From a bacterium (lineage in GTDB: Bacteria > Patescibacteriota > Minisyncoccia > UBA6257 > UBA9933): a stretch of 64,000 bases of DNA. The stretch lies in contig JAJYNK010000009.1 in the NCBI GenBank assembly GCA_021786355.1, forward strand, positions 517 through 64,516, given 5' to 3'. The position numbers were made by a program, and so were the translations under genes. Within the stretch, counting starts at the first letter, position 1. Every line of letters starts with the position of its first letter. Below are positions 1-64,000 of this stretch, one piece after another. Below the pieces are notes generated by a model. The model had not been told where the DNA came from. It made no database searches and saw nothing but the letters and a program-made list of their open reading frames with translations.

Positions 1-84
1 TTCAGACATTCGGATAAACCGGGCGGGAAAAATCCGGAATCAGAGCAATACCCCGGGCTTAGCGAAAAAGGAGCTGAAAAAGCT

Positions 85-837
85 ATGGAGCAAAAATCCA
101 GGGAAATAAAAGAAAATGTTGAAAACGCCCCTGACCGGGCTCTAATTTATATTGGAGGAGCCACGGAGCTCGCAAGAACCAAATCAACAGCCGTTGCCGT
201 GGGCGAAGGATTAAAAGCGTTGTACAAAGACGATGAAAACGTGCTGGTCTTAACCAAAGAGGAAATTTTAAGCCGAGCAGGAAAAACCGAATCACTTTCG
301 TCCACGATTAAAAAAATCGTTGAAATAATCGAAAGCGACGAAAATAAAAACAAAAAAATAGTGGTTGATTTTCCTCTGTTCGTTAAAGAACTTTCATTTG
401 GCCGCCGTTGGGACGCTAAAAAAGATAATTTTGAATATTTCGATTATCTGGATAAAAAATACGGCGATGACGAGGAAGGAGCTTTTGAAGAATGGTCTCT
501 TACCAAAGGAGAAAACATTGAAGGGGTAGAGGGTCCGAATCCGGAGACGGTAGCGGAGGAATATTTATTTGGTCTGGACAGAATTCATGAATTTGCAAAA
601 AAATATTTTCCTGACAGACCGGTGGTTATCGGCGCGGTTTCGCATCGCTGGGATTTGGACGCCGCCATTTTAAAATTGATAGCAGGCGAGGTTTCTCCTA
701 AAAGTTTTAAAGAAATTTCTAACGAAAAGCTTACAGACACCACGGAGGGCACGGCCATAACAATCGGCGAAGATCAGATGAAAATCGCGTGGAGGGGAAA
801 AGAATTTGAGATAAAAATAGAAGAACAAAATGAATAA
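85..837 (+). CDS. Histidine-phosphatase (phosphoglycerate-mutase-like) fold protein with a degenerate N-terminal catalytic motif; first gene of a 4-gene operon
   Basis: C-terminal motif VIGAVSHRWDLDAAILKL resembles the second His motif (VSHGG..) of histidine phosphatases. The N-terminal position LIYIGGATELARTKS aligns to LxxVRHGETxxN but has GGA in place of RHG. AAAGGAG RBS 8 nt before ATG 85. The stop overlaps the next ORF's start by 8 nt. Confidence 0.35.
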   Translation: MEQKSREIKENVENAPDRALIYIGGATELARTKSTAVAVGEGLKALYKDDENVLVLTKEEILSRAGKTESLSSTIKKIVEIIESDENKNKKIVVDFPLFVKELSFGRRWDAKKDNFEYFDYLDKKYGDDEEGAFEEWSLTKGENIEGVEGPNPETVAEEYLFGLDRIHEFAKKYFPDRPVVIGAVSHRWDLDAAILKLIAGEVSPKSFKEISNEKLTDTTEGTAITIGEDQMKIAWRGKEFEIKIEEQNE

Positions 838-1228
838 TTTAAACCCAAATAAATGGATACGGGATTATTCTGATGCCGTAAGTGATTTTACTTTCGGCGA
901 CCACGATCCGGCATCTCATCTGCCGTTCAATGCCTTTAAATTTTATCCTTTATATTTTAATCTTTGGATGGATAAAATTTATTCCGCTATCAAAATAATT
1001 GAAAGCGAAAAAATCTCCAAAAATAAAATCTTAACAATTCTCCCCAATTATGGCTCTATAAAATATATATTTTATACGCTTGTAAATATGGGCGCTTATT
1101 TTAATTATGACAAGGAAAAAGCAAAAACTATTTTTGACTTTTTTATAAAGTATATGTCTTGGTTAAGCAAAGACAAAAATTTATTTAATGAAAAAAGCTG
1201 TGTTTTAAGAACAAAAAAAAGAAATTAG
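830..1228 (+). CDS. Hypothetical protein, probable N-terminal part of a gene interrupted by a frameshift in an A8 tract
   Basis: The start overlaps the stop of the upstream ORF. The ORF ends at TAG 1226-1228, just after an A8 run at 1212-1220. Another frame is open from 1209 into the next ORF. Confidence 0.4.
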   Translation: MNNLNPNKWIRDYSDAVSDFTFGDHDPASHLPFNAFKFYPLYFNLWMDKIYSAIKIIESEKISKNKILTILPNYGSIKYIFYTLVNMGAYFNYDKEKAKTIFDFFIKYMSWLSKDKNLFNEKSCVLRTKKRN

Positions 1229-1427
1229 CAGGATTCTTCCAAAATTAAAGGTTGCCGACGAAAAGGAAAAGGCAAATATATCCAAATTAAGCGGTATTTT
1301 AGCGCTGTATAACCACGCGCTTTACAACGATTATTCAACCGAATACGGATATTCCAACGATGGCCCTTACAAATACAAAAATTTCTCTCTACTTGTAAAG
1401 AATTATCCCGATTTATCTCCTAAAGAA

Positions 1428-1895
1428 TTGTGGCCTCAATTAAAAAATTTTAAATTCAAAAAAATAATTATTTTTGTTTTGTATAAAAACACAAGGATCA
1501 AAATGCGTTTTGTAACTACCCATATTTTAGCGGATAGAAACTATGCCAAAAAATTGTTTAAATACCTGGTTTTTTTGGACGGAAAACCAGCGACTAGCTT
1601 TAAAATTGAAAAATTAATCCGGCAAATAGCTGATAAAATCGGCGAAATTTATCTTGAGGCAAAAAGGTATAATTTTGAAAAAACAAAATTAAAATTTTTG
1701 GAGCAACAATCTTATGAATTAAAAGGGTTATTTGCCTTGGCCGGTTTAAATTGGCGGCCGGAGAAAGCAATGATTAAAAAAGTAAAAAATAAGCGGTTAA
1801 AAACAGATTTTATAAAAATGTCCTACCCGAAAAATAAAAAGGAATACGAAAAATATATAGGAGTGGCATACTTGAAAAAGATTTACAATTTATGA
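1428..1895 (+). CDS. Hypothetical protein, probable C-terminal part of the same frameshifted gene (frame open from 1209; 1428 is a TTG codon)
   Basis: Hand translation of frame 0 from 1209 runs without a stop through 1428 into this ORF. No in-frame ATG lies upstream of the TTG at 1428. Its stop overlaps the ATG of the next gene (ATGA). Confidence 0.4.
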   Translation: MWPQLKNFKFKKIIIFVLYKNTRIKMRFVTTHILADRNYAKKLFKYLVFLDGKPATSFKIEKLIRQIADKIGEIYLEAKRYNFEKTKLKFLEQQSYELKGLFALAGLNWRPEKAMIKKVKNKRLKTDFIKMSYPKNKKEYEKYIGVAYLKKIYNL

Positions 1896-2215
1896 AAGAA
1901 ATAAAAGGGATCGTGGCAAACAAAGGAAAAGCCAGGGGTAGAGTAAAAATCATTAAAAACTCCGCGGACTTTAAAAATTTTAAAGAAGGAGAAATTTTAG
2001 TTGCGGAATTAACCAATCCCTCTTTCGCGGCAATTATTATAAAAGCAGCGGCTATAATTACGGATAAAGGAGGAATAACTTCTCATCCTGCTATCATAGC
2101 CAGAGAATTCGGCATACCTTGCCTTGTCGGCGCGAAAAACGCCACTAAAATTTTAAAAGATGGCGACAGGATTGAAATGGATTTAAACAAAGGAACTGTA
2201 AAAATTTTGAAATAA
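1892..2215 (+). CDS. Stand-alone PEP-utilising enzyme mobile (phosphohistidine swivel) domain protein
   Basis: Contains GGITSHPAIIAREFGIPCLVG, the classic phospho-His motif of PEP synthase/PPDK/enzyme I. Only 107 aa long, with no ATP-grasp or TIM-barrel domain. Confidence 0.8.
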   Translation: MKEIKGIVANKGKARGRVKIIKNSADFKNFKEGEILVAELTNPSFAAIIIKAAAIITDKGGITSHPAIIAREFGIPCLVGAKNATKILKDGDRIEMDLNKGTVKILK

Positions 2216-3154
2216 ATGTACACAAAGAATTTTAAGAAATTATCTAAAGAAAACACTGGCACTGCAGGAGGCAAGGGAGCGTCACTGGGAGAAATGACTC
2301 GAGCCGGTATTCCAGTGCCGCCCGGATTCGTAGTTTTAGCGCAAGCTTTTGACAATTTTTTAGAAGAAACCGATTTGGGCGTTGAAATTGAGGCGCTGCT
2401 TCATAAAGTAAAGGTTAAGGACATAAACCCCATTGAAAAAGTTTCCGAAGAAATCAGGAATTTAATTTTAAGCGCCAAATTTCCCAAAGATATCGCCAAA
2501 GAGATTTTGATTGAATTTTCCAAGCTAAAAGCAAAATACGTAGCGGTAAGAAGTTCAGCCACTGCCGAGGATTCCTTTACCGCTTCCTGGGCCGGAGAGC
2601 TGGAAACCTATTTAAATACCTCAAAGGAAAATCTTTTGGAAAATGTTAAAAAGTGCTGGGCATCGCTTTTCACTCCCCGAGCTATTTTTTACCGCTTTGA
2701 AAAAAAATTGAACAGGCAAAAGGTTTCCGTGGCGGTTGTTGTGCAGAAAATGGTCCAGTCGGAAATTTCGGGCATTACTTTCACGGTTCATCCGGTAACA
2801 AAAGATTATAACCAAATGGTGATTGAAGCCGGATATGGCCTTGGCGAAGCGATTGTTGGGGGCAAAATCACTCCGGATACCTATATAGTGCATAAAATTA
2901 AAAATACTATTTTAGACGCGAATATCTCCGAACAAAAAATGATGGTTGTCCGCCACGGAAACGGCACAAAAGAAGACGTCGTCCCTAAAGCCAAGCAGAA
3001 AAAGCAGAAGTTGTCTGATAAGTATATTTTAGAACTGGTAAAAATATGCCAGAATATAGAAAATTATTATAAAAAACCACAGGATATTGAATGGGCTTTG
3101 GAGAAAAATAAATTTTATATTGTTCAAAGCAGGCCGATTACAACATTAAAATAA
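2216..3154 (+). CDS. Stand-alone PEP synthase / pyruvate phosphate dikinase N-terminal ATP-grasp (PPDK_N) domain protein
   Basis: GTAGGKGASLGEMTRAGIPVPPGFVV matches the N-terminus of PpsA (GGKNASLGEM). At 312 aa it ends before any His domain. Its start codon directly follows the stop of the His-domain gene. Confidence 0.8.
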   Translation: MYTKNFKKLSKENTGTAGGKGASLGEMTRAGIPVPPGFVVLAQAFDNFLEETDLGVEIEALLHKVKVKDINPIEKVSEEIRNLILSAKFPKDIAKEILIEFSKLKAKYVAVRSSATAEDSFTASWAGELETYLNTSKENLLENVKKCWASLFTPRAIFYRFEKKLNRQKVSVAVVVQKMVQSEISGITFTVHPVTKDYNQMVIEAGYGLGEAIVGGKITPDTYIVHKIKNTILDANISEQKMMVVRHGNGTKEDVVPKAKQKKQKLSDKYILELVKICQNIENYYKKPQDIEWALEKNKFYIVQSRPITTLK

Positions 3155-3192
3155 CTTTGACTATATAAAAGTTTTTGCTATATTTACCGGAT

Positions 3193-3264
3193 GCGAGTGT
3201 AGCTCAGTGGTAGAGCACCGCCCTTATAAGACGGCCGTCGCAGGTTCGATCCCTGCCACTCGCA
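3193..3264 (+). tRNA. tRNA with anticodon UAU (Ile-AUA decoder)
   Basis: Hand-folded cloverleaf: acceptor GCGAGTG/CACTCGC, D arm GCTC-AGTGGTA-GAGC, anticodon loop CTTATAA, T arm GCAGG-TTCGATC-CCTGC. There is one C-A mismatch in the anticodon stem. No encoded CCA. Confidence 0.55.
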
Positions 3265-3288
3265 CTTTTTTTGTTATAATAAATACAT

Positions 3289-3897
3289 ATGGAATCTTTG
3301 TTTTTAAACCTCTCCGAAGTTCACCGAATACTCGCGTATCTGGCTATATTTATAGGAATGTTCATAGAAGGAGAAATTATTTTGGTGCTCACCGGGGTGT
3401 TAGTAAGAAGCGGGGCTATTAGTTTTTTCCCTTCGCTGTTAACGGCTTTTGTTGGAGTTATTTTGTGTGATCTTTTTTATTGGAGCCTGGGGAAAAGATT
3501 GGTTGAAAGCGGAAGAAAAAAATTTTTATTTTTCACAACCGAGAATACCGCGCCAATTTTGCGGAAGCTGGAAAAAAGAAGCGGTTTTTGGATTTTTATT
3601 TCTAAATTCGCTTGGAATTTAAACAGAGTGGTTTTGGTCTGCGCCGGTTATTCAAAAATTTCTCTTAAAAAACTTCTAAAATACAGCGCCACCGCCGCGG
3701 CCGTCTGGACAGCCTTATTAATTTCTCTCGGATACATTTTCGCCCACCAAACCGATATTCTTAAACACGACTTAAAACGCGCTGCTCTATTTTTGACGCT
3801 TTTAATAATAGGCGTTATATTCTTTGAGTACGCTCTTAAAAAAGTTTTTAATGCGTTAAGCAACGGCGGTAACGGAAATACGACTGAAACGCATTAA
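3289..3897 (+). CDS. DedA/SNARE-associated (VTT domain) membrane protein
   Basis: About 200 aa and multi-TM. Carries an IFIGMFIEGEIILVLTGVL..FFPSLLTAFVGVILCDLFYWSLGKR pattern typical of the DedA family. Confidence 0.7.
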   Translation: MESLFLNLSEVHRILAYLAIFIGMFIEGEIILVLTGVLVRSGAISFFPSLLTAFVGVILCDLFYWSLGKRLVESGRKKFLFFTTENTAPILRKLEKRSGFWIFISKFAWNLNRVVLVCAGYSKISLKKLLKYSATAAAVWTALLISLGYIFAHQTDILKHDLKRAALFLTLLIIGVIFFEYALKKVFNALSNGGNGNTTETH

Positions 3898-3926
3898 AAG
3901 CTCGTGGAAATAAAATTATAATTATC

Positions 3927-4000
3927 GGGCGATTAGCTCAGTTGGTTAGAGCGTCTCGTTTACACCGAGAAGGCCGGGGGTTCGAATCCCTCATCGCCCA
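3927..4000 (+). tRNA. tRNA-Val (anticodon UAC)
   Basis: Acceptor GGGCGAT/ATCGCCC, D arm GCTC-AGTTGGTTA-GAGC, anticodon stem TCTCG/CGAGA with loop TTTACAC, T arm GGGGG-TTCGAAT-CCCTC, discriminator A. Confidence 0.8.
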
Positions 4001-4024
4001 CAAATATTTAAACTCCTTAATTTA

Positions 4025-4053
4025 TTGTAATAATCGAACCCGTATGCTATATT
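4025..4053 (+). promoter_or_regulatory. Putative sigma70 promoter TTGTAA-N17-TATATT upstream of the 4085 gene
   Basis: Hexamers at 4025-4030 and 4048-4053 with 17-nt spacing, about 30 nt upstream of the ATG at 4085. Confidence 0.35.
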
Positions 4054-4084
4054 CAATATAGCAATTATCTTCACCAGTTCGATT

Positions 4085-4738
4085 ATGAAGCAAGATAAAA
4101 AACAAAAAGCGCGGGAACTCCGAGCTTATGGTTACTCTCTGAACGAGATTGCGAAAAACTTAAACGTTTCAAAAAGCAGCGCGAGTATCTGGGTCCGCAA
4201 CGTCGCCCTAACCAAAGACCAGGAGAAAACGTTATCAAGGCGTACCGCGAAACTCTCTGTTGTGGAAAAAAGACGCGCAACTCGACTAGCTCGGAAAATC
4301 GCCTCACAAGAAAACCTCTTAAACCAATCGCAAAAGCAAATAAAGAAAGTGACCCAAAATGAGCTCCGGCTAATTGGCTCGGTATTGTATTGGACAGGGG
4401 GAGGAAAAACCCAAAAAGGCCTTGTCCGGTTCTCAAACAGCGATCCAGAGACGGTTAAGCTAATGATGGCTTTTTTTAGGAGCGTTTGCGAGGTTCCGGA
4501 ATACAAATTTCGGGGCCATATTTATACCCAACCCCACATAAACCCGCGAAACGCAGAAAAATACTGGTCGGAAATTTCCGGCATCCCCTTAAAGCAATTT
4601 TTCAAACCCTCGGTAAAAAAAGCTACTAAATCCAAAAAAGGGTGGCTTTCTTATGGATCTTTTGAAATCTATATCTGTAATGTTGAGCTATTCTTAAAAA
4701 TCCAGGGGTGGGTTAAGGGCATTTTTGCCTTTTTTTAG
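4085..4738 (+). CDS. HTH-domain protein. The N-terminal helix-turn-helix is LNEIAKNLNVSKSSASIW. The C-terminal half is loosely reminiscent of a degenerate LAGLIDADG-type nuclease fold.
   Basis: RAYGYSLNEIAKNLNVSKSSASIWVRN is an HTH-like segment. The C-terminal part (LIGSVLYWTGGGK..) has no confident family match. Confidence 0.35.
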   Translation: MKQDKKQKARELRAYGYSLNEIAKNLNVSKSSASIWVRNVALTKDQEKTLSRRTAKLSVVEKRRATRLARKIASQENLLNQSQKQIKKVTQNELRLIGSVLYWTGGGKTQKGLVRFSNSDPETVKLMMAFFRSVCEVPEYKFRGHIYTQPHINPRNAEKYWSEISGIPLKQFFKPSVKKATKSKKGWLSYGSFEIYICNVELFLKIQGWVKGIFAFF

Positions 4739-5004
4739 TTCGGCAATTGCCGAACTAACCAATTGGCAAGTTGCCGAACTTTTTTATTAAAACACTAGAA
4801 AATGTTTATCAAGTTTTGATAAACATTTTCTAGCCTAATTTTAGACTAATCTGTCGTAAAAGATTGTTTATCAAAACTTGATAAACATTTTTTATACTTT
4901 AGACCCCTGAAATTTGTTTTAAAGTGTTTGTTGTCTACACAAGCCAGACATTTTAATTCGGCAAAGCCACTGTTTTAATTCGGCAATGGTCATTGCCGAA
5001 TTAA
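4737..5004. repeat. Palindrome-dense convergent intergenic region
   Basis: P1 at 4737-4756 is a 20-bp perfect palindrome (AGTTCGGCAATTGCCGAACT) followed by a GGCAA-GT-TTGCC hairpin and a T-run that acts as a terminator. P2 at 4795-4833 is a 39-bp palindrome around TGTTTATCAA-GTT-TTGATAAACA. P3 at 4865-4887 is the inverted copy TGTTTATCAA-AAC-TTGATAAACA. P4 at 4975-5004 is TTAATTCGGCAATG-GT-CATTGCCGAATTAA. The four are arranged with overall dyad symmetry. Confidence 0.7.
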
Positions 5005-5030
5005 AAAACCTATAAATAACGGTGGTAGAA

Positions 5031-5534
5031 TTAATCCTTAAACTTGTTTAAAAACCGTTCCTCGTCATAAATTCCCCATTTATAAAGCCGGTACAACGAT
5101 TTGTGCCTATCGGAAACATCCGGATCGCTACCGATTTTTTCAAGCCAATTAACGAATTGAGTCCCTTTATATCCATGTAATTTCTTATAAAATAGAGGAA
5201 TTATTATGTCTTTTAATTGATCAAATTCTCGCACTATTAAAGTAGCCCTTCTTCCGCGTTTTACTCCATCTCCTTGCCATGATTTATGATTATAAATTTT
5301 ATTTCTCAGACCTAACTTTTCCTTAACTAATCTAATAAGTTTCTCGTCTCTTTCGTGCATTGCCAGCACAAATGCCGGTTGTTTTTGCTTTCTCCCATCA
5401 CTTTTTTTATATCCTGGAGTAAATGAGAAACATCCCTCTCCATCAATAAGCCCTCTTATATAATCAAAGGTTAATGGATTTGTTTCAAATTGTTTCGCGG
5501 CCAACATTGGCACCATATTTTTATATTGTATCAC
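5031..5534 (-). CDS. LAGLIDADG homing endonuclease (single-motif, homodimer type)
   Basis: YIRGLIDGEGCFSF is a canonical LAGLIDADG motif. At 167 aa it is free-standing. Confidence 0.8.
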   Translation of the reverse strand: MIQYKNMVPMLAAKQFETNPLTFDYIRGLIDGEGCFSFTPGYKKSDGRKQKQPAFVLAMHERDEKLIRLVKEKLGLRNKIYNHKSWQGDGVKRGRRATLIVREFDQLKDIIIPLFYKKLHGYKGTQFVNWLEKIGSDPDVSDRHKSLYRLYKWGIYDEERFLNKFKD

Positions 5535-5566
5535 CGATTAACATTTAGTATAATTATATCATAATA

Positions 5567-5944
5567 ATGACTCTAAAATCTGAATTGGGTAATTATGGCG
5601 AAGATTTGGCTTGCGAGTACTTGGTTAACAACAAATACCGGATTATCGAGCGGAATTATAAAAAGCCGTGGGGAGAAATCGATATTGTAGCAATAGACCC
5701 TGACAAAACCCTTGTTTTTATAGAAGTCAAAACTCTCCGGCAATCTACTAATTTTGGCCTAAAACCTGAGGATCAATTAACCTCTTCTAAACTTAAAAAA
5801 GTGGCCAGGACCGCCTCTTTATATTCAAACGCTAACCAAGGCTTAATAAATAAGACGAGGGGATGGCGAATTGATTTGATCGCTATAACCCTGAATAACG
5901 CTGACAGCCCAACTATTTCTCATTATAAAAATATTTCTATTTGA
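5567..5944 (+). CDS. yraN: YraN family (UPF0102) endonuclease-like protein
   Basis: GEDLACEYLVNNKYRIIERNYKKPWGEIDIVA...LVFIEVKT fits the UPF0102 pattern. About 120 aa. Confidence 0.75.
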   Translation: MTLKSELGNYGEDLACEYLVNNKYRIIERNYKKPWGEIDIVAIDPDKTLVFIEVKTLRQSTNFGLKPEDQLTSSKLKKVARTASLYSNANQGLINKTRGWRIDLIAITLNNADSPTISHYKNISI

Positions 5945-5965
5945 CTGTATTTATAGGGTATTTAC

Positions 5966-6068
5966 CCCCACACCAAACGAGGATTAAATCAAATCCACAG
6001 CTTTGATAAAGCGAATTTATTCCGTCAACTGACGGAATAAATTAAAATATCCTCGTTTGGTGTGGGGG
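5966..6068. repeat. Hairpin repeat, family C copy 1. A 20-bp perfect inverted repeat (CCCCCACACCAAACGAGGAT / ATCCTCGTTTGGTGTGGGGG) encloses a nested 11-bp hairpin TTATTCCGTCA-AC-TGACGGAATAA.
   Basis: Read directly from the sequence. A second copy with a different but complementary inner stem lies at 39529-39666. Confidence 0.8.
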
Positions 6069-6134
6069 TTTACAAGATTTAAAAAATATGCTATTATTTA
6101 GTTAGATCGTAAAAAAATCTTTGAGGGGGTAAAA

Positions 6135-6317
6135 ATGTTCAACTACACGAACCAGAAGCACAACAGCAAAAGGAAGCGGAGTGACCGCTTCACTCGCAAG
6201 TTTTTCCAGCCGATATTCAGCGGAATGCTGGCCATGACCGTGTTCGCCTTCATGATGGTGATCCTGACCTCTCGCTATCCCGCTTTCATGAAGTCGATCC
6301 TAACATTCCATTACTAG
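6135..6317 (+). CDS. Small hydrophobic protein (60 aa) in a higher-GC cassette
   Basis: G-rich RBS GAGGGGGTAAAA before the ATG. One predicted TM segment (MLAMTVFAFMMVILT). Local GC is clearly above the surroundings. Confidence 0.3.
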   Translation: MFNYTNQKHNSKRKRSDRFTRKFFQPIFSGMLAMTVFAFMMVILTSRYPAFMKSILTFHY

Positions 6318-6336
6318 GAAAGGAAGGAGGTGCGCC

Positions 6337-6621
6337 GTGCTGGATGTCTGGGTTTTTGAAACAGGTAGGAAACTCGGCAACCCGAACATGGTTCAGATAT
6401 GGACAGAAGGTGTTATTATACCCTTCCGTCACAAGAAACACTTCGGCCGTCGCATAATAACGGCCGGCGGCGTAAACGAAAGGTTCAAGCCGGGCGCACA
6501 TACCCGCGACACTCACAACTACTTTGTCGCGCCGGCTGCTTTTGCCTTGGCCTGCGACAAAGCTAAAGAGTATTTCCGAAGAAACCCCCCAGAAAAGAAA
6601 GGAGATTGGGTCCCCGCATAG
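6337..6621 (+). CDS. Hypothetical 94-aa protein in a higher-GC cassette
   Basis: AGGAGG RBS directly upstream (GTG at 6331 or ATG at 6337). Followed by a rho-independent terminator. Confidence 0.35.
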   Translation: MLDVWVFETGRKLGNPNMVQIWTEGVIIPFRHKKHFGRRIITAGGVNERFKPGAHTRDTHNYFVAPAAFALACDKAKEYFRRNPPEKKGDWVPA

Positions 6622-6640
6622 GGACCCTTTTTTTTACGCA
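6608..6640 (+). terminator. Rho-independent terminator GGGTCCC-CGCATA-GGGACCC followed by T8
   Basis: A perfect 7-bp GC stem plus a T-run directly after the 6337 ORF. Confidence 0.75.
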
Positions 6641-6661
6641 AAAAGCGGGGTAAGCAAAATT

Positions 6662-8008
6662 TTATTTTAAAGCTTCTAATACTGTTTCTTTTTCATCCCA
6701 GTAGATTTTCTTACCATTTTTGATGCACATTGATACTTCTCCTCCTTTGCCGGTTAAAACCACGACATCGCCTTTTTTCGCAAAAGAAAAAACTTTTTGG
6801 ATCGCTTCTTTTCTGTCTATAATTTTATTTACGGTTGCGAATTTTTTCGGATTATTGCGAAGTCCGGCTCGAACGCCTTCTTCAATATCGTCTAGAATTT
6901 GATTTGGATTTTCGTCGTAAGGATCTTCATTCGTTAAAATTATCTTGTCACAATATTGAGCGGCAATATTTCCCATTTTCGGCCTCTTCCATCTGTCGCG
7001 TCCGCCGCCTTGAGCCCCTAATAAACAAATCAATGAGTTTTTAGCTGATAGCTTATAGCTTATAGCAGCTTTATAAACCGATTCCAAGCTAAACGGTTCG
7101 TGCGCGTAATCAATAATAACCGTAAATCCTTTTTTATTTTCCACTTTTTCCAATCTGCCGGGGGTTTGTTTTGCCTTGCCGATAATAGGCTTTATTTTAT
7201 CAAGCGGAACGCCCTGCGACATCGCAACGGCAATAGCGGCTACCGCATTGTAAACATTAAATTCTCCTATCAGGGGGGTTTTAAATCTCTCGCTTTTGAT
7301 TGAAAATTTCGATCCCTCCGGCCCCAGTTCAACTTTCTTAATTTCAATTATTTTATCAAGGTTTAATTTTAAATTTTTATTTTTAAATTTTAAATTTTCT
7401 ATTGTGTACCCTATTTTTGTTTTTATTCCAGGCTCCAAAAAATATTTAACATCCGAATCATCCAAATTATAAATTCCTATGCTATTTTCTTTTTTGGCCA
7501 GTTTTTCAAATAGTTTTACTTTAGCGCTTCTATAATTTTCAAAACCGCCATGGCGTTCAATATGTTCGGGGGATAAATTGGTAAAAACCGCCACATCGTA
7601 ATCTATAAACCGGTGCCTATATTGCAAAATACCCTCTGAGGACGTTTCCACAACAGCATACCGGCATTTTAACTCGTCGGCTTGGCTTAAAAATTTCTGG
7701 AGCTTAAACCGGCCAAGCATAGTTTGCTTATGCTCATTTTTCCATTCTTCATCTCCTATGCGCACTAGAGCGGTTGTAACGAGCGCGGTTTTATAACCGA
7801 ATGAATTTAAGATTTGAGCAATAAGGTCACAAGTGGTGGTTTTGCCTTTTGTCCCTGTAACTCCGATAATTATCATATTCTTTGACGGAGAACCATAAAG
7901 AAACGCGCCTAAAAAAGCCAGCATCCAATGGTAAGCTGGCTGAAAAAATTCAAAAACCGGTTTTGGAATAGCTTTTCTTCCTAAATTTAAAATTTTTTCT
8001 AAATTCAT
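6662..8008 (-). CDS. Mur ligase family protein, MurE-like
   Basis: GVTGTKGKTTT P-loop, Mur ligase middle-domain pattern, GGGRDRWKRPKMG and a TNEDPYDENP (DNPR-like) C-terminal motif. Assignment among MurE/MurF paralogs is uncertain. Confidence 0.65.
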   Translation of the reverse strand: MNLEKILNLGRKAIPKPVFEFFQPAYHWMLAFLGAFLYGSPSKNMIIIGVTGTKGKTTTCDLIAQILNSFGYKTALVTTALVRIGDEEWKNEHKQTMLGRFKLQKFLSQADELKCRYAVVETSSEGILQYRHRFIDYDVAVFTNLSPEHIERHGGFENYRSAKVKLFEKLAKKENSIGIYNLDDSDVKYFLEPGIKTKIGYTIENLKFKNKNLKLNLDKIIEIKKVELGPEGSKFSIKSERFKTPLIGEFNVYNAVAAIAVAMSQGVPLDKIKPIIGKAKQTPGRLEKVENKKGFTVIIDYAHEPFSLESVYKAAISYKLSAKNSLICLLGAQGGGRDRWKRPKMGNIAAQYCDKIILTNEDPYDENPNQILDDIEEGVRAGLRNNPKKFATVNKIIDRKEAIQKVFSFAKKGDVVVLTGKGGEVSMCIKNGKKIYWDEKETVLEALK

Positions 8009-8009
8009 T

Positions 8010-8290
8010 TTTTTAATACGCGATCAAGTATATTCTCGCTACCGTTCAGCCGCCCGGCGAGCGGCTTCACTGGCGCCACTCCTTCGCTCGTCCAGCCGCA
8101 AGTTCCGTAGAGCAGCTCTCGGAGGTATCGCAAGCTTGGTGTCGCCTTAGGCGACTTGCGATGCCGAGAGCGCAGGCGGGATTTGGCCGCTGGAGCCAAA
8201 GAACCGCCGGTGCTCATAGGAATTTGCGGCTGGACACCTTGCCCGCTCAGTCGCGGAGCCGCGCTACGAATATATTTGCTCGCGAATACA
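8010..8290. other. GC-rich, ORF-poor intergenic block of about 280 bp, flanked by imperfect inverted ends (AAGTATATTCTCGC ... GCGAGCAAATATATTCG)
   Basis: Conspicuous GC and nested hairpins (for example GTCGCCTTAGGCGAC) between the Mur ligase gene and ruvA. Only a 70-aa ORF overlaps it, judged spurious. Confidence 0.5.
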
Positions 8291-8294
8291 CTCC

Positions 8295-8873
8295 CTATCT
8301 TTTACTTAAAAATTTTAATGCCGTTCTTATTCTTTCTTCCGGTTTTTCAATTTTTGAAGAAATGGATTTTACGGCTTCTTTTACTTCGTTTTGCCTATAA
8401 CCCATTCTTTTGAGCGCTTCGGAAATATCAACGTCGATTTCCAGCATAGAAATAATTTCTTCGCTTTCTTTAACCGCTATTTTGTCTTTTAATTCCAAAA
8501 TTATGCGCTCGGCGGTTTTTTTGCCGACTCCGGAAATTTTTGTAAGAAGGTCGGAGCGTTTTTTGTTTACGGCGGACATTAATTCTTCCGGTTTTATGAC
8601 TGATAAAATTTTCAAAGCCATTTTCGGACCGACGCCGGAAATCGAGGTCAGCATTTCAAAAACATCCATTTCGGTTTTATCGTAAAATCCGTAAAGCTCG
8701 ATTCCGTTTTGATTGACGTGAGTATGGCAAAAAATTTTCGCTTTGGAATTTATTTTCGGAAGTTTATTAATCGTCCGCTTCGAAACAAAAACCTTAAAGC
8801 CTATTCCGCTTGTTTCAATAATAATAAAAAGTTTGGTTTTGACGGTGAGCGTGCCTGAGAGGGAATAAATCAT
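8295..8873 (-). CDS. ruvA: Holliday junction branch-migration protein RuvA (start taken at MIYSLSG; the ORF track extends to 8930)
   Basis: Contains the SISGVGPKMALKIL and ISGVGKKTAERIILELKDK helix-hairpin-helix pairs and the N-terminal OB pattern LFIIIETSGIGFKVFVS. Confidence 0.8.
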   Translation of the reverse strand: MIYSLSGTLTVKTKLFIIIETSGIGFKVFVSKRTINKLPKINSKAKIFCHTHVNQNGIELYGFYDKTEMDVFEMLTSISGVGPKMALKILSVIKPEELMSAVNKKRSDLLTKISGVGKKTAERIILELKDKIAVKESEEIISMLEIDVDISEALKRMGYRQNEVKEAVKSISSKIEKPEERIRTALKFLSKR

Positions 8874-8995
8874 TATGGATAGTATAAAATACAAAGCAAA
8901 AATTATAAAGGGAGGAAAATTGACAAACAAATTGGTTTTCTTTAGTCTATAGAAAGATATTAGAAAATAAATTAGGAATCAGGGGGGGGTGGACT

Positions 8996-9571
8996 ATGAA
9001 ACAGAGTCAGAAGAACCAAGAACTGAAAGACACGATTGAAATATTAGCGTTTAAAGGACTCGACTTCGGACTGGCGGTTTCGCTGCTTTACAACGCAAAA
9101 ATTATCTCCCAAGATTTTATTGATAGGCTTGAATTCGATCAATTAGTCAAAATTTACCGAGCAAATATTTATTCAGGTCACAAAATATTTATTTTGGACT
9201 TAATGGAAAAACGCGCTTCTGATTTTTGGCACTGGAAAACGATTTTTGACCTTACTCCGCGAGACGAATCAACCATTTCCACCTGCAAAAACCGTGATGA
9301 AATAATTTCCAAAATGAAAAAGGCGGCGATGGATGACTTTGATAAATTATACACGCTGTTTAAATTACTGGATGTATGTTATTATGAACTCCGTGACAAT
9401 ATCAGACGAGTCAAAAAAGAAGTGGAGGATAAAATTTGTCGCGATATTCAACTGACATTTAGTCAGTGCGTACAAATTCTAAACTCCGCCGACCCGAATA
9501 GTAATTTATATACTAAAGCATTTCAAGAAATCTCGGTTTATATATTGGATGAATTCAGACAAAAAACCTGA
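8996..9571 (+). CDS. Hypothetical protein (191 aa)
   Basis: ORF preceded by a G8 tract (AGGGGGGGGTGGACT ATG). A rho-independent terminator lies downstream. Confidence 0.45.
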   Translation: MKQSQKNQELKDTIEILAFKGLDFGLAVSLLYNAKIISQDFIDRLEFDQLVKIYRANIYSGHKIFILDLMEKRASDFWHWKTIFDLTPRDESTISTCKNRDEIISKMKKAAMDDFDKLYTLFKLLDVCYYELRDNIRRVKKEVEDKICRDIQLTFSQCVQILNSADPNSNLYTKAFQEISVYILDEFRQKT

Positions 9572-9584
9572 TTTTCTAAGACGA

Positions 9585-9616
9585 AATGCTATTGGTTGGC
9601 CGGAGCCTTGCTCCGG
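9585..9616 (+). terminator. Rho-independent terminator GGCCGGAGC-CTTG-CTCCGGCC followed by T6
   Basis: Seen directly, downstream of the 8996 ORF. Confidence 0.7.
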
Positions 9617-9654
9617 CCATTTTTTATTATTCATAAGTTTTTATAAATAAATCG

Positions 9655-9690
9655 TTGACAATTAATCTCTTATATAATAAGATGACGAAC
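9655..9690 (+). promoter_or_regulatory. Putative promoter for rpsT (TTGACA -35 with an AT-rich TATATAATAAG -10 region)
   Basis: TTGACA at 9655-9660. Several -10 candidates follow at 12-17 nt. Start codon at 9711. Confidence 0.35.
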
Positions 9691-9710
9691 ATAAACAAAT
9701 TTTAATTTAC

Positions 9711-9965
9711 ATGCCAAGAACAAAATCAGCAAAAAAAGCTTTAAGACAAAGCGAGCGGAAAAGAAAAATAAACGCGAAAAGAAAACTTGATTTGAGAAAA
9801 GTTCTCAAGGAATATAAAAATCTCCTTGAAACCAAGGACAAAGAAAAAGCGAAGGAACAGTTGAAAACCGTTTATAAAAAATTGGACAAGGCCGCGAAAG
9901 TTAAAATAATAGCAAAAAACAGAGCGGCCCGGCTCAAATCCCGCTTAACTAAAAAACTCGCCTAA
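9711..9965 (+). CDS. rpsT: 30S ribosomal protein S20
   Basis: MPRTKSAKKALRQSERKR...AARLKSRL is a typical S20 sequence. Confidence 0.9.
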   Translation: MPRTKSAKKALRQSERKRKINAKRKLDLRKVLKEYKNLLETKDKEKAKEQLKTVYKKLDKAAKVKIIAKNRAARLKSRLTKKLA

Positions 9966-9979
9966 AGGCGAGTTTTTTA
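9957..9979 (+). terminator. Terminator CTCGCCT-AA-AGGCGAG followed by T6
   Basis: Overlaps the last rpsT codons. Confidence 0.65.
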
Positions 9980-10029
9980 GTTATTCAACCGAATTAGTTT
10001 TCTATTTTTATTCTGACTTTTTTTGGTTT

Positions 10030-12180
10030 TTATTGCATTAGGGCTTTTATCGAAAGTCCGATTTTTCCGTTTTCAACTTTTATAATTTTTGCTTTTACAA
10101 TATCGCCTAATTTAAGGACTTCGTTAATATCTTTTACGAATCCGCTTTTTACTTCTGAAATGTGGATCATTCCGTCGTTACCGCCGCCCAAATCGACAAT
10201 GGCGCCGAATTCCAAAAGCTTGATAATTTTACCCTCAATAATTTCTCCGACTTCAAATTCTTTTGTTAAGGACTGGATGTACTGAATCGCCGCTTGAGCT
10301 TGTTCTGGGGTAGTTGCGGAAACAAATACTTTTCCGGTTTGTTCGATGTCTATTGTCGTAACGCCGGTGTCTTTAATTATCATATTAATAATTTTGCCGC
10401 CCGGACCGATAACCTCGCCGATTCTTTCGGGATTTATATCAAGGGTTAAAATAATCGGCGCAAATTCGGATAATTTCTCGCGCGGTTTATCGATAACTTT
10501 TTTCATAACTTCCAGAATTTCCAGCCGGGCTTTTTTAGCTTGAGCCAGCACGTCTTTTAAAATATCCGCCGTAACTCCTTCAATTTTCACGTCCATTTGC
10601 ATGGCGGTAATTCCGTCTGTCGTACCCGCAACCTTACAATCCATATCTCCGTAGTGATCTTCCGGCCCTTGAATGTCGGTTAAAACCTTGTATTTCTGTT
10701 TGTCGTTTGTAGTTTGTGGTTTCTCTGTGATTATACCCATTGCAATGCCTGCCACCGGCTTTTTAATAGGAACGCCCGCGTCCATCAAAGACAATATCGA
10801 AGCGCAGACAGTTGCCATAGAAGACGACCCGTTCGAAGACAAAATTTCTGAAACAACGCGGATAGTATAAGGAAATTCCTCTTTTGAAGGGATTATTGAC
10901 CTTATGGCTTTTTCCGCCAAAGCGCCGTGGCCGATTTCTCTGCGGCCGGGAGCGCCCATTCTGCCTATTTCGCCGACCGAATAGGGGGGGAAATTGTAAT
11001 GGAGCATAAATCTGCGTTTCCCTGAAACCTCCATTGTTTCTATCATTTGTTCCTGTCCTGGAGCGGCTAAAGTTGTAACTGCCAACGATTGAGTACTGCC
11101 CCTAAAAAATAACGCTGAACCGTGAAGCCGCTTGAACAAACCGACTTGGCCAAAAAGCGTCCTGACTTCGTCGAGTTTTCGAGAGTCGGGCCTCAAATCT
11201 TTTTCCAAAACATTTTTATGGATAAGCGCGTCGATTTCTTCTTCAATAATAGAGTCTATTCCGTCAGGAATCAGCCCCTCGGAAACCAAATATTCTTTCA
11301 AATCTTCTTTTAGTTTTCGTAAATTGTCGTTCTGCTCGGCTTTGTCGGAAACATAAACCGCGGCTTCCAATTTGGTTTTTCCCGACGCTTCGGTCGGGAC
11401 TCCGACTGTTTCACGTCGGAGCAAAAATTCCTGAACTTTATGCTTCAGATTCGGGTCCGGCTCCGTCAAAAGCACCTCGGATTTTGGTTTGCCGATTTTG
11501 GAAATTATTTCTTTTTGGAATTTAATAAGTTTTTTTATTTCTTCCTGGGCTGTTTCAAACGAGCCGATGGCTTCTTTTTCGGAAACTTCGTTTGCCGCCA
11601 GCTCTATCATATTTATTTTACTTTCATTTCCGGCGACAAAGGATTCGAATAAAAATTCCCCGCCGTTAATTTCCGTCTTGGTCGGGTTAATCATTAAATT
11701 TCCGTCTTTCATTTTTGCCAACCTAACGCCCGCGACCGGCCCGTTCCACGGAATATCGGAAATTGCCAAAGCAACAGAAGCGGAAAGAAGGGAAATAAAA
11801 TCCGGATCGTTTTCTTCGTCGTAAGAAAGAATGGTGATAACAATTTGAACATCGCGCCTCATTCGCGAATTAAAAAAAGGCCTTAGCACTCTATCTATCA
11901 TCCGGCCGGAAAGAATGGCTTCTTCTGAAGGCCGGCCTTCGCGCCGGATAAAACGGCTGCCGATAATTTTACCGGCGGCGTAAAATTTTTCTTCGTAATC
12001 AACTACTAATGGAAAATAATCCGTGGCGCGGTCATTTTTCCCCATCGTGGCGGTTACCAAAACCACAGTGTCGCCATACTGGCCTAAAACAGCCGAGTTG
12101 GCTTGCTCGGCTATTTTTGAAACTTTTAGACTAAGGGGCTTACCCTGAAAATCAATTGAAAATTCTTTGAATTCAAGCAT
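10030..12180 (-). CDS. pnp: Polyribonucleotide nucleotidyltransferase (PNPase)
   Basis: 716 aa with two RNase PH domains, KH and a C-terminal S1 domain (GKIIKLLEFGAIVDLGGG). Confidence 0.95.
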   Translation of the reverse strand: MLEFKEFSIDFQGKPLSLKVSKIAEQANSAVLGQYGDTVVLVTATMGKNDRATDYFPLVVDYEEKFYAAGKIIGSRFIRREGRPSEEAILSGRMIDRVLRPFFNSRMRRDVQIVITILSYDEENDPDFISLLSASVALAISDIPWNGPVAGVRLAKMKDGNLMINPTKTEINGGEFLFESFVAGNESKINMIELAANEVSEKEAIGSFETAQEEIKKLIKFQKEIISKIGKPKSEVLLTEPDPNLKHKVQEFLLRRETVGVPTEASGKTKLEAAVYVSDKAEQNDNLRKLKEDLKEYLVSEGLIPDGIDSIIEEEIDALIHKNVLEKDLRPDSRKLDEVRTLFGQVGLFKRLHGSALFFRGSTQSLAVTTLAAPGQEQMIETMEVSGKRRFMLHYNFPPYSVGEIGRMGAPGRREIGHGALAEKAIRSIIPSKEEFPYTIRVVSEILSSNGSSSMATVCASILSLMDAGVPIKKPVAGIAMGIITEKPQTTNDKQKYKVLTDIQGPEDHYGDMDCKVAGTTDGITAMQMDVKIEGVTADILKDVLAQAKKARLEILEVMKKVIDKPREKLSEFAPIILTLDINPERIGEVIGPGGKIINMIIKDTGVTTIDIEQTGKVFVSATTPEQAQAAIQYIQSLTKEFEVGEIIEGKIIKLLEFGAIVDLGGGNDGMIHISEVKSGFVKDINEVLKLGDIVKAKIIKVENGKIGLSIKALMQ

Positions 12181-12181
12181 T

Positions 12182-12697
12182 TTATTTTTTTATCATTATT
12201 CTGGGATTTTTTTCTAAATTAATAAAAAGATCGGCCGCTTCTTTTAATTTCGATGAAGTATTATAACTGAAAGCGGCAACTTCAACAATCCTGCCCATAC
12301 CCCATTGGATATATTCAACAAGCGGTTCGAAATCGCCGTCGCCGGTAACTAAAATTATGACATCCAAAAATCCCGACATTCTTAAAGCGTCAACGGCCAT
12401 TCCAACGTCCCAATTGGCTTTTTTAACGCCGCCCGGAAAAACTTGGATATCCTTCATCCTTAATTCAACGCCGGCTTTCTCTAGGGCCTCAAAAAAGGAC
12501 GCCTCGCCCGTAGGCGCGGACTTATCGGACGTTTCGCTTTTAACGACATAGCCCAAAGCTCTGATAAGCTGGCGACCGTCAACGAGCGTTTTAATAAGCT
12601 CCCGATAATTTACCTTGCCGCCGTAAAGATGCTTGGCTGAATGATAAAGATTTTGGACATCTATAAAAATGCCCACTCTTTGATTTTTATTTCTCAT
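12182..12697 (-). CDS. NYN/LabA-like (PIN-like) domain protein inserted between rpsO and pnp
   Basis: Contains VGIFIDVQNL and ILVTGDGDFEPLV, hallmarks of NYN/LabA. Confidence 0.75.
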   Translation of the reverse strand: MRNKNQRVGIFIDVQNLYHSAKHLYGGKVNYRELIKTLVDGRQLIRALGYVVKSETSDKSAPTGEASFFEALEKAGVELRMKDIQVFPGGVKKANWDVGMAVDALRMSGFLDVIILVTGDGDFEPLVEYIQWGMGRIVEVAAFSYNTSSKLKEAADLFINLEKNPRIMIKK

Positions 12698-12832
12698 GTG
12701 CCGGTTTTATTTAAATTTTACAAGTGGAGCGAAGTTAAATTTAACTTTAAAACCGAACACCCCGCCGCGGCGGGGCAAGGGTTTTGTGTCTGAATTTTGT
12801 TCGCTCGCTCTCCAAAATTCAGACAAAGCCCT

Positions 12833-13099
12833 TTATTTTTTAAGTCCGAGTTTTTTAACAATCTTGTCGTAAGAAGATTTCCTTTTGGTTAAAAGATAGT
12901 CAAGAAATCTTTTTCTCTTGCCAACCATTTGAAGCAATCCCCTTCTGGAAGAATGATCTTTTGGATTTTTTTTAAGATGGCCGGAGAGCTCGTTAATTTG
13001 CTTGGTTAAAAAAGCAACCTGGACCTCCACGGACCCGCTGTCTTTTTCGTGAATAGCGTGATCTTTGATCAAACTTTTCTTTTGAGTTTTAGTTAACAT
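12833..13099 (-). CDS. rpsO: 30S ribosomal protein S15
   Basis: [48 protein letters not shown]. Confidence 0.9.
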
Positions 13100-13223
13100 G
13101 ATTTTTAAAGGGTATCATTTAAAGCCTTGATTGTCAATTCTTAAATTTATTTTACGACAAATTAATGATATAATCAGTTAATTGGCTAAATAGAAAATTT
13201 GTTAATTATTAAGAACTATTTAT

Positions 13224-14186
13224 TTGTTCAGCAAATTAACTAATCAACTAATTAACCAGACTGCAACACGCATGGCTGATATAAATAAACTACTTAAAAA
13301 CTATCTCGACTATCTTGAGATAGAGAAAGGCAGAACCAAAGAAACGCGGGAGAATTACGAACATTACTTAAAAACGTTTTTTGAATTTGCCAGAATAAAA
13401 TCCGAAAGCGATATCAACGCTGACAACGTAAGAGATTTTAGAATCTATCTGGCGCGGCTCCATAATCTTCGAGATGGTGAAAATTTTAAGCGCACAACTC
13501 AAAGCTATTATATAATAGCGCTTAGAAACTTTTTGAAATTTTTGGCGAAAAACGACTATAAAGTTTTGGCTTCGGAAAAAATCGAGCTTCCCAGGATCCC
13601 AAAACAACAAATAGACATAATGGAATACTCGGATTTGGAGCGGCTTATGGCGGCGCCCAAAACAACCGATTTAAAAGGGCTGCGCGACAAGGCGATTTTG
13701 GAAGTTTTGTTTTCAACCGGACTTCGAGTGTCGGAATTGTGCGCTTTAAACCGATATTTTGACTTGAATAGGGGAGAAATTTCCGTACGCGGTAAAGGCG
13801 GGAAAATACGAGTGGTATTTTTAGCCGACTCCGCTAAAAAAGCCATTAAAAATTATCTGGATAAACGAACCGACGCCGAAGAAGCTTTATTTGTGAGCTT
13901 AACCAAAGCAAAAAATCCAAAAGTGCTTGGAAGAATTATTCCTCGCACAGTCCAACGCTTGATAGATTTTTATGGAAGAAAGGCAGGCATCTCACAAAAA
14001 ATCCATCCGCATTTAATCCGACACAGCTTTGCCACTGATTTATTAATAGGCGGAGCGGATTTAAGGTCAGTACAGGAACTTTTAGGCCACAGCAATATCT
14101 CCACAACCCAGATTTATACGCACTTGACCAATAAAGAGCTTAAAGAAATACATAAAACTTTTCACGGGAGACGCAGGAGCGAGTAG
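13224..14186 (+). CDS. Tyrosine site-specific recombinase, XerC/XerD-like (true start possibly MADINK at 13272)
   Basis: Catalytic signatures LIRHSFATDLL (HxxR) and LGHSNISTTQIYTHL (Tyr) plus an N-terminal SAM-like core-binding domain. Confidence 0.85.
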   Translation: MFSKLTNQLINQTATRMADINKLLKNYLDYLEIEKGRTKETRENYEHYLKTFFEFARIKSESDINADNVRDFRIYLARLHNLRDGENFKRTTQSYYIIALRNFLKFLAKNDYKVLASEKIELPRIPKQQIDIMEYSDLERLMAAPKTTDLKGLRDKAILEVLFSTGLRVSELCALNRYFDLNRGEISVRGKGGKIRVVFLADSAKKAIKNYLDKRTDAEEALFVSLTKAKNPKVLGRIIPRTVQRLIDFYGRKAGISQKIHPHLIRHSFATDLLIGGADLRSVQELLGHSNISTTQIYTHLTNKELKEIHKTFHGRRRSE

Positions 14187-14239
14187 AAGCAACCACCAAC
14201 TAATAAGATTTAGGACATAAATAAAAAACGTAGAAGTGT

Positions 14240-14263
14240 CGTTGTATAGTATACTATACAACG
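14240..14263. repeat. Palindrome CGTTGTATAGTATACTATACAACG, one of five copies of the TATAGTATACTATA-core palindrome
   Basis: Other copies at 16889-16912, 32445-32466, 43175-43200 (inside a CDS) and 54896-54923. Confidence 0.85.
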
Positions 14264-14303
14264 CAAGAGGAAACGTACTTTAGTGATTAAATAAGTTTTT
14301 TGT

Positions 14304-14324
14304 TTTGTGTCCTCGGTGGGAGTC
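14304..14324. repeat. 21-bp direct repeat TTTGTGTCCTCGGTGGGAGTC duplicating the tRNA-Leu 3' end (att-like). Second copy at 14483-14503.
   Basis: Identical 21-mer at both positions. The second copy includes the last 17 nt of the tRNA. Confidence 0.8.
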
Positions 14325-14486
14325 CTCTTCCCCCGTAATTTTTCGTTCATAAATAAACATGAAAAATTACTCCTCCAGAGCCGGGGTTTTAAAAAAGCAA
14401 AGCAGTTTGCTTTTTTAAATACCCTTCTCCTCCCTTGTGATGTAAAAACTATAAATCCCTTTGAAATCAAAGGGATTTATAGTTTG

Positions 14487-14568
14487 TGTCCTCGGTGGGA
14501 GTCGAACCCACAACCCTTACGGGATAGCGTCCTAAGCGCTACGCGTATTCCATTTCCGCCACGAGGAC
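14487..14568 (-). tRNA. tRNA-Leu (anticodon UAG), long variable arm
   Basis: Reverse complement folds as acceptor GTCCTCG/CGAGGAC, anticodon stem TAGCG/CGCTA with loop CTTAGGA, variable arm TCCCGTAAGGGTT, T arm GTGGG-TTCGACT-CCCAC. Confidence 0.8.
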
Positions 14569-14629
14569 ATATTAAACAAATAAATTATACATTATTAAAG
14601 TGTGCTTTTTAATAAACCCCCTTATTTTA

Positions 14630-14708
14630 CCCCGTAGTGAATTTTGACTTTATTAATTTTATAAATTAATGTCGCCTTTGGCGACTACAGTCAAAATCTA
14701 CTATAGTG
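14630..14708. repeat. Hairpin repeat, family H copy 1 (CCCCGTAGTGAATTTTGACT ... AGTCAAAATCTACTATAGTG) with inner hairpin GTCGCC-TTT-GGCGAC
   Basis: Seen in the sequence. Belongs with copies at 14831, 40933, 43802 and 56613. Confidence 0.8.
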
Positions 14709-14830
14709 TTGACTTTTAAATAATTTTATTGTATTATATCTCAATATTTTGGATTAGACAATCCCACACATAAATACTGTGTATGGGACAAACTATCCCA
14801 AAATTTGCTCTTATAAATAGTTTACGTCAA

Positions 14831-14909
14831 CCCGGTAGTGAAGCTTCGGCCGAAATAAATTTTATCCTCCGACGTAACGTCGGAGGAAAGCCGAAGTTCT
14901 ACTACGGGG
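14831..14909. repeat. Hairpin repeat, family H copy 2 (CCCGGTAGTGAAGCTTCGGCC ... GCCGAAGTTCTACTACGGGG) with inner hairpin CCTCCGACG-TAA-CGTCGGAGG
   Basis: Seen in the sequence, immediately upstream of the higher-GC operon starting at 14953. Confidence 0.8.
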
Positions 14910-14952
14910 TCAATAATTCTGATATCTTAATCCTGAAAGGGGGACGACAACC

Positions 14953-15669
14953 ATGGCAGAAGAAAAGAAAGCTGATTTCAGCGCCGGAGAAGTTGGAAAA
15001 GAGCTCGGGATAACGGCAGGAGGTATTGCTGTTTTTGAACTCCTCAGAAAAGCCTGGGGGCTTATGAAGGTGGGGTCAAGAACCGCTGCCGCTGAAGTCA
15101 TTCGCGAAGTCGGGAGCAAGGCGGCCGCGGAAACGGCCAAAAAAGTGCAGGCGAAGATGAGCGATCATTACCGCGCCAAACTTCTTGTTTTTCTACAGAA
15201 GATGGAGTCTTCAACGGAACCGAGGCAGCAGAGCGCGGCAAAAACCATCAGAAAGAGGCAAGAGGACCGACAGTTTTGCCGGCCCCGGTCTTATTCTGAC
15301 GGCGGAAATTATCGACCCGGCGAAGAAAACCTTCTCGTGAATTGCCTCGGAAAAGTTCTAATACTCAAAGAACCTGAGAAAGAAGTAGCGGCAGAGGCGG
15401 CGGCGACAGAAAAAGAAACCATCAATTTCTTCGTCTGGCTCGGCGAACTCCCGCCTCAAGAATTCGACAGCGCGATTGAGTTTCTCAACCATGACATAGT
15501 TATGCAGTGGTTAAGAATGCTCGGCATTCGTTTCAACGAAATATTCGGTATCGTCGGTTCAGAACTACGTCCTTTCAACGATAAATGGGTTAAGTGGCTC
15601 AACAATCGCCGCACAGCACGCGGTCGGAGGACTGTAGAATATCAAAAGGAGGGCCCTCCTCATGCGTGA
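14953..15669 (+). CDS. Hypothetical protein (238 aa) in a higher-GC island
   Basis: GC visibly higher than the backbone. The stop overlaps the next start (ATGCGTGA), which suggests translational coupling. Confidence 0.5.
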   Translation: MAEEKKADFSAGEVGKELGITAGGIAVFELLRKAWGLMKVGSRTAAAEVIREVGSKAAAETAKKVQAKMSDHYRAKLLVFLQKMESSTEPRQQSAAKTIRKRQEDRQFCRPRSYSDGGNYRPGEENLLVNCLGKVLILKEPEKEVAAEAAATEKETINFFVWLGELPPQEFDSAIEFLNHDIVMQWLRMLGIRFNEIFGIVGSELRPFNDKWVKWLNNRRTARGRRTVEYQKEGPPHA

Positions 15670-16612
15670 AACTCTTAGTGAAATACTCCTAACGCTGCGG
15701 CTCATTCTCGACACAGTCATCACCGGCGCCGCGGACGCCGCCGAGGTCCTTGCCTTTGTCAGGGGCGAAAACAGAACCGATCTTGAAATATATCGGATCG
15801 GACTTTCACGGCTCGCGATTGCAGCGGCGCTTCTGCCTATACCAATCCTGCTTCTGGGAATTTTCGGATTCTCGATGTGGATTTCAATTGCGGGACTTAT
15901 TTGGGCGTTCTTCACGATCTTACTCTCTTTGCTGGCCGCGCCGATTGCGTTGATAATCGACGCGGTCTGGCACAGAACAACAGTAGGACTTGGAGAACGT
16001 TATGTTCGATTAACGCTACATGTTATTTTCGCCGAGTTATCGTTCGCAATAATGCTTATAGTCATTCCTATCGAGAAAAGACCTGAGTTGATCCCGTTGC
16101 TACTGCTCTTGGCCCTTATCATTTTTATTGGGACTCGTCTTTTTGGGGGCGCTTTCATCTTTAACGGAAGGGCAATAACGGTTGTTGCATCAATGATTTT
16201 CATCGCAATCGTCATTTCGTTGTTTCTCCCCCGCACAACGGCTCTCGCGAGAACCGCGGCGAGAGGAATCGATAATAATGTCGTTGCAGTATTTTCCTTA
16301 AATTCTCCTACGAAACCAACGGAAATAGGAACCAACCAGAAAATCCTCGTTGGGATGGAATTCCCGATCAAGCCAGGGGAGGATAATTATCTCTTCGCAA
16401 CTTCGGTCAAGGGAAAACGAACCGAGTACAAGTTGGAGGCCAACCAGCCCATCATCATTCGCTCAGCCCAACCCGACGGTTCTTTAAGGGATTTTCGACT
16501 GGGACCCGGAAGGTTTGGCTGGGAGGTTTTAAGAGATCAACAGGCTGGGCAGCTTCGGGTGCGAAGCGAACAGCCTGCGGTTCTCCGAATTATTGACGTG
16601 AACGAAAGTTGA
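15662..16612 (+). CDS. Polytopic membrane protein (about 6 TM helices) with a C-terminal soluble domain, in a higher-GC island
   Basis: Long hydrophobic stretches (LLLGIFGFSMWISIAGLIWAFFTILLSLLAAPIALII, LLLLLALIIFIGTRLFGGAFIF, VVASMIFIAIVISLF) followed by a 110-aa hydrophilic tail. Confidence 0.5.
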   Translation: MRETLSEILLTLRLILDTVITGAADAAEVLAFVRGENRTDLEIYRIGLSRLAIAAALLPIPILLLGIFGFSMWISIAGLIWAFFTILLSLLAAPIALIIDAVWHRTTVGLGERYVRLTLHVIFAELSFAIMLIVIPIEKRPELIPLLLLLALIIFIGTRLFGGAFIFNGRAITVVASMIFIAIVISLFLPRTTALARTAARGIDNNVVAVFSLNSPTKPTEIGTNQKILVGMEFPIKPGEDNYLFATSVKGKRTEYKLEANQPIIIRSAQPDGSLRDFRLGPGRFGWEVLRDQQAGQLRVRSEQPAVLRIIDVNES

Positions 16613-16618
16613 TCTTTG

Positions 16619-16738
16619 CCCCGTTAGAGAAAAGTCGCCGCGAGCGACTGAAGTCGTGCTCTTAGCACGGCGTTCTCTAATGGGGTTTGCCCCGTTAGAA
16701 GTAGGACGCGTACGATGCGTCCGCGACTTCTAACGGTG
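16619..16738. repeat. Two tandem hairpin repeats of family B: CCCCGTTAGAGA...TCTCTAATGGGG (16619-16685) and CCCCGTTAGAAGT...ACTTCTAACGGTG (16690-16738)
   Basis: Each arm pair is complementary apart from single G-T and C-T mismatches. The inner parts hold small hairpins. Confidence 0.75.
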
Positions 16739-16742
16739 TTTG

Positions 16743-16793
16743 CCCCACTTGTACTTCAGCGCAAGAGCGCTGAAGTACAAGTGGGATTTTTTT
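16743..16793 (+). terminator. Terminator in the same hairpin style: CCCCACTTGTACTTCAGCGC-AAGA-GCGCTGAAGTACAAGTGGG followed by T7
   Basis: A 19-20-bp perfect stem plus a T-run ending the island. Confidence 0.8.
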
Positions 16794-17029
16794 ATTTATT
16801 ACAGTTTCATACGAATTATAAATACACACGGATTGGTGCGTATAAAAAAATAAAATAGTTTGCAAAATTAATTCGGAAATAAATTTTTAGTGGTATAGTA
16901 TACTATACCACTTAACCGTTTTATATCGCATATAAAAATTATTTATTGTAAGAATATTGATTATAGGAAAAATAATAAAAAACACCCCAGTAAATCGGAG
17001 TGTTTTTTTAAATCACTAAATAAATAAAT

Positions 17030-17413
17030 TTATAAGTTTCCGGCAATTCCTCTTATTGCTGCGACTAGCCCTTTAGCAAGCAAGCCAACCGCGACAGATA
17101 CAAGAGCCCAGAGTATATGATTTCTTGCCGCTTTGGTTTTTGCTTCATCTCCGCCGGAAGTTAAAAACTGAAACGCTCCCCAAACAATAAAAACAACCGC
17201 CAAGGCAATTAATAATCCCAATAAATAATTAGCCACTGTATCTAGCGTATCGTACACATTAGAAAGGCCGGTTATGGGGATATTTCCGGGTTGTCCTTGG
17301 CCTGGCGGAGTAAATATCGCGGCAAACGAAAATACCGGCAACGCGAGCGATAAAATCGCTCCTGAATAAATAATACTTTGTAAAACTTTTTTCATTTTTT
17401 TGTATCGTATCAA
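17030..17413 (-). CDS. VirB2/TrbC-like pilin-family protein A (signal peptide, then two hydrophobic helices joined by TSGGD)
   Basis: YLLGLLIALAVVFIVWGAFQFLTSGGDEAKTKAARNHILWALVSVAVGLLAKGLV is the characteristic two-helix hairpin. Confidence 0.5.
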   Translation of the reverse strand: MIRYKKMKKVLQSIIYSGAILSLALPVFSFAAIFTPPGQGQPGNIPITGLSNVYDTLDTVANYLLGLLIALAVVFIVWGAFQFLTSGGDEAKTKAARNHILWALVSVAVGLLAKGLVAAIRGIAGNL

Positions 17414-17442
17414 TTCGACCTCGACCTTTTTCTTTATATTTA

Positions 17443-17853
17443 TTATAACGTTTGTATTATTCCGTACAACGCGCCGATGATTCCTCGCGCGAGTAAAATT
17501 ACTAATAATCCGATTGCGGCGTATAAAACTGTTTTTTGGCCTTCCTGGAATTTTTTAGGGTCGCCTGACGCGGTCATCATTTTCCAAGCGCCGTAGATAA
17601 CTATTATCACAGCCACAGAAACCGAAACGCCGATAAAATAATCGATTATTTTGGAAAGGACGCTATCAAGAGTCGAGCCGGATCCAAAATAATTAAAAAG
17701 CTGGCCGCTCCCGCCGCTAGCAGAAGGACTTGCTCCAGTTGGCTGACCGCCGCTTGTTGTCGGCTGACCTCCGCTTGTTTCGGCTAATTGATAAAAAGCA
17801 AACAAAGGCGCGACTTTAAGCCAATTCAAAATTTTTTTAATGTTTTTTCTCAT
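17443..17853 (-). CDS. VirB2/TrbC-like pilin-family protein B, with a low-complexity TSGGQPTTSGGQPT repeat
   Basis: DYFIGVSVSVAVIIVIYGAWKMMTASGDPKKFQEGQKTVLYAAIGLLVILLARGII has the same architecture as A and C. An imperfect 21-bp tandem repeat in the DNA encodes SGGQPT twice. Confidence 0.5.
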   Translation of the reverse strand: MRKNIKKILNWLKVAPLFAFYQLAETSGGQPTTSGGQPTGASPSASGGSGQLFNYFGSGSTLDSVLSKIIDYFIGVSVSVAVIIVIYGAWKMMTASGDPKKFQEGQKTVLYAAIGLLVILLARGIIGALYGIIQTL

Positions 17854-17994
17854 CCCAGTACTACAACTTCGATTATTTTTGTGTTAATTCTCGAGGTTGT
17901 GATTTATTGATTATTCTTATTTTTATTACCCAATATCAACTTAATTCAGGTTCTCAAAAATTTATAGAGAATGTATCGAAGTTGTAGTACTGGG
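17854..17994. repeat. 20-bp perfect inverted repeat CCCAGTACTACAACTTCGAT (17854-17873) / ATCGAAGTTGTAGTACTGGG (17975-17994) flanking a 101-bp AT-rich segment. The left arm abuts the ATG of pilin gene B.
   Basis: Arms verified base by base. The start codon of B (reverse complement of CAT 17851-17853) is immediately adjacent. Confidence 0.85.
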
Positions 17995-18026
17995 CATTTT
18001 TAAAATTATAAAAAATTTTTAACTGC

Positions 18027-18377
18027 TTAGCAAGGAAATTTATTCCATGGACCTAAACTGCCGCCGACAAGAACTTTCAAAACCAAATCAACTATGAACC
18101 CGGCTAAAAGAAGAATGGCTATGCCGATTAAGATAGTTCTTATTTTTCCAACCGCTTCTTTGTACTTTCCGGGATCTCCGGCAGAAGTCATTATTTTAAA
18201 CCCCGCCCAAACCAAAGCGCCGAGCGCCAAAACAAACGCGAAAACAATGACAAAATTATAAATATTTTGAGCTAACTGGAATAAATCGCAAATAGTACAT
18301 TCGAGCTTAGCCGTTCCCGGACCGCACTGAACTAAAGGGGTCAAAGCCGCATTGGCAATATTAACTAAATTAATCAT
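18027..18377 (-). CDS. VirB2/TrbC-like pilin-family protein C
   Basis: FVIVFAFVLALGALVWAGFKIMTSAGDPGKYKEAVGKIRTILIGIAILLLAGFIV. Confidence 0.5.
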   Translation of the reverse strand: MINLVNIANAALTPLVQCGPGTAKLECTICDLFQLAQNIYNFVIVFAFVLALGALVWAGFKIMTSAGDPGKYKEAVGKIRTILIGIAILLLAGFIVDLVLKVLVGGSLGPWNKFPC

Positions 18378-18388
18378 GGTTTTTCGTT

Positions 18389-18442
18389 GTCATCCCGAGC
18401 GTGGCGAGGGATCTCGAGATTCTTCGCTTCGCTCTGAATGAC
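18389..18442. repeat. Repeated 5'-UTR element D copy 1 (GTCATCCCGAG...AGGGATCTCGAGATTCTTCGCTTCGCTCTGAATGAC)
   Basis: A near-identical copy at 33201-33262 overlaps the holB start codon. Short terminal inverted ends GTCAT/ATGAC. Confidence 0.75.
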
Positions 18443-18476
18443 TCTTTGTTGTTGGTTGTAGGTTGTTAGTTATTGG

Positions 18477-19760
18477 TTATTTAAATAAATTATTTATCTG
18501 CGCGCCGGCTTGGTCAAGCGCTTGCTGGGAATTTGTTTTTCCGTTCAATACTGATTCGACCGCGTTTGAAAAAATCTGACTGGTTTGGTCGGGGTCCGGC
18601 TGATACCAGGAATCAGCAGAAAGTGCTTGGTTTGCGAAAACATTCAAATCCGGATCATTTTGATATTGCTTGATTAAAATTTTTAAAGCCGGCGGGCGTT
18701 TTGTCGCCTGAAGATATGTAAGAGAATTTTGCGGGTCGGTTGTCAGATATTTTATAAAATCCCAGGCAAGATCGGAGTTTAAACTTTTAGAAGAAACCGC
18801 CAGACCCCAATAAGCGGCGTAATTTTTAGGATTCGAAGAATCGACTTGCGGCATAGAAGCAACCGTAAAATTCAAAAGCGGATTTTTTTGTTTGAGATAC
18901 GAAATCTGATTAGCATAACCGAAAATCATCGCGGCCTGCCCCTGACTAAATAAATCAAATGAATTGCCCAGATTCTGATTCCAAACATAGTTACTGCTGG
19001 CTGGCTTGGCAAAACCTGTATAAAAATCAAATGCGTTAGTTGCTTTGCCACTAAAATCGGCTCGCATAAAGGATGGGTCGACCATCAAAGAACCGTATTG
19101 AATCATTAGCGTATTTAAAATATCGGTTCCGTTTACAATATTTTTATCAGAGCTGCCGATAGCGGCGCCTGCTTGAAAAATCTGGCCGTTGGCTTGTTTT
19201 TTTGTAAGCCGTGTCGCCAAATTCGTAAAATCACTCCAATTATCGGGCGGAAAAACAACGGCATTGGCATTAAAAATATCTTTGTTGTAAAAAAGAGCGA
19301 GCGAGTCGAGGTAAAGCGGCGAACCATAAACTCTGCCCTGATAAGTAAAATCTTTTTCAACAACCTGCGGAAAAAGTTGGCGAATATTTGCCAAAGAAAT
19401 TTGAGCGTCAGCGGCTGGCATTAGAAGATCGCCTTGCTTTAAAAGCCAGGAGTTATGGAACATCAAAATATCCGGACCCTGATTTTTCGCCATCGCTCGA
19501 ACAAATTCATTTTCAAAATCCGCTTCGGGAATTTGTTGGTATTGAATTTGAACTTTGCGGTCGTAAAGCTTGCTATAGTTGTCTATAGTGGCCTGAAAAG
19601 CGGAAACATTATCAACTCCCCAGAAAACCAGTTTTCCCGACACGGAAGTTTTGGAGCAATTTTTGGTTATAGGGATAACGCAAAAAATACTTAAGACAAC
19701 TAAAATAAGAACAATTATTCCGACCCCGAATAAAACTATTTTTGAGCGATTATTATACAC
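18477..19760 (-). CDS. Extracellular solute-binding protein (ABC-type family 1, sugar-binding-like) with an N-terminal membrane anchor; no adjacent permease or ATPase
   Basis: About 427 aa with an N-terminal TM segment and typical SBP length and composition (..WGVDNVSAFQATIDNYSKLY..). Confidence 0.65.
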   Translation of the reverse strand: MYNNRSKIVLFGVGIIVLILVVLSIFCVIPITKNCSKTSVSGKLVFWGVDNVSAFQATIDNYSKLYDRKVQIQYQQIPEADFENEFVRAMAKNQGPDILMFHNSWLLKQGDLLMPAADAQISLANIRQLFPQVVEKDFTYQGRVYGSPLYLDSLALFYNKDIFNANAVVFPPDNWSDFTNLATRLTKKQANGQIFQAGAAIGSSDKNIVNGTDILNTLMIQYGSLMVDPSFMRADFSGKATNAFDFYTGFAKPASSNYVWNQNLGNSFDLFSQGQAAMIFGYANQISYLKQKNPLLNFTVASMPQVDSSNPKNYAAYWGLAVSSKSLNSDLAWDFIKYLTTDPQNSLTYLQATKRPPALKILIKQYQNDPDLNVFANQALSADSWYQPDPDQTSQIFSNAVESVLNGKTNSQQALDQAGAQINNLFK

Positions 19761-19770
19761 GAGTTAATTT

Positions 19771-22257
19771 TTATAGCGTAACCGCGCCAGCCAATTTGTC
19801 TCCTCCTTTTAACGTCATTATTTTTACTCCGGAGGTGGCGCGTCCCGCAGTCCGCACGCTTTTCAAGGTCGTTTTAATAATTTGTCCTTTTGTCGAAAGC
19901 GCCAAAAGCTCGGCTTCTTCAAAAATCACTTGCGCGCTGACTATTCTCCCAGTCTTGGAATTAATCTTAGCGGTTTTTATCCCTTGGCCGCTTCGCTTTT
20001 GAACTTTGTATTGCCCAAGTGAAGTTTGTTTGGCAAAACCATTTTCCGTAACAACCAAAACTTTCAGCTTGGAAAGTTTTTCCTTCGACTCTGTATTTAT
20101 TATATCAAGTCCAACGACAAAATCATCCTTTCTTAATTTTATCGCTTTAACGCCGGTGGCAATTCTCGACATCGCCCGAAGCTGGCTTTCTTTGAATCTT
20201 ATCGATTGTCCCAGAGCGGTTACGATTAAAACTTCGTCTTTGCCCGAAGACGATTTAACCCAATGAAGCACGTCGCCTTTCTGCAAATTAATACCGATGA
20301 TTCCGGTGCGTCTGATATTGGTAAAATCCTCAAGCGGAGTTTTTTTAATGACTCCATATTTAGTAGCCATTACCAAAAATTGTCCTTCCTGGCCTTTGCT
20401 TTTAGCGGGATAACTGACTATGGCGCTGACTTTTTCTTCGGGCGGAATTTCCAAAAAGTTTTGGATGACTTTGCCTTTGGCTTGCCGCGACGCCGCTGGG
20501 ATTTCATAAACCTTCGTTTGAAACACTCTTCCTTTTTCCGTAAAAAACAAAATATTGTCGTGGCTATTGGCCGCGATAAAATGCGAAATTAAATCCTCTT
20601 CTCCGACTTCAGAACCAATCAGACCTTTGCCGCCTCTTTGCTGGCTTCTAAAAACATCGGGATTTCCTCTTTTTATGTAGCCGTTTTGGGAAAGAGTGAT
20701 AACAACTTCTTCTTCGGTGATCAAATCTTCTTCTTTAAATTCCGTGAGGCCGCCTGCGACAATTTTAGTGCGCCTTTCGTCGCCGTAATTTTTTTTGATT
20801 TCCGAAAGTTCGTCTTTTATGACTTTTAAAATTTTCTGCGGACTATGTAAAAGAGCTTCCAATTCGCTTATTAACTTTTTCTTTTCTTTAAGCTCATCTT
20901 CTATTTTCTGCCTTTCCAGCGCCGCCAAAGTCGAAAGTTTCATTTCTAAAATCGCTTCGGCTTGAATTTCGGTAAGCTTGAAACGGGAAACCAAATTTTT
21001 GCGCGCTTCTTCTTTATCCTTTGATTTCTTAATCGTCTCGATGACTTTATCTATAACCGAAAGCGCTTTCGCAAGACCCTCTAAAATATGCGCCCGCTCT
21101 TTGGCTTTGCGAAGTTCAAACTCGGCTCTTCGGCGAACAACTTCTTTTCTGTGTTCGATATACTGGGCTAAAAATTCTTTCAGCGAAAGAAGCTGGGGCT
21201 GAAGTCCGCCAACCAAAGCGATTGTGTTCAAATTAAAATTCTTTTGAAGGTCCGTGTGCTTATAAAGCTGGTTTAATATTTTTTGCGCGGGCACATCGTT
21301 TTTAAGCTCAACGACAATTCTTAGTCCGTCGCGATCGCTTTCGTCGCGCAAATCTTTTATGCCTTGAATTTTTTTGTCGGTAACAAGGCCGGCCATTTTT
21401 ATCAGAAGCTCGGACTTGTTAACTTGATAGGGGATTTCGGTGATTATTATATTGAAATTATCCTTTTTTCTTTCTTCAATTTCCGCCACCGCCCTAACTG
21501 GTATGGAACCGCGGCCGGTAGAATACGCCTCGGCTATGGATTTTTTATCGTAAATAATGCCGCCGGTCGGAAAATCAGGACCTTGAACAAACTTCAGCAA
21601 GTCCTCGGTTGTGGCTTTGGGCGAATCAATCAAATGAAGAGTAGCGTCAATAACTTCGGAAAGATTGTGCGGGGGAATGCTGGTCGCCATACCTACCGCG
21701 ATACCCGAAGAACCGTTTAAAAGAAGGTGGGGGAGCTTAGAGGGAAGCACCGACGGTTCTTTTGTGGTGCCGTCATAATTGTCCAGCCAATTAACCGTAT
21801 CCTTTTCTATATCAATAAGAAGCTCTTCGGCTATTTTTGATAAACGGCACTCAGTGTATCTGTAAGCAGCCGCTGAATCTCCGTCCTGGCTGCCGAAATT
21901 GCCTTGGCCGTCAATTAAAGGATAACGAAGAGAAAAGTCCTGGGCCATTCTAACCAACGCGTCGTACACGGAAATATCGCCGTGCGGGTGATAGCTTTTT
22001 AACGTATCTCCGATAACCGAGGCGGATTTCCTATATTTGGCGCTCGCTCTTAGTCCGCTTTCCCACATTGCCCAAAGAATTCTTCGCTGAACCGGCTTTA
22101 AGCCGTCTCTGACATCCGGCAAAGCTCGCGAAACAATAACCGACATCGCGTAATCAAGATATGACTCTTGAAGCTCGTCGGATATTTCTCGCTTTTCAAT
22201 TCCTGAGCCGACGCGAGAACTGCTTTGATTATTTTCCGGTAATTTATCTTTTTTCAT
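19771..22257 (-). CDS. gyrA: DNA gyrase subunit A
   Basis: Contains [14 protein letters not shown] and the active-site region [11 protein letters not shown]. The C-terminal GyrA box QRGGKG is present. Confidence 0.9.
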
Positions 22258-22267
22258 ACGCTTTGCT

Positions 22268-22576
22268 TTACTGATTTTGTATATTTATAATTCTTTCGCC
22301 GCCGATTTTTGGTATTTTTGAATATAAATCGGAAGTTAATTCGCTAAATTTATATTTAATTGATTGGCCGATAACTGCCGCGCCGTTTTTAAAAACCGGC
22401 CAAAACGAAGTTTCGCGAGTTTCGTCCGCTTTGGAAGTCCCCACTTCTTTAATATAGGAACTCATATACCAAATCCAAAAAAAAATAACAATAATCATTG
22501 AAACCGCGCTTAAAAAAATAATCGCTTTTTTCTTTTTTTCTTCATTGGAATGCCTTATTTTACTTAACCAACTCAT
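22268..22576 (-). CDS. Small membrane protein (hypothetical)
   Basis: One TM segment ([21 protein letters not shown]). No recognisable family. Confidence 0.35.
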
Positions 22577-22585
22577 AAATCATTG

Positions 22586-23212
22586 CTAAATCGTCAATAC
22601 TACGACTTTTGTAGGCTTAATTTCCTCGATGTCTTTTTTCTTTATAACCAGCTTGTCCGTTTTTTCAACTTTCGCGGTATCTATTTCTTCCAAAAACTTT
22701 TTAATGTCGTCCGCCTTCCTTTTTAATCCGGGAACCTTATAAAAGGCGGGGATAACTATTTTCGGCTGAATCTGCTTTATCAATTTAACTGCGGTTTTTT
22801 GATCCAAAAACGGCTCGCCTCCCGCAGGCACAACCAAAATATCGATTCCGTTTAACCCTTCCATTATTTCCGGGGAAAGCGCTTGGGAAATATGCCCCAA
22901 AAAACAAAAATTTATCCCTTCCATTTCTGCCCAATAAATGGTTTTTAAAAATTTTTCAGATGATTCTTCCGCGACAAAAAAACCCTTAACGTTTACGCCG
23001 TTAAAATCATATTCTCCGGCTCCTAAAACTTCCGCGGCAGCTTCCTTGTCGGAATTATAAGACAAAGGAAAGGCGGTTAAAGTTTTTAAAACCGCGTCGT
23101 ATTTAAAACGCGGAGCTGTCAAACCGCTAGAGGACTCAATCGGATCTATTAAAATAACTTGGTCGCCGGATTGCAATTTTAAGCATCCTTCGCCGTAATA
23201 AGAAATAACCAT
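22586..23212 (-). CDS. MBL-fold (Lactamase_B_3-like) metal-dependent hydrolase family protein
   Basis: About 200 aa. The N-terminal pattern MVISYYGEGCLKLQSGDQVILIDP is typical of this family. Confidence 0.5.
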   Translation of the reverse strand: MVISYYGEGCLKLQSGDQVILIDPIESSSGLTAPRFKYDAVLKTLTAFPLSYNSDKEAAAEVLGAGEYDFNGVNVKGFFVAEESSEKFLKTIYWAEMEGINFCFLGHISQALSPEIMEGLNGIDILVVPAGGEPFLDQKTAVKLIKQIQPKIVIPAFYKVPGLKRKADDIKKFLEEIDTAKVEKTDKLVIKKKDIEEIKPTKVVVLTI

Positions 23213-23361
23213 AACAAAAGAATATCGCGTAGCCTTTAGGCGAAGCCTATATCGCGCCGAAGGCGCATTTATCCATAAATATCAGGAGGATACTTATAGA
23301 TATAGTTGATATTTGCTCGCTGACGCTCGCGATACTATAATTCACTATACCAGAGAAGCCC

Positions 23362-24519
23362 TTGCTTTTCAATTCCTTTTTGATTACAATTTTTCTCTAT
23401 ACTATATATATGACCGAAACTACAACGTTGCAAAACGATAAACAACTATCGGCAATGAACCAGCTTGCCAAAGCAGCCCCTAACATACTGAGCTTTTTAA
23501 AGCAGGGCGACCTGATAGAAGCCAAACTTTTGGCCCGGACACCGAAAGCGGTTCATTTTGATTTAGGCAAATACGGAACCGGCATCGTATACGGAATCGA
23601 ACTTTTAAACGCCAAAACCATAATTAAAAATCTTAAAGTTGGCGATCCGGTTAACGCCAAAATATCCGAAATAGAAAACAGCGATGGCTTTGTGGAACTG
23701 TCTTTGGCAAACGCCCATCATCAAAAAAATTGGCAGGAACTGGAGGATTTAAAGGAAAAAAACGAGCCCATCGCAATAAAAATAACCGGCGCCAACAGCG
23801 GCGGACTGGTGGCGGAACTTTTGGGAATCAAAGCGTTTTTGCCGGTTTCCCATCTTTCGTCCGAACATTACCCGCGGGTGGAAAAAGCGGACAAAGGCAA
23901 AATTTTGTCTGAATTAAAAAAATTATTGGGCCAGGAATTAAACGTTAAAATAATCGACCTGAACCATCGAACCAATAAATTAATAATATCCGAGAGGGAG
24001 GCGGTTGAAGGAAGCGCCAAAGACTTAATAGCTAAATATAAGGTGGGCGACGTTATTAACGGAATAATTACCGGCATCGCCGATTTCGGAGCTTTTGTCC
24101 GGTTCGCCGACAACCCGGCTATTGAAGGGTTGATACACGTTAGCGAACTTGACTGGCGACTAATAGACAATCCCAAAGAAATAGTCCAAATAAATGAAGC
24201 TGTTGCCGCGAAAATAATAGAAATAAAAGAAGACCGGGTTTTCCTTTCTTTGAAAGCGCTAAAAACCAATCCATGGGAAGAAGCCGCCGGCAAACTTAAA
24301 GAAGGTCAGGAGATTACGGGCGCTGTCCATAAATTCAATCCGTTCGGCGCTTATGTGGATTTAGAAGACGGCTTATGGGGACTGATACACGTTTCGGAAT
24401 TCGAATCGCTCGAAAAAATGAGAGACGAACTTGAAATCGGAAAAAAATACAACTTTATAATCGAATCCATAAAATCGGACGAAAAAAGAATCGTTCTGAA
24501 ACTAAAAAAAGAAGAGTAA
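23362..24519 (+). CDS. rpsA: 30S ribosomal protein S1-like (multiple S1 domains)
   Basis: Four S1-like repeats (GDLIEAKLL.., GDPVNAKISEI.., GDVINGIITGIADFGAFV.., EITGAVHKFNPFGAYV). Confidence 0.75.
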   Translation: MLFNSFLITIFLYTIYMTETTTLQNDKQLSAMNQLAKAAPNILSFLKQGDLIEAKLLARTPKAVHFDLGKYGTGIVYGIELLNAKTIIKNLKVGDPVNAKISEIENSDGFVELSLANAHHQKNWQELEDLKEKNEPIAIKITGANSGGLVAELLGIKAFLPVSHLSSEHYPRVEKADKGKILSELKKLLGQELNVKIIDLNHRTNKLIISEREAVEGSAKDLIAKYKVGDVINGIITGIADFGAFVRFADNPAIEGLIHVSELDWRLIDNPKEIVQINEAVAAKIIEIKEDRVFLSLKALKTNPWEEAAGKLKEGQEITGAVHKFNPFGAYVDLEDGLWGLIHVSEFESLEKMRDELEIGKKYNFIIESIKSDEKRIVLKLKKEE

Positions 24520-24525
24520 ATAAAA

Positions 24526-24552
24526 ACGGTCGCCTAAGGCGACCGTTTTTGT
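24526..24552 (+). terminator. Rho-independent terminator ACGGTCGCC-TAA-GGCGACCGT followed by T5
   Basis: Directly downstream of the S1 gene. Confidence 0.8.
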
Positions 24553-24587
24553 GTTGGAATTATAAATATAAAGTTGTAAAATAGTTA

Positions 24588-25949
24588 TTGATGAAATTAA
24601 CTTTTTGCGGCGGGGCCGGTGAAGTAACTGGCGCCAATTATTTATTGGAAAGCGAAGGCGCGAAAGTTTTGATTGACTGCGGGCTTATTCAAGGCGGAAC
24701 TTTTTGCGATCCAAAAAATTTCGAGGACTTTCCTTACGACCCGAAAACCATCGACGCGGTTTTTGTTACGCACGCGCATATCGACCACACCGGCCGGTTG
24801 CCGCTTTTGTATAAAAGAAATTTTAAAGGAACTATTTATTCTACGCCGCCGACAAAAGATTTTGCCGAACATCTCCTGATAGACTCGGAGGGTATTTTAA
24901 GAAAAGAATTTTTGAGAGAGAAAAAACCTCCGCTTTATTCCCTTTCCGATATAAACGAAACATTGAAGCTTTGGAAAAAAATCAGTTATCACGAAACTCT
25001 TCGCGTCAAAAATTTGATAATCGAATTTTTCGACGCCGGCCATATTTTGGGCTCTTCTTTTATTTCCATAACTTCCGACAGCGGAAAAAAAATCGTTTTT
25101 TCCGGAGATCTGGGAAACTACTCGGCGCCGATGATTAAGGACACGGAGCCAATACCGGCCGCCGATTACGTATTGATTGAATCCACTTACGGCAACCGCT
25201 TGCACGGAGATTTTTCAAAAAGAAAAGATGAACTGGAAGACGCCATTGAAGAAACGGTAAAAAATAACGGCGTGCTGTTAATTCCGGCTTTTGCGATGGA
25301 AAGAACGCAAGAACTTTTATATGAATTGAACGATCTGGTCGAAAAAGGGAAAATTCCGAGAGTGCCGATTTTTATAGACAGCCCGCTGGCCATAAGACTG
25401 ACTGATGTTTATAAAAAATTCTCCCAAAATCCCCTTTATTTCGATACCGAAGCCATTAGCCGGCTTCAAGGGGGCGACGCTATTTTCGATTTTCCGGGGC
25501 TAAGAACATCGCTAACCGTCGAACAATCCAAAGAAATCAATTTCATAAAACCGCCGAAAATAATAATTGCCGGCTCGGGAATGAGTAACGGCGGAAGAAT
25601 AATTTTTCACGAACAGCTTTATTTGTCAGATCCCAGAAACGCGATTTTGTTTATCGGCTACCAAGGCAAAGGAACTTTGGGAAGAAGCATCCAAGACGGC
25701 GCCAAGAAAGCAAAAATTTTCGGACAAAGCGTGGATGTAAATTGCAAAATAAAAGAAATAAGCGCTTACTCGGCGCACGCCGACCAGGCAAAACTTTTGG
25801 GGTGGATAAAACCGATCCGCGAATCTATACAAAAAGTTTTCATCGTACAGGGCGAAGAAGAAGAAATGATTCCTCTTGCCAATAAAATAAAAAACGAGAT
25901 GACGATCGACACATTAATCCCCAAAGAAGGAGAGTCTGTTGTGTTATAA
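24588..25949 (+). CDS. MBL-fold beta-CASP family RNA-metabolising hydrolase (RNase J/CPSF-like)
   Basis: VTHAHIDHTGRLPLL motif 2 plus a downstream beta-CASP-like region. 453 aa. Confidence 0.7.
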   Translation: MMKLTFCGGAGEVTGANYLLESEGAKVLIDCGLIQGGTFCDPKNFEDFPYDPKTIDAVFVTHAHIDHTGRLPLLYKRNFKGTIYSTPPTKDFAEHLLIDSEGILRKEFLREKKPPLYSLSDINETLKLWKKISYHETLRVKNLIIEFFDAGHILGSSFISITSDSGKKIVFSGDLGNYSAPMIKDTEPIPAADYVLIESTYGNRLHGDFSKRKDELEDAIEETVKNNGVLLIPAFAMERTQELLYELNDLVEKGKIPRVPIFIDSPLAIRLTDVYKKFSQNPLYFDTEAISRLQGGDAIFDFPGLRTSLTVEQSKEINFIKPPKIIIAGSGMSNGGRIIFHEQLYLSDPRNAILFIGYQGKGTLGRSIQDGAKKAKIFGQSVDVNCKIKEISAYSAHADQAKLLGWIKPIRESIQKVFIVQGEEEEMIPLANKIKNEMTIDTLIPKEGESVVL

Positions 25950-25956
25950 TTAAATA

Positions 25957-26970
25957 ATGCTTAATAAAGAAATACATCTCTCTTCTAAAATTTTTGAAAA
26001 TCATAACGAAAAGGCGCTTCGAGACGGATTCGGCGAAGGCTTAATGGAGCTCGGGGAAGAAAATAAAGACGTGGTTGTCTTGTGCGCGGATTTAAAAGAA
26101 TCAACACGTTGCCACTGGTTTGCCGATAAATTTCCCGAAAGATTTTTCGAAATCGGCGTCGCGGAACAAAACATGGCGACAATCGCCGCCGGACTGGGAG
26201 TAGCCGGAAAAATTCCTTTTATTTCTTCTTATGCGGTTTTTTCTCCTGGCAGAAATTGGGAGCAAATAAGAACTACAATCGCTTACAACGATTCGAACGT
26301 AAAAATTGCGGGACATCACGCCGGAATTTCAACCGGAGCTGACGGCGCAACCCACCAGGCAACCGAAGACATCGCCACAATGCGGGCGATGGCAAATATG
26401 AAAGTAATCGTTCCGTTTGACTATGAAGAGGCAAAAAAAGCGACTATAGCGGCTGCCAAAATCTGGGGCCCGGTTTATATAAGATTGGCGCGAGAGAAAA
26501 CTCCGGAAATAACAACAAGCAAAACCCGTTTTGTTCCGGGAAAATCCTATATCTTATGGGAATCAAACCCTTCGACGAGCTCAGGACGGAGAAAACCGCA
26601 GGCGGTAATTATCGGCGCCGGACCGTTGCTCTATAACGCGCTTTTGGCGGCAAAAGAACTGGAAAAAGAAAAAATCGGGGTGGTAGTTTTAAATTCTCAC
26701 ACCATAAAACCTCTTGATGAAAATAAAATCGTTGAATTGGCAAAAAAATATCGGGCAATCGTAACAGTTGAAGAACATACTATAATAGGAGGGCTGGGAT
26801 CGGCCGTAGCCGAAGTTTTGGCAAAACACGCGCCAACGGCAATGGAGTTTGTGGGCATACAAGATGTTTTTGGCCAAAGCGGAGAGCCAAAAGAATTGAT
26901 TAGCAAATATGGCATGGGAACAAAAGACATAGAAAATGCCGTTAAAAAGGTTTTAAAAAGAAAAAGATAA
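25957..26970 (+). CDS. Transketolase C-terminal subunit (pyrimidine-binding plus C-terminal domains); no N-terminal subunit gene adjacent
   Basis: FFEIGVAEQNMATIAAGL, GISTGADGATHQATEDIATMRAM and HTIKPLD motifs of transketolase C-terminal sections. Confidence 0.85.
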   Translation: MLNKEIHLSSKIFENHNEKALRDGFGEGLMELGEENKDVVVLCADLKESTRCHWFADKFPERFFEIGVAEQNMATIAAGLGVAGKIPFISSYAVFSPGRNWEQIRTTIAYNDSNVKIAGHHAGISTGADGATHQATEDIATMRAMANMKVIVPFDYEEAKKATIAAAKIWGPVYIRLAREKTPEITTSKTRFVPGKSYILWESNPSTSSGRRKPQAVIIGAGPLLYNALLAAKELEKEKIGVVVLNSHTIKPLDENKIVELAKKYRAIVTVEEHTIIGGLGSAVAEVLAKHAPTAMEFVGIQDVFGQSGEPKELISKYGMGTKDIENAVKKVLKRKR

Positions 26971-26990
26971 TCAAAACACTGGGGAGTTGA

Positions 26991-27298
26991 CCCCGCACCT
27001 TTTAAGCTCACAATCGTTTTTTGAAAATGTATTACATGTATATACTAAAAAGCAAGGTTAATGGTGAATTGTATATAGGAAGCACCGGTAACATCAAAAA
27101 ACGATTAGAAGAGCATAATTTGGGAAAGGAAAAAGCTACCAAAAGTTATAAACCTTGGAAAATCGTTTATCTAGAAGGCTATTTTTCTGAAAATGACGCC
27201 AGAACCAGAGAACACAATCTTAAACACTTCGGCAAGGTTTATTCCCAGCTGAAACGAAGAATTAAAAATAGCCTTCAAGAGTCTTAAAAGGTGCGGGG
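26991..27298. repeat. 16-bp perfect inverted repeat CCCCGCACCTTTTAAG (26991-27006) / CTTAAAAGGTGCGGGG (27283-27298) bracketing the GIY-YIG ORF
   Basis: Verified base by base. The right arm begins at the ORF's stop codon. Confidence 0.85.
27021..27287 (+). CDS. GIY-YIG nuclease domain protein (88 aa, homing-endonuclease-like)
   Basis: YMYILKSKVNGELYIGSTGNIKKRLEEHN matches GIY-YIG. Confidence 0.8.
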   Translation: MKMYYMYILKSKVNGELYIGSTGNIKKRLEEHNLGKEKATKSYKPWKIVYLEGYFSENDARTREHNLKHFGKVYSQLKRRIKNSLQES

Positions 27299-27346
27299 TT
27301 GATGATATAATAAAAGCGACAAAACGGGCGATCAGGAGAAAATAAT

Positions 27347-28387
27347 ATGTTCGACATAATCACCATAGGAACCGCGACTCAAGACGTTTTTTTGACCGGC
27401 AAACTTTTTAAAGTCATAAAAGATCCAAAACACTTGGAAAAAATCGGAATCTTAACCGGAGAAGCCGAGTGTTTTGCTTTGGGCTCGAAAATAGAAATAG
27501 AAAAACCGGTTTTTTCCATCGGCGGAGGAGCGGCAAACGCGGCCGTAACCTTTAGCCGACAAGGATTAAAAACAGCTTCTTTGATAAAGCTGGGGAAAGA
27601 CCCGGAAGCCGAATCTATTTTGAAAGAATTGAAAAGGGAAAAAGTTTTCCCGCTTCCTATTTATGACAAAAAGTTGAGCACTGCTTATTCAGTCGTGCTT
27701 CTTGCGCCGTCAGGAGAAAGAACCATTTTGGTTTACAGAGGCGCCTCAAAATATTTAAAAATAAGCGAAATTCCTTTTAATAAAATAAGATCCCGCTGGG
27801 CTTACATTTCTCCGGGAAACATTCCGTTTCCAACACTTCTAAAAATTTATTCACACCTGAAAAAACAAAATACGCTTATCGCCATAAATCCATCAAAACA
27901 TCTTATGGAAATGGGCATTAAAAAACTTGAGCCGATCTTATCGAAAAGCAAAGTTGTGATTTTAAACCGCGAAGAAGCGTCTTGTCTTACGAAAACTAAA
28001 TACCAGAACGAAAAAGAAATTTTCCGGCGACTGGACAAAGCCGTTTTAGGAATAGCGGTGATGACCGACGGACCAAAAGGAGTTATCGTTTCGGACGGAA
28101 GAAAAATATATCAAGCCGGAACTTTTAAAAACAAAAAAGTTGTCGACGAGACAGGAGCGGGCGATTCTTTCGGAAGCGGATTTGTTTGCGGGCTAATTCG
28201 CAAAAAAGAAAGATGCGATAAAAATAAATGCGTACCCGCCAACATCACTTACGCGATACGGCTCGCTACGGCAAACGCAATTTCAAATCTTGAAAAAATC
28301 GGGGCCACGGAAGGGCTGCTGACAAAAAACGACTTTGAAAAAAATCCAAGGTGGAAAACCTTAAAAATAAAGATTAATGATATTTGA
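27347..28387 (+). CDS. PfkB-family carbohydrate kinase (ribokinase-like)
   Basis: GGGAANAAVTF near the N-terminus and the DETGAGDSFGSGF anion-hole motif. Confidence 0.8.
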   Translation: MFDIITIGTATQDVFLTGKLFKVIKDPKHLEKIGILTGEAECFALGSKIEIEKPVFSIGGGAANAAVTFSRQGLKTASLIKLGKDPEAESILKELKREKVFPLPIYDKKLSTAYSVVLLAPSGERTILVYRGASKYLKISEIPFNKIRSRWAYISPGNIPFPTLLKIYSHLKKQNTLIAINPSKHLMEMGIKKLEPILSKSKVVILNREEASCLTKTKYQNEKEIFRRLDKAVLGIAVMTDGPKGVIVSDGRKIYQAGTFKNKKVVDETGAGDSFGSGFVCGLIRKKERCDKNKCVPANITYAIRLATANAISNLEKIGATEGLLTKNDFEKNPRWKTLKIKINDI

Positions 28388-28460
28388 ACTTCGCGCCTAA
28401 TTATTTTTCTTTTGCAATTTGGAATTTAACTTTTTTTAGTGTTAAATAGATAAACAATGA

Positions 28461-28580
28461 ATCCCGTTAGAAATAATGAACAATATGACTTTATGTTATC
28501 AAATACTTTAATTTATAAAAACGTCGATTATTTAGCATTATTTAACTTTGGCACATTTTTTGTGCAATTTCTAACGGGAT
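28461..28580. repeat. Hairpin repeat, family B copy (ATCCCGTTAGAAAT ... ATTTCTAACGGGAT). The right arm overlaps the ATG of the next gene. Inner hairpin GCACA-TTTTT-TGTGC.
   Basis: 14-bp perfect arms about 92 nt apart. A motif ATGAACAA(T/C)AT occurs after both arms. Confidence 0.8.
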
Positions 28581-29163
28581 GAACAACATAGAAAATTATC
28601 GAAAACCTAAAATCTGCGTTTCCGGAACCGCAGAATTAAGCGATTTCAGCGAAAATACTAATTTAATCGCCGAAAAATTAGGCGAGGAAATAGCCAAACA
28701 AGGCGCGATTTTGGTTGATGGAGCAACAACCGGTTTTCCGCAATGGGCGGCAAAAGGCGCAAAAAATGTCGGGGGCTTTGTAATCGGATTTTCGCCGGCG
28801 GACACGGAAAAAAACCACGTTGAATTATTCGGACTGCCGACCGATTACCACGATATGATAGTTTATACCGGCTTCCATTATTCAGGGCGGAATTTAATTC
28901 TTACTCGATCTTCCGATGCGGTTATTGTCGGTCCGGGAAGAATCGGCACAATCAACGAATTCACCATAGCTTTTGAAGACAACAAGCCTTTGGGAATTTT
29001 ACAAGGCGATTGGGACACGGACGAAACTTTTAAAATGCTTATTGAAAAATCTCACCGCGCCCAGGAAAGGAAAGGAAAAATATTTTTTGATTCTAATCCT
29101 AAATCGTTGGTTGAAAAAATAATCGAAGCTATCAATAAAGAGACTTTAAAATACGAAAAATGA
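28579..29163 (+). CDS. LOG/TIGR00725-like Rossmann-fold protein
   Basis: VDGATTGFPQWAAKGA and VGPGRIGTINEF resemble the GGGxGxMG and PGGxGTxxE motifs of the LOG family. Confidence 0.6.
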   Translation: MNNIENYRKPKICVSGTAELSDFSENTNLIAEKLGEEIAKQGAILVDGATTGFPQWAAKGAKNVGGFVIGFSPADTEKNHVELFGLPTDYHDMIVYTGFHYSGRNLILTRSSDAVIVGPGRIGTINEFTIAFEDNKPLGILQGDWDTDETFKMLIEKSHRAQERKGKIFFDSNPKSLVEKIIEAINKETLKYEK

Positions 29164-29220
29164 CCCCAATTATTCGATGATCTTAAAAGGTCGAGAATAA
29201 ATTCATCGGGACAAATAAAA

Positions 29221-29481
29221 ATGGCCAATTCAAAAAAAGAAAAACCGATCGGCAAAGTAACCCACTATTACGGCAATATCAACGTGGCAATAGTTAAATT
29301 CAACAAAAACGTAGACGTCGGCGCAAAAGTCCATTTTAAGGGCGCCCACACCGATTTTGAACAAGAAATCGGCTCTATGCAGTTTGACCACAAAGATATT
29401 TCTTCCGCTAAAAAAGGCCAAGACGTGGGCATAAAAGTGAACGAAAAAGTTCACGAAAACGACGAAGTTTTTGAAGCTTAG
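29221..29481 (+). CDS. Hypothetical small protein (86 aa)
   Basis: ORF with a plausible RBS. No confident family. Confidence 0.35.
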   Translation: MANSKKEKPIGKVTHYYGNINVAIVKFNKNVDVGAKVHFKGAHTDFEQEIGSMQFDHKDISSAKKGQDVGIKVNEKVHENDEVFEA

Positions 29482-29506
29482 CCTTTAAATTTCTTAATAT
29501 CAAAGC

Positions 29507-30640
29507 ATGATGTTCTTTTTGTTGTCCACCGGACTCCTGGTCGGGTCAATTATCGGGGCGGGAATATTTTCTCTGCCGTATGTTTTTTCAAAATCCGGAT
29601 TTCTCGCCGGAATTATTTATCTTTTAGTTTTAGGTATTTGTACTTTTTTAGTTCATCTAATGTACGCGGACATTATCGCGAGAACCAACGAAACACACCA
29701 TCGTTTTCCGGGATACGCCAAAATTTATCTGGGAGAAAAATCCGGACAACTGGCCGGAATCATAGTGTTTCTGGCAAACTTTTTAACACTGACGGTTTAT
29801 TTAATCCTTTCAATAAGTTTTTTTAATTTAATCAGCCCGCAGTTTCCGCTTTATTATAAATTTTTAATATTTTGGATTCTCGGCTCACTGACTATTTTTT
29901 TGAAAATAGAAAAGGCGGCGTTTTTTGAAATACTGACAACCTCGCTGACAATCGCGGTCATTGTCGCGGTTTTTTTGGCCGGGTACTTTTACGGATTGCC
30001 GGCGGTAAATTCGCCGTCCACGACTTTAAATAATTTAACCCTGCCTTTCAGTCCGACTTTATTTTCTTTATTGGGGCTTGGAGCAATTCCCGCGCTTCTG
30101 GTTTATTTTCGGGAAAAAAAATTGCCTTTTAATAAAATCAAGCGGGTTCTTTTGTGGTCAACGCTAATTGTCGTTATCGCCTATATTTTATTTGTTTTAG
30201 GAATAAGTCGACTTTCGGGAACGGTTTCCGAAGACGCGGTCTCGGGACTGATAGGAAATATCTCTCCGACGATTTTATTTTTCCTGGGAATTTTCGGAAT
30301 TGTTTCGCTTTTAGATTCCTATATGTCGGTGGCTTTTGACGTGGAAAAAACAATGCACTACGAATGGAAGCTGCCGAAGTGGCTTTCTAAAAGTTTCGTG
30401 GTTTTTCTTCCGCCATCCCTTTATTTTTTGGGATTTCAAAATTTTCTTTCTTCAATCGGCGTTGTCGGCGGAATCTTATTTGGCTTGTGGGGGATAATGA
30501 TAATTCTTGTCTGGCGGAAAACCTCGGCTTCATCCTGCCCCACGCAGATTGTCGAAAAAATCCCCAACTGGCTTATTTATTTTCTTTTTGCCGTCTTTAC
30601 CGCAGGAATCGTTTATGAGATTATTTACGCGTTAGCGTAA
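29507..30640 (+). CDS. Amino acid transporter-like polytopic membrane protein
   Basis: About 11 TM segments. The N-terminal GAGIFSLPYVFSKSG resembles Aa_trans/tyrosine-tryptophan permease families. Confidence 0.55.
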   Translation: MMFFLLSTGLLVGSIIGAGIFSLPYVFSKSGFLAGIIYLLVLGICTFLVHLMYADIIARTNETHHRFPGYAKIYLGEKSGQLAGIIVFLANFLTLTVYLILSISFFNLISPQFPLYYKFLIFWILGSLTIFLKIEKAAFFEILTTSLTIAVIVAVFLAGYFYGLPAVNSPSTTLNNLTLPFSPTLFSLLGLGAIPALLVYFREKKLPFNKIKRVLLWSTLIVVIAYILFVLGISRLSGTVSEDAVSGLIGNISPTILFFLGIFGIVSLLDSYMSVAFDVEKTMHYEWKLPKWLSKSFVVFLPPSLYFLGFQNFLSSIGVVGGILFGLWGIMIILVWRKTSASSCPTQIVEKIPNWLIYFLFAVFTAGIVYEIIYALA

Positions 30641-30665
30641 ATTAGCCACTAGAAAAAGAAAAATT

Positions 30666-30737
30666 GCGCCCGTAGTTCAACGGATAGAATACATCCCTCC
30701 GAAGGATGAGATCGAGGTTCAATTCCCCGCAGGCGCA
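30666..30737 (+). tRNA. tRNA-Arg (anticodon CCG) with two C-A mismatches (acceptor 6-67, T stem 51-63)
   Basis: Acceptor GCGCCCG/CAGGCGC, D arm GTTC-AACGGATA-GAAT, anticodon stem CATCC/GGATG with loop CTCCGAA, T loop TTCAATT. Confidence 0.55.
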
Positions 30738-30782
30738 CAAAGGGAAGATTTTACCTAGCACCACCGCTGCCCATTACGAGGG

Positions 30783-31817
30783 TCAAAACCTCGCAATGTC
30801 CTTGATGGTTATCAGTAGCATCAAAGCAAGAAGCAATGCCAAACCAACAGCGTTGGCGTAACGTTCAAACTTAACAGGCAATGGAGAGCCTTTTATTTTT
30901 TCAATTAACAAAAACAAAATTCTTCCGCCGTCCAAAGCCGGAAACGGAAATATGTTTATCGCCGCCAAGTTCAAAGAAATCAGGGCTAGAAGCTGAAATA
31001 AATAAACTATACCTAATTTACTGACCTCGCCGGTGATTTTTACGATCCCGACCGGCCCGGTTAGTCCTGCTAAACTGCCCTCGCCCAAAATCGCGGTTTT
31101 AATAAGATTAAATATCGCCACATAAATCATTGAAAAAATTTCAAACGCGCTTTTTAAACCCTCCCAAACAGCTTTGAACACGTTCATTTTAGGCTGGCCC
31201 GCGTCTATCAAAGCCACTCCCAAAGCGCCTTCGCCAACAGGCGGATTTTTTCTAGGCGTTGATTTTATTTCAATTTCTTTTCCGGCGCGCTCTATTTTTA
31301 AATTAACTTTTTGCCCGCGATGCTGGTCTATAAAACTTATAAAATCTTTAGTTGTTTTAAAATCAACCAGCTTGTCATTAGATAAAATACCGCTTTCAGC
31401 GGCCGGGCTGCCCGCCTTAACATCGGTAATAAAAACCGCCTGCGGCACGCCAATCGAAAAAACAATCGCGATAAGTATCCAGCCGAGGATAAAATTCATC
31501 ACCACTCCGGCGGCGATAATAATAATTCTTTTCCAAACCGGCAAAAATGAAAAATTCCTCGATTTATTCTCTTTTGAAAGAATTTCGTCTTTATCTTCCT
31601 GGTCTTCTCCGTAAATTTTCACGAACCCGCCAAAGGGAAGCGCGTTGATACTATAAACAGTTTCTCCTTTTTTCTTTCCCCAGATTTTGGGGGGTAAGCC
31701 GAATCCGAATTCCTGAATCCAAAGCCCGAATTTTTTGGCAGTCAAAAAATGCCCTAATTCGTGGACTATAATAAAAACGGAAATAAAAATTACAACCACT
31801 ATAATTCCTAGCAACAT
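30783..31817 (-). CDS. rseP: RIP metalloprotease RseP (site-2 protease) with a PDZ domain
   Basis: HELGHFLTAKKFG zinc motif, PDZ region and C-terminal LDGG. Confidence 0.85.
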   Translation of the reverse strand: MLLGIIVVVIFISVFIIVHELGHFLTAKKFGLWIQEFGFGLPPKIWGKKKGETVYSINALPFGGFVKIYGEDQEDKDEILSKENKSRNFSFLPVWKRIIIIAAGVVMNFILGWILIAIVFSIGVPQAVFITDVKAGSPAAESGILSNDKLVDFKTTKDFISFIDQHRGQKVNLKIERAGKEIEIKSTPRKNPPVGEGALGVALIDAGQPKMNVFKAVWEGLKSAFEIFSMIYVAIFNLIKTAILGEGSLAGLTGPVGIVKITGEVSKLGIVYLFQLLALISLNLAAINIFPFPALDGGRILFLLIEKIKGSPLPVKFERYANAVGLALLLALMLLITIKDIARF

Positions 31818-31822
31818 AAATG

Positions 31823-32374
31823 TTATTCTTCTATTTCTTTAATTTTCTGTTCCAATATTTTTTCGATTTCTTCATTGGCTTTGTCGGTTGCTTCCTGAAT
31901 TTTGTCTTTTGCTTTGAATTTACCGTCTTCGGTGATTTTGCCGGCCTCGAATTCATTTTTGCTTTCTTTTATGGCTTCGTCTCTGTGGCTTCTTATTCCG
32001 ATGCGCGCTGATTCGCCTTCTTTTTTAACAATTTTAATAAGCTCTTCGCGGCGCTCTTGCGACAAAGGAGGCAGATTTATATGAATCACATTTCCGTCAA
32101 CCGAGCTGGAAACGTTTAAATTGGAAGATTCAATGGCTTTAGCGACAATATTAACCGCGTTTTTATCCCAAATTGATATTTGAATTTCTCGAGGCGGGAC
32201 AACGCTAATAGCGCCAACTTGCTTGACAGTTAATTTCTGGCCGTAATACTCCACTGAGATGTCTTCCACGAGCTTAGGAGAAGGCCGGTTGCCGCGAACC
32301 GTGCCAAGTTCCGATTTCAAATGTTCCATATTTTGTTTTAACCCAAGCTCGAGGTTTTTTAAGATAATATCCAT
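31823..32374 (-). CDS. frr: Ribosome recycling factor
   Basis: LKSELGTVRGNRPSPKLVEDI..., 183 aa, typical Frr. Confidence 0.9.
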   Translation of the reverse strand: MDIILKNLELGLKQNMEHLKSELGTVRGNRPSPKLVEDISVEYYGQKLTVKQVGAISVVPPREIQISIWDKNAVNIVAKAIESSNLNVSSSVDGNVIHINLPPLSQERREELIKIVKKEGESARIGIRSHRDEAIKESKNEFEAGKITEDGKFKAKDKIQEATDKANEEIEKILEQKIKEIEE

Positions 32375-32497
32375 TGGGTTATTTTAGCATTTAAGATCGG
32401 CGCGCGAAAGCACTATTTTATAATTAATCAAAATTCTGCGCCGCGCACTATAGTATACTATAGTGCCATCAGCTAATCCAGGGTTGTCTTCGCTTAA

Positions 32498-33205
32498 TTA
32501 TTTTTTAGCGTTTTTTAAAAGACTTTCAACCAGTCGAACTTGGAGTTTTTTGTTTAAATTAAAACGCTTCATTAAAGAAAGACGGTTAAGAGCCTCTTTT
32601 AACACGAGGTGATTTTTTTTAACGTCCTTTGCCAGTTTGGCGATTATTTCGTTAAGTTTTTCTGTTTGGTCATCGCCATTTGATTCTTTTTTTTCTTTTT
32701 CTGATTTTTCAGGATGGGGACTCGCCCTCCGAAGCCTTGGCGAAGGAGGGAAATAAATTTTCTGGAAACGCGAAGAAACGGTTGGTAAAAGATTTTCCGG
32801 ATTTTGCCCTATTAAAATTATCAAGGACTGCTTGGGCGGTTCTTCAACTATTTTTAATATCGCGCTTTGAGCTTCAGAAGTTAATTTTTCGGCTCCGGTG
32901 ATTATAACTGTTTTTCTTTTAGCCACAGCCGGCCGATAATAAAGAAATTTTTGCAGATTGCGAATTTCATCTATGCCGATACTACCCTTTTCATTGGGGC
33001 CGATAACGGACAAATCCTGCAGCAGCTTGCTTGAATCGCCAAACTTTCCGATTTCCAAAAAATTCGCCAGCTTTTTGGCAAAATTAAAAATTTCTTTTTG
33101 GCTTTCTCCGAAAAAAAAATAAGAATGGGAGAGATGGCTGTTTTCGGCAAGCGATTTAAAATTTTGTTCGGCTTCTTTGAAAAAATCCATTGGTTTATTT
33201 GTCAT
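32498..33205 (-). CDS. holB: DNA polymerase III delta-prime subunit-like (AAA+ clamp-loader lid)
   Basis: SHSYFFFGESQ (Walker A-degenerate, delta-prime-like) and the TVSSRFQKIYFPP sensor region. Confidence 0.65.
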   Translation of the reverse strand: MTNKPMDFFKEAEQNFKSLAENSHLSHSYFFFGESQKEIFNFAKKLANFLEIGKFGDSSKLLQDLSVIGPNEKGSIGIDEIRNLQKFLYYRPAVAKRKTVIITGAEKLTSEAQSAILKIVEEPPKQSLIILIGQNPENLLPTVSSRFQKIYFPPSPRLRRASPHPEKSEKEKKESNGDDQTEKLNEIIAKLAKDVKKNHLVLKEALNRLSLMKRFNLNKKLQVRLVESLLKNAKK

Positions 33206-33262
33206 CCCGAGTCGCCTTAGGCAACGAGGGATCTCTCGATTCTTCGCTACGCTCAGAATGAC
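33201..33262. repeat. Repeated 5'-UTR element D copy 2. Its end (GGGATGAC) supplies the holB ATG.
   Basis: Shares GTCATCCCGAG and AGGGATCTC..GATTCTTCGCT.CGCTC.GAATGAC with copy 1 at 18389. Confidence 0.75.
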
Positions 33263-33281
33263 AGACGCAGCCTAAATACGA

Positions 33282-33689
33282 TTATCTCTTTTTCATTTTA
33301 ATTATTTTCAAAACGTCTTTACCGCTTAAAATTTCCGCGTTAGACCCGATAACTTTGAGTCCGTTATATTCCTTAGGGTCGTGGGAAGCGGTAATTATCG
33401 CGCCCGGAGCTTTGAATTTATTAGCACAAAAGTTGAGCATAGGCGTTGTAGAAAGACCGATATCGATTATATCCAATTCACCTTTACTTCCTTCAATAAG
33501 GCCTTTCACGAAAGATTTTTTAAGTTGCGGGGAGCTCAAGCGGACATCCTGGCCGATAAAAAATTTTTTATTTTTATTTTTGGTAAAATATTTTCCGAGA
33601 GCAGAGCCAATTTCAAAAAAAGTTTTTGAATTAACATCGGAAGGATATTTTCCTCTGATATCGTAAGCTCGAAAGATACCTTGGTTCAT
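33282..33689 (-). pseudogene. Phosphohexomutase (PGM/PMM/GlmM family) fragment: domain I only, 135 aa
   Basis: Contains the catalytic-Ser loop ITASHDPKEYNG (compare TASHNP) but ends after domain I. Full enzymes are about 450 aa. Confidence 0.6.
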
Positions 33690-33690
33690 T

Positions 33691-33718
33691 GGTTAATTAG
33701 TTAATTGGTTGATTAGTT
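33691..33718. repeat. Octamer-repeat motif M (GGTTAATTAGTTAATTGGTTGATTAGTT) immediately upstream of the start codon of the 33689 gene
   Basis: Related copies at 13234-13257, 54811-54840 and 62110-62146. Confidence 0.75.
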
Positions 33719-33815
33719 CAATAATACAGAAGTAGGTCACGGATGGCAATTTTACTTTACAAAAAAACTATATCTGCTACTTTTAAGACAGCACAAATCC
33801 AGCGAGGAGGCGATT

Positions 33816-34028
33816 ATGAGACTTTCAGTCGAATGCCTAGAGGCGGCCATCACAAGATTACACAACCTTCGGGCTGCTCAGATCATCGCAGAAAACCCAG
33901 CCGTTGCCAGTCTCGTAGCGGAAGAAACCCGGGATGCTGATTACTTATTAAAAAATATCAATGGGCTCCTGCGGGAAAGAATCACCCTCGATCTGATCTT
34001 TGACAAGATAGTCAACCCCGGTAACTGA
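33816..34028 (+). CDS. Hypothetical 70-aa protein in a higher-GC insert (33740-34260)
   Basis: GGAGG RBS 7 nt before the ATG. GC clearly above the backbone. Confidence 0.35.
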   Translation: MRLSVECLEAAITRLHNLRAAQIIAENPAVASLVAEETRDADYLLKNINGLLRERITLDLIFDKIVNPGN

Positions 34029-34257
34029 ACGCCGAGATATAGTCACAGAGAAAGAGAGGCGAAAATGTGTTGGCGAGATGATGTTCACACGAACAGAGTT
34101 TGTTCTTTTTGCCACCAACCCTATTACGGAGATCTTGGCCACAGAAACTGTCCAGCGCTTCGCAAGGAAAAGTCACCGGACAAGCTGAAGAAAATTTCCG
34201 CCGCCTCCAAACATCAAAAGAAGAGTTGTTAAAAATCGATTTCGATTGGACGAAAAA

Positions 34258-34285
34258 GCAGGCCCGGCGCCTGCTTTCTTTTTTA
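34258..34285. terminator. Bidirectional terminator hairpin GCAGGCCCGGCGCCTGC with T-runs on both strands
   Basis: TTTCTTTTTT follows on the plus strand and TTTTTCG follows on the minus strand (glyQS 3' end). Confidence 0.7.
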
Positions 34286-35692
34286 CCCTATTTTTGCTTT
34301 TATATATTCCGCAAGCTCTTCTATTTTTACTCTTTCCTGTTTCATCGTGTCGCGGTCGCGCACGGTAACATCTCCTTTTTCTAGAGTGTCGTAATCAACG
34401 GTTATGCAAAACGGAGTGCCGATTTCGTCCTGCCTTCTGTAGCGCTTGCCGATATTTCCATTGTCGTCAAACTCGCACATAAAATTTTGTTTTAAATTAT
34501 CAAAAATTTCTTTTGCTTTGCCAACCAACTCCGGTTTATTTTTCACCAAGGGGAAAACCGCAACTTTAACCGGCGCTAATTCGGGCTTGAATTTCATCAC
34601 GATTCTAGTTTCTTCCTTGCCGTCTTCGCCCTTGATGGTTTCTTCGGTATAAGCCTCCGCAAGCACCGCTAAAAGAGTGCGAGTTAATCCGAAAGACGGC
34701 TCGATGCAGTGCGGAACAAACTTACTGCCGTCCTCGTCGGCATAACTTAAATCCACTCCGGAAAATTTAATATGCTGGCTCAAATCGTAATCGGTCCGGT
34801 ACGCAAACCCATGAAGCTCTCCCCAGCCCAAAGAAGGGAATTTATACTCCACATCATAAGTGTCTTTTGAATAAAACGAGCGTTCATTGTCGTCGTGGCG
34901 GCGCCATCTCATATTTTCATCGGATAATCCCAAATTTTCTTTGAAAAAACTTTTTATGTCTTCCATCCATTTTTCAAACGGAGCCCGCCAATCTTTTTCG
35001 GTTTGAGGGGGTTTAATAAAATATTCGATTTCCATCTGCTCGAATTCCCGGGTCCGAAAAATAAAATTACCCGGCGTGATTTCATTTCTAAACGCCTTGC
35101 CGATTTGAGCGATGCCAAACGGAAGCTTGGGACGCATGGTGTTTAAAATATTTTTGAAGTTGATAAAAATCCCTTGCGCTGTTTCGCCTCTTAAATAGGC
35201 AATGCTTTTTGAATCCGCCACCACGCCAATGTGGGTTTCGAAAAGAAGGTTGAACTTGCGCGCGTCGGTCCAGTCAGACCCGCCGCAATCAGGACAAACG
35301 ATTTTTAATTCGTTCATTTTTTGCCCGATTTCTTCAAACTTAAGCTTGGCGGTTTCGTCCACGCCGATTTTTTCTTCGAGCAGTTTGTCGCCACGATGCC
35401 TTGTTTTGCATTTTTTGCAATCAACCAAAGGATCGTTGAAATTGCTGACATGACCGGACGCTTCCCAAACTTTCGGGTTGGTGATAATAGCCGAATCGAG
35501 ACCAACAACGTCGTCCCGTTTTTGCACGAAAGTTTTCCACCAGGAAGAGGCGATGTTATTTTTTAATTCCGTTCCGTAAGGTCCGTAATCCCAGGCATTG
35601 GCCATTCCGCCGTAAATTTCCGAGTCAGGAAAAACAAAGCCTCGCCTTTTGCAAAGCGAGACGATTTTCTCCATTGTGAGTTCTTCTTTCAT
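34283..35692 (-). CDS. glyQS: Glycine--tRNA ligase (dimeric class II type)
   Basis: N-terminal FVFPDSEIYGGMANAWDYGPYG and class II motifs. 469 aa. Confidence 0.9.
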   Translation of the reverse strand: MKEELTMEKIVSLCKRRGFVFPDSEIYGGMANAWDYGPYGTELKNNIASSWWKTFVQKRDDVVGLDSAIITNPKVWEASGHVSNFNDPLVDCKKCKTRHRGDKLLEEKIGVDETAKLKFEEIGQKMNELKIVCPDCGGSDWTDARKFNLLFETHIGVVADSKSIAYLRGETAQGIFINFKNILNTMRPKLPFGIAQIGKAFRNEITPGNFIFRTREFEQMEIEYFIKPPQTEKDWRAPFEKWMEDIKSFFKENLGLSDENMRWRRHDDNERSFYSKDTYDVEYKFPSLGWGELHGFAYRTDYDLSQHIKFSGVDLSYADEDGSKFVPHCIEPSFGLTRTLLAVLAEAYTEETIKGEDGKEETRIVMKFKPELAPVKVAVFPLVKNKPELVGKAKEIFDNLKQNFMCEFDDNGNIGKRYRRQDEIGTPFCITVDYDTLEKGDVTVRDRDTMKQERVKIEELAEYIKAKIG

Positions 35693-35694
35693 TA

Positions 35695-37557
35695 TTATCT
35701 TACGATATCAACGGTTTGAAGAGAATCCGTTCCTGAGTTCACCGGAAGACCGGTAAATTCATCGGTCGCCGTAAGCTGAACAGCTGACAAAATCGGAAGT
35801 AGCGCGTTAGCCTGCGAAATACTGGGCGCTATTTCAACTTCAAACGTTGTTTCTATCGGTTTTCCTGTTACGCCTTTATTGGCTATTATCCGTCCGATAT
35901 TCCAAGAAACTTCTTGAGTTCGTTCATTATAGGTAGGCAGGCCGTCAGTGTCAATATTAGCGGCGACGGTCCCGGTCCACGAAGCGCCGGATTGCAAAAC
36001 CGCTTTGATTTTCGCGTCTTTTTTGTCGGTTGCGTAGTTTTTGATAATCCAATGGACAAGATACCGAGTGGGCTTATTAACTTGGGGCGGATAGGGCCCC
36101 TTTTTATTGTATTCGGCATAAGCGCTTATTTCGGTTCTTCCTCCGATTTTTGTTTCGGAACTGTTAACGCCTACTGTTTTGTCGCTGGAAATATAATAAG
36201 GAACGGTGGGCGAGGAAATTTCTCCTTCGGCTTTTAAAGAAAAATTTTTGTCGGATAATTTTTTTATCGGATAAATCGTTTTTGTTTTAAAAGAAAATGA
36301 AACCGTTCCTTTAGCGCCTTGGGAAAGATTTTTTAGCCCCGGTTCCTGCGAAGCATTCCAGATAACAGTATTGCTGTTCGAATCGAAAAACCCGTTACCC
36401 CGATAACTCGCAAAATCAAACATCGCGCCGGAAACTTTTACCTTTATAACCGCGTCCGCTAAACTATCTTCGGTGTTATTGCCATAGATGACGCTATAAT
36501 TTATCGTGTCTCCCGGAAAAGCCACGAAATTAGGATCGTTATTGGGGATGATGCTTAGAGAAAGAGGCGAGGAAGCAATGCCGAGATTGGCGGTTTTTTC
36601 ACCAAGAGGATATTCTTTGCCGTCTAATTCGATAAAAATTTTAGCCCTCACATCAAAAAACATACTATCCGGCCCAACAATGCTTCCTTTTATGGAAACG
36701 TTGTTTTCCATTCCGCCGGGCATTAAAGTTGTCCATATATTATTGCCGCTTGCGGGAGCCGGAGACGCTTCTTTGAATTTAAATGCAGCCGGATAAGCCA
36801 TTTCTAAACGGACTTTTGAAAAATTATAGTCGGAAAAATTTTTGTAGCTTGCGGTTATTTCAAATTGTTCGCCGGAAAAAACTTTTTGCGGAGCGCTCAA
36901 ATTAATGCCAACCGCCGGCTGGTCGGCAAAAATTTCAATGGTTTGTTTTTTTTCAAATTTAGTATTTAAATTCGGAGGTAAATACGAAAAGTAAACATCT
37001 ATTTTTTTTGCCGGATCGTTTGTGTCTAAAATCGCCAGCGAAAAAGATTTTTGATAAGAGTCGCCGCTTTCCAAAATTCCTATATTTTCTTCGATAACCT
37101 GCCTATCGCTATATTTGCCTAATCCGGCAACTCCTTCAGGAATCTGAATATCGATAAGCGAATCCCGCATTGCGCTTTTCGATTTGTTTTCTATGTTTAT
37201 TTTTACTTCAAACGGCTGGCCGGCTAAAACTTTACTTGGCGCTTTGGCTTCGAAAATAAAATCCTTGGTTTTTAAATATTGCGATAAATAATAACCGGCA
37301 AATGATCCGGCAATTATAAGCGTGGCAACAATCAGCCAAAAAATAACTTTTGAAAACTGGCTGACTTTTAAAAAAATCGATGAACTTGTCATTTGGCTTA
37401 TTTTATCGGAAACTCCGCTCCATTTCGGAATTGTTTGTTTTTCTTCCGGCGCTGAAATTTTTTTCTCTTCTTGCTTGGAAATTTTTGGAGTTTCTTTTTC
37501 CGATTCTTTTTTACTTCCCAAGCCGTATAAATTTTTTTCGAGATCTTCTAGACTCAT
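35695..37557 (-). CDS. Large N-terminally membrane-anchored hypothetical protein (620 aa), beta-rich repeat-like ectodomain
   Basis: A TM segment (VIFWLIVATLIIAGSFAGYYL) follows a Lys/Glu-rich N-terminus. No confident domain match. Overlaps recO and glyQS by 4 nt each, which suggests an operon. Confidence 0.45.
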   Translation of the reverse strand: MSLEDLEKNLYGLGSKKESEKETPKISKQEEKKISAPEEKQTIPKWSGVSDKISQMTSSSIFLKVSQFSKVIFWLIVATLIIAGSFAGYYLSQYLKTKDFIFEAKAPSKVLAGQPFEVKINIENKSKSAMRDSLIDIQIPEGVAGLGKYSDRQVIEENIGILESGDSYQKSFSLAILDTNDPAKKIDVYFSYLPPNLNTKFEKKQTIEIFADQPAVGINLSAPQKVFSGEQFEITASYKNFSDYNFSKVRLEMAYPAAFKFKEASPAPASGNNIWTTLMPGGMENNVSIKGSIVGPDSMFFDVRAKIFIELDGKEYPLGEKTANLGIASSPLSLSIIPNNDPNFVAFPGDTINYSVIYGNNTEDSLADAVIKVKVSGAMFDFASYRGNGFFDSNSNTVIWNASQEPGLKNLSQGAKGTVSFSFKTKTIYPIKKLSDKNFSLKAEGEISSPTVPYYISSDKTVGVNSSETKIGGRTEISAYAEYNKKGPYPPQVNKPTRYLVHWIIKNYATDKKDAKIKAVLQSGASWTGTVAANIDTDGLPTYNERTQEVSWNIGRIIANKGVTGKPIETTFEVEIAPSISQANALLPILSAVQLTATDEFTGLPVNSGTDSLQTVDIVR

Positions 37558-38132
37558 ACTTTTATCAATATTAACTCTTTTTTACTTTCTTTTGAAGAAT
37601 GCTCTCTGCACAAAAAATTTTGGTTTTCTTTATTAAAAAATTCCGGATTTTCTTTCTGGCAAATTTCACAGACCGCGAACCGCGGATCAAATCCCAGATC
37701 GCGTAAAATTATTTTATAAGCATCTTCCAGTTTCGGGTTTGTTTTAAAAATATCCACAATCGAATGCCAAAGTTGCTGATCCGGCTGAAATTCAAAAGCT
37801 GTTTCATTGATAAAATTCGCGATTGTTAAAAACTTCGCCAGTTTTTCGGCTGAAGTTTTAATTCCTTGAAAATTATTCCTTTGAGAAGGCAGAGCGTCCA
37901 CCACTTGCATGCGCCCGTTTCCAACAAGGCGGATGTTTATAAAATTAAGCGGCTCCAAGTACGCGCTTAATTTTGATTTTATTCTTTTTAATCCTTTGGC
38001 CTTGGCAACGACTCTGCCCAGTTTTTCGGAATAAATATGGACTGTTGCGTCAGCTTCTCCGTTTTCTTTTTTCGCCAGCACCAAAGCTTCGGTAAAATAT
38101 TCAGTCATTTTATAATCCATAAATCTTAACAA
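37554..38132 (-). CDS. recO: DNA repair protein RecO
   Basis: N-terminal OB region (ALVLAKKENGEADATVHIYSEKLGRVVAKAKG) and a C-terminal Cys cluster CEICQKEN...CREH. Confidence 0.75.
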   Translation of the reverse strand: MLRFMDYKMTEYFTEALVLAKKENGEADATVHIYSEKLGRVVAKAKGLKRIKSKLSAYLEPLNFINIRLVGNGRMQVVDALPSQRNNFQGIKTSAEKLAKFLTIANFINETAFEFQPDQQLWHSIVDIFKTNPKLEDAYKIILRDLGFDPRFAVCEICQKENPEFFNKENQNFLCREHSSKESKKELILIKV

Positions 38133-38160
38133 AAATATTCTTATAGCTAAAGACGTTTGA

Positions 38161-38208
38161 CCCCGTTAGAAGTCGCGAACGCATCACGCGCGTCCTATTT
38201 CTAACAGG
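38161..38208. repeat. Hairpin repeat, family B copy (CCCCGTTAGAAG ... TTTCTAACAGGG), flanked by GTTTGAC on both sides
   Basis: Shares CCCCGTTAGAAGT with the 16690 copy. Confidence 0.75.
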
Positions 38209-38283
38209 GTTTGACTTGGGTTTATTTTTTGTGGTAAAGATTTATTAGTAAATACAAAAAATCAAACGAAGGAGGGCGCCGCG

Positions 38284-39495
38284 ATGAAGCTCAAGTTTGA
38301 CGAAGAGCGAGCGCTCGCGGTATTCCAAGCGCTCGAAAAACCGTACGTCGACGAAAGCGGAATTTACAAAACAGCTACTTTACCCCAAAACCGTTTCCAA
38401 CCAGAGGTGGGAGCACGCGAATACGCAAATTGGCTCTTCTTCCTGTCTCTGTTCGAAAGAGGCGGAATAGTAAGCGGCGACACTATGAAGTTCTTGTGGC
38501 AACTTCACCAGGATCTGCCTGAACTCTACGAGCCCCAAATTGTATCCACCAGCTGGACCCCGCAAAAGATTGAGGATGCATTTAAGACGGTCGCACCCAA
38601 AATCCTCAATGGCAACGGTACCGGTGAAGTCGGCGCAGGTTCCTTAAGCTACAAGCTCAGCGAACACACCGCCGCCTGGTACCGCAACGCGGTCACGCTC
38701 CACAAACACTGGGGTGGCGACATCCGCAATGTTTTCTGGGGCGTCACAGAATTCGAAGAGTCTTTCCGTAGGGTGGATTATCATAACAACCCGGCTGGCT
38801 TCAATGGCATGAGGCGTAAGATTTTTTCCCTATTGGTTATCTGGCTACAGGAAAAAAACTTCATCCCTCTTTTCCCTGGACCTATTCCGGTGGACTTCCA
38901 TGCTATGCGGGTCCTCTGGGAAACAGACATTCTTCGGCTTAACGGTTTCGCCAAACCATTCGAACCCAAGGAAGGAAAACACAGCCCGGCTCTCGCAGGC
39001 AAAATCTCAATGCGCGTCAGCGAGAAATTTATGGATACTATTGCAAAATGGTCCCAAAAATTTCTCCTGAAACACAAAATGAGTCATATGGTTATCAACC
39101 CGGCCCTGTGGCTGCTCTCTCGCGATCTTTGCGCGGAGCAGTTTCAAAACATCACCTTTGCCCAGAAAGCTGAAAATTCAATGGCGCCCGGCAATGAAAG
39201 CGCAGTGCCAAAAACCGGTTCTCGCATGCGTCATTTCCGCAAAGCAAAAGAGGCTATGCGCTTCACCGAGGCGGAAGATCTGCGCCAGAACCACGCTTTA
39301 TGGTCCGCCGGCTACAAGGATCCCTGCGGCCACTGTCCTATTGAAAAGTGGTGTTCGTGGTCCATACCGGCTGCCCCTTATTACACTTGGGGCATCATGG
39401 TTCGTTCCGGTCCCCGCGTTCCCTACCATTCTCCGCTGATTCCTGGAATGTTATGCCCTTCCAGCTATCAATCCCGTAAACGTTCACGCAAGTAG
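38284..39495 (+). CDS. Hypothetical 403-aa protein, clearly higher GC than the backbone
   Basis: GGAGGG RBS. No family recognised. Has a C-terminal Cys cluster (CGHCPIEKWC). Confidence 0.5.
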   Translation: MKLKFDEERALAVFQALEKPYVDESGIYKTATLPQNRFQPEVGAREYANWLFFLSLFERGGIVSGDTMKFLWQLHQDLPELYEPQIVSTSWTPQKIEDAFKTVAPKILNGNGTGEVGAGSLSYKLSEHTAAWYRNAVTLHKHWGGDIRNVFWGVTEFEESFRRVDYHNNPAGFNGMRRKIFSLLVIWLQEKNFIPLFPGPIPVDFHAMRVLWETDILRLNGFAKPFEPKEGKHSPALAGKISMRVSEKFMDTIAKWSQKFLLKHKMSHMVINPALWLLSRDLCAEQFQNITFAQKAENSMAPGNESAVPKTGSRMRHFRKAKEAMRFTEAEDLRQNHALWSAGYKDPCGHCPIEKWCSWSIPAAPYYTWGIMVRSGPRVPYHSPLIPGMLCPSSYQSRKRSRK

Positions 39496-39528
39496 CCCCG
39501 CTGTTTTTCCAGGCGGGGCGTTTTTTTA
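39496..39528 (+). terminator. Rho-independent terminator CCCCGC-(11-nt loop)-GCGGGG followed by CG and T7
   Basis: Directly after the stop at 39493-39495. Confidence 0.7.
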
Positions 39529-39666
39529 CCCCCACACCAAAGAAAGATCTAAATTTTTTCGAAGTCAAAAATATTTAAGAAATAACAGTAATTATTTAAC
39601 AAAACAATATAAAAAACCACTAACAAAGAAATTTAATCGCTTCGCAATCTTTCTTTGGTGAGGGGG
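39529..39666. repeat. Hairpin repeat, family C copy 2 (CCCCCACACCAAAGAAAGAT ... ATCTTTCTTTGGTGAGGGGG, one A-A mismatch) enclosing about 98 nt of AT-rich DNA
   Basis: Same CCCCCACACCAAA terminus as the copy at 5966. The inner stem differs but stays complementary. Confidence 0.8.
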
Positions 39667-39786
39667 TTTATTAACACCTTACGAACAAAATCTCTTGCTT
39701 TAAAACGCCGATTACTGATAATATGCCTTTAGAACACTGCTAATTTAAAATTCTGAGCTTATATAAAATTTGAGGAGGTGTTTGGG

Positions 39787-40803
39787 ATGAAGAAAATCGG
39801 TCCGATTCCATTAGAACAACTTGTCAAAGACGATGTTAACCGAGTAATCCAACATGCTTCAATAATTATTTCGCTCACGCCCGAAGGACCTATGATTTTC
39901 GCCAACCCGAAGCCGACGTTAAATGTACTGGCGGTTATTGGACCCGGAATAGGAACTCCTTTTAAACGCTTTTTTGAACGAGCCCTGCTTTTGGAAGTGG
40001 GCATTGGAGTTGGACGGCCTTACCACGAAGCAAAAAGTTCGATTGAAAAAACATCCAGCGGCAAGCCAAAAAGCATCCCAAAACGCCGTAAATGGTTTCG
40101 TCTTACCGAACAGCAATATATCCAGGTGGCTTCGTGGATTTTCCCCTGTTTGCAAGAAATCACCAACCAGAAAGTAGCGAATTGGAAATGCAATCATGAA
40201 AGTCCGTTTTTTATTCCGACTTCCCGCCACTACTTTTCTCGCCATCAAAAAACCCTTTTCATCGAAGAGGGGTACAAATCGTGGCCGCGGGGGACGCGCT
40301 TTGCCGTATCGCTTGAAGACCGCTTCTTGCTCTCCGATATTTACTGGGCGGAAAAACACAACCCCGACTTGCGCCGGCGCCTGAAAGGTCTCGCTAAATT
40401 TATAGATCTGCGGCTTAATTTCTCCGGCGCCAAAAAAACAAAAAGTCGTCCTCGCAAAGAATTCCGGGAGCTAAAACGTTTTGTACAAGTTGCCGGAATA
40501 CTTGAGAAACGCAACTTGCCGGTCCGGCACATTGTTGACCTCCTTGATTTTCTGCCGCTGAAAAATGGTCGCAGCCGCAGCCTGTATTACTACGAGATTT
40601 CTCACTTACTCGGCTATACCGGCGAAGAATTTAGGGAGGAAAAATTCGTCCATCAGGCATTGGCCAACCCGAGCCAACGACTCAACGGCATTAAGCTCCG
40701 AATCACTACTGGCCTCTCATGCCGGGACCATATTGTTTTTGAAATATCCACCAATCTCCCCGTGGGAGAAGAGATGCCTCTTCCCGCGCCTGTCCCCAAA
40801 TAG
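39787..40803 (+). CDS. Hypothetical protein (about 339 aa from ATG 39787; the ORF track starts at GTG 39778)
   Basis: GAGGAGG RBS 8 nt upstream of ATG 39787. Basic, moderately GC-rich. No family recognised. Confidence 0.5.
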   Translation: MKKIGPIPLEQLVKDDVNRVIQHASIIISLTPEGPMIFANPKPTLNVLAVIGPGIGTPFKRFFERALLLEVGIGVGRPYHEAKSSIEKTSSGKPKSIPKRRKWFRLTEQQYIQVASWIFPCLQEITNQKVANWKCNHESPFFIPTSRHYFSRHQKTLFIEEGYKSWPRGTRFAVSLEDRFLLSDIYWAEKHNPDLRRRLKGLAKFIDLRLNFSGAKKTKSRPRKEFRELKRFVQVAGILEKRNLPVRHIVDLLDFLPLKNGRSRSLYYYEISHLLGYTGEEFREEKFVHQALANPSQRLNGIKLRITTGLSCRDHIVFEISTNLPVGEEMPLPAPVPK

Positions 40804-40932
40804 CATAAATTGCCGGGGGTGGGCGCTTTTTTTGTGATTGCGGGTTTTTTGAGTAATATTTGCTAACCCCTTGACACCAACAACCGCCATGATAAAATGG
40901 ATTATTATCGCTTAACAGGCGATTTTTTGTTT

Positions 40933-41009
40933 GCCCTGTAGTGAATTTTGGCTTGATAAAATCTGATTTTATTCGCTTTTGGCGAAGACAGCCAAAATCT
41001 ACTACTGGG
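40933..41009. repeat. Hairpin repeat, family H copy 3 (CCCTGTAGTGAATTTTGGCT ... GCCAAAATCTACTACTGGG)
   Basis: Seen in the sequence. A half-copy (ATATGCCCGGTTAGTGAAAAAACGATTGATT) follows at 41024-41059. Confidence 0.8.
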
Positions 41010-41023
41010 TTGAAAAATCAAAA

Positions 41024-41059
41024 ATATGCCCGGTTAGTGAAAAAACGATTGATTTCTAC
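41024..41059. repeat. Left member of a 36-bp inverted-repeat pair (AAAATATGCCCGGTTAGTGAAA[A/C]AACGAT[T/C]GATT). The partner lies at 43690-43725 in reverse orientation.
   Basis: About 33 of 36 bases identical after reverse-complementing. The pair flanks a 2.7-kb segment. Confidence 0.7.
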
Positions 41060-41180
41060 AGCTTTTTTCCAACCAAACCGTCGCTGGGCATAAATTAACT
41101 AAAAACATAATTTTAGGTAAAACAGAGGCGAAACAAATTAAAATCTTATTTTAATTTAGATCGTTTTTCTACTACCGGGT

Positions 41181-41696
41181 ATGGGTAAACGTCTAGCTTT
41201 TTTACTTGCTTTAACCAGTATAAACCTGGTTTTTGCCGCAGAGGAGCTTACATTCGCAAACCCTAAAACTAACGGGTTTGACAGTAAAAAATTGGCTTCG
41301 AGTGAATCTACAGTGATGATTTTTGACGGCGCAGTGGCGTCAAAATCAGCTCTGGCAAACACAAAACAGCTGAAAACCGCGATTTCTTATGAAGTTGCGG
41401 ATGTGGATAGAGTAACCGTAACCGGTTATTCCAGCACCGAATCCGAAACCGACGAAACGCCGTTTATAACCGCTACCGGCAAATATGTTTTCCCGGGAGT
41501 GGCGGCCAGCAATGTCCTGCCTATCGGAACCAAATTCCGCTTGCCAAGTCTCTTTGGCGACAGAATTTTCGTTGTCGAAGACAGAATGCATTCAAGATAT
41601 AACGGCAAAAAATGGGTAGATGTCTGGTTTGACAGTCAGGACAAAGCTCTAAAATTTGGCAAGAGATTTTCATCGATTGAAATTTTAGAGGGCTAA
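41181..41696 (+). CDS. Secreted 3D-domain (MltA/RlpA-like double-psi barrel) protein
   Basis: Signal peptide MGKRLAFLLALTSINLVFA. C-terminal segment VTVTGYSS..DETPFITATGKYVFPGVAASNVLPIGTKFRLP..VVEDRMHSRY..VDVWFDS. Confidence 0.6.
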   Translation: MGKRLAFLLALTSINLVFAAEELTFANPKTNGFDSKKLASSESTVMIFDGAVASKSALANTKQLKTAISYEVADVDRVTVTGYSSTESETDETPFITATGKYVFPGVAASNVLPIGTKFRLPSLFGDRIFVVEDRMHSRYNGKKWVDVWFDSQDKALKFGKRFSSIEILEG

Positions 41697-41741
41697 TTCC
41701 TCAGAATATTCCTTCGGAACTAGTCGAATAGAATCGACCAA

Positions 41742-41773
41742 CCCCGCCAGTCTATGGACTGGCGGGGTTTTTT
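41742..41773 (+). terminator. Rho-independent terminator CCCCGCCAGTC-TATG-GACTGGCGGGG followed by T6
   Basis: Directly after the 3D-domain gene. Confidence 0.8.
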
Positions 41774-41967
41774 ACGCGGGCGACCATGATTTTCACTACT
41801 CGCGCGCGCCTCGCTAAGCTCGGCACGGCTGCGTTCTAAAACCCTGCGGTTTTAGTATTTCCGCAACGGGAAAACGAGTTTTCCCGACCCCTTTCTTGGC
41901 GGTTCAAATCCGCGATTCACATCAGAAAAATAAAACAACAGTTTCGACTGTTGTTTTATTTTTCTTG

Positions 41968-42041
41968 CGCGGGCGACCGGATTTGAACCGGCGACCTCTG
42001 CCGTGACAGGGCAGCGCTCTACCAGACTAAGCTACGCCCGC
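41968..42041 (-). tRNA. tRNA-Asp (anticodon GUC)
   Basis: Reverse complement folds as acceptor GCGGGCG/CGCCCGC, anticodon stem CTGCC/GGCAG with loop CTGTCAC, T arm GCCGG-TTCAAAT-CCGGT. The 5' end overlaps the last 15 nt of the LAGLIDADG ORF. Confidence 0.8.
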
Positions 42042-42695
42042 TTGCCGGTATATATTATATTTTCTCCTTAAATAAATCAACTTTTCTGGATTACGCTCGT
42101 ACATGAACATAAATAATTTTCCTGAGTCCCTAATAGAATAATTTAGATACCAAGAATTATCGCTTTTTTTAAAAAGTGATCCTGTAAGATTTATCGAATC
42201 CGATAAGGCCTTTTTTAACTCCTTGATAAAAACTTCGCTTCCTGAAGTAAACCGGCTAAGAAGTACTCGCGATTTGTTTTTTCGATCCGCTTTTTTAAAA
42301 AACCCGAATGAAACATTTCCGCCTCCATCAAAATAACCTCGCACAAAGTGGCAAAAATATTTACTTGGGACGCGTGGTAATTTTATTGTTTTGCTTTTTG
42401 CCGGAGTAAGACCTAATTTTATTAAGTCACAAAACATGGCCTTACTCCCTATTTGCAATCTATAAACGGTCTTGTGCTTTTTATCTCTTTGAATAATCGA
42501 AATTTTATGGTTTGATTCAAGAGTTTTTTGAATTTCTCTTAATAAATCCGCGTCTGTAATTTGAAACTCTATAAAATGCGCGCCTCTTTTGTTTTTAAGC
42601 ATATTCCCATCCGCCGTGAAAAACCCCAAAATATACGCCATTTCCGGAGTCCATTTTTTGAAAAAATTTTCGTTTTTTGTTTTATAAATCGGCAT
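42027..42695 (-). CDS. LAGLIDADG homing endonuclease (two-motif, monomeric type)
   Basis: Motifs AYILGFFTADGN and HFVRGYFDGGGNVSF. Confidence 0.8.
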   Translation of the reverse strand: MPIYKTKNENFFKKWTPEMAYILGFFTADGNMLKNKRGAHFIEFQITDADLLREIQKTLESNHKISIIQRDKKHKTVYRLQIGSKAMFCDLIKLGLTPAKSKTIKLPRVPSKYFCHFVRGYFDGGGNVSFGFFKKADRKNKSRVLLSRFTSGSEVFIKELKKALSDSINLTGSLFKKSDNSWYLNYSIRDSGKLFMFMYERNPEKLIYLRRKYNIYRQAGVA

Positions 42696-42729
42696 TTATA
42701 CCAATTTTACCACAAAAAACATGGATTTT

Positions 42730-43563
42730 TTACTTCGGTTTTATAACTATAAATCTTTTCTTCCACCCTTTTTTAAATTCCTCTGTTGTGGCTTTTCTCT
42801 CAATAAGATTTGGATTGTTTATGTCGGGATCGGCGAATAAAACAATGTCGCCGTCTATCCCAAAAATAACCACCAAATGTCCGCCGTTTTGCGGATTTAG
42901 ATTCTTATATATGGAAGCTATGACCGGCCCGTTTTTTAACTCTTCAATCATTCGTTCAAAAGCGGTTTCCGTTTCTTCTTTCGCGAAATCAAATCTATTG
43001 CCCCTTAAACCAAAGTGTTTTACTGCGGCGTCTATTAATCCTTGATGCAGCCACCCTATGTTTTCTACATAAGCTTTGTTTTTGACCCCGTCGGAAATTA
43101 TAAAGTCAACTAAAAATTCGGAAAGTTTTTTCATCTTATCTTCGTCTACGTTTTTTGTCGGCCAAGCTCTTTCCAAGTGGTATAGTATACTATACCACTT
43201 GACTGAGTCGTGTTCGTCTAATAATTCGTTGAGTTTGTTTGTTTCGTTGCTTATCCAGTTTGCGTCATTTACGCTAGAAATAATCTTTGAATCTTTTAAA
43301 AGTTTTTTAATCGCTTTAACTACGTTTGGATCTTTTTTTGAAACACAATAAATCACAATCATCGCCAAAGAAGCGGGACCGCAGACTCTTTTTGCCCAAA
43401 ATTCGTTGCAGCCGTCGCCTTCGCAAAGCCCCTGTCCGTCCGGCAGGCGGGCATACCCGCTTTTGCCGATATCCAAATGCTGAGAAATGTTAACCGGAAG
43501 ATGGTGGCGAATTAAGAATTTTTTTTCCCGTCTTTTGTCCTGTTTTTTATTTATCGTATTCAT
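42730..43563 (-). CDS. Papain-like cysteine peptidase, C39-like family (Peptidase_C39_2-like)
   Basis: Cys box RVCGPASLAMIVIY and a C-terminal GGHLVVIFGIDGDIVLFADPD His/Asp region. The CDS contains a 26-bp perfect palindrome encoding KWYSILYHL. Confidence 0.5.
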   Translation of the reverse strand: MNTINKKQDKRREKKFLIRHHLPVNISQHLDIGKSGYARLPDGQGLCEGDGCNEFWAKRVCGPASLAMIVIYCVSKKDPNVVKAIKKLLKDSKIISSVNDANWISNETNKLNELLDEHDSVKWYSILYHLERAWPTKNVDEDKMKKLSEFLVDFIISDGVKNKAYVENIGWLHQGLIDAAVKHFGLRGNRFDFAKEETETAFERMIEELKNGPVIASIYKNLNPQNGGHLVVIFGIDGDIVLFADPDINNPNLIERKATTEEFKKGWKKRFIVIKPK

Positions 43564-43771
43564 GCCCGGTAGTAGAACAACGATTTATAAATCAAATATT
43601 TCTAAATATTTGATTTATTCCGTTTATTTAAATTAGATTTGTTTATTTATAAATATCTTTATATTTTACCCTTCAATGATTTAATAACCAGAAAAGGAAT
43701 CGATCGTTGTTTCACTAACCGGGCATATTTTGTTAAATCTACTTGATATTGAAATTATTGCAATATTTTAC

Positions 43772-45971
<2,200 letters not shown>

Positions 45972-46102
45972 AAAAGAATGCCCCTGCCTGAGACCAGGCA
46001 GGGGCTTAAAAAAATGAAATATTGCCGTAAATACCTACCCTCCTTTCGGTGTGCTAATTAAAACTTAGCACAGTATACAAAATTTGTCAATACCCTTAAA
46101 AT

Positions 46103-47842
46103 GTGGTATTTTATAACCCTATTATGGCTTCCGCAACAGTAGAAAATTTAATAAAAATCTCCCGGGAAAAACGATTAACAAAATCAGTTGACGCGGCGCT
46201 TATTCAAAAAGCGTTTTCTTTTTCCAAGTCAGCGCACCAAGGACAAAAAAGAAAGTCCGGCGAGGAATATTTCAATCATTCGTACCAAACAGCCCTGCAA
46301 CTGGCCGAATGGGGACTAGACTCAAACACAATTTCAGCCGGCCTGCTTCATGATGTTGCCGAAGATACGCTTAAAACTCTTGATGATATAAAAAATACTT
46401 TCGGCGAAGAAATAGTTTTTTTGGTAAACGGCGTTACAAAGTTGGGTCGATTAAAATACCGAGGAACCCAAAGACAGGTGGAAAATTTAAGAAAAATGTT
46501 TCTGGCAATCAGCGAAGACCTTCGCGTGGTTTTAATAAAACTCGCGGACCGTCTTCATAATATGAAAACTCTCGGCGCGGTGCCTTTGCAAAAGCAAAAA
46601 AGAATAGCTCTCGAAACCGATGAAATTTACGCGCCTTTGGCATACCGGCTTGGAATGCAAAACCTGGCGGGCGAATTGGAAGATTTGTCCTTCCCATACC
46701 TTCATCCGCAGGAATACAAGTGGCTTAACGAAAACGTAAAAGAAAAATATGAAGAGCGGTTGAAGTATTTGGAAAAAGTAAAAATCGTTGTCAATGATTT
46801 ATTAAAAAAAATTGGTATTTCTCCGGCAGGAATAGATTTTCGCGCCAAACGCTACAGCAGTTTGTACAAAAAACTTATTCGCAACGAAATGAATTTGGAA
46901 CAGATTTACGACCTGGTCGCGTTCAGAATAATCGTTTCGTCCGTTGAAGAGTGTTACGCGACGCTGGGCGCTATCCACCAAATGTGGCCGCCGCTTCCGG
47001 GAAAAATAAAAGACTATATCGCTTTGCCAAAACCGAACGGCTACAGAAGCCTGCACACTACGGTTTTTTGCGTTGACAATAAAATTGTGGAATTTCAAAT
47101 CAGAACAAAAGAGATGCACGACGAAGCGGAAAACGGCATTGCCGCCCACTGGGCCTACCATGAAGCGAAAGAAAAAAACCTCGAAAATAAACCTGTTTTC
47201 ACCAGTAGAAAAGAACTGGAATGGGTTAATCAGCTAAAAAATTGGCAGGAAGAATTTTTAAATTCCGGAGAGTCTTTAGAGGCTCTTAAAATAGATTTTT
47301 TTAAAGACCGGATTTTTGCCATCACGCCGAAAGGGGAAGTGATCGACTTACCGGCCGGGTCCACGCCGGTTGATTTTGCCTATTCAATACACAGCAAAAT
47401 AGGGGACAATTGCGTCGGCGCGAAAATAAACAATAGAATTGTTCCGCTGGATTATCAAATTCAATCGGGCGATATGGTTGAAATACTTATTCAAAAAAAC
47501 AAAAAACCTTCCGAGTCGTGGGTGAGATTCGTGAAAACCGATATTGCCAAGAAAAGGATTCGTTCTTCTCTTAAAAAAGATCACTTGCCCGGAAGCCGAG
47601 AGCGTCTGCGCACGGAAATCAAAATCATCGCCGAAGACAGAATTGGCTTGTTAAAAGACATAACAAGCATTGTTTCTCGATCTCACATTAATATAAGTAA
47701 TGTTTTAACTGCCCCGACTTCGCCGATTTTAACGTCTATAAAATTTCTTTGCGACACAAACAACAAAGACAAAATCGAGAAAGTAATTTTGAAACTAAAA
47801 AAAATAAAAGAAATTAAGCAGATCGGCTCTAAACTTATTTAA
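46103..47842 (+). CDS. RelA/SpoT-homolog (p)ppGpp synthetase/hydrolase (start possibly MASATVEN at 46124)
   Basis: HD hydrolase motif LHDVAEDT, synthetase region (YKKLIRNE...DLVAFRIIV) and a C-terminal ACT-like tail. Confidence 0.8.
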   Translation: MVFYNPIMASATVENLIKISREKRLTKSVDAALIQKAFSFSKSAHQGQKRKSGEEYFNHSYQTALQLAEWGLDSNTISAGLLHDVAEDTLKTLDDIKNTFGEEIVFLVNGVTKLGRLKYRGTQRQVENLRKMFLAISEDLRVVLIKLADRLHNMKTLGAVPLQKQKRIALETDEIYAPLAYRLGMQNLAGELEDLSFPYLHPQEYKWLNENVKEKYEERLKYLEKVKIVVNDLLKKIGISPAGIDFRAKRYSSLYKKLIRNEMNLEQIYDLVAFRIIVSSVEECYATLGAIHQMWPPLPGKIKDYIALPKPNGYRSLHTTVFCVDNKIVEFQIRTKEMHDEAENGIAAHWAYHEAKEKNLENKPVFTSRKELEWVNQLKNWQEEFLNSGESLEALKIDFFKDRIFAITPKGEVIDLPAGSTPVDFAYSIHSKIGDNCVGAKINNRIVPLDYQIQSGDMVEILIQKNKKPSESWVRFVKTDIAKKRIRSSLKKDHLPGSRERLRTEIKIIAEDRIGLLKDITSIVSRSHINISNVLTAPTSPILTSIKFLCDTNNKDKIEKVILKLKKIKEIKQIGSKLI

Positions 47843-48170
47843 CTAAAAAAATTTCCTTTGAGATTATTTCAATTACTTCTTTTGCTTCGAGTTTAAAAAT
47901 TTTTGCCGCTGGAGAAATTAAAATATCAATTCCTTTTTTAGAGGTATTTTTTTCTTGATTTTTTCCTTGACGGAAATATTCAAAAATTATTCTTTTAACT
48001 CGGTTCCGCCGAACTGAACTTTTTTCTGTTTTTTTGCTTATGACTAAGCCGACGCGATCAAATGGAAGTTGATTGGCCAAATACCTGAAATAAAAATTGG
48101 AGGTTTTGATAATTTTCGGTTTTTTTGATAAAAATTCCTTAACCGGCAGACGAAATTTCTTTGCCAACAT
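47835..48170 (-). CDS. rnpA: Ribonuclease P protein component
   Basis: SKKTEKSSVRRNRVKRI matches the RnpA RNR motif region. 111 aa, immediately downstream of rpmH. Confidence 0.8.
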   Translation of the reverse strand: MLAKKFRLPVKEFLSKKPKIIKTSNFYFRYLANQLPFDRVGLVISKKTEKSSVRRNRVKRIIFEYFRQGKNQEKNTSKKGIDILISPAAKIFKLEAKEVIEIISKEIFLVK

Positions 48171-48185
48171 TGGTTTTTGAAAAAA

Positions 48186-48320
48186 TTAAGCCGAAATTCT
48201 TTTTCTTCCTTTTGCTCTTCTTCTAGAAAGCGTTCTTTTGCCGCCGGAGGTTTTTGATCTCTTTAAAAATCCGTGCGAGCGAGCCCTTTTTCTTTTTTTG
48301 GGTTTATAGGTTATAGACAT
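48186..48320 (-). CDS. rpmH: 50S ribosomal protein L34 (44 aa; not in the ORF track because it is under 60 aa)
   Basis: Hand translation of the minus strand gives [44 protein letters not shown], matching the L34 consensus (..KRTFQPS..RKR.HGFR.RM.T..GR.VL..RR.KGR..L). Confidence 0.85.
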
Positions 48321-48497
48321 TATTTATTATTGTAGTAAAATCTTTTTAAAAATACAAGGGGGGGGAGGATGGTTTTTCTTATGTTTTAAAAGCGTTTTAA
48401 AAGTTATCAACACTTAATTCACATTTCTATCTTTTGCCTGCATTTGACATCGCTTTTTTTACTTATAAACTTGAGTTATTAGTTTTACTTCTTTTTT
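48321..48497. other. Origin-proximal AT-rich region upstream of dnaA (candidate oriC part 1)
   Basis: Classic rpmH-rnpA / dnaA-dnaN arrangement. Contains TTATCAACA (one mismatch to the DnaA box) at 48394-48402, a duplicated GTTTTAAAAG, and a G8 tract followed by GGAGG ATG and a 6-codon mini-ORF. Confidence 0.55.
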
Positions 48498-49856
48498 ATG
48501 GATCACGAACAAGTTTGGAAACAGGTTTTAGCAGAGGTTGAAATTCAATTATCCAAGCCCAATTTTGTTACGTGGTTTAAAAACAGCCGCTTAATTGAAA
48601 AAAACGACGACGGTCGAGTCATTGTCGGGCTCGGAAATAATTTCGCCAAGGAATGGGTTGAGAATAAATACCATAAATTGCTTAGCGACATTTTTTATTC
48701 ACTTGATTCGTCGGTAAAAAAGGTGGAATACGCTGTTTTGACATTGCCTGCCGAACAAAGACCGCAACCTTATAGCCGAGCGCCCGCGGTTTCAAGCCAA
48801 CCGGCGCTTATAGAGGTAAGAATCGATCCGGAAACGAATCTTCATCCTCGTTATAATTTTAAATCTTTTATTGTTGGGTCTTCAAATGAACTTGCTTACG
48901 CCGCTGCGATGGGGGTTGTTAAAGAGGTTGGATCAAAATATAATCCTCTTTTTATTTACGGGGGCACGGGACTTGGTAAGACCCATCTTCTTCAAGCGAT
49001 CGGCAATGAAATTAAATTTAATTACAAAGAGCGGCTTAAAACAAAATATGTTCCTTCGGAAAAATTCGTAAACGATATTATTTCGGGAATTCGTAATAAA
49101 AGGATGGAGGATATAAAAGACAAATATCGAAGCGTCGACGTTTTAATTATTGACGACATCCAATTTATCGCCGGCAAAGAAAGAAGTGAGGAAGAATTTT
49201 TCCACACTTTTAATGTTTTATACGATAGCGGCAAACAAATAATAATCTCGTCAGATAGACCGCCAGCGGCAACACCAATTTTAGAAGAGCGCCTAAGATC
49301 TCGTTTTAGCGGGGGAATGATCGCGGATATTGGTTTTCCGGATTATGAAATGAGGGTGGCCATAATAAAATCCAAAATTCGAGAAAAAGGAATGGGCCTG
49401 GAAGATGCTTTATGCTCCTTAATAGCCTCTAAAATACAAAGAAATATAAGGGAATTGGAAGGGGTTTTGAATAAGATCGTTTTTTACCAAGAAGCTAAAA
49501 ATATAGAGCCGAGCCATGAATTAATTAATGAAATAATAGAAAAAAACATCAAACAAACATTTAAAAACGTTTCTCCGACTCAAATAATAAAAGCGGTTTC
49601 CGGTTTTTTTGAAATTACTGAAAAAGAAATTTCCGACCACTCGCGCCGAAAAGAATTAGTGGAGCCAAGACAGATTGCGATGTATTTATTGAAAGATATT
49701 TTGGGGATGTCCTATTCTGATATTGGGAATAAGTTGGGGAAAAGAGACCACTCAACGGTTATTCACGCGTGCGAAAAGGTCTCAAAAAAGATTAATAATG
49801 ACCAGAAATTAAACCAAAAAATTATTTTAGTTAGAGAAATCATCGAGAAGAATTAA
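48498..49856 (+). CDS. dnaA: Chromosomal replication initiator protein DnaA
   Basis: AAA+ Walker A GGTGLGKTHLLQAIGNE, DnaA signature and a C-terminal HTH (..IAMYLLKDILGMSYSDIGNKLGKRDHSTVIHA). Confidence 0.95.
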   Translation: MDHEQVWKQVLAEVEIQLSKPNFVTWFKNSRLIEKNDDGRVIVGLGNNFAKEWVENKYHKLLSDIFYSLDSSVKKVEYAVLTLPAEQRPQPYSRAPAVSSQPALIEVRIDPETNLHPRYNFKSFIVGSSNELAYAAAMGVVKEVGSKYNPLFIYGGTGLGKTHLLQAIGNEIKFNYKERLKTKYVPSEKFVNDIISGIRNKRMEDIKDKYRSVDVLIIDDIQFIAGKERSEEEFFHTFNVLYDSGKQIIISSDRPPAATPILEERLRSRFSGGMIADIGFPDYEMRVAIIKSKIREKGMGLEDALCSLIASKIQRNIRELEGVLNKIVFYQEAKNIEPSHELINEIIEKNIKQTFKNVSPTQIIKAVSGFFEITEKEISDHSRRKELVEPRQIAMYLLKDILGMSYSDIGNKLGKRDHSTVIHACEKVSKKINNDQKLNQKIILVREIIEKN

Positions 49857-49973
49857 TTTATCAACAGAATTTAAACATTATTTTTTTTGATTTTTTTATT
49901 TAATTAAATGAATTTTTGCGCTTATCCACAAAATTTCATTCCTCTACTATAACTACAATTTATATTTATTATT
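49857..49973. other. dnaA-dnaN intergenic region with a perfect DnaA box TTATCCACA (49922-49930); candidate oriC part 2
   Basis: Consensus 9-mer seen directly, embedded in very AT-rich DNA. Confidence 0.6.
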
Positions 49974-51089
49974 ATGAAATTAATAGTATTGAAAACTAAT
50001 TTAAGAGATGGGTTGGGTATTGTTGGAAAAATAAATTCAGAAACGCCATCACTCCCAATCTTAAAAAATTTTTTATTGGAAACAGTTGATAATCAAATTA
50101 AAATTTCCACAACTAATTTAGAACTGGCGATTACCGGGTATGTTTCCGGAAAAATAATTGAAAACGGAGGATTAACTATTCCGTTGAATATTTTTTCGGC
50201 TATTATTAACAATCTTCAAAGCGAAAGAATTGAGTTAGAAACCGAAAAAGATAATTTAATAATTAAAACGGAAAATTACGAAGCTAAACTTCAAGGAATA
50301 AAAAAAGAAGACTTTCCGCTTTTGCCAAAAGTGGAAAACAGTGAAAATTATATTGAGATTCAAAACTCTATTCTTAAAAAAACTCTAGCGTTGGTTATGA
50401 GCGCCGCCCAAGCTTCCAACGCGAGACCGGTTTTGAATAGTATTTTATTAGATTTCCAAACAAGTTTCATAAAGTTAGCCGCCACCGACGGTTTTAGATT
50501 GGCGGAGCAAACAATAAGCGAGAGTTATTATAAAACAAATCTTGAAAAAAACATAAAAATGGTTATCCCTCTAAAAACAATCCAAGAATTAATAAGAATT
50601 ATTCAAGACGAAGAAAACGGCAATATTAGGGTTTATTTCGATAATAATTTAATAATTTTTAAAAACAACAAATATGAGGTTATTTCAAGATTAATAAACG
50701 AAGAATTTCCAAATTACGACCCAATCATACCGAAGGTTATAAACACTGAAATAATAGTAAATAAAAACCAACTAATAAGCGCGCTGAAGTTAACTGGGGT
50801 TTTTAGCGACAGATTAAACGAAATAAAAATAAACATCCCAAAAGAGAGGAAGAATATCGAAATTTATTCATCCAACTCGTTTGTGGGAGAAAATAAATAT
50901 TTAATTCCGGCGAAAATAAAAGGAGAGCCGCTGGAAATAGTTTTTAATTGGCGGTTTATAACCGATGGAATAAAAAATTTAGAAACCGAAAATGTGTTTG
51001 TGGGGTTAACAAGCGATAAAAGCCCTGCGCTTGTAAAACCAGCAAGCGACTCCAATTATTTTTATATCGTTATGCCGATTAAGGCGTAA
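49974..51089 (+). CDS. dnaN: DNA polymerase III beta sliding clamp
   Basis: 371 aa. Position after dnaA plus a three-domain clamp-like pattern. Confidence 0.85.
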   Translation: MKLIVLKTNLRDGLGIVGKINSETPSLPILKNFLLETVDNQIKISTTNLELAITGYVSGKIIENGGLTIPLNIFSAIINNLQSERIELETEKDNLIIKTENYEAKLQGIKKEDFPLLPKVENSENYIEIQNSILKKTLALVMSAAQASNARPVLNSILLDFQTSFIKLAATDGFRLAEQTISESYYKTNLEKNIKMVIPLKTIQELIRIIQDEENGNIRVYFDNNLIIFKNNKYEVISRLINEEFPNYDPIIPKVINTEIIVNKNQLISALKLTGVFSDRLNEIKINIPKERKNIEIYSSNSFVGENKYLIPAKIKGEPLEIVFNWRFITDGIKNLETENVFVGLTSDKSPALVKPASDSNYFYIVMPIKA

Positions 51090-51095
51090 GAAAAT

Positions 51096-53198
51096 CTATT
51101 GTGTCCAAGAGCGAACTGGCGTTTCCCAATTTAGAAACTGAGGATCGTCATTTGGATTAGTGGGGGGTGGGCCAAGTGGGTCGTTTCTGTTTACGTAAAA
51201 AAGAATATTGTGGAATTGAGAATTGATATTGTACTGACCGTTCAGTATTGGTTTGGATTGGATTATAGGGTCGGGATTGTTAAATGGTTCATTAGGAAAT
51301 TTACTTATAACTTGTTTCATAAACGAACTCCAAATTGGGAGAGCCGCTAGTATGCTTCCAGCGCTTTTTTGCATTGGTTCTCTGTGGTTGTTTCCGGCCC
51401 AAACGCCAACAGCTAAAGAAGGCGTGTATCCAAAAGTCCAGGCGTCAACGTAGTCGTTGGTGGTTCCGGTTTTGAGCGCGACTTCTCTGTCGTCGAAAGT
51501 TGTCAGGTTGTAGCTGCTCTGATAAAGAGGTCGGCGGGCTTCGTTATCCGAAAGCACATCGTTTATAAGTCGAGCGTATTGAGAGTCTATGGCTTGGATT
51601 GGCTTATCAACAAAACTTTCCATGATCCTTCCTTTGGAATCTTTGATGTTTAAAATTATCGTTTGTTGATGTCGCGTTCCTTCTTGGGCAAAAACTGAAT
51701 AAGCGCCAACAAGTTCGGTAAGTTTTATTTCTCCGCCGCCGAGCACAAGCGAGAGTCCGATTCTATCGGCGTCGTTTAGAGTCGTGATGCCGAAATCTTC
51801 CGCTGTTTTTATGACATTGTTCAATCCGGCTAAGTATAAAACTTTTACCGCCGGCACGTTTATTGATTGGGCAAGGGCATTTCTTAAATTAACCGGCCCG
51901 CGGAAAATATGGTCGTAATTTTGGGGGTGATAACAAGGCGGGTTGCTTATTTGATAATTTATATTCGATAACGGGCACGACGGGTTGTTGGACGCGAATT
52001 CGGTTGGCAAATCAAAAACAACAGTGTCCGGAGAGTAACCTTCTTTAAATGCCGTTGCATAAACTAATGGTTTTATCGAAGAGCCTGGTTGGCGGACGCC
52101 TTGGCTTGCAACATTAAAATTGCCGTCTATAGATTTATCGAAATAATTTGCCGAGCCTACTAAGGCCAGAATTTGACCAGTTTTCGGGTCTTCGGCAACT
52201 AAAGCGGCATTTTTCCCTTTGTAGAGTTCAGCGTTTCGGCTGGCTCCTTCTCTTACGACCTTGTCTGCTGTCTGTTGTAGATCCCAATCAAGGGTTGTGA
52301 TAACTTCGAAACCGTTGGTATTTAAAGCTTCTTCCCCGTACTTATCTATTAAATAATCCCTAACCATCATTACGAAGTGGGGGGCTTTTATGCTGCCGAG
52401 GTTTTGTTGAGTAAATTTAGGCGTTGTTTTTTGAGCTAATTCTTTTTCTTTTTCGGAAATAAACCCCATTTTTTGCATTTGATCGAGAATATGATTTTTT
52501 CTCGCTAAAAGATCGTCACTGTGGTTGCCCCAAGGAGAATAATAAGGGGGTGATTTTGGCAGAACCGCCATTGTGGCGGCCTCGGCGAGAGTCAAATCTT
52601 TGGCTGATTTAGCCAAATAAAGCTGCGATGCGGATTCTATGCCGTAGGTATTCGATCCGTAGGAAATCTGGTTTAAATATAAATTCAAAATAGCATCTTT
52701 CGAATAATATTTTTCTATCCAGTAAGTTAAAATAAGCTCTTTGATTTTTCTCTGCAAAGTTTTTTCGTTTGTCAGAAAAGCATTTTTCGCCAATTGCTGG
52801 GTTATGGTCGAGCCTCCTTGGACAAATTTTCCGCTAAGGATATTTGCGAAAACCGCACGGGCGATTCCTTTCCAATCAAGGCCGGCGTGCTTGTAAAAAT
52901 TTTGATCCTCCGCGGCTATGGTCGCATTTCTCATGTTGTCGGGGATTTCGGTCGATGAAAGGATTGTGCGTCTGCCTTGGCCGCTTATTTCGTAAAGCAA
53001 AATTTTTCCGGTGCGGTCATAAATTTTTGTGGACTGGGCCACTTGCCACGCAACGGCTTTTTCGGGGTTGGGCAAGCTTTTGGCAATTTTTGCCGTTTCA
53101 AATAAGCCCCAAACCGCAATGGCCAAGAAAATAATAAAAAGAACTCCAGAAATTTTTAAAACTTGGTAAAGTTTTTTATTTTTTACCGGAAGAGACAT
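51096..53198 (-). CDS. Class A penicillin-binding protein (PBP1A-type transglycosylase/transpeptidase)
   Basis: N-terminal TM segment, glycosyltransferase motifs (EDQNFYKHAGLD, GGSTITQQLAKN) and a transpeptidase SxxK region. Confidence 0.85.
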   Translation of the reverse strand: MSLPVKNKKLYQVLKISGVLFIIFLAIAVWGLFETAKIAKSLPNPEKAVAWQVAQSTKIYDRTGKILLYEISGQGRRTILSSTEIPDNMRNATIAAEDQNFYKHAGLDWKGIARAVFANILSGKFVQGGSTITQQLAKNAFLTNEKTLQRKIKELILTYWIEKYYSKDAILNLYLNQISYGSNTYGIESASQLYLAKSAKDLTLAEAATMAVLPKSPPYYSPWGNHSDDLLARKNHILDQMQKMGFISEKEKELAQKTTPKFTQQNLGSIKAPHFVMMVRDYLIDKYGEEALNTNGFEVITTLDWDLQQTADKVVREGASRNAELYKGKNAALVAEDPKTGQILALVGSANYFDKSIDGNFNVASQGVRQPGSSIKPLVYATAFKEGYSPDTVVFDLPTEFASNNPSCPLSNINYQISNPPCYHPQNYDHIFRGPVNLRNALAQSINVPAVKVLYLAGLNNVIKTAEDFGITTLNDADRIGLSLVLGGGEIKLTELVGAYSVFAQEGTRHQQTIILNIKDSKGRIMESFVDKPIQAIDSQYARLINDVLSDNEARRPLYQSSYNLTTFDDREVALKTGTTNDYVDAWTFGYTPSLAVGVWAGNNHREPMQKSAGSILAALPIWSSFMKQVISKFPNEPFNNPDPIIQSKPILNGQYNINSQFHNILFYVNRNDPLGPPPTNPNDDPQFLNWETPVRSWTQ

Positions 53199-53231
53199 AA
53201 TTTTGTTAAATTATAACATTTTAAATAAATC

Positions 53232-53258
53232 CCGCCCCAACCTAAGTCGGGGCGGGTG
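53232..53258 (-). terminator. Terminator hairpin CCCGCCCCGACTTAGGTTGGGGCGGG followed by a T-rich run on the minus strand
   Basis: Downstream (minus sense) of the 53269 ORF. Confidence 0.6.
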
Positions 53259-53268
53259 ATTAAATTTA

Positions 53269-53538
53269 TTATTCTAAATTGCCGTCGCTGTATTCTTTTA
53301 AATAAGAATCGTCGACCGGAGGTTGGTAATTATCTTCAGAATCGCCTAAAAGATCATCATCGGTTTTCCGGGGCGACTTTTTAGCTTTTTCCGGGTCATG
53401 TTCTTCTTCTCCGGCGGAATCAAGAACGTCATCTTCTTTGCCTTGCGGTTCTATATCCGCTTCTAGTTCGTCGATTGAAAATGAAGACATTGTAAATTTT
53501 ACAAAAAACGACCTTTCTTTGCGCCGAATAAATATCAA
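53269..53538 (-). CDS. Small highly acidic hypothetical protein (possibly starting at MSSFSIDEL, 53490)
   Basis: ORF with a strongly Asp/Glu-rich composition. Confidence 0.35.
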   Translation of the reverse strand: MIFIRRKERSFFVKFTMSSFSIDELEADIEPQGKEDDVLDSAGEEEHDPEKAKKSPRKTDDDLLGDSEDNYQPPVDDSYLKEYSDGNLE

Positions 53539-53592
53539 ATTATGGCGCGGTTTGCTTAATTAGCAAAAGAATAAGTTATATATTTTTTTTGT

Positions 53593-53743
53593 CAATCCCG
53601 CACCTTTCGCGGATTGCGAAGCTATAAAATTCCAGAAACTAAAAAGATAAAAAGTCACCCACCTTTCTTAAAGAAAAACGGTTTGGATTTAGTTCGGCGG
53701 CTTCGAAAAGAATTTATATCCGCGAAAGGTGCGGGATCAATCG
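53593..53743. repeat. 19-bp perfect inverted repeat TCCCGCACCTTTCGCGGAT / ATCCGCGAAAGGTGCGGGA about 100 nt apart, spanning the ruvC 3' end
   Basis: The right arm encodes IDPAPFAD in the RuvC C-terminal tail. It shares the CCCGCACCTTT core with the GIY-YIG-flanking repeat. Confidence 0.75.
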
Positions 53744-54218
53744 TGGATAACCAACGTATTTGATTAGAGGCAACAATGGCAATCGCAATTGCATCCGAGA
53801 CATCGTCCAAAATATTTATTTTTTTTATTTTTAATATTTTAAAAATCATATCCGCCACCAATTTTTTATTGGCGTTGCCCAGGCCAGTAATATTTAATTT
53901 AACTTCCGACGGGGCCAGTTCGATAATCGGTATTTTTTGAGCCGTAGCCGTTAATATTAAAACTCCTCGCGATTGGGCGACCTCCAGGGCGGTTTTAAGA
54001 TTTTTCATAAAGAAAAGTTTTTCTATAGCAACAAAAGCAGGCCTCTGTTTTTTTAGAAGAGAGGCGAACGATTTTGAAAGTTCCAAGAGTCGAACATTTT
54101 TGTCTTGAGATGATATTTTTAACAAGCCGCTTTTTATAAGCTTTAAATCGCGGCCTTGTTTTTCTATTAATCCGTAACCGGCGCGAGTGCTGCCCGGATC
54201 GACACCTAAAATAAGCAT
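53655..54218 (-). CDS. ruvC: Crossover junction endodeoxyribonuclease RuvC
   Basis: MLILGVDPGSTRAGYGLIE catalytic N-terminus and the DAIAIAIVASN helix. The 30-aa basic C-terminal tail runs through the inverted repeat. Confidence 0.85.
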   Translation of the reverse strand: MLILGVDPGSTRAGYGLIEKQGRDLKLIKSGLLKISSQDKNVRLLELSKSFASLLKKQRPAFVAIEKLFFMKNLKTALEVAQSRGVLILTATAQKIPIIELAPSEVKLNITGLGNANKKLVADMIFKILKIKKINILDDVSDAIAIAIVASNQIRWLSTIDPAPFADINSFRSRRTKSKPFFFKKGG

Positions 54219-54276
54219 ATAATTTTCAATTTTTAATTTAAAATTTTCATTGAATTTTTAATGACTCAATTTAAAA

Positions 54277-54810
54277 TTATTTTAAGTCCGTGTTCGTTAC
54301 TATATTTTGTACATCATCGTGATTTTCTAGCGCTTCGATTAAAAAGTTTAATTTTTCTTTTCCGGCAGAAGTTGTTTCGTTTTTGAATTTCGCTGAATAG
54401 CCTTCGGCGGTTTTTTTAAAAGCCCATACAACGCTTCCCGGATCGGCCCACTTGGCTTCGTGGTCGGATAAAATTTTTTTAGTTTCCGCAACGGTCCGGT
54501 TTTTGCTGTCGGTGATGGCTTCTATTAAAATCGCGACGCCCTCCGGTCCGTAGGCCTCCATAATCAATTCTTCTAAATTGTCGGATTTTTCCGAAGCGCG
54601 TTTAATGGCTTTTTCAATATTGTCTTGCGGAACGTTGTTTTGTTTTGCTTTGTCGATCGCAGAACGAAGTGTCGGGTTGAATTGAGGATTGGGTTCTTTT
54701 TTGGCGGTAATAGTAACAACGTTTAAAAGTTTGGAAAACAAGGCGCCGCGTTTTTTATCGGTTGTTTCTTTTTTACGTTTTATTCCCGACCAGTGGGAGT
54801 GACCAGACAT
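54277..54810 (-). CDS. yebC: YebC/PmpR family transcriptional regulator (start at MSGHSHW; the ORF track extension to 54891 is rejected)
   Basis: MSGHSHWSGIKRKKETTDKKRGALFSKL matches the YebC N-terminus. Classic yebC-ruvC linkage. Confidence 0.8.
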   Translation of the reverse strand: MSGHSHWSGIKRKKETTDKKRGALFSKLLNVVTITAKKEPNPQFNPTLRSAIDKAKQNNVPQDNIEKAIKRASEKSDNLEELIMEAYGPEGVAILIEAITDSKNRTVAETKKILSDHEAKWADPGSVVWAFKKTAEGYSAKFKNETTSAGKEKLNFLIEALENHDDVQNIVTNTDLK

Positions 54811-55015
54811 GGTTGGTTGATTAGTTAATTGGTTAGCTGGCAAGAAGAGACAAGATAATAATAGAATAGAAACTAAGGAGATAAAAGTCAAAACCTAAGT
54901 TGTATAGTATACTATACAACTTAAACTTTCTTTTTTAGAGAATAATTTGTGTGTAAAAAACAGCCCGTTGGCGAAACGCCGCGGGGCTGGTGCAAAGAGC
55001 GAGAAAATCAGATGT

Positions 55016-55345
55016 TCAGGCGGTTTTGGAAAATTCCGAGGCGGGGTAGAAGGCGTAGAGTTGCATAATTTCGATGTCGATTTTGAGAGGCATCAATGCC
55101 TCTGCAATATCGTCCGCCCGACTGGTGTCTGTGTCGCAGATGCGGAGAAACGGCACGCGTTTCCCTTCAAGGTTGTGGCAATAACTGTCGTGAACTGTGA
55201 TAATCACATCCTTGGCAAAAGGGAAACGTTTCAGAATTTTTATGGCCGCGTTTTTAAGACGGGATTCTTCGATCAAGTTATGATGGGTGGTTTCACCGGC
55301 CATTCCGTATTTCCTACTCCAACCGTGAATCTCGATGTTCGGCAT
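55016..55345 (-). CDS. Hypothetical 109-aa protein beginning Met-Pro (possible tautomerase-superfamily-like), in a higher-GC block
   Basis: Starts MPNIEIHGW. Length and Pro1 are reminiscent of tautomerase/MIF folds. Weak call. Confidence 0.3.
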   Translation of the reverse strand: MPNIEIHGWSRKYGMAGETTHHNLIEESRLKNAAIKILKRFPFAKDVIITVHDSYCHNLEGKRVPFLRICDTDTSRADDIAEALMPLKIDIEIMQLYAFYPASEFSKTA

Positions 55346-55366
55346 AACGTCTCCTTTTAGTATGGG

Positions 55367-55816
55367 TTATCGATCGGATAGGTAAAATATTTGTGGTTGG
55401 CCGTCGAGGTGGATGTAAAAATTGAAAGTCCGTATCGTGTCCCAACTTCCGTAATATTGCGTCAAACGCTCAACACGCACTCGAACGGTGTGTTTCGCAA
55501 TGTCTTCGCGCCCTGAGTTTATGGGAAACGCAAAGCACTTCGATTTACCCGGAGGTAGATAAAATTTATATCGGTCATCAATCGTAATGTGAAGTTTGCG
55601 ATCTGTTGCGCTTGTAAAAGTTACAAGAGAAGGATCGCCGGCCACGGAATAGAAAGGATCGTCGGCTTTGATTGTCTGAAGAGGCGGATGAGTCGGTTCT
55701 ATTTGCGACGGATATTTTTTTATGACAAGCTGGGGGATTTCGGTTGCCGCGCATTCCGCGACTACTACGAGTAAAATGAAACAGAAAAACAGAGCGCAGG
55801 TTTTTGGAAGTTTCAT
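55367..55816 (-). CDS. Secreted hypothetical protein (signal peptide) in a higher-GC block
   Basis: MKLPKTCALFFCFILLVVVAECAA signal peptide. Confidence 0.45.
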   Translation of the reverse strand: MKLPKTCALFFCFILLVVVAECAATEIPQLVIKKYPSQIEPTHPPLQTIKADDPFYSVAGDPSLVTFTSATDRKLHITIDDRYKFYLPPGKSKCFAFPINSGREDIAKHTVRVRVERLTQYYGSWDTIRTFNFYIHLDGQPQIFYLSDR

Positions 55817-56376
55817 CGGAATAAGCTCCTTACGAAGTTCACGGCATCAGTTGCTATTCCGGTTGTTTGAATGTCTACAGTAGGCGATTGATAGTCGTAT
55901 TGCGGGATGTCGCCGGTGTAAATACTTACGCCCCAACCCCAATCTTTCCGCGTGTATTGGCGGTCGGAAAAGGCGCGCGGATCATTTCCAACCCAAACTC
56001 CGGCAGTGTATCGGTAAAGAGAAATGAGTTTGCGACTGGCCGGAAATATATAGTTCTGGTAGTAAAACGTTTCTATTTCCAATTTCCAACTGCCCTTGGG
56101 AAGAGCCGTAATATATACCCTTGTCGGAGCTCTGCCGTTGAAGGTGAGTGCCGGACTTTCGCCGCGGTCGCTCCATTCCATAAAGAGTTCGTTTGTGGTG
56201 GCGTTGATGAATTTGATTGTGCACGATGCCGCGCCTTCCAAAATCACCACGCCTTTTGCGGGGTCGGTGTTGAACTTGGGCCACATTTCGGCCTGGTTTA
56301 TCGGACGCGTGCCGGCGCACCCCAAAACAACTACCAGAAATCCTAAAATAAGCGCTTTTTTCGTCCTGGTTTTCAT
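55813..56376 (-). CDS. Putative lipoprotein (signal peptide with lipobox LGCAG) in a higher-GC block
   Basis: MKTRTKKALILGFLVVVLGCAGT. G-rich RBS AGAGGGGGGTG upstream. 4-nt overlap with the next gene. Confidence 0.45.
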   Translation of the reverse strand: MKTRTKKALILGFLVVVLGCAGTRPINQAEMWPKFNTDPAKGVVILEGAASCTIKFINATTNELFMEWSDRGESPALTFNGRAPTRVYITALPKGSWKLEIETFYYQNYIFPASRKLISLYRYTAGVWVGNDPRAFSDRQYTRKDWGWGVSIYTGDIPQYDYQSPTVDIQTTGIATDAVNFVRSLFR

Positions 56377-56572
56377 TTCGCACCCCCCTCTTTTGTCTTC
56401 TTTGTGATTTTCCAGCGTTTTTCAAATCATTTTCAGGCTATGTAAAGTTGGGAAAGACCAAAATTATTACCATACAATATCAAAAACACAATAATTTGTC
56501 AATTATAGGTGTTTTGATTTAAGAAAGAAAAGGAAAGGGAAAATTAAAAAATTTTTTGAGATTTAGTCAATT

Positions 56573-56601
56573 TTGATTTTAATTTTTTTAACACCTATAA
56601 T
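56573..56601 (+). promoter_or_regulatory. Sigma70-type promoter TTGATT-N17-TATAAT upstream of dnaE
   Basis: -35 at 56573-56578, -10 at 56596-56601, exact 17-nt spacer. Hairpin H5 starts about 12 nt downstream. Confidence 0.55.
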
Positions 56602-56612
56602 GAGAGCGATAT

Positions 56613-56756
56613 GCCCCGTTAGTGAAGCTTCGGCCGATTAAATTTTTATTGATAAATAGTTAACCAAAAATAACCAAACTTTAAAAAAATGAAAGAGTCG
56701 TTGATAATAAAATTTAATTTGCCTTCGGCAAAAAAGCCGAAGCTCTACTACGGGGT
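56613..56756. repeat. Hairpin repeat, family H copy 5 (GCCCCGTTAGTGAAGCTTCGGCC ... GGCCGAAGCTCTACTACGGGGT), forming the whole dnaE 5' leader. Its 3' end abuts the dnaE ATG.
   Basis: Seen in the sequence. Inner hairpin TGCC-TTCG-GCA. About 100 nt of AT-rich spacer. Confidence 0.8.
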
Positions 56757-59700
56757 ATGAAGTTTGTCCATCTACATACTCATTCTCATTTTTCTCTTCT
56801 TGATGGACTTATTAAAATAGATGAACTTGTTTCCCGCGCCAAAGAATTAGGCATGGAGGCCCTGGCTTTGACGGATCACGGCAATCTTTACGGAGCCGTT
56901 GAGTTTTATAAAAAAGCGACTAAGGCCGGGATCAAACCGATTTTAGGAATGGAGGCGTATGTCGCGCCGACAAGCCGCTTTGAAAAAAATGGAAAAGAAA
57001 ATAAATACCGCCACCTTACTTTATTGGCCGAAAATCAAACCGGATGGCAGAATTTAATAAAAATTTCCACCAAAGCGCATCTTGAAGGATTTTATTACAA
57101 ACCGCGCGCGGACAAAGAACTTTTAAAAGAGCACAGCGAAGGCCTTATCGCGATGTCGGGATGCTTGGGCGGAGAGATCCCCCAATTAATTTTGGAAAAT
57201 AAATTTATCGACGCGGAAAAAGTTGCGCGCGAATACCAAATTATTTTCGGAGAAAATAATTTTTTCCTGGAAGTTTGGCACCACCCGAATATCGAAGGAA
57301 TGGAAAAAGTTAAAAATGGAATAATCGAGCTGGGAAGAAAATTAAATATTCCTCTTGTCGCCACTCAAGACATTCATTACTTAAATCCCGACGACGGAAA
57401 ATATCACGATATTCTTTTGGCGGTGCAGACCGGAAACAAAGTCGAAGACGATGACCGCTTGAGTTTGCGAGCCGATGATTTTTCAATGCGGCCTCCGGAA
57501 ATTATGGCGGAACTTTTTAAAGATTTGCCGGAAGCGCTGGAAAACACGAATAAAATTTCCGATCGCTGCGACGTCAAATTAAGCATAGGAAAAATCCATC
57601 TTCCAAAATTTTCTTTGCCCGAAGGAGAAACTTGCAGCAATAAATTTTTAAGAAAATTAATCGGCGAACAGATTTCGCGAAGATTTCCGGAAATAAACGA
57701 AGAGATAAAAAACCGTTTCGAATATGAACTCGACGTTATTGAAAAAATGGGGTTTGCCGACTACTTTTTAATCGTTTCCGATTTTGTGAATTGGGCCAAA
57801 GCCCATGGGATTATGGTCGGGCCAGGAAGGGGTTCGGCTGCCGGAAGCATTATTTCTTATATTTTGGGAATTACGGATGTCGATCCTTTAAAATACGATT
57901 TACTTTTTGAAAGATTTTTAAATCCCGACCGCATACAGCTCCCGGATATCGATTTGGATTTTGCCGATACCCGCAGAGACGAAGTTCTGGATTATGTAAG
58001 AAATAAATACGGAGAAGACAGGGTTGCGCAAATAATCACTTTCGGGACAATGGCTGCCAGAGCCTCCATTCGCGACGCCGGAAGGGCTTTAGGCATGCCT
58101 TACAGCTTTTGCGACCAGATAGCCAAGCTGATTCCTTTCAATATGGATTTAACACAGTCTCTGGAGGCTGTTTCGGAGCTAAGACAATTATACGAAACCA
58201 GTCCGGACGCCAAAAACATAATAGACGCGGCAAAAAAATTGGAAGGAGTGGCTCGGCACGCTTCGGTCCACGCTTGCGGGGTGGTGATTTCAAATGAAGA
58301 ATTGACTTGCCATTTGCCGCTTCAGCGCTCTCCCCAGCAAGAGAATATAACTATCACACAATTTGAAATGCACAATGTCGAAGACCTCGGGCTTCTTAAA
58401 ATGGACTTCCTGGGCCTTAAAAACCTAACCATTATCGAAAACACAATGCGATTGGTTGCCGAAAGCGGAGGCGGTAAAATTAATTTGTCGGAGATTCCTT
58501 TTGACGACAAAGAAACTTTTTTGATTTTGCAAAAAGGAGATACGACCGGAGTTTTTCAATTGGAATCTTCCGGAATGAGAAGATATTTAAAAGAATTAAA
58601 GCCTACGGAATTTGAAGATATTGTCGTGATGGTCGCTCTTTACCGGCCGGGACCAATGGATCTTATTCCATCTTATATAGCCAGAAAATACGGCAAAGAA
58701 GAGGTTGTCTATTTGCATCCTCAACTCGAGCCGATTCTTAAAGGAACCCACGGAATAGGAATTTATCAAGAACAAATGATGAGAATCGCGCGCGACTTAG
58801 CCGGATTTACGCTTTCGGAAGCGGACACTTTAAGAAAAGCGATCGGGAAGAAAATCAAAGAGTTGCTAGATCAGCAGAGAGGAAAATTAATAGAGGGAAT
58901 GAAGGCTAGAGGGATTGAAGAAAAAACCGCGTTAAAAATTTGGGAATTATTCCCGCCTTTTGCCAGATACGGATTTAACAGAAGCCACGCGGTTTGTTAC
59001 GCGCTGATTGCGTATCAAACGGCTTATTTGAAAGCGCGATATCCTTTGGAATTTGCAACGGCGCTTTTCAACGCCGACAGCGGCGACGTGGAAAGGGCCG
59101 CCTTTCTAATAACCGAGGTGAAAAAAATGGGCATAGCGGTTTTACCGCCGGATATCAATTCTAGTTTTATGAATTTTACGCCCGAGGGAAAAAACATCCG
59201 TTTTGGATTATTGGCGATTAAAAATGTGGGATCAAACGTCGTTGAGGCGATTATCGAAGAAAGACAAAGAGGAGGGCCGTTTTTAGACCTAATCGATTTT
59301 TTAAAAAGAGTTACGCATAAAGATTTAAACCGAAAATCTTTGGAGAGTTCGATAAAAGCCGGAGTGTTCGATTCGTTTAAAATAAGCCGGGGAAAGCTTT
59401 TGGCCAACTTGGATGAAATTTTAAGATTCAGCCAGCAAAATAAAAAAAGCGCGGATACGACACAGAACAATCTTTTTGGCGACGCGTATTTCGGAGGAGG
59501 CTTGGACCTTAAAGCCGATATGCCGATTTCCAGCAAAGACAGATTGCTTTGGGAGAAAGAACTTTTAGGTTTATTTGTGTCAGGACATCCAATGAATGAA
59601 TACGCGGCGAAACTTGAAGAAAAAAACGTAAGATTTATAAGAGAACTTATTGCCAGTAGCCGAGGTAAAAATAATTTCCATAAAAGGCATAGAATCGCGG

Positions 59701-59927
59701 GGGTAATAACGAAAATACAAAAAATTTTAACAAAAGCCGGGCAACCTATGGTTTTTGCCAAAGTCGAGGATTTTGATTCGGAAATAGAAATTTTGGTTTT
59801 CAACAGCGCGCTTACAAAAACAACCGATATTTGGAAAGAAAACAATATTATAATCGGCGAGGGCCGGGTTTCCTGGAAAGACGACCAGCCGAAATTTATC
59901 TGCGAAGACGCGGCGATTCTCGCGTAA
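56757..59927 (+). CDS. dnaE: DNA polymerase III alpha subunit
   Basis: PHP domain HLHTHSHFSLLDG, polymerase core, HhH and OB. 1056 aa. Confidence 0.95.
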   Translation: MKFVHLHTHSHFSLLDGLIKIDELVSRAKELGMEALALTDHGNLYGAVEFYKKATKAGIKPILGMEAYVAPTSRFEKNGKENKYRHLTLLAENQTGWQNLIKISTKAHLEGFYYKPRADKELLKEHSEGLIAMSGCLGGEIPQLILENKFIDAEKVAREYQIIFGENNFFLEVWHHPNIEGMEKVKNGIIELGRKLNIPLVATQDIHYLNPDDGKYHDILLAVQTGNKVEDDDRLSLRADDFSMRPPEIMAELFKDLPEALENTNKISDRCDVKLSIGKIHLPKFSLPEGETCSNKFLRKLIGEQISRRFPEINEEIKNRFEYELDVIEKMGFADYFLIVSDFVNWAKAHGIMVGPGRGSAAGSIISYILGITDVDPLKYDLLFERFLNPDRIQLPDIDLDFADTRRDEVLDYVRNKYGEDRVAQIITFGTMAARASIRDAGRALGMPYSFCDQIAKLIPFNMDLTQSLEAVSELRQLYETSPDAKNIIDAAKKLEGVARHASVHACGVVISNEELTCHLPLQRSPQQENITITQFEMHNVEDLGLLKMDFLGLKNLTIIENTMRLVAESGGGKINLSEIPFDDKETFLILQKGDTTGVFQLESSGMRRYLKELKPTEFEDIVVMVALYRPGPMDLIPSYIARKYGKEEVVYLHPQLEPILKGTHGIGIYQEQMMRIARDLAGFTLSEADTLRKAIGKKIKELLDQQRGKLIEGMKARGIEEKTALKIWELFPPFARYGFNRSHAVCYALIAYQTAYLKARYPLEFATALFNADSGDVERAAFLITEVKKMGIAVLPPDINSSFMNFTPEGKNIRFGLLAIKNVGSNVVEAIIEERQRGGPFLDLIDFLKRVTHKDLNRKSLESSIKAGVFDSFKISRGKLLANLDEILRFSQQNKKSADTTQNNLFGDAYFGGGLDLKADMPISSKDRLLWEKELLGLFVSGHPMNEYAAKLEEKNVRFIRELIASSRGKNNFHKRHRIAGVITKIQKILTKAGQPMVFAKVEDFDSEIEILVFNSALTKTTDIWKENNIIIGEGRVSWKDDQPKFICEDAAILA

Positions 59928-60005
59928 CATTAATTAGTAATTTTAGCGGGGAATACAAAGCTAATTTATTGAAATTATCGCTTTTCTGGTATAAAGTGGT
60001 CTTTA

Positions 60006-61859
60006 ATGGCTCAAAATGAAGATAAAGATCTTGATAAAAAAAGGCACTCTTTGGCCCATATTTTAGCAATGGCGGTTTTGGACTTATGCGCGGATAAACG
60101 CGGACTAAACGCGGAACAACGCGGAAAAGGATCTGTTCAATTAGGAATCGGACCGACAATAGAAAACGGATTTTATTATGACTTTGACTTTTCGCAGACG
60201 AAAGCGGATCAACGCGGATCTAAACGCGGATTTACGCAGATAACAGCGGAGGATTTGCCGAAAATCGAAGAACGCATAAAAGAATTAGTCTCGCACGATT
60301 TGAAGTTTAAAAAAGAAGTTATAACATTTGAACAAGCGAAGAAACTTTTTAAAAACCAAAAATATAAACTTGAGCTTATCAAGGAGTTAAAAGATCAGAA
60401 AAAGGCGATTAATATTTACGGCACTTTCGGAAAAGACCCAAAAGAAACTTTTGTTGATTTATGCGCCGGGCCGCACGTCAAATCAACAAAGGAAATAAAC
60501 AAAGGCGCTTTTAGACTGACAAAGCTTGCGGGCGCGTATTGGCGGGGCAGCGAAAAAAATCCGATGTTAACCCGAGTTTACGGCGTGGCTTTTAACACTC
60601 CAGACGAACTTAAGGATTATTTAAAACTTTTAGAAGAAGCGGAAAAGCGCGATCACAGAGTTTTGGGCGAGAAAATGGATTTGTTTACGGTCGATGAGAA
60701 TATCGGAAAGGGTTTGCCGTTGTGGCTACCGAAAGGCTATCTAATACGCCGATTAATTGAAGATTATATTTATAAGGCGGAACAGGAAAACGGGTATCTC
60801 CATGTTTTAACTCCGGAATTAGCCAAAGAAGTTCTTTATAAAACTTCGGGACATTTGGCGCATTATAAAGAAGATATGTACTCGCCCATAGAGATTGAAA
60901 ACGAGAAATATTATTTAAGGCCGATGAATTGTCCGCATCACCACTCCATATATAAGCACAAATTAAGAAGCTATAAGGATTTGCCTTTAAGAATAGCGGA
61001 GTTCGGCACGGTTTACAGGCACGAAAGATCGGGGGTGTTAAGCGGACTTATAAGAGTGCGGGGATTTACGCAAAACGACGCGCATATTTACATAACTTCC
61101 GAAAAACTGGAAGCGGAGATTATAAAAATATTGGAAATCCACAAGAAAGTTTTTGATGATTTTAAAATCAGCGATTATTGGTTTAGATTATCGCTTCCGG
61201 ATTTCAAAAATAAAGAAAAATACGGCGACATAAAAAATCGGAAAATGTGGGAACAAGGAGCGGAGGTTTTAAAAAAAGTTTTGAACAAACAAAAAATAAA
61301 ATTTGTTGAGGGCGTCGGCGAAGCGACTTTTTACGGACCGAAAATCGACGTTCAAATAAAAAATATTTACGGCAAAGAAGACACAATTGCAACAATTCAG
61401 GTGGATTATTATTCCGCCGGAAGATTCAATTTAAACTATATAGATAAAGACGGCAAAGAAAAACCGGTTGTGATAATTCACCGGGCGATACTGGGATCTT
61501 TTGAAAGATTTTTCGCTTTCCTTTTGGAAAAAACCGGAGGAGATTTGCCTTTATGGCTGGCCCCGGCGCAGGTAAGGATTATAAATATCGGCGAGGGCCA
61601 CAGAAAATACGCCGAAGATATTTTAACCGAACTTATAAAAAATAAAATCAGGGCAGAGTTAAGCGATGAAGACTCGACGGTTTCAAAAAAAATTCGTGAA
61701 GCTGAACTTCAAAAAATACCTTATATATTGGTAGTCGGTGACAAGGAAATTCAAAATAAGACCGTTAACGTACGACACTATAAACGCGGCCAGGAAGGAG
61801 AAATGAGCTTAGACGCAGTTATTAAAAAAATCGAAAACGAAGTCGAAAGTAAAATATAA
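60006..61859 (+). CDS. thrS: Threonine--tRNA ligase (no N-terminal TGS domain)
   Basis: Second additional domain HSLAHIL..., class II catalytic motifs (RPMNCPHH, FRLSLPDF) and an anticodon-binding domain. Confidence 0.9.
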   Translation: MAQNEDKDLDKKRHSLAHILAMAVLDLCADKRGLNAEQRGKGSVQLGIGPTIENGFYYDFDFSQTKADQRGSKRGFTQITAEDLPKIEERIKELVSHDLKFKKEVITFEQAKKLFKNQKYKLELIKELKDQKKAINIYGTFGKDPKETFVDLCAGPHVKSTKEINKGAFRLTKLAGAYWRGSEKNPMLTRVYGVAFNTPDELKDYLKLLEEAEKRDHRVLGEKMDLFTVDENIGKGLPLWLPKGYLIRRLIEDYIYKAEQENGYLHVLTPELAKEVLYKTSGHLAHYKEDMYSPIEIENEKYYLRPMNCPHHHSIYKHKLRSYKDLPLRIAEFGTVYRHERSGVLSGLIRVRGFTQNDAHIYITSEKLEAEIIKILEIHKKVFDDFKISDYWFRLSLPDFKNKEKYGDIKNRKMWEQGAEVLKKVLNKQKIKFVEGVGEATFYGPKIDVQIKNIYGKEDTIATIQVDYYSAGRFNLNYIDKDGKEKPVVIIHRAILGSFERFFAFLLEKTGGDLPLWLAPAQVRIINIGEGHRKYAEDILTELIKNKIRAELSDEDSTVSKKIREAELQKIPYILVVGDKEIQNKTVNVRHYKRGQEGEMSLDAVIKKIENEVESKI

Positions 61860-61909
61860 AGCAGATTTTTGTTGACTTTTGAGGGCTATTTATATATTCT
61901 TTTAAAACT

Positions 61910-62107
61910 ATGGGTGGCGTGCCAATGAAGCATCATACAAAGTCAAAAGTAGGGAGACGGAGATCGCATCTCGCGTTAAAGCCCTCCTCTATTTTTGTTT
62001 GTTCAAATTGCAAACATCCGACGTTGCCCCATAGGATTTGTTCCAATTGCGGCTTTTACAAAGGGAAGCTTATGAAGGAGCAGAAAGTGAAGGTAAGAAA
62101 AAGCTAG
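61910..62107 (+). CDS. rpmF: 50S ribosomal protein L32
   Basis: HHTKSKVGRRRSHLALKP...CSNCKHPTLPHRICSNCGFYKGK is the L32 zinc-ribbon pattern. Confidence 0.75.
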   Translation: MGGVPMKHHTKSKVGRRRSHLALKPSSIFVCSNCKHPTLPHRICSNCGFYKGKLMKEQKVKVRKS

Positions 62108-62109
62108 CA

Positions 62110-62146
62110 GGTTAATTGGGGAACTGGTTGATTAGTTAATTGGTTT
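62110..62146. repeat. Octamer-repeat motif M copy (GGTTAATTGGGGAACTGGTTGATTAGTTAATTGGTTT) between rpmF and nusB
   Basis: Contains the shared core TTGATTAGTTAATTGGTT. Confidence 0.7.
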
Positions 62147-62175
62147 AAGAACATTTAAAAAAATATATTTGAAGC

Positions 62176-62628
62176 ATGGCTACTCGTCATTTGATACGCT
62201 CAATAGTTCTTCAATCGCTTTACGAATGGGACTTTTCCGGAAGAAAGGCCGATTTAATAAAGATCGTCGAGCATAATTTAAATGAGTTCGGATCCGGAGT
62301 GGATGAGCCGGAATTCGCCTGGCGGATAGTAAAGGGAGTAATTTCCAACATCGCTAAAATCGACGAGATAATCGGCAAGGTGGCGCCGCAATGGCCCATA
62401 AACCAGGTTTTTATAATCGATAGAAATATTTTAAGAATCGGCCTTTACGAACTTTTGTATGCAGATCACAGTGAAGTGCCGGAGAAGGTGGCGATAAACG
62501 AAGCGATCGAGCTGGCGAAAAATTTCGGCGGGCCGAATTCCGGAAAATTCGTTAACGGAGTTTTGGGAACAGTATACAGCCAAATGCAGGAATTAGGCGG
62601 CGACAAAGAAAAAAAAGAAAACAATTAG
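62176..62628 (+). CDS. nusB: Transcription antitermination factor NusB
   Basis: [14 protein letters not shown]...[14 protein letters not shown]. Confidence 0.85.
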
Positions 62629-62692
62629 GGTTTAGAATTTAGAGTTTATAAATAAAAATTTAAGCTTTGAATTCTAAGTCTTACAATTTAAC

Positions 62693-63379
62693 GTGGATCT
62701 TTCTTCGTTTGAAAAAAAAATAAATTATAACTTTAAAGATCAAAACCTTTTAAAAGAGGCTTTGACTCACCGTTCTTACATAAACGAAAATCCCGACTGG
62801 GGCGTTTCTCATAATGAGCGGTTGGAATTTTTAGGAGACGCGGTTTTGGAATTAACAGTGACCGAAATTTTATTTTTGAAATATCTCGAAATGCCCGAAG
62901 GAGAACTTACAAGTATTCGGGCGGCTTTGGTTAATTATCAAATGCTTGCCGAGATTGCTAAGATAATTGGTTTGGAGGAGGTTATTTTGCTTTCCAAAGG
63001 CGAAACCAAAGATACCGGACGAGCAAGGGAGGTTATTTTAGCGAATGCTTTAGAGGCGCTTTTAGGGGCTTTGTATTTGGATTCCGGATACGAAACGGCT
63101 AAAAAATTTGTCAGCGAAACTGTCTTGTCTCAGCTTTCCAAAGTGATGAAAGAAAAGCTTTATAAAGATCCAAAAAGTTATTTGCAGGAAATAACTCAGG
63201 AAAAAATGAAGCTTACCCCAACGTACGAGGTTTTATCCGAGGAAGGGCCTGACCACGCGAAAGTTTTTGAATCTGGAGTTTATTTCGGCAAGAAATTAAT
63301 CGCCGTAGGCAAAGGTTTTTCCAAGCAAGAAGCGGAGGTGGAAGCGGCCAAGAACGCGCTCGAAGAAATTAGCCACTAG
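62693..63379 (+). CDS. rnc: Ribonuclease III (GTG start)
   Basis: ERLEFLGDAVLELTVTEIL signature and a C-terminal dsRBD. Confidence 0.9.
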   Translation: MDLSSFEKKINYNFKDQNLLKEALTHRSYINENPDWGVSHNERLEFLGDAVLELTVTEILFLKYLEMPEGELTSIRAALVNYQMLAEIAKIIGLEEVILLSKGETKDTGRAREVILANALEALLGALYLDSGYETAKKFVSETVLSQLSKVMKEKLYKDPKSYLQEITQEKMKLTPTYEVLSEEGPDHAKVFESGVYFGKKLIAVGKGFSKQEAEVEAAKNALEEISH

Positions 63380-63399
63380 CCACTAATAATTATTTAGAT

Positions 63400-64000
63400 A
63401 TGCATTTAAAATCTTTAGAACTAAACGGATTCAAGTCTTTTGCCCAAAAAACAGTATTAGAATTTCCAAAAGGCATTACGGCTATTGTCGGGCCGAATGG
63501 TTCCGGCAAGTCAAATGTTATTGACGCTATACGATGGCTTTTGGGAGAAAGGGAAGCTAAAAATTTAAGAGGTGGCAAAACGGAAGATCTTATTTTCGCC
63601 GGCACTAATCAAAAACCGAGAATGGGGATGGCCAGCGTAGGCGTTTATTTTGACAATAATTCGGGTTTTTTTCCGGTAGAATTCGACGAAGTTGCAATAG
63701 TTCGCCAAATAGACCGAGACAGCAATTCTAAATACACGCTTAATAAATCGGAAGTTAGAGTAAAAGATATTATTGATTTTTTTGCGAGGGTTCGGTTAGG
63801 CACAAGAGGATTGACAATTATAAATCAGGGTTCGAGCGATCTGTTTGTGCGGGTTACGTCAGAAGAACGCCGAGCTATGATAGAAGAAATTTTAGGACTT
63901 AAAGAATACCAGCTTAAAAAATCAGAAGCTTCCAGAAAACTGAAAAATACCTCGCAGAATTTGGATAAAGTTAAAGCAATGGTTGACGAAGTTTTTCCGA
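63400..64000 (+). CDS. smc: Chromosome segregation protein SMC, N-terminal part (continues beyond the window)
   Basis: MHLKSLELNGFKSFAQKTVLEFPKGITAIVGPNGSGKSNVIDAIRWLLGE. Walker A plus a coiled-coil beginning. Confidence 0.8.
   Translation, partial: MHLKSLELNGFKSFAQKTVLEFPKGITAIVGPNGSGKSNVIDAIRWLLGEREAKNLRGGKTEDLIFAGTNQKPRMGMASVGVYFDNNSGFFPVEFDEVAIVRQIDRDSNSKYTLNKSEVRVKDIIDFFARVRLGTRGLTIINQGSSDLFVRVTSEERRAMIEEILGLKEYQLKKSEASRKLKNTSQNLDKVKAMVDEVFP

What the first reader, a model, noticed from the sequence alone, without database searches (positions are those of the whole stretch)
14783..16800. Higher-GC two-gene island (cytoplasmic protein plus 6-TM membrane protein) bracketed by hairpins, next to tRNA-Leu, a duplicated tRNA 3' end and a Xer-like recombinase
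The genes at 14953-15669 and 15662-16612 have visibly higher GC than the 35-40 percent backbone. They are translationally coupled (ATGCGTGA overlap). Hairpin H2 precedes them and a triple-hairpin array including a strong terminator follows. Just upstream lie tRNA-Leu(UAG), a 21-bp exact duplicate of its 3' end (14304-14324 versus 14483-14503) and a tyrosine recombinase gene (13224-14186). This is the configuration expected for past site-specific integration events at this tRNA. The products have no recognisable family. A membrane protein with a soluble C-terminal domain plus a partner could be a transport, toxin-immunity or surface module.
Basis: partly seen in the sequence, partly recalled or inferred. 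Interest (0 to 1): 0.65.

Follow-up and report, generated by a model that had tools for sequence, protein, structure and literature searches.

The report
Variable membrane gene pair, not island
The higher-GC gene pair is real, but it is not a mobile island: it is a fast-evolving, mosaic operon for a cytoplasmic helical protein and a membrane protein with a swappable outer domain, and it has kept the same chromosomal slot next to a pilin gene array across distantly related ultra-small (CPR/Patescibacteria) bacteria.

Summary
These are the two overlapping genes at GC 0.51/0.49 against a 0.40 backbone, the hairpins, tRNA-Leu(UAG), the exact 21-bp repeat and a tyrosine recombinase.

The island reading fails on four counts:
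- The repeat brackets only 158 non-coding bp, on the far side of the tRNA from the genes.
- The recombinase is a XerC/D/A-type enzyme that sits in conserved synteny.
- The hairpins belong to a repeat family scattered across the genome.
- All six close relatives carry the pair in the same place. Homologues of B occupy the same slot (PNPase-NYN-S15-Xer-tRNA-Leu-[slot]-pilins-SBP-GyrA) in lineages with only 62-66% GyrA identity.

The locus is a recombination mosaic. Flanking proteins are 84-99% identical, but A is 29-85% and B 45-68%. Similarity breaks sharply at the boundary between B's membrane domain and its C-terminal domain. Within an allele type, dN/dS is 0.12-0.20.

GC3 is raised above the flanks in most lineages that carry the module. 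Neither protein matches any curated family.

My best reading is an envelope or surface module with an exchangeable exposed domain, working with the adjacent VirB2-like pilin array. That function is inferred, not shown.

The parts
13224..14186 (+). Xer-type tyrosine recombinase. The likely true start is the ATG at 13272. It is a conserved chromosomal neighbour, not part of the module.
   Evidence: Pfam Phage_integrase 1.2e-41 plus Phage_int_SAM_1. NCBIfam XerC 247 bits, XerD 237 bits, XerA_Arch 239 bits (cut-off 220), integron integrase 112 bits (cut-off 265). 87-92% identical in L001-L003 and 58-64% in L021, L092 and L098, always next to S15.
14241..14262 (.). Copy of the genome-wide palindrome GTTGTATAGTATACTATACAAC.
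   Evidence: The 16-nt core occurs four times exactly plus one near-copy in the window, against 0.06 expected. It is also present after Xer in L003.
14304..14503 (.). Insertion scar at the tRNA 3' end. Two exact 21-bp direct repeats (14304-14324 and 14483-14503; 18 nt of each are the tRNA-Leu 3' end) bracket a 158-bp structured non-coding element (14325-14482).
   Evidence: exact repeat. (same unit in L001, absent in L002). (95.9% nt identity between the window and L001 over 296 bp including the tRNA, against about 80-85% in the flanking genes). (three hairpins, z = -9.0). (weak RsaE-like hit on the + strand, 35.7 bits against a gathering score of 79).
14486..14568 (-). tRNA-Leu(UAG), a conserved landmark of the slot.
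   Evidence: ARAGORN and Rfam tRNA 53.2 bits. Present at the same position in L001-L004, L006, L021, L026 and L092.
14630..14708 (.). REP/MITE-like hairpin of the CCCCGTAGTG...CTAC family, upstream of the promoter.
   Evidence: (I16). A related partial copy sits in L006 at the same relative place.
14709..14737 (+). Sigma-70-type promoter of the A-B operon: TTGACT, 17 nt, TATTAT, with TG one base upstream of the -10 hexamer.
   Evidence: Scan match of 10 out of 12. Conserved in all six loci of the clade.
14742..14817 (+). Conserved 5' leader: a stem-loop (UAUUUUGG...CCAAAAU) followed by the invariant box TTTGCTCTTATAAA (14804-14817).
   Evidence: Alignment A6. In L009 the stem is kept through changes on both sides (UUUCGGG...CCCGGAA). 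Fold of the leader gives z = -6.7.
14831..14909 (.). Hairpin H2, a REP/MITE-like element inserted into the 5' UTR. Found only in this genome.
   Evidence: -43.3 kcal/mol. Absent at the orthologous position in L002, L003, L006 and L009, with only a remnant in L001. Sister copies at 43802 and 56614.
14953..15669 (+). Gene A: a 238-aa all-helical protein, probably cytoplasmic or peripheral, with a Gly-rich amphipathic N-terminus and an Arg-rich C-terminal tail.
   Evidence: ORF. No curated family. AF2 model is all-helical, pLDDT 56. Only 5 homologues among 5.8 billion proteins. More distant homologues lie directly upstream of B-like genes in L095 (phmmer 1.9e-8) and L099 (hmmsearch 4e-12). dN/dS 0.12-0.13.
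15662..16276 (+). Gene B, N-terminal part: an amphipathic helix plus a membrane domain of about 5 TM helices (aa 1-205), ending at the GIDN motif.
   Evidence: The profile search finds 145 cluster representatives that match this domain only. None of 130 members has a Pfam family for it. dN/dS 0.15-0.20.
16277..16612 (+). Gene B, C-terminal part: a Pro/Ser/Thr-rich linker plus a beta-rich domain of about 95 aa. This is the exchangeable segment.
   Evidence: Nucleotide similarity to L001, L002, L003 and L009 stops at 16275-16276. Only L006 matches 16331-16628, at 90%. Protein identity is 24-33% against 80%. The allele types are homologous at 31-41%. One family member carries a C-terminal dockerin.
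16619..16741 (.). Two REP/MITE-like hairpins (16619-16685 and 16690-16741) after the B stop codon.
   Evidence: L006 has only the second. L001, L002, L003 and L009 have none.
16744..16795 (+). Intrinsic terminator of the A-B operon.
   Evidence: 19-bp stem with 11 GC pairs, then ATTTTTTTAT. Every relative has an equivalent CCCCGC...GCGGGG-T-run terminator.
16890..16911 (.). Second copy of the genome-wide palindrome (GTGGTATAGTATACTATACCAC).
   Evidence: The same position in L003, L006 and L009, with changed but still complementary arms in L009.
17030..18377 (-). Array of three VirB2-like 'T4SS_pilin' genes converging on B. This is the conserved neighbour of the module.
   Evidence: PF18895 at 1.8e-11, 3.9e-10 and 3.4e-10. 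Adjacent to B-family genes in L001-L009, L092, L095, L098 and L099.

Best explanation
The region is a resident, vertically inherited chromosomal operon of a Wolfebacteria-like CPR bacterium. It is not an integrated element.

**Operon layout.** Its own strong promoter and a conserved structured leader drive two translationally coupled genes, and an intrinsic terminator ends the transcript. A is a helical protein that is cytoplasmic or peripherally membrane-bound. B is a membrane protein of about 5 TM helices. A Pro/Ser/Thr-rich linker carries a small beta-rich C-terminal domain, most likely on the outside of the cell.

**How it evolves.** The pair belongs to two uncharacterised protein families that travel together. 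They have held the slot between tRNA-Leu and a VirB2-like pilin array since before the divergence of lineages with 62-66% GyrA identity. The locus diversifies mainly by homologous replacement of whole segments with deeply diverged alleles. The exchanged segments seen here are B's C-terminal domain, the middle of A, and the whole of A plus the B membrane domain. Each allele type is itself under purifying selection.

**Inferred function.** It is an envelope or cell-surface module whose exposed C-terminal domain sets a specificity that is under frequency-dependent pressure, such as host or partner recognition or phage evasion. It probably works with the neighbouring pilin-like proteins of the Patescibacteria T4SS-related apparatus.

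**GC.** The raised GC3 is most simply a by-product of this locus's recombination and exchange history: GC-biased repair, import from a GC-richer allele pool, or both.

**Shown:** gene structure, synteny, mosaicism, selection regime, family breadth, and lack of annotation.

**Inferred:** topology, surface exposure, the link to the pilins, and the cause of the GC bias.
For: **Synteny**
- A-B lies at the same place in L001, L002, L003/4, L006 and L009.
- B-family genes lie in the same PNPase-NYN-S15-Xer-tRNA-Leu-[slot]-pilins-SBP-GyrA block in L092, L098 and L099, where GyrA is 62-66% identical to the window.
- In L095 the flanking genes differ, but [A-like][B-like] still converges on 5 pilin genes.
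- In L097 a B-like gene directly precedes a T4SS coupling-protein ATPase.

**A-B pairing**
- The A-family HMM or phmmer hits the gene directly upstream of B-like in L095 and L099.

**Mosaicism**
- Flanking proteins are 84-99% identical, against A at 29-85% and B at 45-68%.
- The B membrane part is 82-87% identical to L001/2/3/9 but 25% to L006. The C-terminal part is 24-33% to L001/2/3/9 but 80% to L006.
- blastn breakpoints fall at 16275-16276 in four independent comparisons.
- The middle of A (15126-15423) cannot be aligned with L003 or L009.

**Selection**
- dN/dS is 0.12-0.20, and dS is similar to the flanks wherever segments align.

**Family breadth and lack of annotation**
- 145 representatives in 1.84 billion proteins match the membrane domain. 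Their C-termini vary, with total lengths of 130-792 aa, mostly 300-350.
- No Pfam family was found in 130 members.

**Surface exposure**
- The linker is rich in Pro/Ser/Thr.
- Five TM helices with a Lys/Arg-rich N-terminal side.
- One family member has a C-terminal dockerin, 1.2e-9.

**Expression signals**
-.

**GC**
- The slot genes exceed their flanks in GC3 in the window clade, L095, L098, L021 and L096 (B only).

**Background**
- VirB2-like pilin arrays and T4SS genes near dnaA are described for Patescibacteria in PMC12102498. dnaA and dnaN lie at 48.5-51 kb in this window.
Against: - **Topology is ambiguous.** The segment just after the last TM helix is Lys/Arg-rich, averaging 3.5 K/R in 25 residues. 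Under the positive-inside rule that would favour a cytoplasmic C-terminus.
- **The pilin link rests on adjacency.** In most loci this adjacency is a single inherited synteny block, so the independent support is only L095 and L097. L096 has no pilin gene in the 9 kb examined beyond its B-like gene.
- **No VirB4/VirD4 gene was found** among the window ORFs scanned against Pfam.
- **The GC explanation is untested.** L092 shows the opposite sign: slot GC3 is 0.47-0.58 in a genome with GC3 of 0.8. This fits import from a shared pool better than biased conversion.
- **The slot does not always hold this module.** Some lineages at a similar distance carry an SPFH protein plus a small TM/beta protein instead (L021, L016), or nothing (L026/L029). 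The module is therefore neither universal nor obviously ancestral.
- **Ascertainment bias.** The close relatives were found through B itself. The anchor-gene scans added only two further close loci: L013 carries the B 3' end and L012 stops short of the slot.
Confidence: 0.5

Rival explanations
1. A-B is a horizontally acquired genomic island that entered by site-specific recombination at tRNA-Leu. The adjacent tyrosine recombinase catalysed it, the duplicated tRNA 3' end marks the att sites, and the hairpins mark the borders.
For: - GC and codon usage are atypical.
- An exact 21-bp duplicate of the tRNA 3' end exists.
- A tyrosine recombinase lies next door.
- The tRNA 3' flank is polymorphic for insertions among relatives.
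- An IS (rve) transposase is inserted just upstream of A in L006.
Against: - The repeats bracket 158 bp on the 3' side of the tRNA. A-B is on the 5' side.
- The recombinase is a Xer type in deep conserved synteny.
- A-B is present at the same site in all six close relatives, and B-like genes are in the same slot in distant lineages.
- The dS of the alignable parts equals that of the flanks.
- The hairpins are a dispersed repeat family and are absent from the same positions in relatives.
- No phage, plasmid or viral relatives were found.
Confidence: 0.04
2. B is an extremely diverged VirB6/PrgH-type polytopic component of the Patescibacteria T4SS-like machine, acting as a platform for assembling the neighbouring VirB2-like pilins. 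Its variable C-terminal extension would resemble that of 'extended VirB6' or F-type TraG proteins. A would be a cytoplasmic accessory.
For: - B is a polytopic protein of about 5 TM helices and 300-350 aa with a variable C-terminal extension.
- It is consistently adjacent to VirB2-like pilin arrays, including in the rearranged context of L095.
- One family member sits directly upstream of a T4SS coupling-protein ATPase.
- The literature notes that VirB6 is missed in some Patescibacteria classes, 'suggesting extreme sequence divergence' (PMC12102498).
Against: - None of 130 family members hits TrbL/VirB6 or any other T4SS Pfam family.
- hhalign of the B-family profile against pCF10 PrgH gives probability 0.2%.
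- No PDB sequence match to solved VirB6 chains was found.
- No VirB4 or VirB3 gene was found among the window ORFs scanned.
- The model is too poor for a fold test.
Confidence: 0.15
3. A-B is a functional counterpart of the SPFH (stomatin/flotillin) plus NfeD-type membrane-scaffold operon. In sister lineages that operon occupies the same slot.
For: - In L021 and L016, the position between tRNA-Leu/Xer and the pilins holds an overlapping pair: a Band_7/SPFH protein (2.4e-7 and 1.1e-8) followed by a small TM protein with a C-terminal beta domain. L014 has a similar-looking overlapping pair near its pilin genes, but its first gene was not scanned.
- In L096 an unannotated 322-aa protein lies next to, and divergent from, [A-like][B-like]. 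It looks SPFH-like by eye but has no Pfam hit.
- The architecture of B (TM helices plus a beta domain) resembles that of NfeD proteins (own knowledge).
Against: - A has no Band_7 hit and is predicted to be all-helical.
- No BLAST or HMM similarity links A to the SPFH proteins, or B to the small partners.
- No NfeD Pfam hit appears in B or in the small partners.
Confidence: 0.1
4. B is a polymorphic toxin or contact-dependent effector. Its C-terminal domain is a swappable toxin. A or another protein provides immunity or export.
For: - A conserved N-terminal part is followed by a sharply delimited, recombining C-terminal domain after a short conserved motif (GIDN).
- Deep allele lineages do not follow the backbone phylogeny.
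Against: - No immunity-sized ORF follows the variable domain. What follows is hairpins, a terminator and the convergent pilin gene.
- No toxin, PADLOC or secretion-domain hit was found.
- The C-terminal alleles are all one homologous small beta domain, not unrelated toxins.
- A is upstream of B and varies independently of the C-terminal domain.
- No silent cassettes were found.
Confidence: 0.05

Closest known systems
tRNA-targeted genomic islands and their decayed remnants (att-flanked, integrase-less 'CIME'-type elements)
   Same: The 179-bp unit downstream of tRNA-Leu matches the pattern. It is an exact 21-bp duplicate of the tRNA 3' end flanking a short insert. The insert is present in the window and L001, and the site is empty in L002. 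Other inserts and a tRNA fragment sit at the same site in L003 and L006.
   Different: The insert is only 158 bp, non-coding and structured, and about 95% conserved between genomes whose synonymous sites have diverged by 0.5-0.9. A and B lie outside it, on the other side of the tRNA. The neighbouring recombinase is a housekeeping-type Xer, not an island integrase.
VirB2-like pilin arrays and the MPF-FATA-like T4SS of Patescibacteria (Microb Genom 2025, PMC12102498)
   Same: The three PF18895 genes at 17030-18377 are such an array. The region lies about 30 kb from dnaA/dnaN, as that paper reports for T4SS genes.
   Different: As far as I read the paper, it does not describe the A and B families. 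The component profiles it lists are existing T4SS and pilin HMMs, and none of the Pfam T4SS families matches B.
VirB6 / PrgH and 'extended VirB6' or F-type TraG proteins
   Same: They share a polytopic inner-membrane domain of similar size with a variable hydrophilic C-terminal extension, encoded beside pilin genes. In F-like and SXT systems, a variable region of TraG sets partner specificity (own knowledge).
   Different: No sequence or profile similarity was found. No adjacent VirB3 or VirB4 was found in this window.
SPFH (Band 7) plus NfeD operons
   Same: Both are two overlapping genes, the second being a membrane protein with a small C-terminal beta domain. A true SPFH pair occupies the same slot in L021 and L016.
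   Different: A is not an SPFH protein, and B has no NfeD signature.
Loci with recombining C-terminal specificity domains (CdiA-CT/Rhs toxins, phage tail-fibre tips, variable surface antigens)
   Same: Both have a sharp recombination boundary at a domain junction after a conserved motif, and deep allele lineages that do not follow the species tree.
   Different: There is no immunity gene, no toxin domain and no silent cassette store nearby. The alleles are one homologous fold under purifying selection.
REP / MITE-like intergenic palindromic repeats
   Same: Hairpins H2, 14630, 16619 and 16690 share termini (CCC[C/G]GT[T]AG...CTA[A]C[G/C]GGG) with copies at 38161, 40934, 41029, 43565, 43802 and 56614. 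They also show presence/absence differences between relatives.
   Different: The family itself is not in Rfam. Whether it is mobile, and by what enzyme, is unknown.

Membership tests
tRNA-integrated genomic island | The element is flanked by direct repeats derived from the tRNA 3' end. | tested here: not met
   The repeats at 14304-14324 and 14483-14503 flank 158 bp on the 3' side of the tRNA. A-B (14953-16612) lies on the 5' side.
tRNA-integrated genomic island | An island-borne integrase that is absent from the empty site. | tested here: not met
   The recombinase is XerC/D/A type. It is present next to S15 in all relatives, including L002, which lacks the repeat unit.
tRNA-integrated genomic island | Presence/absence polymorphism among close relatives. 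| tested here: not met
   A-B is present in all six close loci. The SBP-anchored scans added two more close loci: L013 carries the B 3' end and L012 ends before the slot. Caveat: few relatives exist in the databases.
tRNA-integrated genomic island | Atypical base composition and codon usage. | tested here: met
   GC is +2.0 to +2.4 sd, GC3 +1.9 sd, and codon fit -2.3 and -4.0 sd. However, the same offset is kept in all relatives.
VirB6 / TrbL / PrgH (T4SS polytopic component) | A match to the family profile. | tested here: not met
   No TrbL/VirB6 hit in B (E up to 1) or in 130 family members. hhalign against pCF10 PrgH gives probability 0.2%.
VirB6 / TrbL / PrgH (T4SS polytopic component) | A polytopic membrane protein with at least 5 TM helices. 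| tested here: met
   Hydropathy analysis and AF2 helices.
VirB6 / TrbL / PrgH (T4SS polytopic component) | Encoded together with VirB4/VirB3 and other T4SS genes. | tested here: inconclusive
   B lies next to VirB2-like pilins here and in nine other distinct loci. It lies next to a T4CP in L097. No VirB4 or VirB3 was found among the window ORFs scanned.
SPFH + NfeD operon | The first gene carries an SPFH/Band 7 domain. | tested here: not met
   A has no Band_7 hit and an all-helical model. It shows no similarity to the SPFH proteins of L021, L016 or L014.
SPFH + NfeD operon | The second gene carries an NfeD C-terminal OB-fold domain. | tested here: inconclusive
   No NfeD Pfam hit. The fold cannot be judged because pLDDT is below 55 over the domain. 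Foldseek returns only weak generic beta-barrel or jelly-roll matches.
Polymorphic toxin / CDI-type system | A variable C-terminal domain delimited from a conserved N-terminal part. | tested here: met
   Breakpoint at 16275-16276, after the GIDN motif.
Polymorphic toxin / CDI-type system | A cognate immunity gene immediately downstream. | tested here: not met
   Only hairpins, a terminator and the convergent pilin gene follow.
Polymorphic toxin / CDI-type system | A recognisable toxin or trafficking domain. | tested here: not met
   Pfam, PADLOC and NCBIfam are all empty.
Integron (considered because of the hairpins plus a tyrosine recombinase) | An IntI-type integrase. | tested here: not met
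   TIGR02249 scores 111.8 bits against a cut-off of 265, and PRK15417 scores 77.5 against 435.
Integron (considered because of the hairpins plus a tyrosine recombinase) | attC sites with RYYYAAC...GTTRRRY core order. | tested here: not met
   By inspection, the hairpins read 5'-GTTAGA...TCTAAC-3', the reverse order. No dedicated attC model was run.
RsaE/RoxS sRNA (for the 158-bp element) | Reaches the Rfam gathering score. | tested here: not met
   35.7 bits against a gathering score of 79, E = 0.0026. Only the general architecture is similar: C-rich single-stranded stretches between hairpins plus a terminator.

The most novel reading that the evidence does not exclude
The A and B families are a previously unrecognised, widely conserved pair in Paceibacteria-like CPR bacteria that forms part of the VirB2-like pilin/T4SS-related host-interaction apparatus. 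B would be its membrane platform and display a recombining, strain-specific extracellular domain that sets host, partner or phage specificity. If so, this would be a missing and rapidly diversifying specificity component of the epibiont-host interface. It would also explain why standard T4SS profiles fail to find a VirB6-like partner for these pilin arrays.
Probability: 0.25. Interest if true: 0.7.

Novelty: new variant of a known kind. Interest (0 to 1): 0.42.

Why it matters
**Practical lesson.** In small CPR genomes, a GC-rich patch beside a tRNA, a repeat and a recombinase need not be a mobile island. Comparing synteny across relatives overturns that reading here.

**Biological point.** CPR bacteria live attached to host cells, and their surface and T4SS-like genes are the few known handles on that lifestyle. 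This locus adds several things:
- Two unannotated protein families that are kept together and kept beside the pilin arrays.
- An outward-facing domain that is exchanged between lineages as a unit.
- A GC3 excess that persists across lineages.

**What it makes testable.**
- Which envelope proteins carry strain-level specificity in these organisms.
- Whether recombination hot spots shape base composition in reduced genomes.

**Limits.** No function is demonstrated. The finding is a lead, not a mechanism.

Tried and rejected
**Family and structure searches that led nowhere**
- Curated families for A and B returned nothing useful: Pfam, PHROGs, PADLOC and NCBIfam. The same was true for A-family members and for 130 B-family members.
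- PDB sequence searches with the A and B family profiles had a best E-value of 0.42.
- AlphaFold2 models were too poor to use: B at pLDDT 46.5 and A at 56.4.
- Foldseek/PDB on the B model gave only weak generic beta-barrel hits (E >= 7e-3).
- The afdb50 library was unavailable.

**Database searches with limited yield**
- The viral scan with that alignment failed for lack of a conserved stretch.
- Single-protein scans of the viral, phage and plasmid collections found no relatives.
- The genome-contig scan with the SBP anchor returned only the two contigs already known.

**Hypotheses considered and rejected**
- Integron-like cassette reading of the hairpins: the integrase scores and core-site order are wrong.
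- The palindromes at 14244 and 16893 as island borders or recombination sites: the motif also occurs at 32448, 43180 and 54902 and in relatives.
- A as a diverged SPFH protein, or B's partner-like relatives as homologues: no similarity.
- The L092 189-aa upstream protein as an A homologue: hhalign probability 0.15%.
- Silent C-terminal cassettes for gene conversion: none in the window or in the available flanks.
- 'Slot genes sit at GC of about 0.5 whatever the host': abandoned after L098 and L096 gave 0.59-0.63.

Full report
**1. Observation**

The window reads as the core chromosome of a Candidate Phyla Radiation (Patescibacteria) bacterium.
- Around the finding lie PNPase (10030-12180, minus strand), a NYN-domain gene, S15 and a tyrosine recombinase (13224-14186, plus strand).
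- Next come tRNA-Leu(UAG) (14486-14568, minus strand) and the two genes in question.
- Beyond them lie three convergent PF18895 'T4SS_pilin' genes, a solute-binding protein (SBP) and GyrA.
- dnaA and dnaN are at 48.5-51 kb.
- The closest named relative is a Candidatus Wolfebacteria MAG.

Gene A (14953-15669) and gene B (15662-16612) overlap by ATGCGTGA.
- Their GC is 0.508 and 0.492, and their GC3 is 0.515 and 0.517.
- The other 55 ORFs of the window average GC 0.40 (sd 0.045) and GC3 0.40 (sd 0.06).
- Their codon usage is the worst fit to the window, at -2.3 and -4.0 sd.

The other described features are also real.
- The 21-bp repeat is exact and unique.
- The hairpins fold far better than shuffled controls: z = -12.3 for 16613-16797 and z = -6.7 for the leader.

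**2. Why it is not an island**

(a) Geometry.
- The tRNA is on the minus strand, so its 3' end is at 14486.
- The second repeat copy lies further downstream, at 14304-14324.
- The repeats therefore enclose only 14325-14482, which is 158 bp. A and B lie on the opposite, 5' side of the tRNA.

(b) The recombinase.
- It scores as XerC, XerD and XerA: 247, 237 and 239 bits, with XerA_Arch above its cut-off.
- It scores far below the integron-integrase cut-offs.
- It keeps its place next to S15 in L001-L003, L021, L092 and L098.

(c) Synteny among close relatives.
- Every close relative carries A-B between tRNA-Leu (or what replaced it) and the pilin array. These are L001, L002, L003/L004, L006/L007 and L009, retrieved through B homologues.
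- Two further close loci came from an SBP-anchored metagenome scan. L013 contains the B 3' end, and L012 ends before the slot.

(d) Deep conservation.
- An exhaustive profile search found that B's membrane domain defines a family of 145 cluster representatives (E < 1e-3) among 1.84 billion proteins.
- L092, L098 and L099 show the same block: PNPase-NYN-S15-(Xer)-(tRNA-Leu)-[small genes]-B-like, converging on (PMT)-pilins-SBP-GyrA.
- Those genomes share only 62-66% GyrA identity with the window.
- An A-family gene lies directly upstream of the B-like gene in L095 and L099.

(e) Hairpins.
- H2, 14630, 16619 and 16690 share termini with copies at 38161, 40934, 41029, 43565, 43802 and 56614.
- They are missing from the orthologous positions of most relatives.
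- They are therefore REP/MITE-like insertions, not borders of an element.

(f) No relatives of A or B were found in the viral, phage or plasmid collections.

**3. What the tRNA flank does show**
- The 179-bp unit (repeat plus 158 bp) is present in the window and in L001. The 296 bp that include the tRNA are 95.9% identical between them.
- It is absent in L002, where the tRNA abuts the Xer stop codon.
- L003, L004 and L006 instead carry a 131-aa Cys-rich ORF.
- L003 also has a fragment of a second tRNA-Leu and a tRNA-Leu of different sequence.
- The 158-bp element folds into three hairpins separated by C-rich single-stranded stretches (z = -9.0).
- It gives a sub-threshold RsaE-like hit on the plus strand.
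- Its last hairpin also serves as the terminator for the tRNA, and it carries a compensatory change in L001.

**4. What the locus is**

The A-B transcription unit has these parts.
- A consensus-like promoter, TTGACT-17-TATTAT at 14709-14737, conserved in all six loci.
- A conserved 5' stem-loop. L009 keeps the stem through changes on both strands.
- An invariant box, TTTGCTCTTATAAA.
- A GGAGG-type ribosome-binding site, then A and B.
- A strong terminator at 16744-16785.

The proteins look like this.
- A is predicted to be all-helical. It has a Gly-rich amphipathic N-terminus and an Arg-rich tail.
- B begins with an amphipathic helix followed by about five TM helices. These carry the family-wide conserved residues Y44, P94, Y114, P136 and P190.
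- B then has a Pro/Ser/Thr-rich linker and a beta-rich domain of about 95 aa.

**5. Mosaic evolution**

Identity to the window:

| Component | Range across relatives |
|---|---|
| Flanking proteins | 84-99% |
| A | 29-85% |
| B | 45-68% |
| B membrane part (aa 1-205) vs L001, L002, L003, L009 | 82-87% |
| B membrane part vs L006 | 25% |
| B C-terminal part vs L001, L002, L003, L009 | 24-33% |
| B C-terminal part vs L006 | 80% |

Nucleotide-level breakpoints:
- Similarity to L001, L002, L003 and L009 ends at 16275-16276, just after the GIDN motif. It resumes only beyond the terminator.
- L006 matches only 16331-16628 and 16686-16752, at 90-94%.
- L003 and L009 also lose similarity in the middle of A (15126-15423).

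Selection and allele structure:
- Where segments align, dS equals that of the flanks (0.4-0.7) and dN/dS is 0.12-0.20. Housekeeping neighbours give 0.01-0.10.
- The C-terminal allele types are homologous but deep, at 31-41% identity with E-values of 1e-9 to 1e-12. No silent copies lie nearby.
- These are functional genes whose diversity comes from replacing whole segments with old alleles. That pattern is typical of loci under frequency-dependent selection.

**6. Composition**

GC3 of the slot genes against their flanks:

| Locus | Slot genes | Flanks |
|---|---|---|
| Close relatives (L001, L002, L003, L006, L009) | 0.49-0.61 | 0.28-0.48, mostly about 0.40 |
| L095 | 0.59-0.64 | about 0.45-0.53 |
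| L098 | 0.71-0.78 | about 0.55-0.60 |
| L021 (SPFH pair) | 0.59-0.60 | about 0.41-0.47 |
| L096, B only | 0.83 | 0.63-0.89 |
| L099 | 0.65-0.70 | 0.57-0.79 (about equal) |
| L092 | 0.47-0.58 | about 0.8 (slot lower) |

- The GC excess is therefore not a fading trace of a recent import.
- It could be maintained by GC-biased repair at a recombination-prone locus. That bias is known from bacterial population genomics (own knowledge, not tested here).
- It could also come from repeated import from a differently composed allele pool. L092 favours this second reading.
- The other GC-rich ORFs of the window are also family-less ORFans: 38284, 39778, 41181, 54947, 55367 and 55813.

**7. Function (inferred)**

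Evidence for an exposed C-terminal domain:
- Five TM helices with a Lys/Arg-rich N-terminal side.
- The composition of the linker.
- A family member that ends in a dockerin domain, 1.2e-9.
- Against this, the juxtamembrane segment after the last TM helix is Lys/Arg-rich.

Evidence for a link with the VirB2-like pilins:
- The adjacency holds throughout the conserved block.
- It also holds in the rearranged context of L095.
- In L097 a B-like gene precedes a T4SS coupling protein.
- Patescibacteria are reported to carry arrays of 2-11 variable VirB2-like pilin genes and an MPF-FATA-like T4SS, often near dnaA. VirB6 is hard to detect in some classes (PMC12102498).

Limits on that link:
- B shows no detectable similarity to VirB6, TrbL or PrgH, so membership is not claimed.
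- In sister lineages the slot holds an SPFH protein plus a small TM/beta protein (L021, L016). L014 has a similar-looking pair near its pilin genes, and L026/L029 hold nothing.
- This keeps a membrane-scaffold reading alive, and it shows that the slot's content can itself be replaced.

**8. Verdict**
- The island interpretation is refuted for the two genes. It is supported only for a small scar on the other side of the tRNA.
- What remains is a moderately interesting lead: a conserved, unannotated, mosaic envelope gene pair beside the CPR pilin array, with a persistent GC3 excess and no demonstrated function.

Noticed in passing
window 14244-14259, 16893-16908, 43180-43195, 54902-54917 (exact); 32448-32463 (2 mismatches); also L003 ~1390, L006 ~3857, L009 ~2947: The 16-nt palindrome GTATAGTATACTATAC, usually extended to 20-22 nt, recurs in regions that look intergenic. 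About 0.06 copies are expected by chance. In L009 the arms differ but stay complementary (CACTATAGTGTACTATAGTG). It reads as TGnTATAGT on both strands, so it could be a bidirectional extended -10 element or a binding site for a dimeric protein. It is not a border of the A-B region.
   Followed up: partly
window 14630, 14831, 16619, 16690, 38161, 40934, 41029, 43565, 43802, 56614 (start positions): A dispersed family of long hairpins (49-159 nt) has conserved termini CCC[C/G]GT[T]AGTGAA...TTCTACTAC[G/C]GGG. Several end within a few bases of a start codon (41181, 56757) or sit in 5' UTRs. The family is abundant in this genome and in L006, and nearly absent in L001 and L002. It looks like a REP/MITE-like element, and Rfam has no family for it.
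   Followed up: partly
window 14325-14482 (between the tRNA 3'-end repeats); L001 8871-9029: This 158-bp non-coding element has three hairpins and C-rich single-stranded stretches (CUCUUCCCCC, CUCCUCC, CCCUUCUCCUCCC). It is about 95% identical between two genomes whose synonymous sites differ by 0.5-0.9, with a compensatory change in the terminator stem. It gives a weak RsaE/RoxS-like Rfam hit on the plus strand (35.7 bits, below gathering). It could be a small anti-Shine-Dalgarno RNA or a mobilisable att-flanked mini-element.
   Followed up: partly
window 14742-14817; the same region in L001, L002, L003, L006, L009 (alignment A6): The 5' leader of the A-B operon is conserved. It has a stem-loop with a variable inner insertion, and L009 keeps the stem through changes on both sides. 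An invariant box, TTTGCTCTTATAAA, follows. It may be a cis-regulatory or mRNA-stabilising element. It has no Rfam match.
   Followed up: partly
window 38284-39495, 39778-40803, 41181-41696, 54947-55360, 55367-55816, 55813-56376: Other ORFs have raised GC (0.44-0.51) and no Pfam family. Some are preceded by the same hairpin repeats. Two have signal-peptide-like N-termini. In this genome, raised GC seems to mark lineage-specific genes of unknown function in general.
   Followed up: partly
L021 8647-10163; L016 13369-15023; L014 4491-5833; L020 2686-3174: In more distant relatives, the slot between tRNA-Leu/Xer and the pilin array holds an overlapping pair: an SPFH/Band 7 protein followed by a small TM protein with a C-terminal beta domain. 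This is an NfeD-like architecture without an NfeD Pfam hit. L014 and L020 show similar-looking genes near their pilins but were not scanned. In L026/L029 the slot is empty, with the tRNA-Leu 110 bp after the last pilin gene.
   Followed up: partly
L003 1528-1923 and ~2005-2060; L004; L006 124-519, 595-676, 777-1724: These loci have different content on the 3' side of the tRNA. There is a 131-aa Cys-rich ORF (GC 0.46). L003 also has a fragment of a second tRNA-Leu and a tRNA-Leu(tag) of different sequence. In L006 an rve-family IS transposase is inserted just upstream of the A-B promoter.
   Followed up: partly
L092 8882-9280; L095 7657-8337; L098 6790-7383; L099 6718-7275: In distant lineages a third gene precedes the A-like gene. 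It is a beta-rich protein of 130-226 aa with weak Big_1/MG3 (Ig-like) hits and no signal peptide visible by eye. It is absent from the window's clade.
   Followed up: partly
window 17443-17853 (second pilin gene), repeat at 17738-17779: The middle pilin gene evolves faster than its neighbours (dN/dS 0.14-0.30 against 0.03-0.15). It contains a 21-bp tandem duplication that encodes a repeated TSGGQPT motif.
   Followed up: no
window 42027-42695 (minus strand) and tRNA-Asp 41967-42041: A free-standing LAGLIDADG-type ORF (PF14528, 2.7e-12) ends inside or abuts tRNA-Asp. This may be a homing-endonuclease remnant. In L096 the orthologous Xer gene carries an intein with a LAGLIDADG domain.
   Followed up: no
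window 35695-37557 (minus strand): A 620-aa ORF at typical GC has no Pfam hit at E <= 1e-4. It was not examined further.
   Followed up: no

Follow-up and report, generated by a model that had tools for sequence, protein, structure and literature searches.

The Ssn nucleases with their hairpin repeats are the closest published analogue of the elements described here. In these systems a single-domain GIY-YIG protein is encoded by a gene with hairpin-forming inverted repeats (NTS/SRM) on each side, and single-stranded DNA is cleaved site-specifically next to the hairpin (Chenal et al. 2025, Nat Commun, PMC11893778). The repeat is also scattered around the genome in ORF-less form, and the authors remark on an architecture resembling that of an insertion sequence (PMC11893778).

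We analyzed a stretch of 64,000 nucleotides from a Wolfebacteria genome (hereafter the window), in which a preliminary description had pointed out a group of similar hairpins named family B. Our results show that these hairpins are very probably (about 85%) non-autonomous DNA transposons (MITEs), which are part of a wider set of elements with CCC…GGG ends and 4-bp duplications. Family B combines a short non-coding unit, terminal inverted repeats, a duplication of fixed length and presence/absence polymorphism.

Family B copies and their surroundings

All four family B hairpins are real copies and lie where they had been reported, apart from small boundary shifts in two of them (28461-28580 becomes 28462-28579, and 38161-38208 becomes 38161-38209). 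The copies and the hairpin next to the first two are:

16619-16685, no strand assigned: family B copy 1, 67 nt, Y-shaped with a 13-bp basal stem and two GC hairpins
16690-16738, plus strand: family B copy 2, 49 nt, with a TTTG duplication (16686-16689 and 16739-16742)
16743-16793, plus strand: intrinsic terminator of gene 15662-16612, with a perfect 19-bp stem (16744-16785) followed by T7 (16787-16793)
28462-28579, no strand assigned: family B copy 3, 118 nt, AT-rich inside, with the variant termini TCCC...GGGA
38161-38209, minus strand: family B copy 4, 49 nt, oriented opposite to copy 2

Each copy folds as a hairpin (z = -4 to -7 against shuffles), and the exact 9-mer CCCGTTAGA occurs five times in the window, against about 0.5 expected by chance (our own estimate, assuming uniform composition). 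Copy 4 matches copy 2 in reverse complement at 86% identity, which points to a true repeat family with orientation. Similarly, copy 1 shares 90% identity with the reverse complement of a Saccharibacteria copy (L089). The TTTG or AT preceding each copy is the duplicated target and lies outside the element; the TTT(R) and (Y)AAA extensions, once read as part of the hairpin clamp, are actually target-site duplications combined with a YNNR target preference. Besides the TTTG around copy 2, we find TTTG around copy 1 (16615-16618 and 16686-16689), TGAA around copy 3 (28458-28461 and 28580-28583) and a 5-bp duplication, TTTGA, around copy 4 (38156-38160 and 38210-38214). Copy 1 starts 6 nt past the stop codon (16610-16612) of gene 15662-16612, and copy 4 lies in the divergent promoter region that separates recO (start at 38132, minus strand) from gene 38284-39495.

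The middle TTTG (16686-16689) is common to copies 1 and 2. A tandem array of three hairpins had been proposed at this place, of which copies 1 and 2 hold, but the third hairpin is an ancestral terminator: in the Wolfebacteria relatives L227 and L228 the hairpin and its T7 are found at the orthologous place, preceded by a single TTTA or TTTG. The hairpin had already been called a terminator, correctly as regards the T7 after the stem, although the perfect stem measures 19 bp rather than 20 bp. As a member of family B it is rejected, because the orthologous terminator is present in relatives that have neither insertion. The apparent triple consists of two successive insertions in one TTTG, just upstream of the ancestral terminator. 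Among these hairpins only 16743-16793 has the GC stem and subsequent T-run at a gene 3' end that mark an intrinsic terminator, in contrast to copies 1 to 4.

Copy 3 was inserted inside the ATGAA of the LOG start. Its right arm overlaps the LOG ATG at 28579, as originally described: the last base of the element (A) and the TG of the duplication together rebuild the start codon (28579-28581). The (T/C)AT segment said to follow both arms is also there, since ATGAACAAYAT occurs in the window at 28476 and 28579 only. One reading frame runs through the copy:

28457-28582, plus strand: upstream ORF of 41 codons, from the ancestral LOG ATG through copy 3

Its stop is a TGA that overlaps the rebuilt LOG ATG. 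The ORF is annotated as a 41-aa gene in L135-L138 and is not conserved, ending after 14 codons in L226. It is an incidental read-through and the sole ORF in the family B copies.

Ends, target sites and related elements

The family B end is a 13-bp terminal inverted repeat, 5'-CCCCGTTAGARRY…RYYTCTAACGGGG-3', and the elements measure 49-118 bp in the window and 37-150 bp elsewhere. The preliminary description had called for a genome-wide search for further copies: a scan of species-representative genomes (one genome per species, perfect 11-nt arms required) yields at least 120 family B loci, against approximately 10-20 expected by chance according to our own estimate. Planctomycetota account for 49 of the matches listed, Patescibacteria for 40, Omnitrophota for 16, Desulfobacterota for 8 and Nitrospirota for 4; with perfect 11-nt arms required and at least 120 loci, these counts do not amount to an unbiased census of phyla. 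An exact 4-bp direct repeat flanks 71 of the 116 copies among the matches listed (61%), compared to 0-2 in shifted registers. In all 71 of these duplications (again among the matches listed) a Y is found at position 1 and an R at position 4, which defines the target type YNNR; examples are TTTA, TAAA, TCAA, TTGA, TGAA and TTTG, mostly with a G at -5 and a C at +5. The search pattern itself set positions 1-10 of the arm. Positions 11-13 vary yet remain complementary (94%, 92% and 77%), and from position 14 inward the pairing is at chance level (20-25%).

Insertion polymorphism, which had been proposed as the test of mobility, is shown for all four copies by clean empty sites in close Wolfebacteria relatives. 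Copies 1 and 2 are absent at the orthologous site in L227 and L228. The site of copy 3 is empty in L225 (…CCTA TGAA TTCAATAG…) and in L229 (…aaacaATGAgcaac…), and L229 also lacks copy 4, having a single TTGA at that site. In addition, L226 carries an extra family B copy that is absent from the window, and L105 has a nested insertion with its own TCAA duplication. Among 9-11 near-identical strains no presence/absence differences were seen, hence there is no sign of current activity in that population.

Beyond family B the window contains approximately 12 further elements with CCC…GGG ends, among them:

5965-6068, no strand assigned: ORF-less element with inverted repeat CCCCCACACCAAACGAGGAT and TTTA duplication
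14831-14909, plus strand: element of the CCCNGT(T)AGTGAA…TCTACTACNGGG family, with TCAA duplication
17854-17994, no strand assigned: element with 20-bp perfect inverted repeat CCCAGTACTACAACTTCGAT and CAT on both flanks
39529-39666, no strand assigned: ORF-less element with inverted repeat CCCCCACACCAAAGAAAGAT and TTTA duplication
40934-41009, plus strand: element of the GTAGTGAA family, the same family as 14831-14909, with flanks TTTG and TTGA
41029-41178, plus strand: element of the GTAGTGAA family, 150 bp, with TATG duplication
43565-43725, minus strand: element of the GTAGTGAA family, with flanks CATG and CATA
43802-43871, plus strand: element of the GTAGTGAA family, with AATA duplication
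53596-53736, no strand assigned: ORF-less element with inverted repeat TCCCGCACCTTTCGCGGAT of the type seen in the GIY-YIG element 26991-27298, with TCAA duplication
56614-56755, plus strand: element of the GTAGTGAA family, with TATG duplication

The earlier idea of one superfamily of clamp-ended hairpins is therefore borne out, since CCC...GGG ends and 4-bp duplications recur in these other families. Element 41029-41178 directly precedes the start codon of gene 41181-41696, element 43565-43725 adjoins that of gene 42730-43563 (minus strand), and the TATG duplication of 56614-56755 takes in the ATG of the gene for DNA polymerase III alpha (56757-59927). Element 39529-39666 was inserted into the T-tract of the terminator of gene 38284-39495. 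Element 17854-17994 sits between two T4SS-pilin genes, and a 76%-identical copy of it is found at a different locus in L229. A related family of the window has GTAG within its stem.

Coding elements and the mobilising enzyme

One element of the window has a similar architecture and contains a gene:

26991-27298, plus strand: coding sister element, 308 bp, with inverted repeat CCCCGCACCTTTTAAG and TTGA duplication (26987-26990 and 27299-27302)

Its sole ORF (27027-27287) encodes an 86-aa predicted single-domain GIY-YIG nuclease (PF01541, E=3e-17, the only Pfam match), whose nearest relatives of solved structure are the UPF0213 proteins BH0048 and EF2693, followed by SLX1. The empty site is found in L229 (…GGGG TTGA TGATATAATAAAAGC…), and the element is also absent in L225 and L226. 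The Ssn-type layout (a GIY-YIG gene for about 90 aa with a hairpin repeat on each side) is seen here and in 59 non-redundant GIY-YIG relatives bracketed by CCC… inverted repeats; an exact 4-bp repeat surrounds 22 of these 59, against 0-2 in shifted controls. Such coding units measure 276-332 bp, and their only gene encodes a single-domain GIY-YIG protein of about 85 aa (UPF0213/SLX1-like type). The type of end tracks the similarity of the GIY-YIG proteins, with none of 2000 permutations reaching the observed value. ORF-less copies with both GIY-YIG end types are present in the window, and the end type of 5965-6068 is the commonest among GIY-YIG elements elsewhere.

What family B has in common with the coding elements is limited to the CCCC terminus, the length of the duplication and the type of target; the rest of the repeat differs. 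A GIY-YIG gene with CCCCGTTAGA flanks was not found at the at least 120 family B loci, and GIY-YIG genes are rare near family B (1 of 120 among the loci listed). Likewise, no ORF enclosed by family B ends was found in 120 genome loci of at most 8 kb each (among those listed) or in viral contigs, and no long pair of family B ends enclosing an ORF with matching duplication was found in the fetched loci. Given that no coding partner with family B ends was found in these loci and contigs, the mobilising enzyme can only be inferred.

The 4-bp duplication implies that the target would be cut with a 4-nt stagger and then filled in. A GIY-YIG nuclease might be supplied in trans and recognise the terminal stem as a hairpin or cruciform. 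That such a nuclease moves family B has, in our opinion, somewhat less than an even chance, the alternative being a DDE transposase; strand transfer by a GIY-YIG enzyme is not known to us. More tentatively, and with the odds against it, it might be argued that the CCC…GGG hairpin elements including family B are non-autonomous members of an unrecognised minimal prokaryotic transposon class. Its only protein would be a GIY-YIG nuclease of about 85 aa (Ssn/UPF0213/SLX1-like) that binds the terminal stem structure, and this nuclease together with host repair would move the element, leaving the 4-bp duplication.

A conventional DDE transposase, for example of the IS1380/piggyBac-like type, could instead mobilise family B in trans as MITEs, in which case the GIY-YIG elements would be unrelated and share the target preference only. 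We consider this unlikely, even though a fixed 4-bp (rarely 5-bp) duplication with short sequence-specific inverted repeats is the classic DDE footprint. IS1380/piggyBac elements begin with 5'-CC(C) and their duplications are 4-5 bp (IS1380) or TTAA (piggyBac). The ISEcp1 left end CCTAGATTC resembles CCCCGTTAGAA, as does the piggyBac end, CCCTAGAAAG, and both resemblances speak for a DDE enzyme. Moreover, family B is abundant in Planctomycetota and Omnitrophota, phyla whose genomes are larger and contain many insertion sequences. On the other hand, not a single transposase lies between family B ends at any of the at least 120 loci, no DDE transposase is annotated across the window from 5.6 to 61 kb, and tblastn with the ISEcp1 transposase (a single distant probe) yields nothing better than E = 0.46 in the window and the fetched loci.

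The remaining explanations are far less probable. Structured RNA genes or motifs, either small RNAs or cis-regulatory elements kept across phyla for their function, would account for a Y-shaped subfamily of 62-67 nt that keeps its architecture of a basal stem, an unpaired A and two hairpins with compensatory changes across phyla. Nonetheless this is very improbable for family B: only about 20% of the interiors are more structured than shuffles, neither the position nor the orientation of the copies relative to genes is consistent, and the duplications, nested insertion and empty sites indicate mobility. Family B has no Rfam match either; in the window only tRNAs reach gathering scores, and at E <= 5 only spurious miRNA/snoRNA matches to the terminator stem appear. 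Even less probable is a REP/REPIN-type origin, in which a RAYT transposase (Y1, IS200/IS605 type) would spread the elements by acting on their single-stranded hairpins. The tandem clusters of hairpin repeats beside terminators are BIME-like and GTAG is found in the stem of a related window family, but Y1 'peel and paste' transposition leaves no target duplication whereas the 4-bp duplication is regular here, and the Pfam annotations of the window (5.6-61 kb) include no Y1_Tnp. Ordinary intrinsic terminators or mRNA-stabilising 3' hairpins, alike by chance or through GC-clamp convergence, have a negligible probability, although all copies fold stably and copies 1 and 2 are placed between a stop codon and a terminator. 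In all four copies the stem lacks a subsequent T-run, so the copies are not terminators; copy 4 is located between divergent gene starts and copy 3 at a start codon. Convergence does not produce one and the same 13-bp arm across five or more phyla, with 61% of the copies flanked by 4-bp duplications, and orthologous sites in relatives lack the copies while the true terminator is kept. Empty sites and target duplications together refute this explanation.

Significance and comparison with known systems

The clamp-ended hairpins of a minimal (Wolfebacteria) genome can now be assigned to a mobile-element family defined by a 13-bp end and a YNNR duplication of 4 bp. These rules can serve the annotation of Patescibacteria, Planctomycetota, Omnitrophota and further phyla, in whose genomes such hairpins are otherwise taken for terminators. 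The elements also reshape genes by stacking in a 3' UTR, splitting promoters, inserting into a terminator T-tract and, in one case, exactly rebuilding a start codon. Because the 300-bp GIY-YIG-only units have duplications and an empty site, the mobility of Ssn-type nucleases and hairpins becomes directly testable, as does the question of GIY-YIG-driven transposition. A 13-bp end that crosses phyla without a known transposase is unusual in itself. If the elements did form a minimal transposon class, their transposition would follow a mechanism that belongs to none of the DDE, HUH, serine and tyrosine classes, and the Ssn-hairpin systems would gain an explicit mobile-element origin.

Family B resembles bacterial MITEs (Correia elements of Neisseria, RUP, Nezha, Rickettsia palindromic elements) in being short and non-coding with a hairpin that spans the whole unit, in its fixed-length duplication, in its intergenic location near promoters, terminators and start codons, and in a presence that differs between relatives. 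It differs in that the 13-bp end is common to five or more phyla; the bacterial MITE families described before do not, to our knowledge, extend beyond a genus or family. Also, we know of no cognate insertion sequence, and the only coding elements with a like end style and footprint carry a GIY-YIG nuclease instead of a transposase of a recognised family. With the IS1380 family and piggyBac superfamily, family B shares 5'-CC(C)…(G)GG-3' termini and the 4-bp duplication, the piggyBac TTAA being a special case of YNNR, but no DDE transposase was found with family B ends at the at least 120 loci.

The REP/REPIN-RAYT systems are similar in concept to the sister elements, as a small nuclease gene lies inside its own hairpin repeats; they are also similar in their many ORF-less hairpins genome-wide, with tandem clusters near gene ends. 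RAYT is a Y1 HUH transposase that leaves no target duplication, whereas here a GIY-YIG nuclease is found and a 4-bp duplication is the rule. Likenesses to Ssn/SRM are closer: a single-domain GIY-YIG protein of about 85-95 aa, a gene flanked by hairpin repeats and ORF-less copies elsewhere. The SRM pattern HGTCWYN(0-2)YYVSBRHN(0-5)WNVSBRGN(0-2)RNCYNB has no match on either strand of the window (shuffled mean 0.1). The main text of the Ssn paper (PMC11893778) mentions neither Patescibacteria nor target duplications, empty sites and nested insertions, the latter three all being seen here. In contrast to Ssn, the two flanking repeats of the sister element pair mutually, as the terminal inverted repeats of one 300-bp unit.

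Family B insertions in the window and empty sites in relatives

The four hairpins of the preliminary description exist where it placed them, with limits refined as listed below, and all four fold better than shuffled sequences (z -4 to -7).

Family B copies in the window
Copy 1, 16619-16685, flanked by TTTG and TTTG, sequence read directly
Copy 2, 16690-16738, flanked by TTTG and TTTG, sequence read directly
Copy 3, 28462-28579, termini TCCCG…CGGGA, flanked by TGAA and TGAA, sequence read directly
Copy 4, 38161-38209, flanked by TTTGA and TTTGA, sequence read directly

The window has five occurrences of the exact 9-mer CCCGTTAGA, against about 0.5 expected by chance (our own estimate for a uniform 64-kb sequence). 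Copies 2 and 4 are 86% identical over all 49 nt, with copy 4 as the reverse complement; this identity over the whole length indicates common descent and fixes the orientation, beyond mere likeness of the arms. A copy in a Saccharibacteria MAG matches copy 1 in reverse complement at 90% identity. The TTTG/TTTA…TAAA ends, first read as part of a clamp, are instead duplicated target DNA, since the flanks repeat at family B and at other CCC…GGG hairpins.

The window belongs to a Candidatus Wolfebacteria (Patescibacteria) genome: the LOG-like protein is 97% identical to one that NCBI assigns to this group, and the T4SS-pilin genes, the small genes and dnaA/dnaN (48.5-51 kb) agree with this. Nine and 11 near-identical strain sequences all have the copies and show no polymorphism (they are identical save one SNP). 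Such a comparison is uninformative on insertion. More distant Wolfebacteria decide the question (L225-L229; L-numbers denote comparison loci from other genomes or contigs). Here the insertion polymorphism that had been proposed as a check was indeed found. Downstream of the orthologue of gene 15662-16612, L227 and L228 have just one TTTA or TTTG, which a terminator hairpin with T7 adjoins immediately; hairpins 1 and 2 are both absent. Given this single target site, the array represents two insertions into one TTTG, giving three TTTG. The third hairpin (16743-16793) had been counted as a member of the array, but is the ancestral terminator, present in L227 and L228 without the other two.

Terminator beside copies 1 and 2
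16744-16785, stem of the third hairpin, followed by T7, a textbook terminator

Copies 1 and 2 lie in the 3' UTR, before the real terminator. A terminator function for the family B copies themselves is ruled out by the missing T-runs together with the empty sites. Copy 3 is absent in L229 (LOG 97% identical), where the site reads …TAAATAGATAAACAATGAGCAAC…, and its empty site in L225 (89% identical) is …CCTA TGAA TTCAATAG…. Copy 4, which divides the divergent region between recO and 38284, is also absent from L229, with one TTGA at that point. Conversely, L226 carries an extra 49-nt copy, just past the PfkB stop codon, with no counterpart in the window. By inspection only, the duplicated TTGAC at copy 4 resembles a -35 box.

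Copy 3 was inserted at the TGAA within the ancestral …ACA ATG AAC AAC… of the LOG-like gene. It is a T…A-terminated variant, a form also seen in coding sister elements (e.g. L139 and L186), and because its terminal A meets the duplicated target (right junction GGGA|TGAAC), an ATG with the same following codons is rebuilt. From the ancestral ATG (28457) a 41-codon ORF now runs through copy 3 to a TGA stop that overlaps the new ATG. Translational coupling through this ORF is not supported as a conserved feature and is not claimed, since the equivalent ORF in L226 closes after 14 codons. The L226 element (9898-10001) shares site, termini and TGAA duplication with copy 3, and its flanks are 82-89% identical, but the interiors are unrelated; L229, which is nearer to the window by LOG identity, is nevertheless empty. 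L229 and L226 are thus at odds with the LOG tree, and the pattern implies that the site was hit again, that an interior was replaced or that an element was excised precisely. In all 64 kb the motif ATGAACAAYAT has only two occurrences, one at the right junction of copy 3 (28579) and the other just within its left arm (28476); the latter is missing from the L226 element at this site. Conversion or a template switch might account for the internal motif.

Distribution and structure of family B

Scanning species-representative genomes (596 Gb) with CCCCGTTAGAR-N15-45-YTCTAAYGGGG yielded at least 120 loci, against roughly 10-20 chance matches by our own estimate; further copies, for which the preliminary description had suggested looking, do exist. 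Three viral contigs also carry family B copies.

Family B by group, among the matches listed and by record title (not a census)
Planctomycetota, 49
Patescibacteria, 40
Omnitrophota, 16
Desulfobacterota sensu lato, 8
Nitrospirota, 4
Methanosarcinales MAG, 1
Clostridia MAG, 1
Edwardsbacteria MAG, 1

An exact 4-bp direct repeat flanks 71 of the 116 listed copies with enough flank (0-2 in shifted registers), whereas repeats of 5 bp and 3 bp are found in 2/116 and 3/116. All 71 duplicated 4-mers have T or C first and A or G last (YNNR), most commonly TTTA (18), TAAA (12), TCAA (7) and TTGA (6). Enrichment of G at -5 and of C at +5 renders the target palindromic. Of the 13 bp of the inverted repeat, positions 11-13 are variable (R, R, mostly Y), but the arms are still complementary there in 94%, 92% and 77% of listed copies, and from position 14 inward pairing drops to the chance level (20-25%). 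Single loci add a nested insertion (L105, a copy with its own TCAA duplication within another copy) and a 97-bp copy with a TGAA duplication (L025). In L010, L040, L106 and L110, copies with a CGAG duplication have longer flanks in common (…ACGAG | element | CGAGCAACGA), which suggests that they landed in some other repeat.

Interiors that fold better than shuffles (z < -2) make up only about 20%, so the interior is not generally constrained. A subfamily of 62-67 nt, which includes copy 1 and is present in Planctomycetota, Omnitrophota and several Patescibacteria classes, combines a basal 13-bp stem, one or two unpaired A's and two hairpins that differ in sequence with compensating changes. 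This conserved Y shape fits a need for a folded single strand or cruciform, though it is no proof. Rfam gave no match to the family B hairpins. A hammerhead-like reading of the Y-shaped subfamily fails because the conserved ribozyme core is missing. Neither are these integron attC sites: inspection shows the order of the GTTRRR and YYYAAC boxes to be wrong, and family B has a target duplication, which recombination at attC does not produce.

Insertion, 4-bp duplication, YNNR target, 13-bp end and lack of coding capacity are established for family B. All testable features that define a MITE are present, save a cognate autonomous element, of which none was found in the listed loci or viral contigs. 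As a MITE family, family B is unusually widely distributed, and its footprint ties it to elements that carry a GIY-YIG gene only.

Related hairpins and GIY-YIG elements

The proposed superfamily of clamp-ended hairpins holds up and can be sharpened to a mobile set, as other CCC…GGG-ended hairpins in the window likewise have flanking duplications.

Other CCC…GGG-ended elements in the window
5965, duplication TTTA
39529, duplication TTTA
53596, duplication TCAA
14831, duplication TCAA
41029, duplication TATG
56614, duplication TATG
43802, duplication AATA
14630-14709, 14831-14909, 40934-41009, 41029-41178, 43565-43725, 43802-43871 and 56614-56755, second hairpin family

The second hairpin family follows the pattern CCCNGT(T)AGTGAA-N8…N8'-TCTACTACNGGG, with a covarying middle stem, a conserved one-base bulge and 3-4-bp flanking repeats; its arm resembles that of family B (CCCCGTTAG-). 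Three copies abut start codons, with the ATG within the duplication. Two other elements touch neighbouring features. The RuvC ORF (53655-54218, minus) extends about 27 codons into MITE 53596-53736, which appears to have replaced the original 3' end of the gene, and at 39497-39666 the MITE 39529-39666 lies within the T-tract of the terminator after gene 38284-39495, parting the stem from most of the T-run. Four hairpin elements fall within 3 kb (40.9-43.9 kb), adjoining a sign change in GC skew at about 43-44 kb and upstream of dnaA (48498-49856) and dnaN, in what is likely the replication origin region.

Further repeats are of other kinds. TATAGTATACTATA forms the basis of five perfect palindromes of 22-28 bp that lie between genes (e.g. 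AGTGGTATAGTATACTATACCACT) and may be operator or bidirectional-promoter sites.

Perfect palindromes
14240-14263
16889-16912
32445-32466
43174-43201
54896-54923

The copies of a 66-74-nt repeat (18377-18442 and 33191-33262; GTCATCCCGAGCG…GGGATCTCGAG) have 80% identity, and the repeat is itself an imperfect palindrome. The 21-nt direct repeat at 14304-14324 and 14483-14503, next to a phage-integrase-family gene (13224-14186), corresponds to the tRNA-Leu(tag) 3' end (tRNA at 14486-14568, minus); its copies look like the att sites of an integrated element that is small or has decayed. A LAGLIDADG_3 homing-endonuclease ORF (42027-42695, minus) abuts tRNA-Asp (41967-42041), which calls to mind the group I introns in tRNA genes that have been reported for Patescibacteria (PMC13011429).

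One element of the window has a gene between its ends.

GIY-YIG element
26991-27298, 308 bp: TTGA, CCCCGCACCTTTTAAG … ORF 27027-27287 … CTTAAAAGGTGCGGGG, TTGA

Its inverted repeats measure 16 bp and its left junction is TTGA|CCCCGCACC…. The ORF encodes an 86-aa protein consisting of the GIY-YIG domain alone (PF01541, E=3e-17), with the UPF0213 proteins BH0048 (E=5e-12) and EF2693 as best profile matches, followed by SLX1, a structure-specific endonuclease. In L229 the site is cleanly empty (…GGGG TTGA TGATATAATAAAAGC…) and falls within the transketolase gene, at its 3' end; the element is missing from L225 and L226 as well.

Close relatives of the protein (84-86 aa) number more than 170 and are mostly labelled Patescibacteria, a metagenome scan gave at least 479, and a plasmid search with the window nuclease returned one weak match. 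In about 65-70 of the 80 loci kept, inverted repeats of 12-25 bp beginning (A/T)CCC(C)GCACCTTT or CCCCCACACCAAT bracket the ORF, the whole unit measuring 276-332 bp. Exact 4-bp repeats flank 22 of 59 non-redundant units (shifted controls 0-2), and YNNR stands on both sides in 37/59. Protein identity averages 60% within and 53% between end types (a difference reached in 0/2000 permutations), and the nearest protein neighbour has the same end type in 48/61. As end type follows protein similarity, ends and gene travel together. Minimal elements with GIY-YIG as their only gene are mobile. ORF-less window elements have exactly their two commonest end types, one at 53596 and the other at 5965 and 39529. 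In L103 (Staskawiczbacteria) a GIY-YIG unit lies 0.7 kb from a family B copy, and L160 also holds both. The larger MITEs gave no GIY-YIG remnant in a six-frame hmmsearch (best E = 0.8), nor did blastn match their interiors to the GIY-YIG loci.

Candidate enzymes and known systems

The footprint of family B suggests an enzyme that would be supplied in trans and would cut the target with a 4-nt stagger. We give the GIY-YIG nuclease a probability of roughly 35-40% of being this transposition enzyme. The sole coding elements found with the same CCC(C)…(G)GGG termini, duplication length and preferred targets carry a GIY-YIG gene alone, the closest characterised relatives of the window nuclease act on DNA structure, and the published Ssn mini-nucleases bind hairpin repeats flanking their own gene (PMC11893778). 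On the other hand, no GIY-YIG gene was found between family B ends in the listed loci or in viral contigs, the latter giving 0 matches for family B ends with 240-301-nt interiors (about 260-325 bp overall), and family B and the GIY-YIG elements are unlike in the ten inner bases of the repeat. Also, we know of no GIY-YIG enzyme that joins DNA.

A DDE enzyme is given a somewhat lower probability of moving family B, and the remainder goes to neither. The footprint is of the classic DDE type and the CC-TAGA-type ends recall ISEcp1 and piggyBac, but no DDE gene was found near any family B copy or in the annotated window, and tblastn with ISEcp1, testing a link to IS1380, was negative. End pairs 150-6000 bp apart with a matching duplication yielded only neighbouring separate MITEs and no autonomous element. 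A 2.8-kb autonomous candidate in L046 was discarded as it encloses a housekeeping CBS/CCA-type gene, and 'solo arms' in L060 and L099 proved to be coding sequence for the peptide VSNGG.

Conceptually, REP/RAYT is a parallel to family B. Its members make no target duplication, however, whereas family B makes one of 4 bp. We found no published description of the family B repeat or its arm sequence, nor of any transposon that combines a GIY-YIG gene with inverted repeats and target duplications; literature coverage being incomplete, this absence is weak evidence. The only related paper found describes Ssn/NTS-SRM (PMC11893778); duplications, MITEs and Patescibacteria are absent from its main text. 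The window has no match to the SRM pattern. Of the described systems, Ssn/NTS-SRM comes nearest, agreeing in gene size, in domain and in the placing of the gene between hairpins (PMC11893778).

What the first reader, a model, noticed from the sequence alone, without database searches (positions are those of the whole stretch)
17030..19760. Cluster of three VirB2/TrbC-like two-helix pilin-family genes downstream of an anchored orphan solute-binding protein and gyrA
Three consecutive minus-strand genes of 116-136 aa share one pattern: a signal peptide, a variable segment, then a hydrophobic helix, the loop (T/M)(S/T)(A/S)GD, and a second hydrophobic helix ending GI..A..G. This is the topology of type IV secretion/conjugative pilins. 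The N-terminal segments are hypervariable and one carries an SGGQPT tandem repeat. No VirB4 or VirB6 partners occur in the window, so this is not an obvious conjugation module. It may be a surface-filament or cell-cell attachment system, or a bacteriocin-like membrane peptide set. The solute-binding protein directly upstream has no permease or ATPase nearby.
Basis: partly seen in the sequence, partly recalled or inferred. Interest (0 to 1): 0.6.

Follow-up and report, generated by a model that had tools for sequence, protein, structure and literature searches.

The report
T4SS-type pilin trio with binding protein
Three small genes of an ultra-small Patescibacteria (Wolfebacteria-like) bacterium encode VirB2-like secretion-system pilins, an array type already described for this phylum; the new point is that across a whole class they form one conserved gene block with an orphan sugar-binding protein, which may be an unrecognised partner of the pilus.

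Summary
Three minus-strand genes (17030-17395/17413, 17443-17853, 18027-18377) all score above Pfam's cut-off for PF18895 T4SS_pilin. Two also score just below cut-off for TrbC/VirB2. Each has two strongly hydrophobic helices joined by a short, net-positive T-x-x-G-D loop. The window is core chromosome of a Wolfebacteria-like (Paceibacteria) genome, about 30 kb from dnaA. It holds no VirB4, VirB6 or PrgI. Divergent VirB2-like pilin arrays in Patescibacteria are already published (Wang 2023; Quinonero-Coronel 2025), so the array is a new member of a known kind. What I found no description of is the link to the binding protein. In 77 of 80 related loci (78 evaluable) from different Paceibacteria species, the membrane-anchored MalE-type solute-binding protein is followed directly by such pilin genes. 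The usual order is Cys-type, repeat-type, then pilin-1-type. No ABC permease or T4SS core gene lies within 8 kb. Most likely these are T4SS pilus subunits assembled by a VirB4 machine encoded elsewhere, with the binding protein as a co-expressed surface partner. VirB4 in this species could not be checked. In passing: the spacer before pilin 2 is a MITE-like palindrome sitting exactly on the start codon, as do 14 of 15 further copies.

The parts
18477..19760 (-). Membrane-anchored family-1 (MalE-type) solute-binding protein, 427 aa, GTG start 10 nt after the gyrA stop. It is the first gene of the conserved binding-protein/pilin block.
   Evidence: PF01547 SBP_bac_1 at 92.6 bits. Nearest solved relatives are oligosaccharide/maltose-binding proteins: 4r9f at E 1.2e-17 and T. 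maritima MalE1/2. N-terminal 19-residue hydrophobic anchor with KD 3.3. Followed by pilin genes in 77 of 80 related loci.
18389..18442 (.). REP-like imperfect palindrome in the 99-nt spacer between the binding protein and pilin 3. The spacer is only 5 nt in the sister species.
   Evidence: Inverted repeat I2. A second copy lies at 33238-33260. L011 has a 5-nt gap at this position.
18027..18377 (-). Pilin 3, 116 aa. Cys-type T4SS_pilin (A|ALTPLVQCGPG..C..C ... PWNKFPC at the C-terminus), with no real signal peptide. This type is usually the first pilin after the binding protein.
   Evidence: PF18895 at 40.3 bits and TrbC at 24.4 bits. AF2 helices 29-63 and 69-104. The same Cys subtype occurs in distant members P0031 and P0049. 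First position in most arrays.
17854..17994 (.). 141-nt MITE-like palindromic element with perfect 20-nt terminal inverted repeats (CCCAGTACTACAACTTCGAT). It is flanked by ATG on both sides and ends at the pilin 2 start codon.
   Evidence: RNA fold -46.6 kcal/mol, z = -7.1. Absent from sister species L011. 15 further copies elsewhere, 14 of them abutting the start codon of an ORF (one, L111, lies at a contig end and could not be judged).
17443..17853 (-). Pilin 2, 136 aa. T4SS_pilin with a weak signal peptide. After the predicted cleavage site comes a disordered G/P/S/T-rich tandem-repeat segment that is hypervariable between orthologs.
   Evidence: PF18895 at 40.1 bits and TrbC at 21.9 bits. 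AF2 gives residues 20-58 disordered and helices 61-94 and 99-135. In the ortholog alignment the C-terminal 85 aa are nearly invariant and the N-terminal repeats differ.
17738..17779 (-). 21-nt tandem duplication that encodes TSGGQPT twice, inside pilin 2.
   Evidence: Direct repeat D1, 90% identical copies. Translation.
17030..17395 (-). Pilin 1, 121 aa from ATG 17395 (the longest ORF starts at TTG 17413, 127 aa). T4SS_pilin with a classical signal peptide (..PVFSFA|A).
   Evidence: PF18895 at 44.4 bits. Hydropathy. Other assemblies aa. 97.5% identical to the sister-species ortholog.
16977..17008 (-). Intrinsic-terminator-like hairpin plus T-run, 22 nt after the pilin 1 stop. Probable end of the transcription unit.
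   Evidence: 13-pair stem followed by T-rich tail.
19771..23212 (-). Conserved upstream genes on the same strand, separated by 9-10 nt gaps: a metallo-beta-lactamase-fold protein (22586-23212), a 102-aa membrane protein (22268-22576) and gyrA (19771-22257). Possibly one transcription unit with the binding protein.
   Evidence: ORF coordinates. Pfam families from the table. The same order is seen in nearly all related loci that have upstream sequence.

Best explanation
The three genes encode VirB2-like pilin subunits of the Patescibacteria type IV secretion system.

Shown:
- They are members of the T4SS_pilin family.
- They are helical-hairpin membrane proteins with a positively charged loop.
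- They sit in a conserved chromosomal block, on the leading strand about 30 kb from dnaA.
- They are three ancient, ordered paralogs, not recent duplicates.

Inferred:
- Each protein is inserted into the cell membrane with both termini outside and the positive loop inside. Insertion uses Sec and signal peptidase for pilins 1 and 2, and probably YidC-type N-tail insertion for pilin 3.
- The proteins are then extracted and polymerised into a surface filament or channel extension by a VirB4/VirB6/PrgI machine encoded elsewhere in the genome.
- The strictly conserved pilins 1 and 3 would be structural. The disordered, repeat-bearing and fast-evolving N-terminus of pilin 2 would lie on the filament surface and face the host cell or phages.
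- The membrane-anchored oligosaccharide-binding protein encoded directly upstream is co-expressed. It acts with the filament at the cell surface, for instance by binding host glycans or capturing a substrate.
- The system serves the host-dependent (epibiotic) lifestyle rather than plasmid conjugation.
For: Family membership:
- PF18895 is above the gathering score for all three genes, and TrbC is near threshold for two.
- The nearest NCBIfam model is the Mycoplasma ICE pilin-like protein NF045849, at 29-36.6 bits against a cut-off of 40.
- 148 of 150 array genes from related loci match PF18895, and 26 match TrbC.

Topology.

Link to T4SS: distant family members P0029 and P0040 lie in arrays of 3-5 pilins immediately beside VirB6(TrbL_3)-PrgI-TraC-like-VirB4 clusters. 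Their VirB4 proteins are Saccharibacteria VirB4.

Literature:
- 441 arrays of 2-11 divergent VirB2-like genes were reported in 383 Patescibacteria assemblies. Pilin genes were near virB4 in only 1135 of 1948 assemblies, and VirB4 was present in 2417 of 3035 (PMC12102498).
- The pilin array and the T4SS are essential for epibiotic growth of Southlakia epibionticum (PMC10633639; PMC12857230).
- Of five genomes that carry my binding-protein/pilin loci and are listed in Table S1 of PMC12102498, four are scored VirB4-positive.

Conserved block:
- 77 of 80 loci (SBP identity 37-88% across Wolfebacteria, Harrisonbacteria, Liptonbacteria, Colwellbacteria, Brennerbacteria) have pilins directly after the binding protein.
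- Two of the three exceptions are contig ends.
- The linkage persists where gyrA is not adjacent: L044, L062, L084.
- The order Cys-type, then pilin-2-type, then pilin-1-type is the commonest.

Conservation against the sister species: pilin 1 97.5%, pilin 3 95.5%, gyrA 93.8%, pilin 2 76.9%. In pilin 2 only the N-terminal repeat region varies.
Against: - No VirB4, VirB6, PrgI or TraC-like gene was found in the 64-kb window, in 9 kb to the left or 8.6 kb to the right of it, or within 8 kb of any of the 80 related loci. The queries were Saccharibacteria proteins, so distant homologs could be missed.
- I could not show that this species has VirB4 at all.
- Fold search of the hairpin model found nothing significant. 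An archaeal conjugation pilus (8dfu) ranked only 12th with E 1.9.
- The family profile against solved VirB2 gave E 9.3 by sequence and 16.6% hhalign probability.
- No filament has been seen for these proteins.
- Pilin 3 lacks a signal peptide.
- The role proposed for the binding protein rests on gene order alone.
Confidence: 0.6

Rival explanations
1. The three hairpin proteins are not extruded as a pilus. They stay in the membrane and form, together with the anchored binding protein, a T4SS-independent complex. This could be a channel or sensor that takes up or senses a host-derived oligosaccharide captured by the binding protein.
For: - The binding protein is an orphan everywhere. No EAA-motif permease occurs in any of 80 loci, and there is only one ABC-ATPase-like ORF. 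The window has none.
- It is almost invariably followed by the same three ordered small membrane proteins.
- No T4SS core gene lies nearby.
- Pilins 1 and 3 are under strong purifying selection, like housekeeping components.
Against: - The proteins belong to a family whose other members sit inside T4SS clusters and that is related to TrbC/VirB2.
- No energising ATPase is encoded in the block.
- No binding-protein-dependent transporter built from 2-helix subunits is known (my own knowledge).
- Most relatives checked have VirB4 elsewhere.
Confidence: 0.15
2. The array is a variation device. The interchangeable pilin paralogs are expressed alternatively to change host range or escape phages, as proposed for Bartonella and Anaplasma VirB2 paralogs. 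The inverted-repeat element upstream of pilin 2 acts as an invertible promoter switch.
For: - Paralogs are only 29-31% identical.
- The N-terminal repeat segment of pilin 2 differs in every ortholog.
- A 20-nt perfect inverted repeat flanks a 101-nt AT-rich segment holding a promoter-like site (TTGATA-18-AATAAT) that points at pilin 2.
- PMC12102498 suggests host-adaptation roles for such arrays.
Against: - The three paralog types and their order are ancient and conserved across the class.
- Pilins 1 and 3 are more conserved than gyrA.
- All 10 independent assemblies of this species show the same orientation of the element, and there are no variable sites in the block.
- The element is flanked by a direct (T)ATG duplication and recurs at start codons of unrelated housekeeping genes, which fits an insertion rather than a dedicated switch.
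Confidence: 0.12
3. The genes are the pilus module of a conjugative or integrative mobile element and serve DNA transfer.
For: - The family is related to conjugative pilins and to a Mycoplasma ICE pilin-like protein.
- A tyrosine recombinase (13224-14186) and tRNA-Leu (14486-14568) lie about 3 kb downstream, next to a GC-rich two-gene block.
Against: - The block sits between gyrA and S15/PNPase in core chromosome, and its position is conserved across many species.
- The recombinase is itself a conserved neighbour: 28 of 55 loci with downstream sequence have it.
- No relaxase, coupling protein or VirB4 is present.
- tblastn of the pilin domain against 72,556 plasmids finds nothing.
- Most Patescibacteria T4SS lack relaxases (PMC12102498).
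Confidence: 0.04
4. The genes encode secreted or membrane-active peptides (bacteriocin-like or holin-like), not pilins.
For: - They are small two-helix hydrophobic proteins with leader-like N-termini.
- A C39-like peptidase gene lies elsewhere in the window at 42730-43563.
Against: - There is no double-glycine leader, no ABC exporter or immunity gene, and no lysis or phage context.
- Pfam places all three in T4SS_pilin, not in any bacteriocin or holin family.
- Strong conservation across a class with fixed gene order is unlike bacteriocin loci.
Confidence: 0.03

Closest known systems
VirB2-like pilin arrays of Patescibacteria T4SS (Southlakia epibionticum ML1 essential pilin array; TM7x 'Sec-secreted array'; 441 arrays in Quinonero-Coronel et al. 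2025, PMC12102498; Wang et al. 2023, PMC10633639)
   Same: - Same Pfam family (PF18895).
- Tandem array of 2-11 small, mutually divergent (about 25-30% identical) two-helix pilins.
- Chromosomal location in a Patescibacteria genome, near the replication origin, with no relaxase.
   Different: - Here the array is not inside a T4SS gene cluster.
- It is preceded by an orphan MalE-type binding protein in a gyrA-SBP-pilin block that is conserved across Paceibacteria.
- The three paralogs are ancient ordered types rather than a variable set.
- The published survey was centred on virB4 neighbourhoods and does not mention binding proteins or gyrA.
Conjugative pilins VirB2 / TrbC / TraA (Pfam PF04956; solved T-pilus 8cue/8exh, F-pilus)
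   Same: - Small propilin.
- Two hydrophobic helices and a short basic loop.
- N-out/C-out membrane topology.
- Near-threshold TrbC profile hits and family-level TrbC hits.
   Different: - Below the TrbC gathering score.
- No significant match to solved VirB2 by sequence or fold.
- Monoderm host.
- No adjacent VirB3-B11 genes.
- Conserved T-x-x-G-D loop.
- One member lacks a signal peptide and carries four cysteines.
Mbov_0395 / MMCAP2_0565 pilin-like conjugal transfer protein of Mycoplasma ICEs (NCBIfam NF045849)
   Same: It is the best-scoring NCBIfam model for all three proteins (29.0, 36.6 and 30.3 bits). It comes from a monoderm MPF-FATA-type system, the class to which Patescibacteria VirB4 is related.
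   Different: Scores are below the cut-off of 40 bits. There is no ICE context here.
MalE-type family-1 solute-binding proteins of carbohydrate ABC importers
   Same: PF01547 at 92.6 bits. Full-length similarity to maltose/manno-oligosaccharide-binding proteins. Membrane tether, as in monoderms.
   Different: There is no MalF/MalG permease or MalK ATPase in the window or in 80 related loci. Its constant neighbours are pilin genes instead.
Archaeal Ced / conjugation-like pili (for example Aeropyrum pernix pilus, PDB 8dfu)
   Same: VirB2-like hairpin subunits used with a VirB4-like ATPase for import rather than export. This is a precedent for a T4SS-type filament serving uptake (my own knowledge). 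8dfu appears among the fold-search hits (rank 12).
   Different: The match is not significant (E 1.9). No Ced proteins were detected.

Membership tests
Pfam PF18895 T4SS_pilin | Profile score at or above the gathering threshold (26.6 bits) | tested here: met
   44.4, 40.1 and 40.3 bits. Precomputed PF18895 annotation appears on the same genes in public assemblies.
Pfam PF18895 T4SS_pilin | Two hydrophobic helices joined by a short loop (membrane hairpin) | tested here: met
   Hydropathy peaks of 2.2-2.9 over 19 residues, two per protein. AF2 gives two long helices.
Pfam PF18895 T4SS_pilin | N-terminal Sec signal peptide on the propilin | tested here: inconclusive
   Clear in pilin 1, weak in pilin 2 and absent in pilin 3, whose ORF cannot be extended. 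This is a heuristic reading; no dedicated predictor was available.
VirB2/TrbC conjugative pilins (PF04956) | Profile score at or above the gathering threshold (27.9 bits) | tested here: not met
   24.4 bits (pilin 3), 21.9 bits (pilin 2) and no hit for pilin 1. At family level, 26 of 150 related array genes match at E <= 1e-3, best 2.3e-9.
VirB2/TrbC conjugative pilins (PF04956) | Detectable similarity to a solved VirB2-family pilin (sequence profile or fold) | tested here: inconclusive
   Profile against PDB: VirB2 8cue at E 9.3. hhalign against VirB2: probability 16.6%, E 0.0015, with helix 1 aligned in register. Foldseek: nothing at E <= 1e-3.
VirB2/TrbC conjugative pilins (PF04956) | Encoded with VirB4 and VirB6 (and other T4SS core genes) | tested here: not met
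   None in the window, in the flanks, or within 8 kb in 80 related loci. The feature is met for distant family members in Saccharibacteria.
VirB2/TrbC conjugative pilins (PF04956) | Polymerises into an extracellular pilus | not testable with these tools
   Needs microscopy or biochemistry.
Patescibacteria VirB2-like pilin arrays (PMC12102498) | 2-11 pilin genes in tandem, or separated by one non-pilin gene | tested here: met
   Three genes in tandem with spacers of 173 and 47 nt.
Patescibacteria VirB2-like pilin arrays (PMC12102498) | High divergence between array members (mean about 25%, maximum 54% identity) | tested here: met
   29-31% identity to pilin 1.
Patescibacteria VirB2-like pilin arrays (PMC12102498) | Host genome is a Patescibacterium | tested here: met
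   The closest loci are 'Candidatus Wolfebacteria bacterium' MAGs. Housekeeping proteins are about 93% identical to GCA_024654025.1.
Patescibacteria VirB2-like pilin arrays (PMC12102498) | VirB4 present in the same genome | not testable with these tools
   Only about 82 kb of this species could be read. The homolog search with VirB4 was saturated by Saccharibacteria. Four of five related genomes are listed as VirB4-positive.
ABC-importer solute-binding protein (PF01547) | SBP_bac_1 domain | tested here: met
   92.6 bits. MalE-type relatives in the PDB.
ABC-importer solute-binding protein (PF01547) | Cognate permease and ATPase genes in the same locus | tested here: not met
   No BPD_transp or ABC_tran family among the window ORFs except an SMC-like protein. 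A regex for the EAA loop and LSGGQ found 0 permeases and 1 ATPase-like ORF in 80 loci (approximate test).
Class II bacteriocin locus | Double-glycine leader plus C39-ABC exporter and immunity gene | tested here: not met
   No GG leader in the sequences. The only C39-like protein is 24 kb away and is not an ABC fusion.
Integrative conjugative element | Relaxase, coupling protein and strain-variable insertion | tested here: not met
   No such Pfam hits. The position is conserved across species. No plasmid homologs were found.

The most novel reading that the evidence does not exclude
In Paceibacteria, the anchored MalE-type binding protein is a true functional component of the T4SS-pilin apparatus. 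It would act either as the host-glycan adhesin that these monoderm systems otherwise lack, or as the receptor that hands host-derived oligosaccharides to a pilus working as an import conduit. The gyrA-SBP-pilin block would then be a previously unrecognised 'binding-protein-coupled T4SS pilus' that may operate differently from any described T4SS.
Probability: 0.25. Interest if true: 0.75.

Novelty: new variant of a known kind. Interest (0 to 1): 0.5.

Why it matters
Patescibacteria make up a large share of bacterial diversity and live on other cells. Their T4SS and pilin arrays are essential in the one system studied genetically, yet what the system moves and how it recognises the host are unknown. 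No adhesin has been identified.

A binding protein locked to the pilin genes across a whole class gives a concrete, testable candidate for the missing recognition or substrate-capture component. It also shows that the three pilins are distinct conserved parts rather than interchangeable variants.

The array alone is ordinary for this phylum.

Tried and rejected
1. Finding VirB4 in this species.
- Walking with exact-protein look-ups reached only 8.6 kb to the right (L012) and 9 kb to the left (L101). Neither stretch holds VirB4 or pilins.
- Two look-ups near the left edge failed or hit short contigs.
- The last homolog search, with Saccharibacteria VirB4 from L019/L020, returned 8000 Saccharibacteria-like hits and nothing from Wolfebacteria.

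2. Structure as a membership test.
- The AF2 hairpins are too simple. Foldseek against the PDB gave no hit at E <= 1e-3.
- The profile against PDB sequences gave nothing significant.
- hhalign against VirB2 was weak.
- AF2 of pilin 3 could not tell whether its N- and C-terminal cysteines meet, because the termini have pLDDT below 60.

3. Inverton hypothesis for 17854-17994. All 10 assemblies have the same orientation, and the flanking direct repeats fit an insertion. It is rejected as the leading idea but not excluded.

4. Within-species hypervariability. There are no variable sites from the binding protein to pilin 1 in 10 assemblies. The contigs were selected by exact pilin 2 sequence, so this test is biased.

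5. Plasmid relatives of the pilin domain: none by tblastn.

6. Rfam: no known RNA family in 16500-18600.

8. The idea that the region from tRNA-Leu to the pilins is a genomic island carrying the pilins. It is rejected because synteny is conserved. Only the GC-rich pair at 14953-16612 is lineage-specific.

Full report
**What is there**

The window is ordinary core chromosome of a small, roughly 40% GC genome.
- It carries dnaA (48498-49856), dnaN, rnpA, DNA polymerase III alpha, ligase, gyrA, PNPase, tRNA synthetases and ribosomal proteins.
- The minimum of cumulative GC skew lies near 43-44 kb.
- On the minus strand, seven genes run head to tail: a metallo-beta-lactamase-fold protein (22586-23212), a 102-aa membrane protein (22268-22576), gyrA (19771-22257), a 427-aa solute-binding protein (18477-19760), and three small genes (18027-18377, 17443-17853, 17030-17395/17413).
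- The first four are separated by only 9-10 nt. A terminator-like hairpin follows the last gene.

**The three small genes**

- All three exceed Pfam's gathering score for PF18895 T4SS_pilin: 44.4, 40.1 and 40.3 bits against 26.6. Two are just under the threshold of PF04956 TrbC/VirB2, at 24.4 and 21.9 bits against 27.9.
- The best NCBIfam model is the Mycoplasma ICE pilin-like protein NF045849, below its cut-off.
- Each protein has two strongly hydrophobic 19-residue segments and a short, net-positive loop containing T-x-x-G-D. This predicts both termini outside and the loop inside.
- AlphaFold2 with family alignments gives a two-helix hairpin for pilin 2 and pilin 3. Helix pLDDT is 75-84. Residues 20-58 of pilin 2 are disordered.
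- The fold is too simple to discriminate. Foldseek against the PDB gives no significant hit. A family profile does not significantly find solved VirB2. hhalign against A. tumefaciens VirB2 is weak, though aligned in register (the VirB2 sequence was verified against 8cue).
- Membership of T4SS_pilin is therefore shown. Homology to classical VirB2/TrbC is supported at the family level: 26 of 150 related genes hit TrbC, best E 2.3e-9. It is not shown at the level of these individual sequences.

- Pilin 1 most likely starts at ATG 17395 (121 aa). It has a textbook signal peptide.
- Pilin 2 has a short, weak signal peptide.
- Pilin 3 has only a 10-residue leader before the conserved A|ALTPLVQCGPG, and a stop codon five codons upstream forbids a longer ORF.
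- Pilin 3 belongs to a cysteine-bearing subtype (C..C..C near the N-terminus and a C-terminal Cys). Distant members of that subtype do have signal peptides.

**Organism and population**

- The same locus occurs at 99.5-99.9% nucleotide identity in at least 10 public assemblies, for example GCA_027423115.1.
- The closest other species is a 'Candidatus Wolfebacteria' MAG, GCA_024654025.1, with about 93% amino-acid identity in housekeeping proteins and identical gene order.
- Against that species, pilin 1 is 97.5% identical and pilin 3 is 95.5%. Both are at least as conserved as gyrA (93.8%). Pilin 2 is 76.9%.
- In twelve pilin 2 orthologs the last 85 residues are almost invariant. The signal peptide and the following G/P/S/T-rich segment differ in every lineage and carry different short tandem repeats: SGGQPT x2, SGAVP x2, PGTYNSA x2, GGGV(N/D)T x2.
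- Within the species the block shows no variable site. That sample was selected by exact pilin 2 sequence, so the result is biased.

**Relation to T4SS**

- The window contains no VirB4, VirB6, PrgI or TraC-like gene. The only Walker-A ORFs are DnaA and an SMC-like protein. The 9 kb to the left and 8.6 kb to the right contain none either.
- Distant members of the same pilin family (P0029, P0040) sit in arrays of 3-5 pilins directly beside VirB6(TrbL_3)-PrgI-TraC-like-VirB4 clusters of Saccharibacteria.
- This matches the literature:
  - Wang et al. 2023 found an essential T4SS with an essential series of pilin genes in Southlakia epibionticum, with no recognizable coupling or relaxase proteins (PMC10633639).
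  - Quinonero-Coronel et al. 2025 found VirB4 in 2417 of 3035 Patescibacteria assemblies and VirB2-like genes (PF18895/PF04956) in 1948. These were near virB4 in only 1135.
  - The same study reported 441 arrays of 2-11 pilin genes averaging 25% identity (PMC12102498).
- The array as such is therefore a new member of a published kind, and its separation from virB4 is not unusual.
- Four of five genomes that carry my related loci and appear in that paper's Table S1 are VirB4-positive.
- For this species itself, VirB4 could not be checked.

**The binding protein is part of the block**

- The 427-aa protein is a family-1 binding protein (PF01547, 92.6 bits). It has an N-terminal membrane anchor, and its nearest solved relatives are maltose/oligosaccharide binders.
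- Its family is large: 1346 50%-identity cluster representatives at E <= 1e-30, nearly all full length.
- A scan of one genome per GTDB species found 359 relatives. The best 80 loci have 37-88% identity and come from Wolfebacteria, Harrisonbacteria, Liptonbacteria, Colwellbacteria, Brennerbacteria and other Paceibacteria.
- In 77 of these 80 loci the binding protein is followed at once, on the same strand, by 1-6 ORFs that match a family HMM.
- Pfam confirms 148 of 150 tested ORFs as PF18895.
- Two of the three exceptions are contig ends. In the third (L032), a type IV pilus ATPase, platform protein and prepilin follow instead.
- Three genes is the commonest array size (40 loci). The commonest order is Cys-type, then pilin-2-type, then pilin-1-type.
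- Upstream, gyrA is adjacent in nearly all loci. The binding-protein/pilin linkage persists in the three loci where gyrA is not adjacent (L044, L062, L084). The downstream genes vary.
- No locus has an EAA-loop ABC permease within 8 kb, and only one has an ABC-ATPase-like ORF (regex test, approximate). None has a T4SS core gene (queries from a different class, so sensitivity is limited).
- I found no paper that mentions this linkage.

**Interpretation**

- The best-supported reading is that these are the pilin subunits of the Patescibacteria T4SS, made from a highly conserved operon on the leading strand about 30 kb from the origin. They would be assembled by a VirB4 machine encoded elsewhere.
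- Two strictly conserved subunits would be structural. One subunit has a disordered, repeat-bearing N-terminus that would be exposed on the filament and evolves fast.
- The binding protein is most simply a co-expressed surface partner. Whether it binds host glycans, feeds an uptake route or merely shares regulation is inference from gene order.
- The main rival is that the hairpin proteins stay in the membrane and work with the binding protein independently of any T4SS. Its distinguishing test is whether complete genomes with the block always have VirB4.

**The spacer element**

- The 173-nt gap before pilin 2 is mostly a 141-nt palindrome with perfect 20-nt ends. It is flanked by ATG on both sides and ends exactly at the pilin 2 start codon.
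- The sister species has a plain 30-nt spacer, so the element is an insertion.
- A second copy lies in front of rpsP just beyond the window. A metagenome scan found 14 more copies with identical 19-nt ends.
- In 15 of 15 evaluable copies, one end abuts (0-1 nt) the ATG of a real gene of 132-845 aa. The other end is preceded by the same (T)ATG. The sixteenth copy (L111) sits at a contig end.
- Interiors fall into at least two subfamilies, with fixed orientation relative to the gene.
- In the 12 copies aligned and translated, the upstream ATG opens a short ORF beginning MPSTTTS that always stops before the gene's ATG. In three copies it stops inside the proximal arm, 8 nt upstream.
- This looks like a MITE-like element that inserts at, or survives only at, start codons. 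I did not find it described.

Noticed in passing
window 17854-17994; L012 12973-13107; L105-L117: A family of 124-151-nt palindromic elements with identical 19-20-nt terminal inverted repeats (CCCAGTACTACAACTTCGA). Each is flanked by a direct (T)ATG duplication. In 15 of 15 evaluable copies, one end sits 0-1 nt from the start codon of a real gene (pilin 2, rpsP, SMC-like, ScpB-like, pyruvate-kinase-like and others). There are at least two interior subfamilies. In the 12 copies aligned and translated, the upstream ATG opens a short MPSTTTS... ORF. No Rfam match and no literature were found. It is possibly a start-codon-targeting MITE.
   Followed up: partly
window 18389-18442 and 33238-33260: A REP-like GC-rich imperfect palindrome (GTCATTCAGAGCGAAGCGAAGAATCTCGAGATCCCTCGCCACGCTCGGGATGAC) fills the spacer between the binding protein and pilin 3. 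A related copy lies 15 kb away. It is absent from the sister species, where the gap is 5 nt.
   Followed up: partly
window 14953-16612 (+ strand): Two overlapping genes of unknown function: a 238-aa protein and a 316-aa multi-pass membrane protein, with no Pfam or NCBIfam hit. They lie in a 52% GC patch of a 40% GC genome, between tRNA-Leu/recombinase and the pilin array. They are present only in the closest relatives (L021, L022, L087). The membrane protein is only 65% identical to the sister species, against about 93% for housekeeping genes.
   Followed up: partly
window 16615-16790: A cluster of short repeats and hairpins downstream of the 316-aa gene: TTTGCCCCGTTAGA x2, TCTAA(T/C)GG(G/T)GTTTGCCCC x2, and a perfect 19-bp stem at 16744-16785 followed by a T-run. 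These may be stacked terminators or another small repeat family.
   Followed up: no
window 14446-14485: A perfect 19-bp inverted repeat (AAACTATAAATCCCTTTGA / TCAAAGGGATTTATAGTTT) lies immediately next to tRNA-Leu (14486-14568).
   Followed up: no
L032 9323-12809: This is the only evaluable related locus without T4SS-type pilins after the binding protein. It has a type IV pilus/T2SS set there instead: a GspE/PilB-like ATPase, a PilC-like platform protein and a prepilin with a class III leader. So a filament system follows the binding protein here too.
   Followed up: partly
L033 1352-2515; L035 1469-2746; L043 9416-10540; L050 6919-8124; L055 1387-2757; L041 1537-2412: In several Paceibacteria, the first pilin after the binding protein is a 290-460-aa stop-to-stop ORF. 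The PF18895 hairpin is embedded between long N- and/or C-terminal extensions that have no Pfam match. These may be pilins carrying extra surface domains.
   Followed up: partly
window 18027-18377: Pilin 3 and its orthologs have three N-terminal cysteines (C18, C27, C30) and a cysteine as the very last residue. Both termini are predicted to be outside the cell. A disulfide joining the termini would mimic the head-to-tail cyclisation of T-pilin, but the AF2 termini were too uncertain to judge.
   Followed up: partly
window 5031-5534 and 42027-42695: Two free-standing LAGLIDADG homing-endonuclease-like ORFs lie in core chromosome. The second overlaps the end of tRNA-Asp (41967-42041).
   Followed up: no
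L012 13921-15579 (about 5 kb beyond the window's right end): A T2SSE/PilB-type ATPase gene lies close to the origin region of the same species. The organism therefore also has type IV pilus machinery.
   Followed up: no
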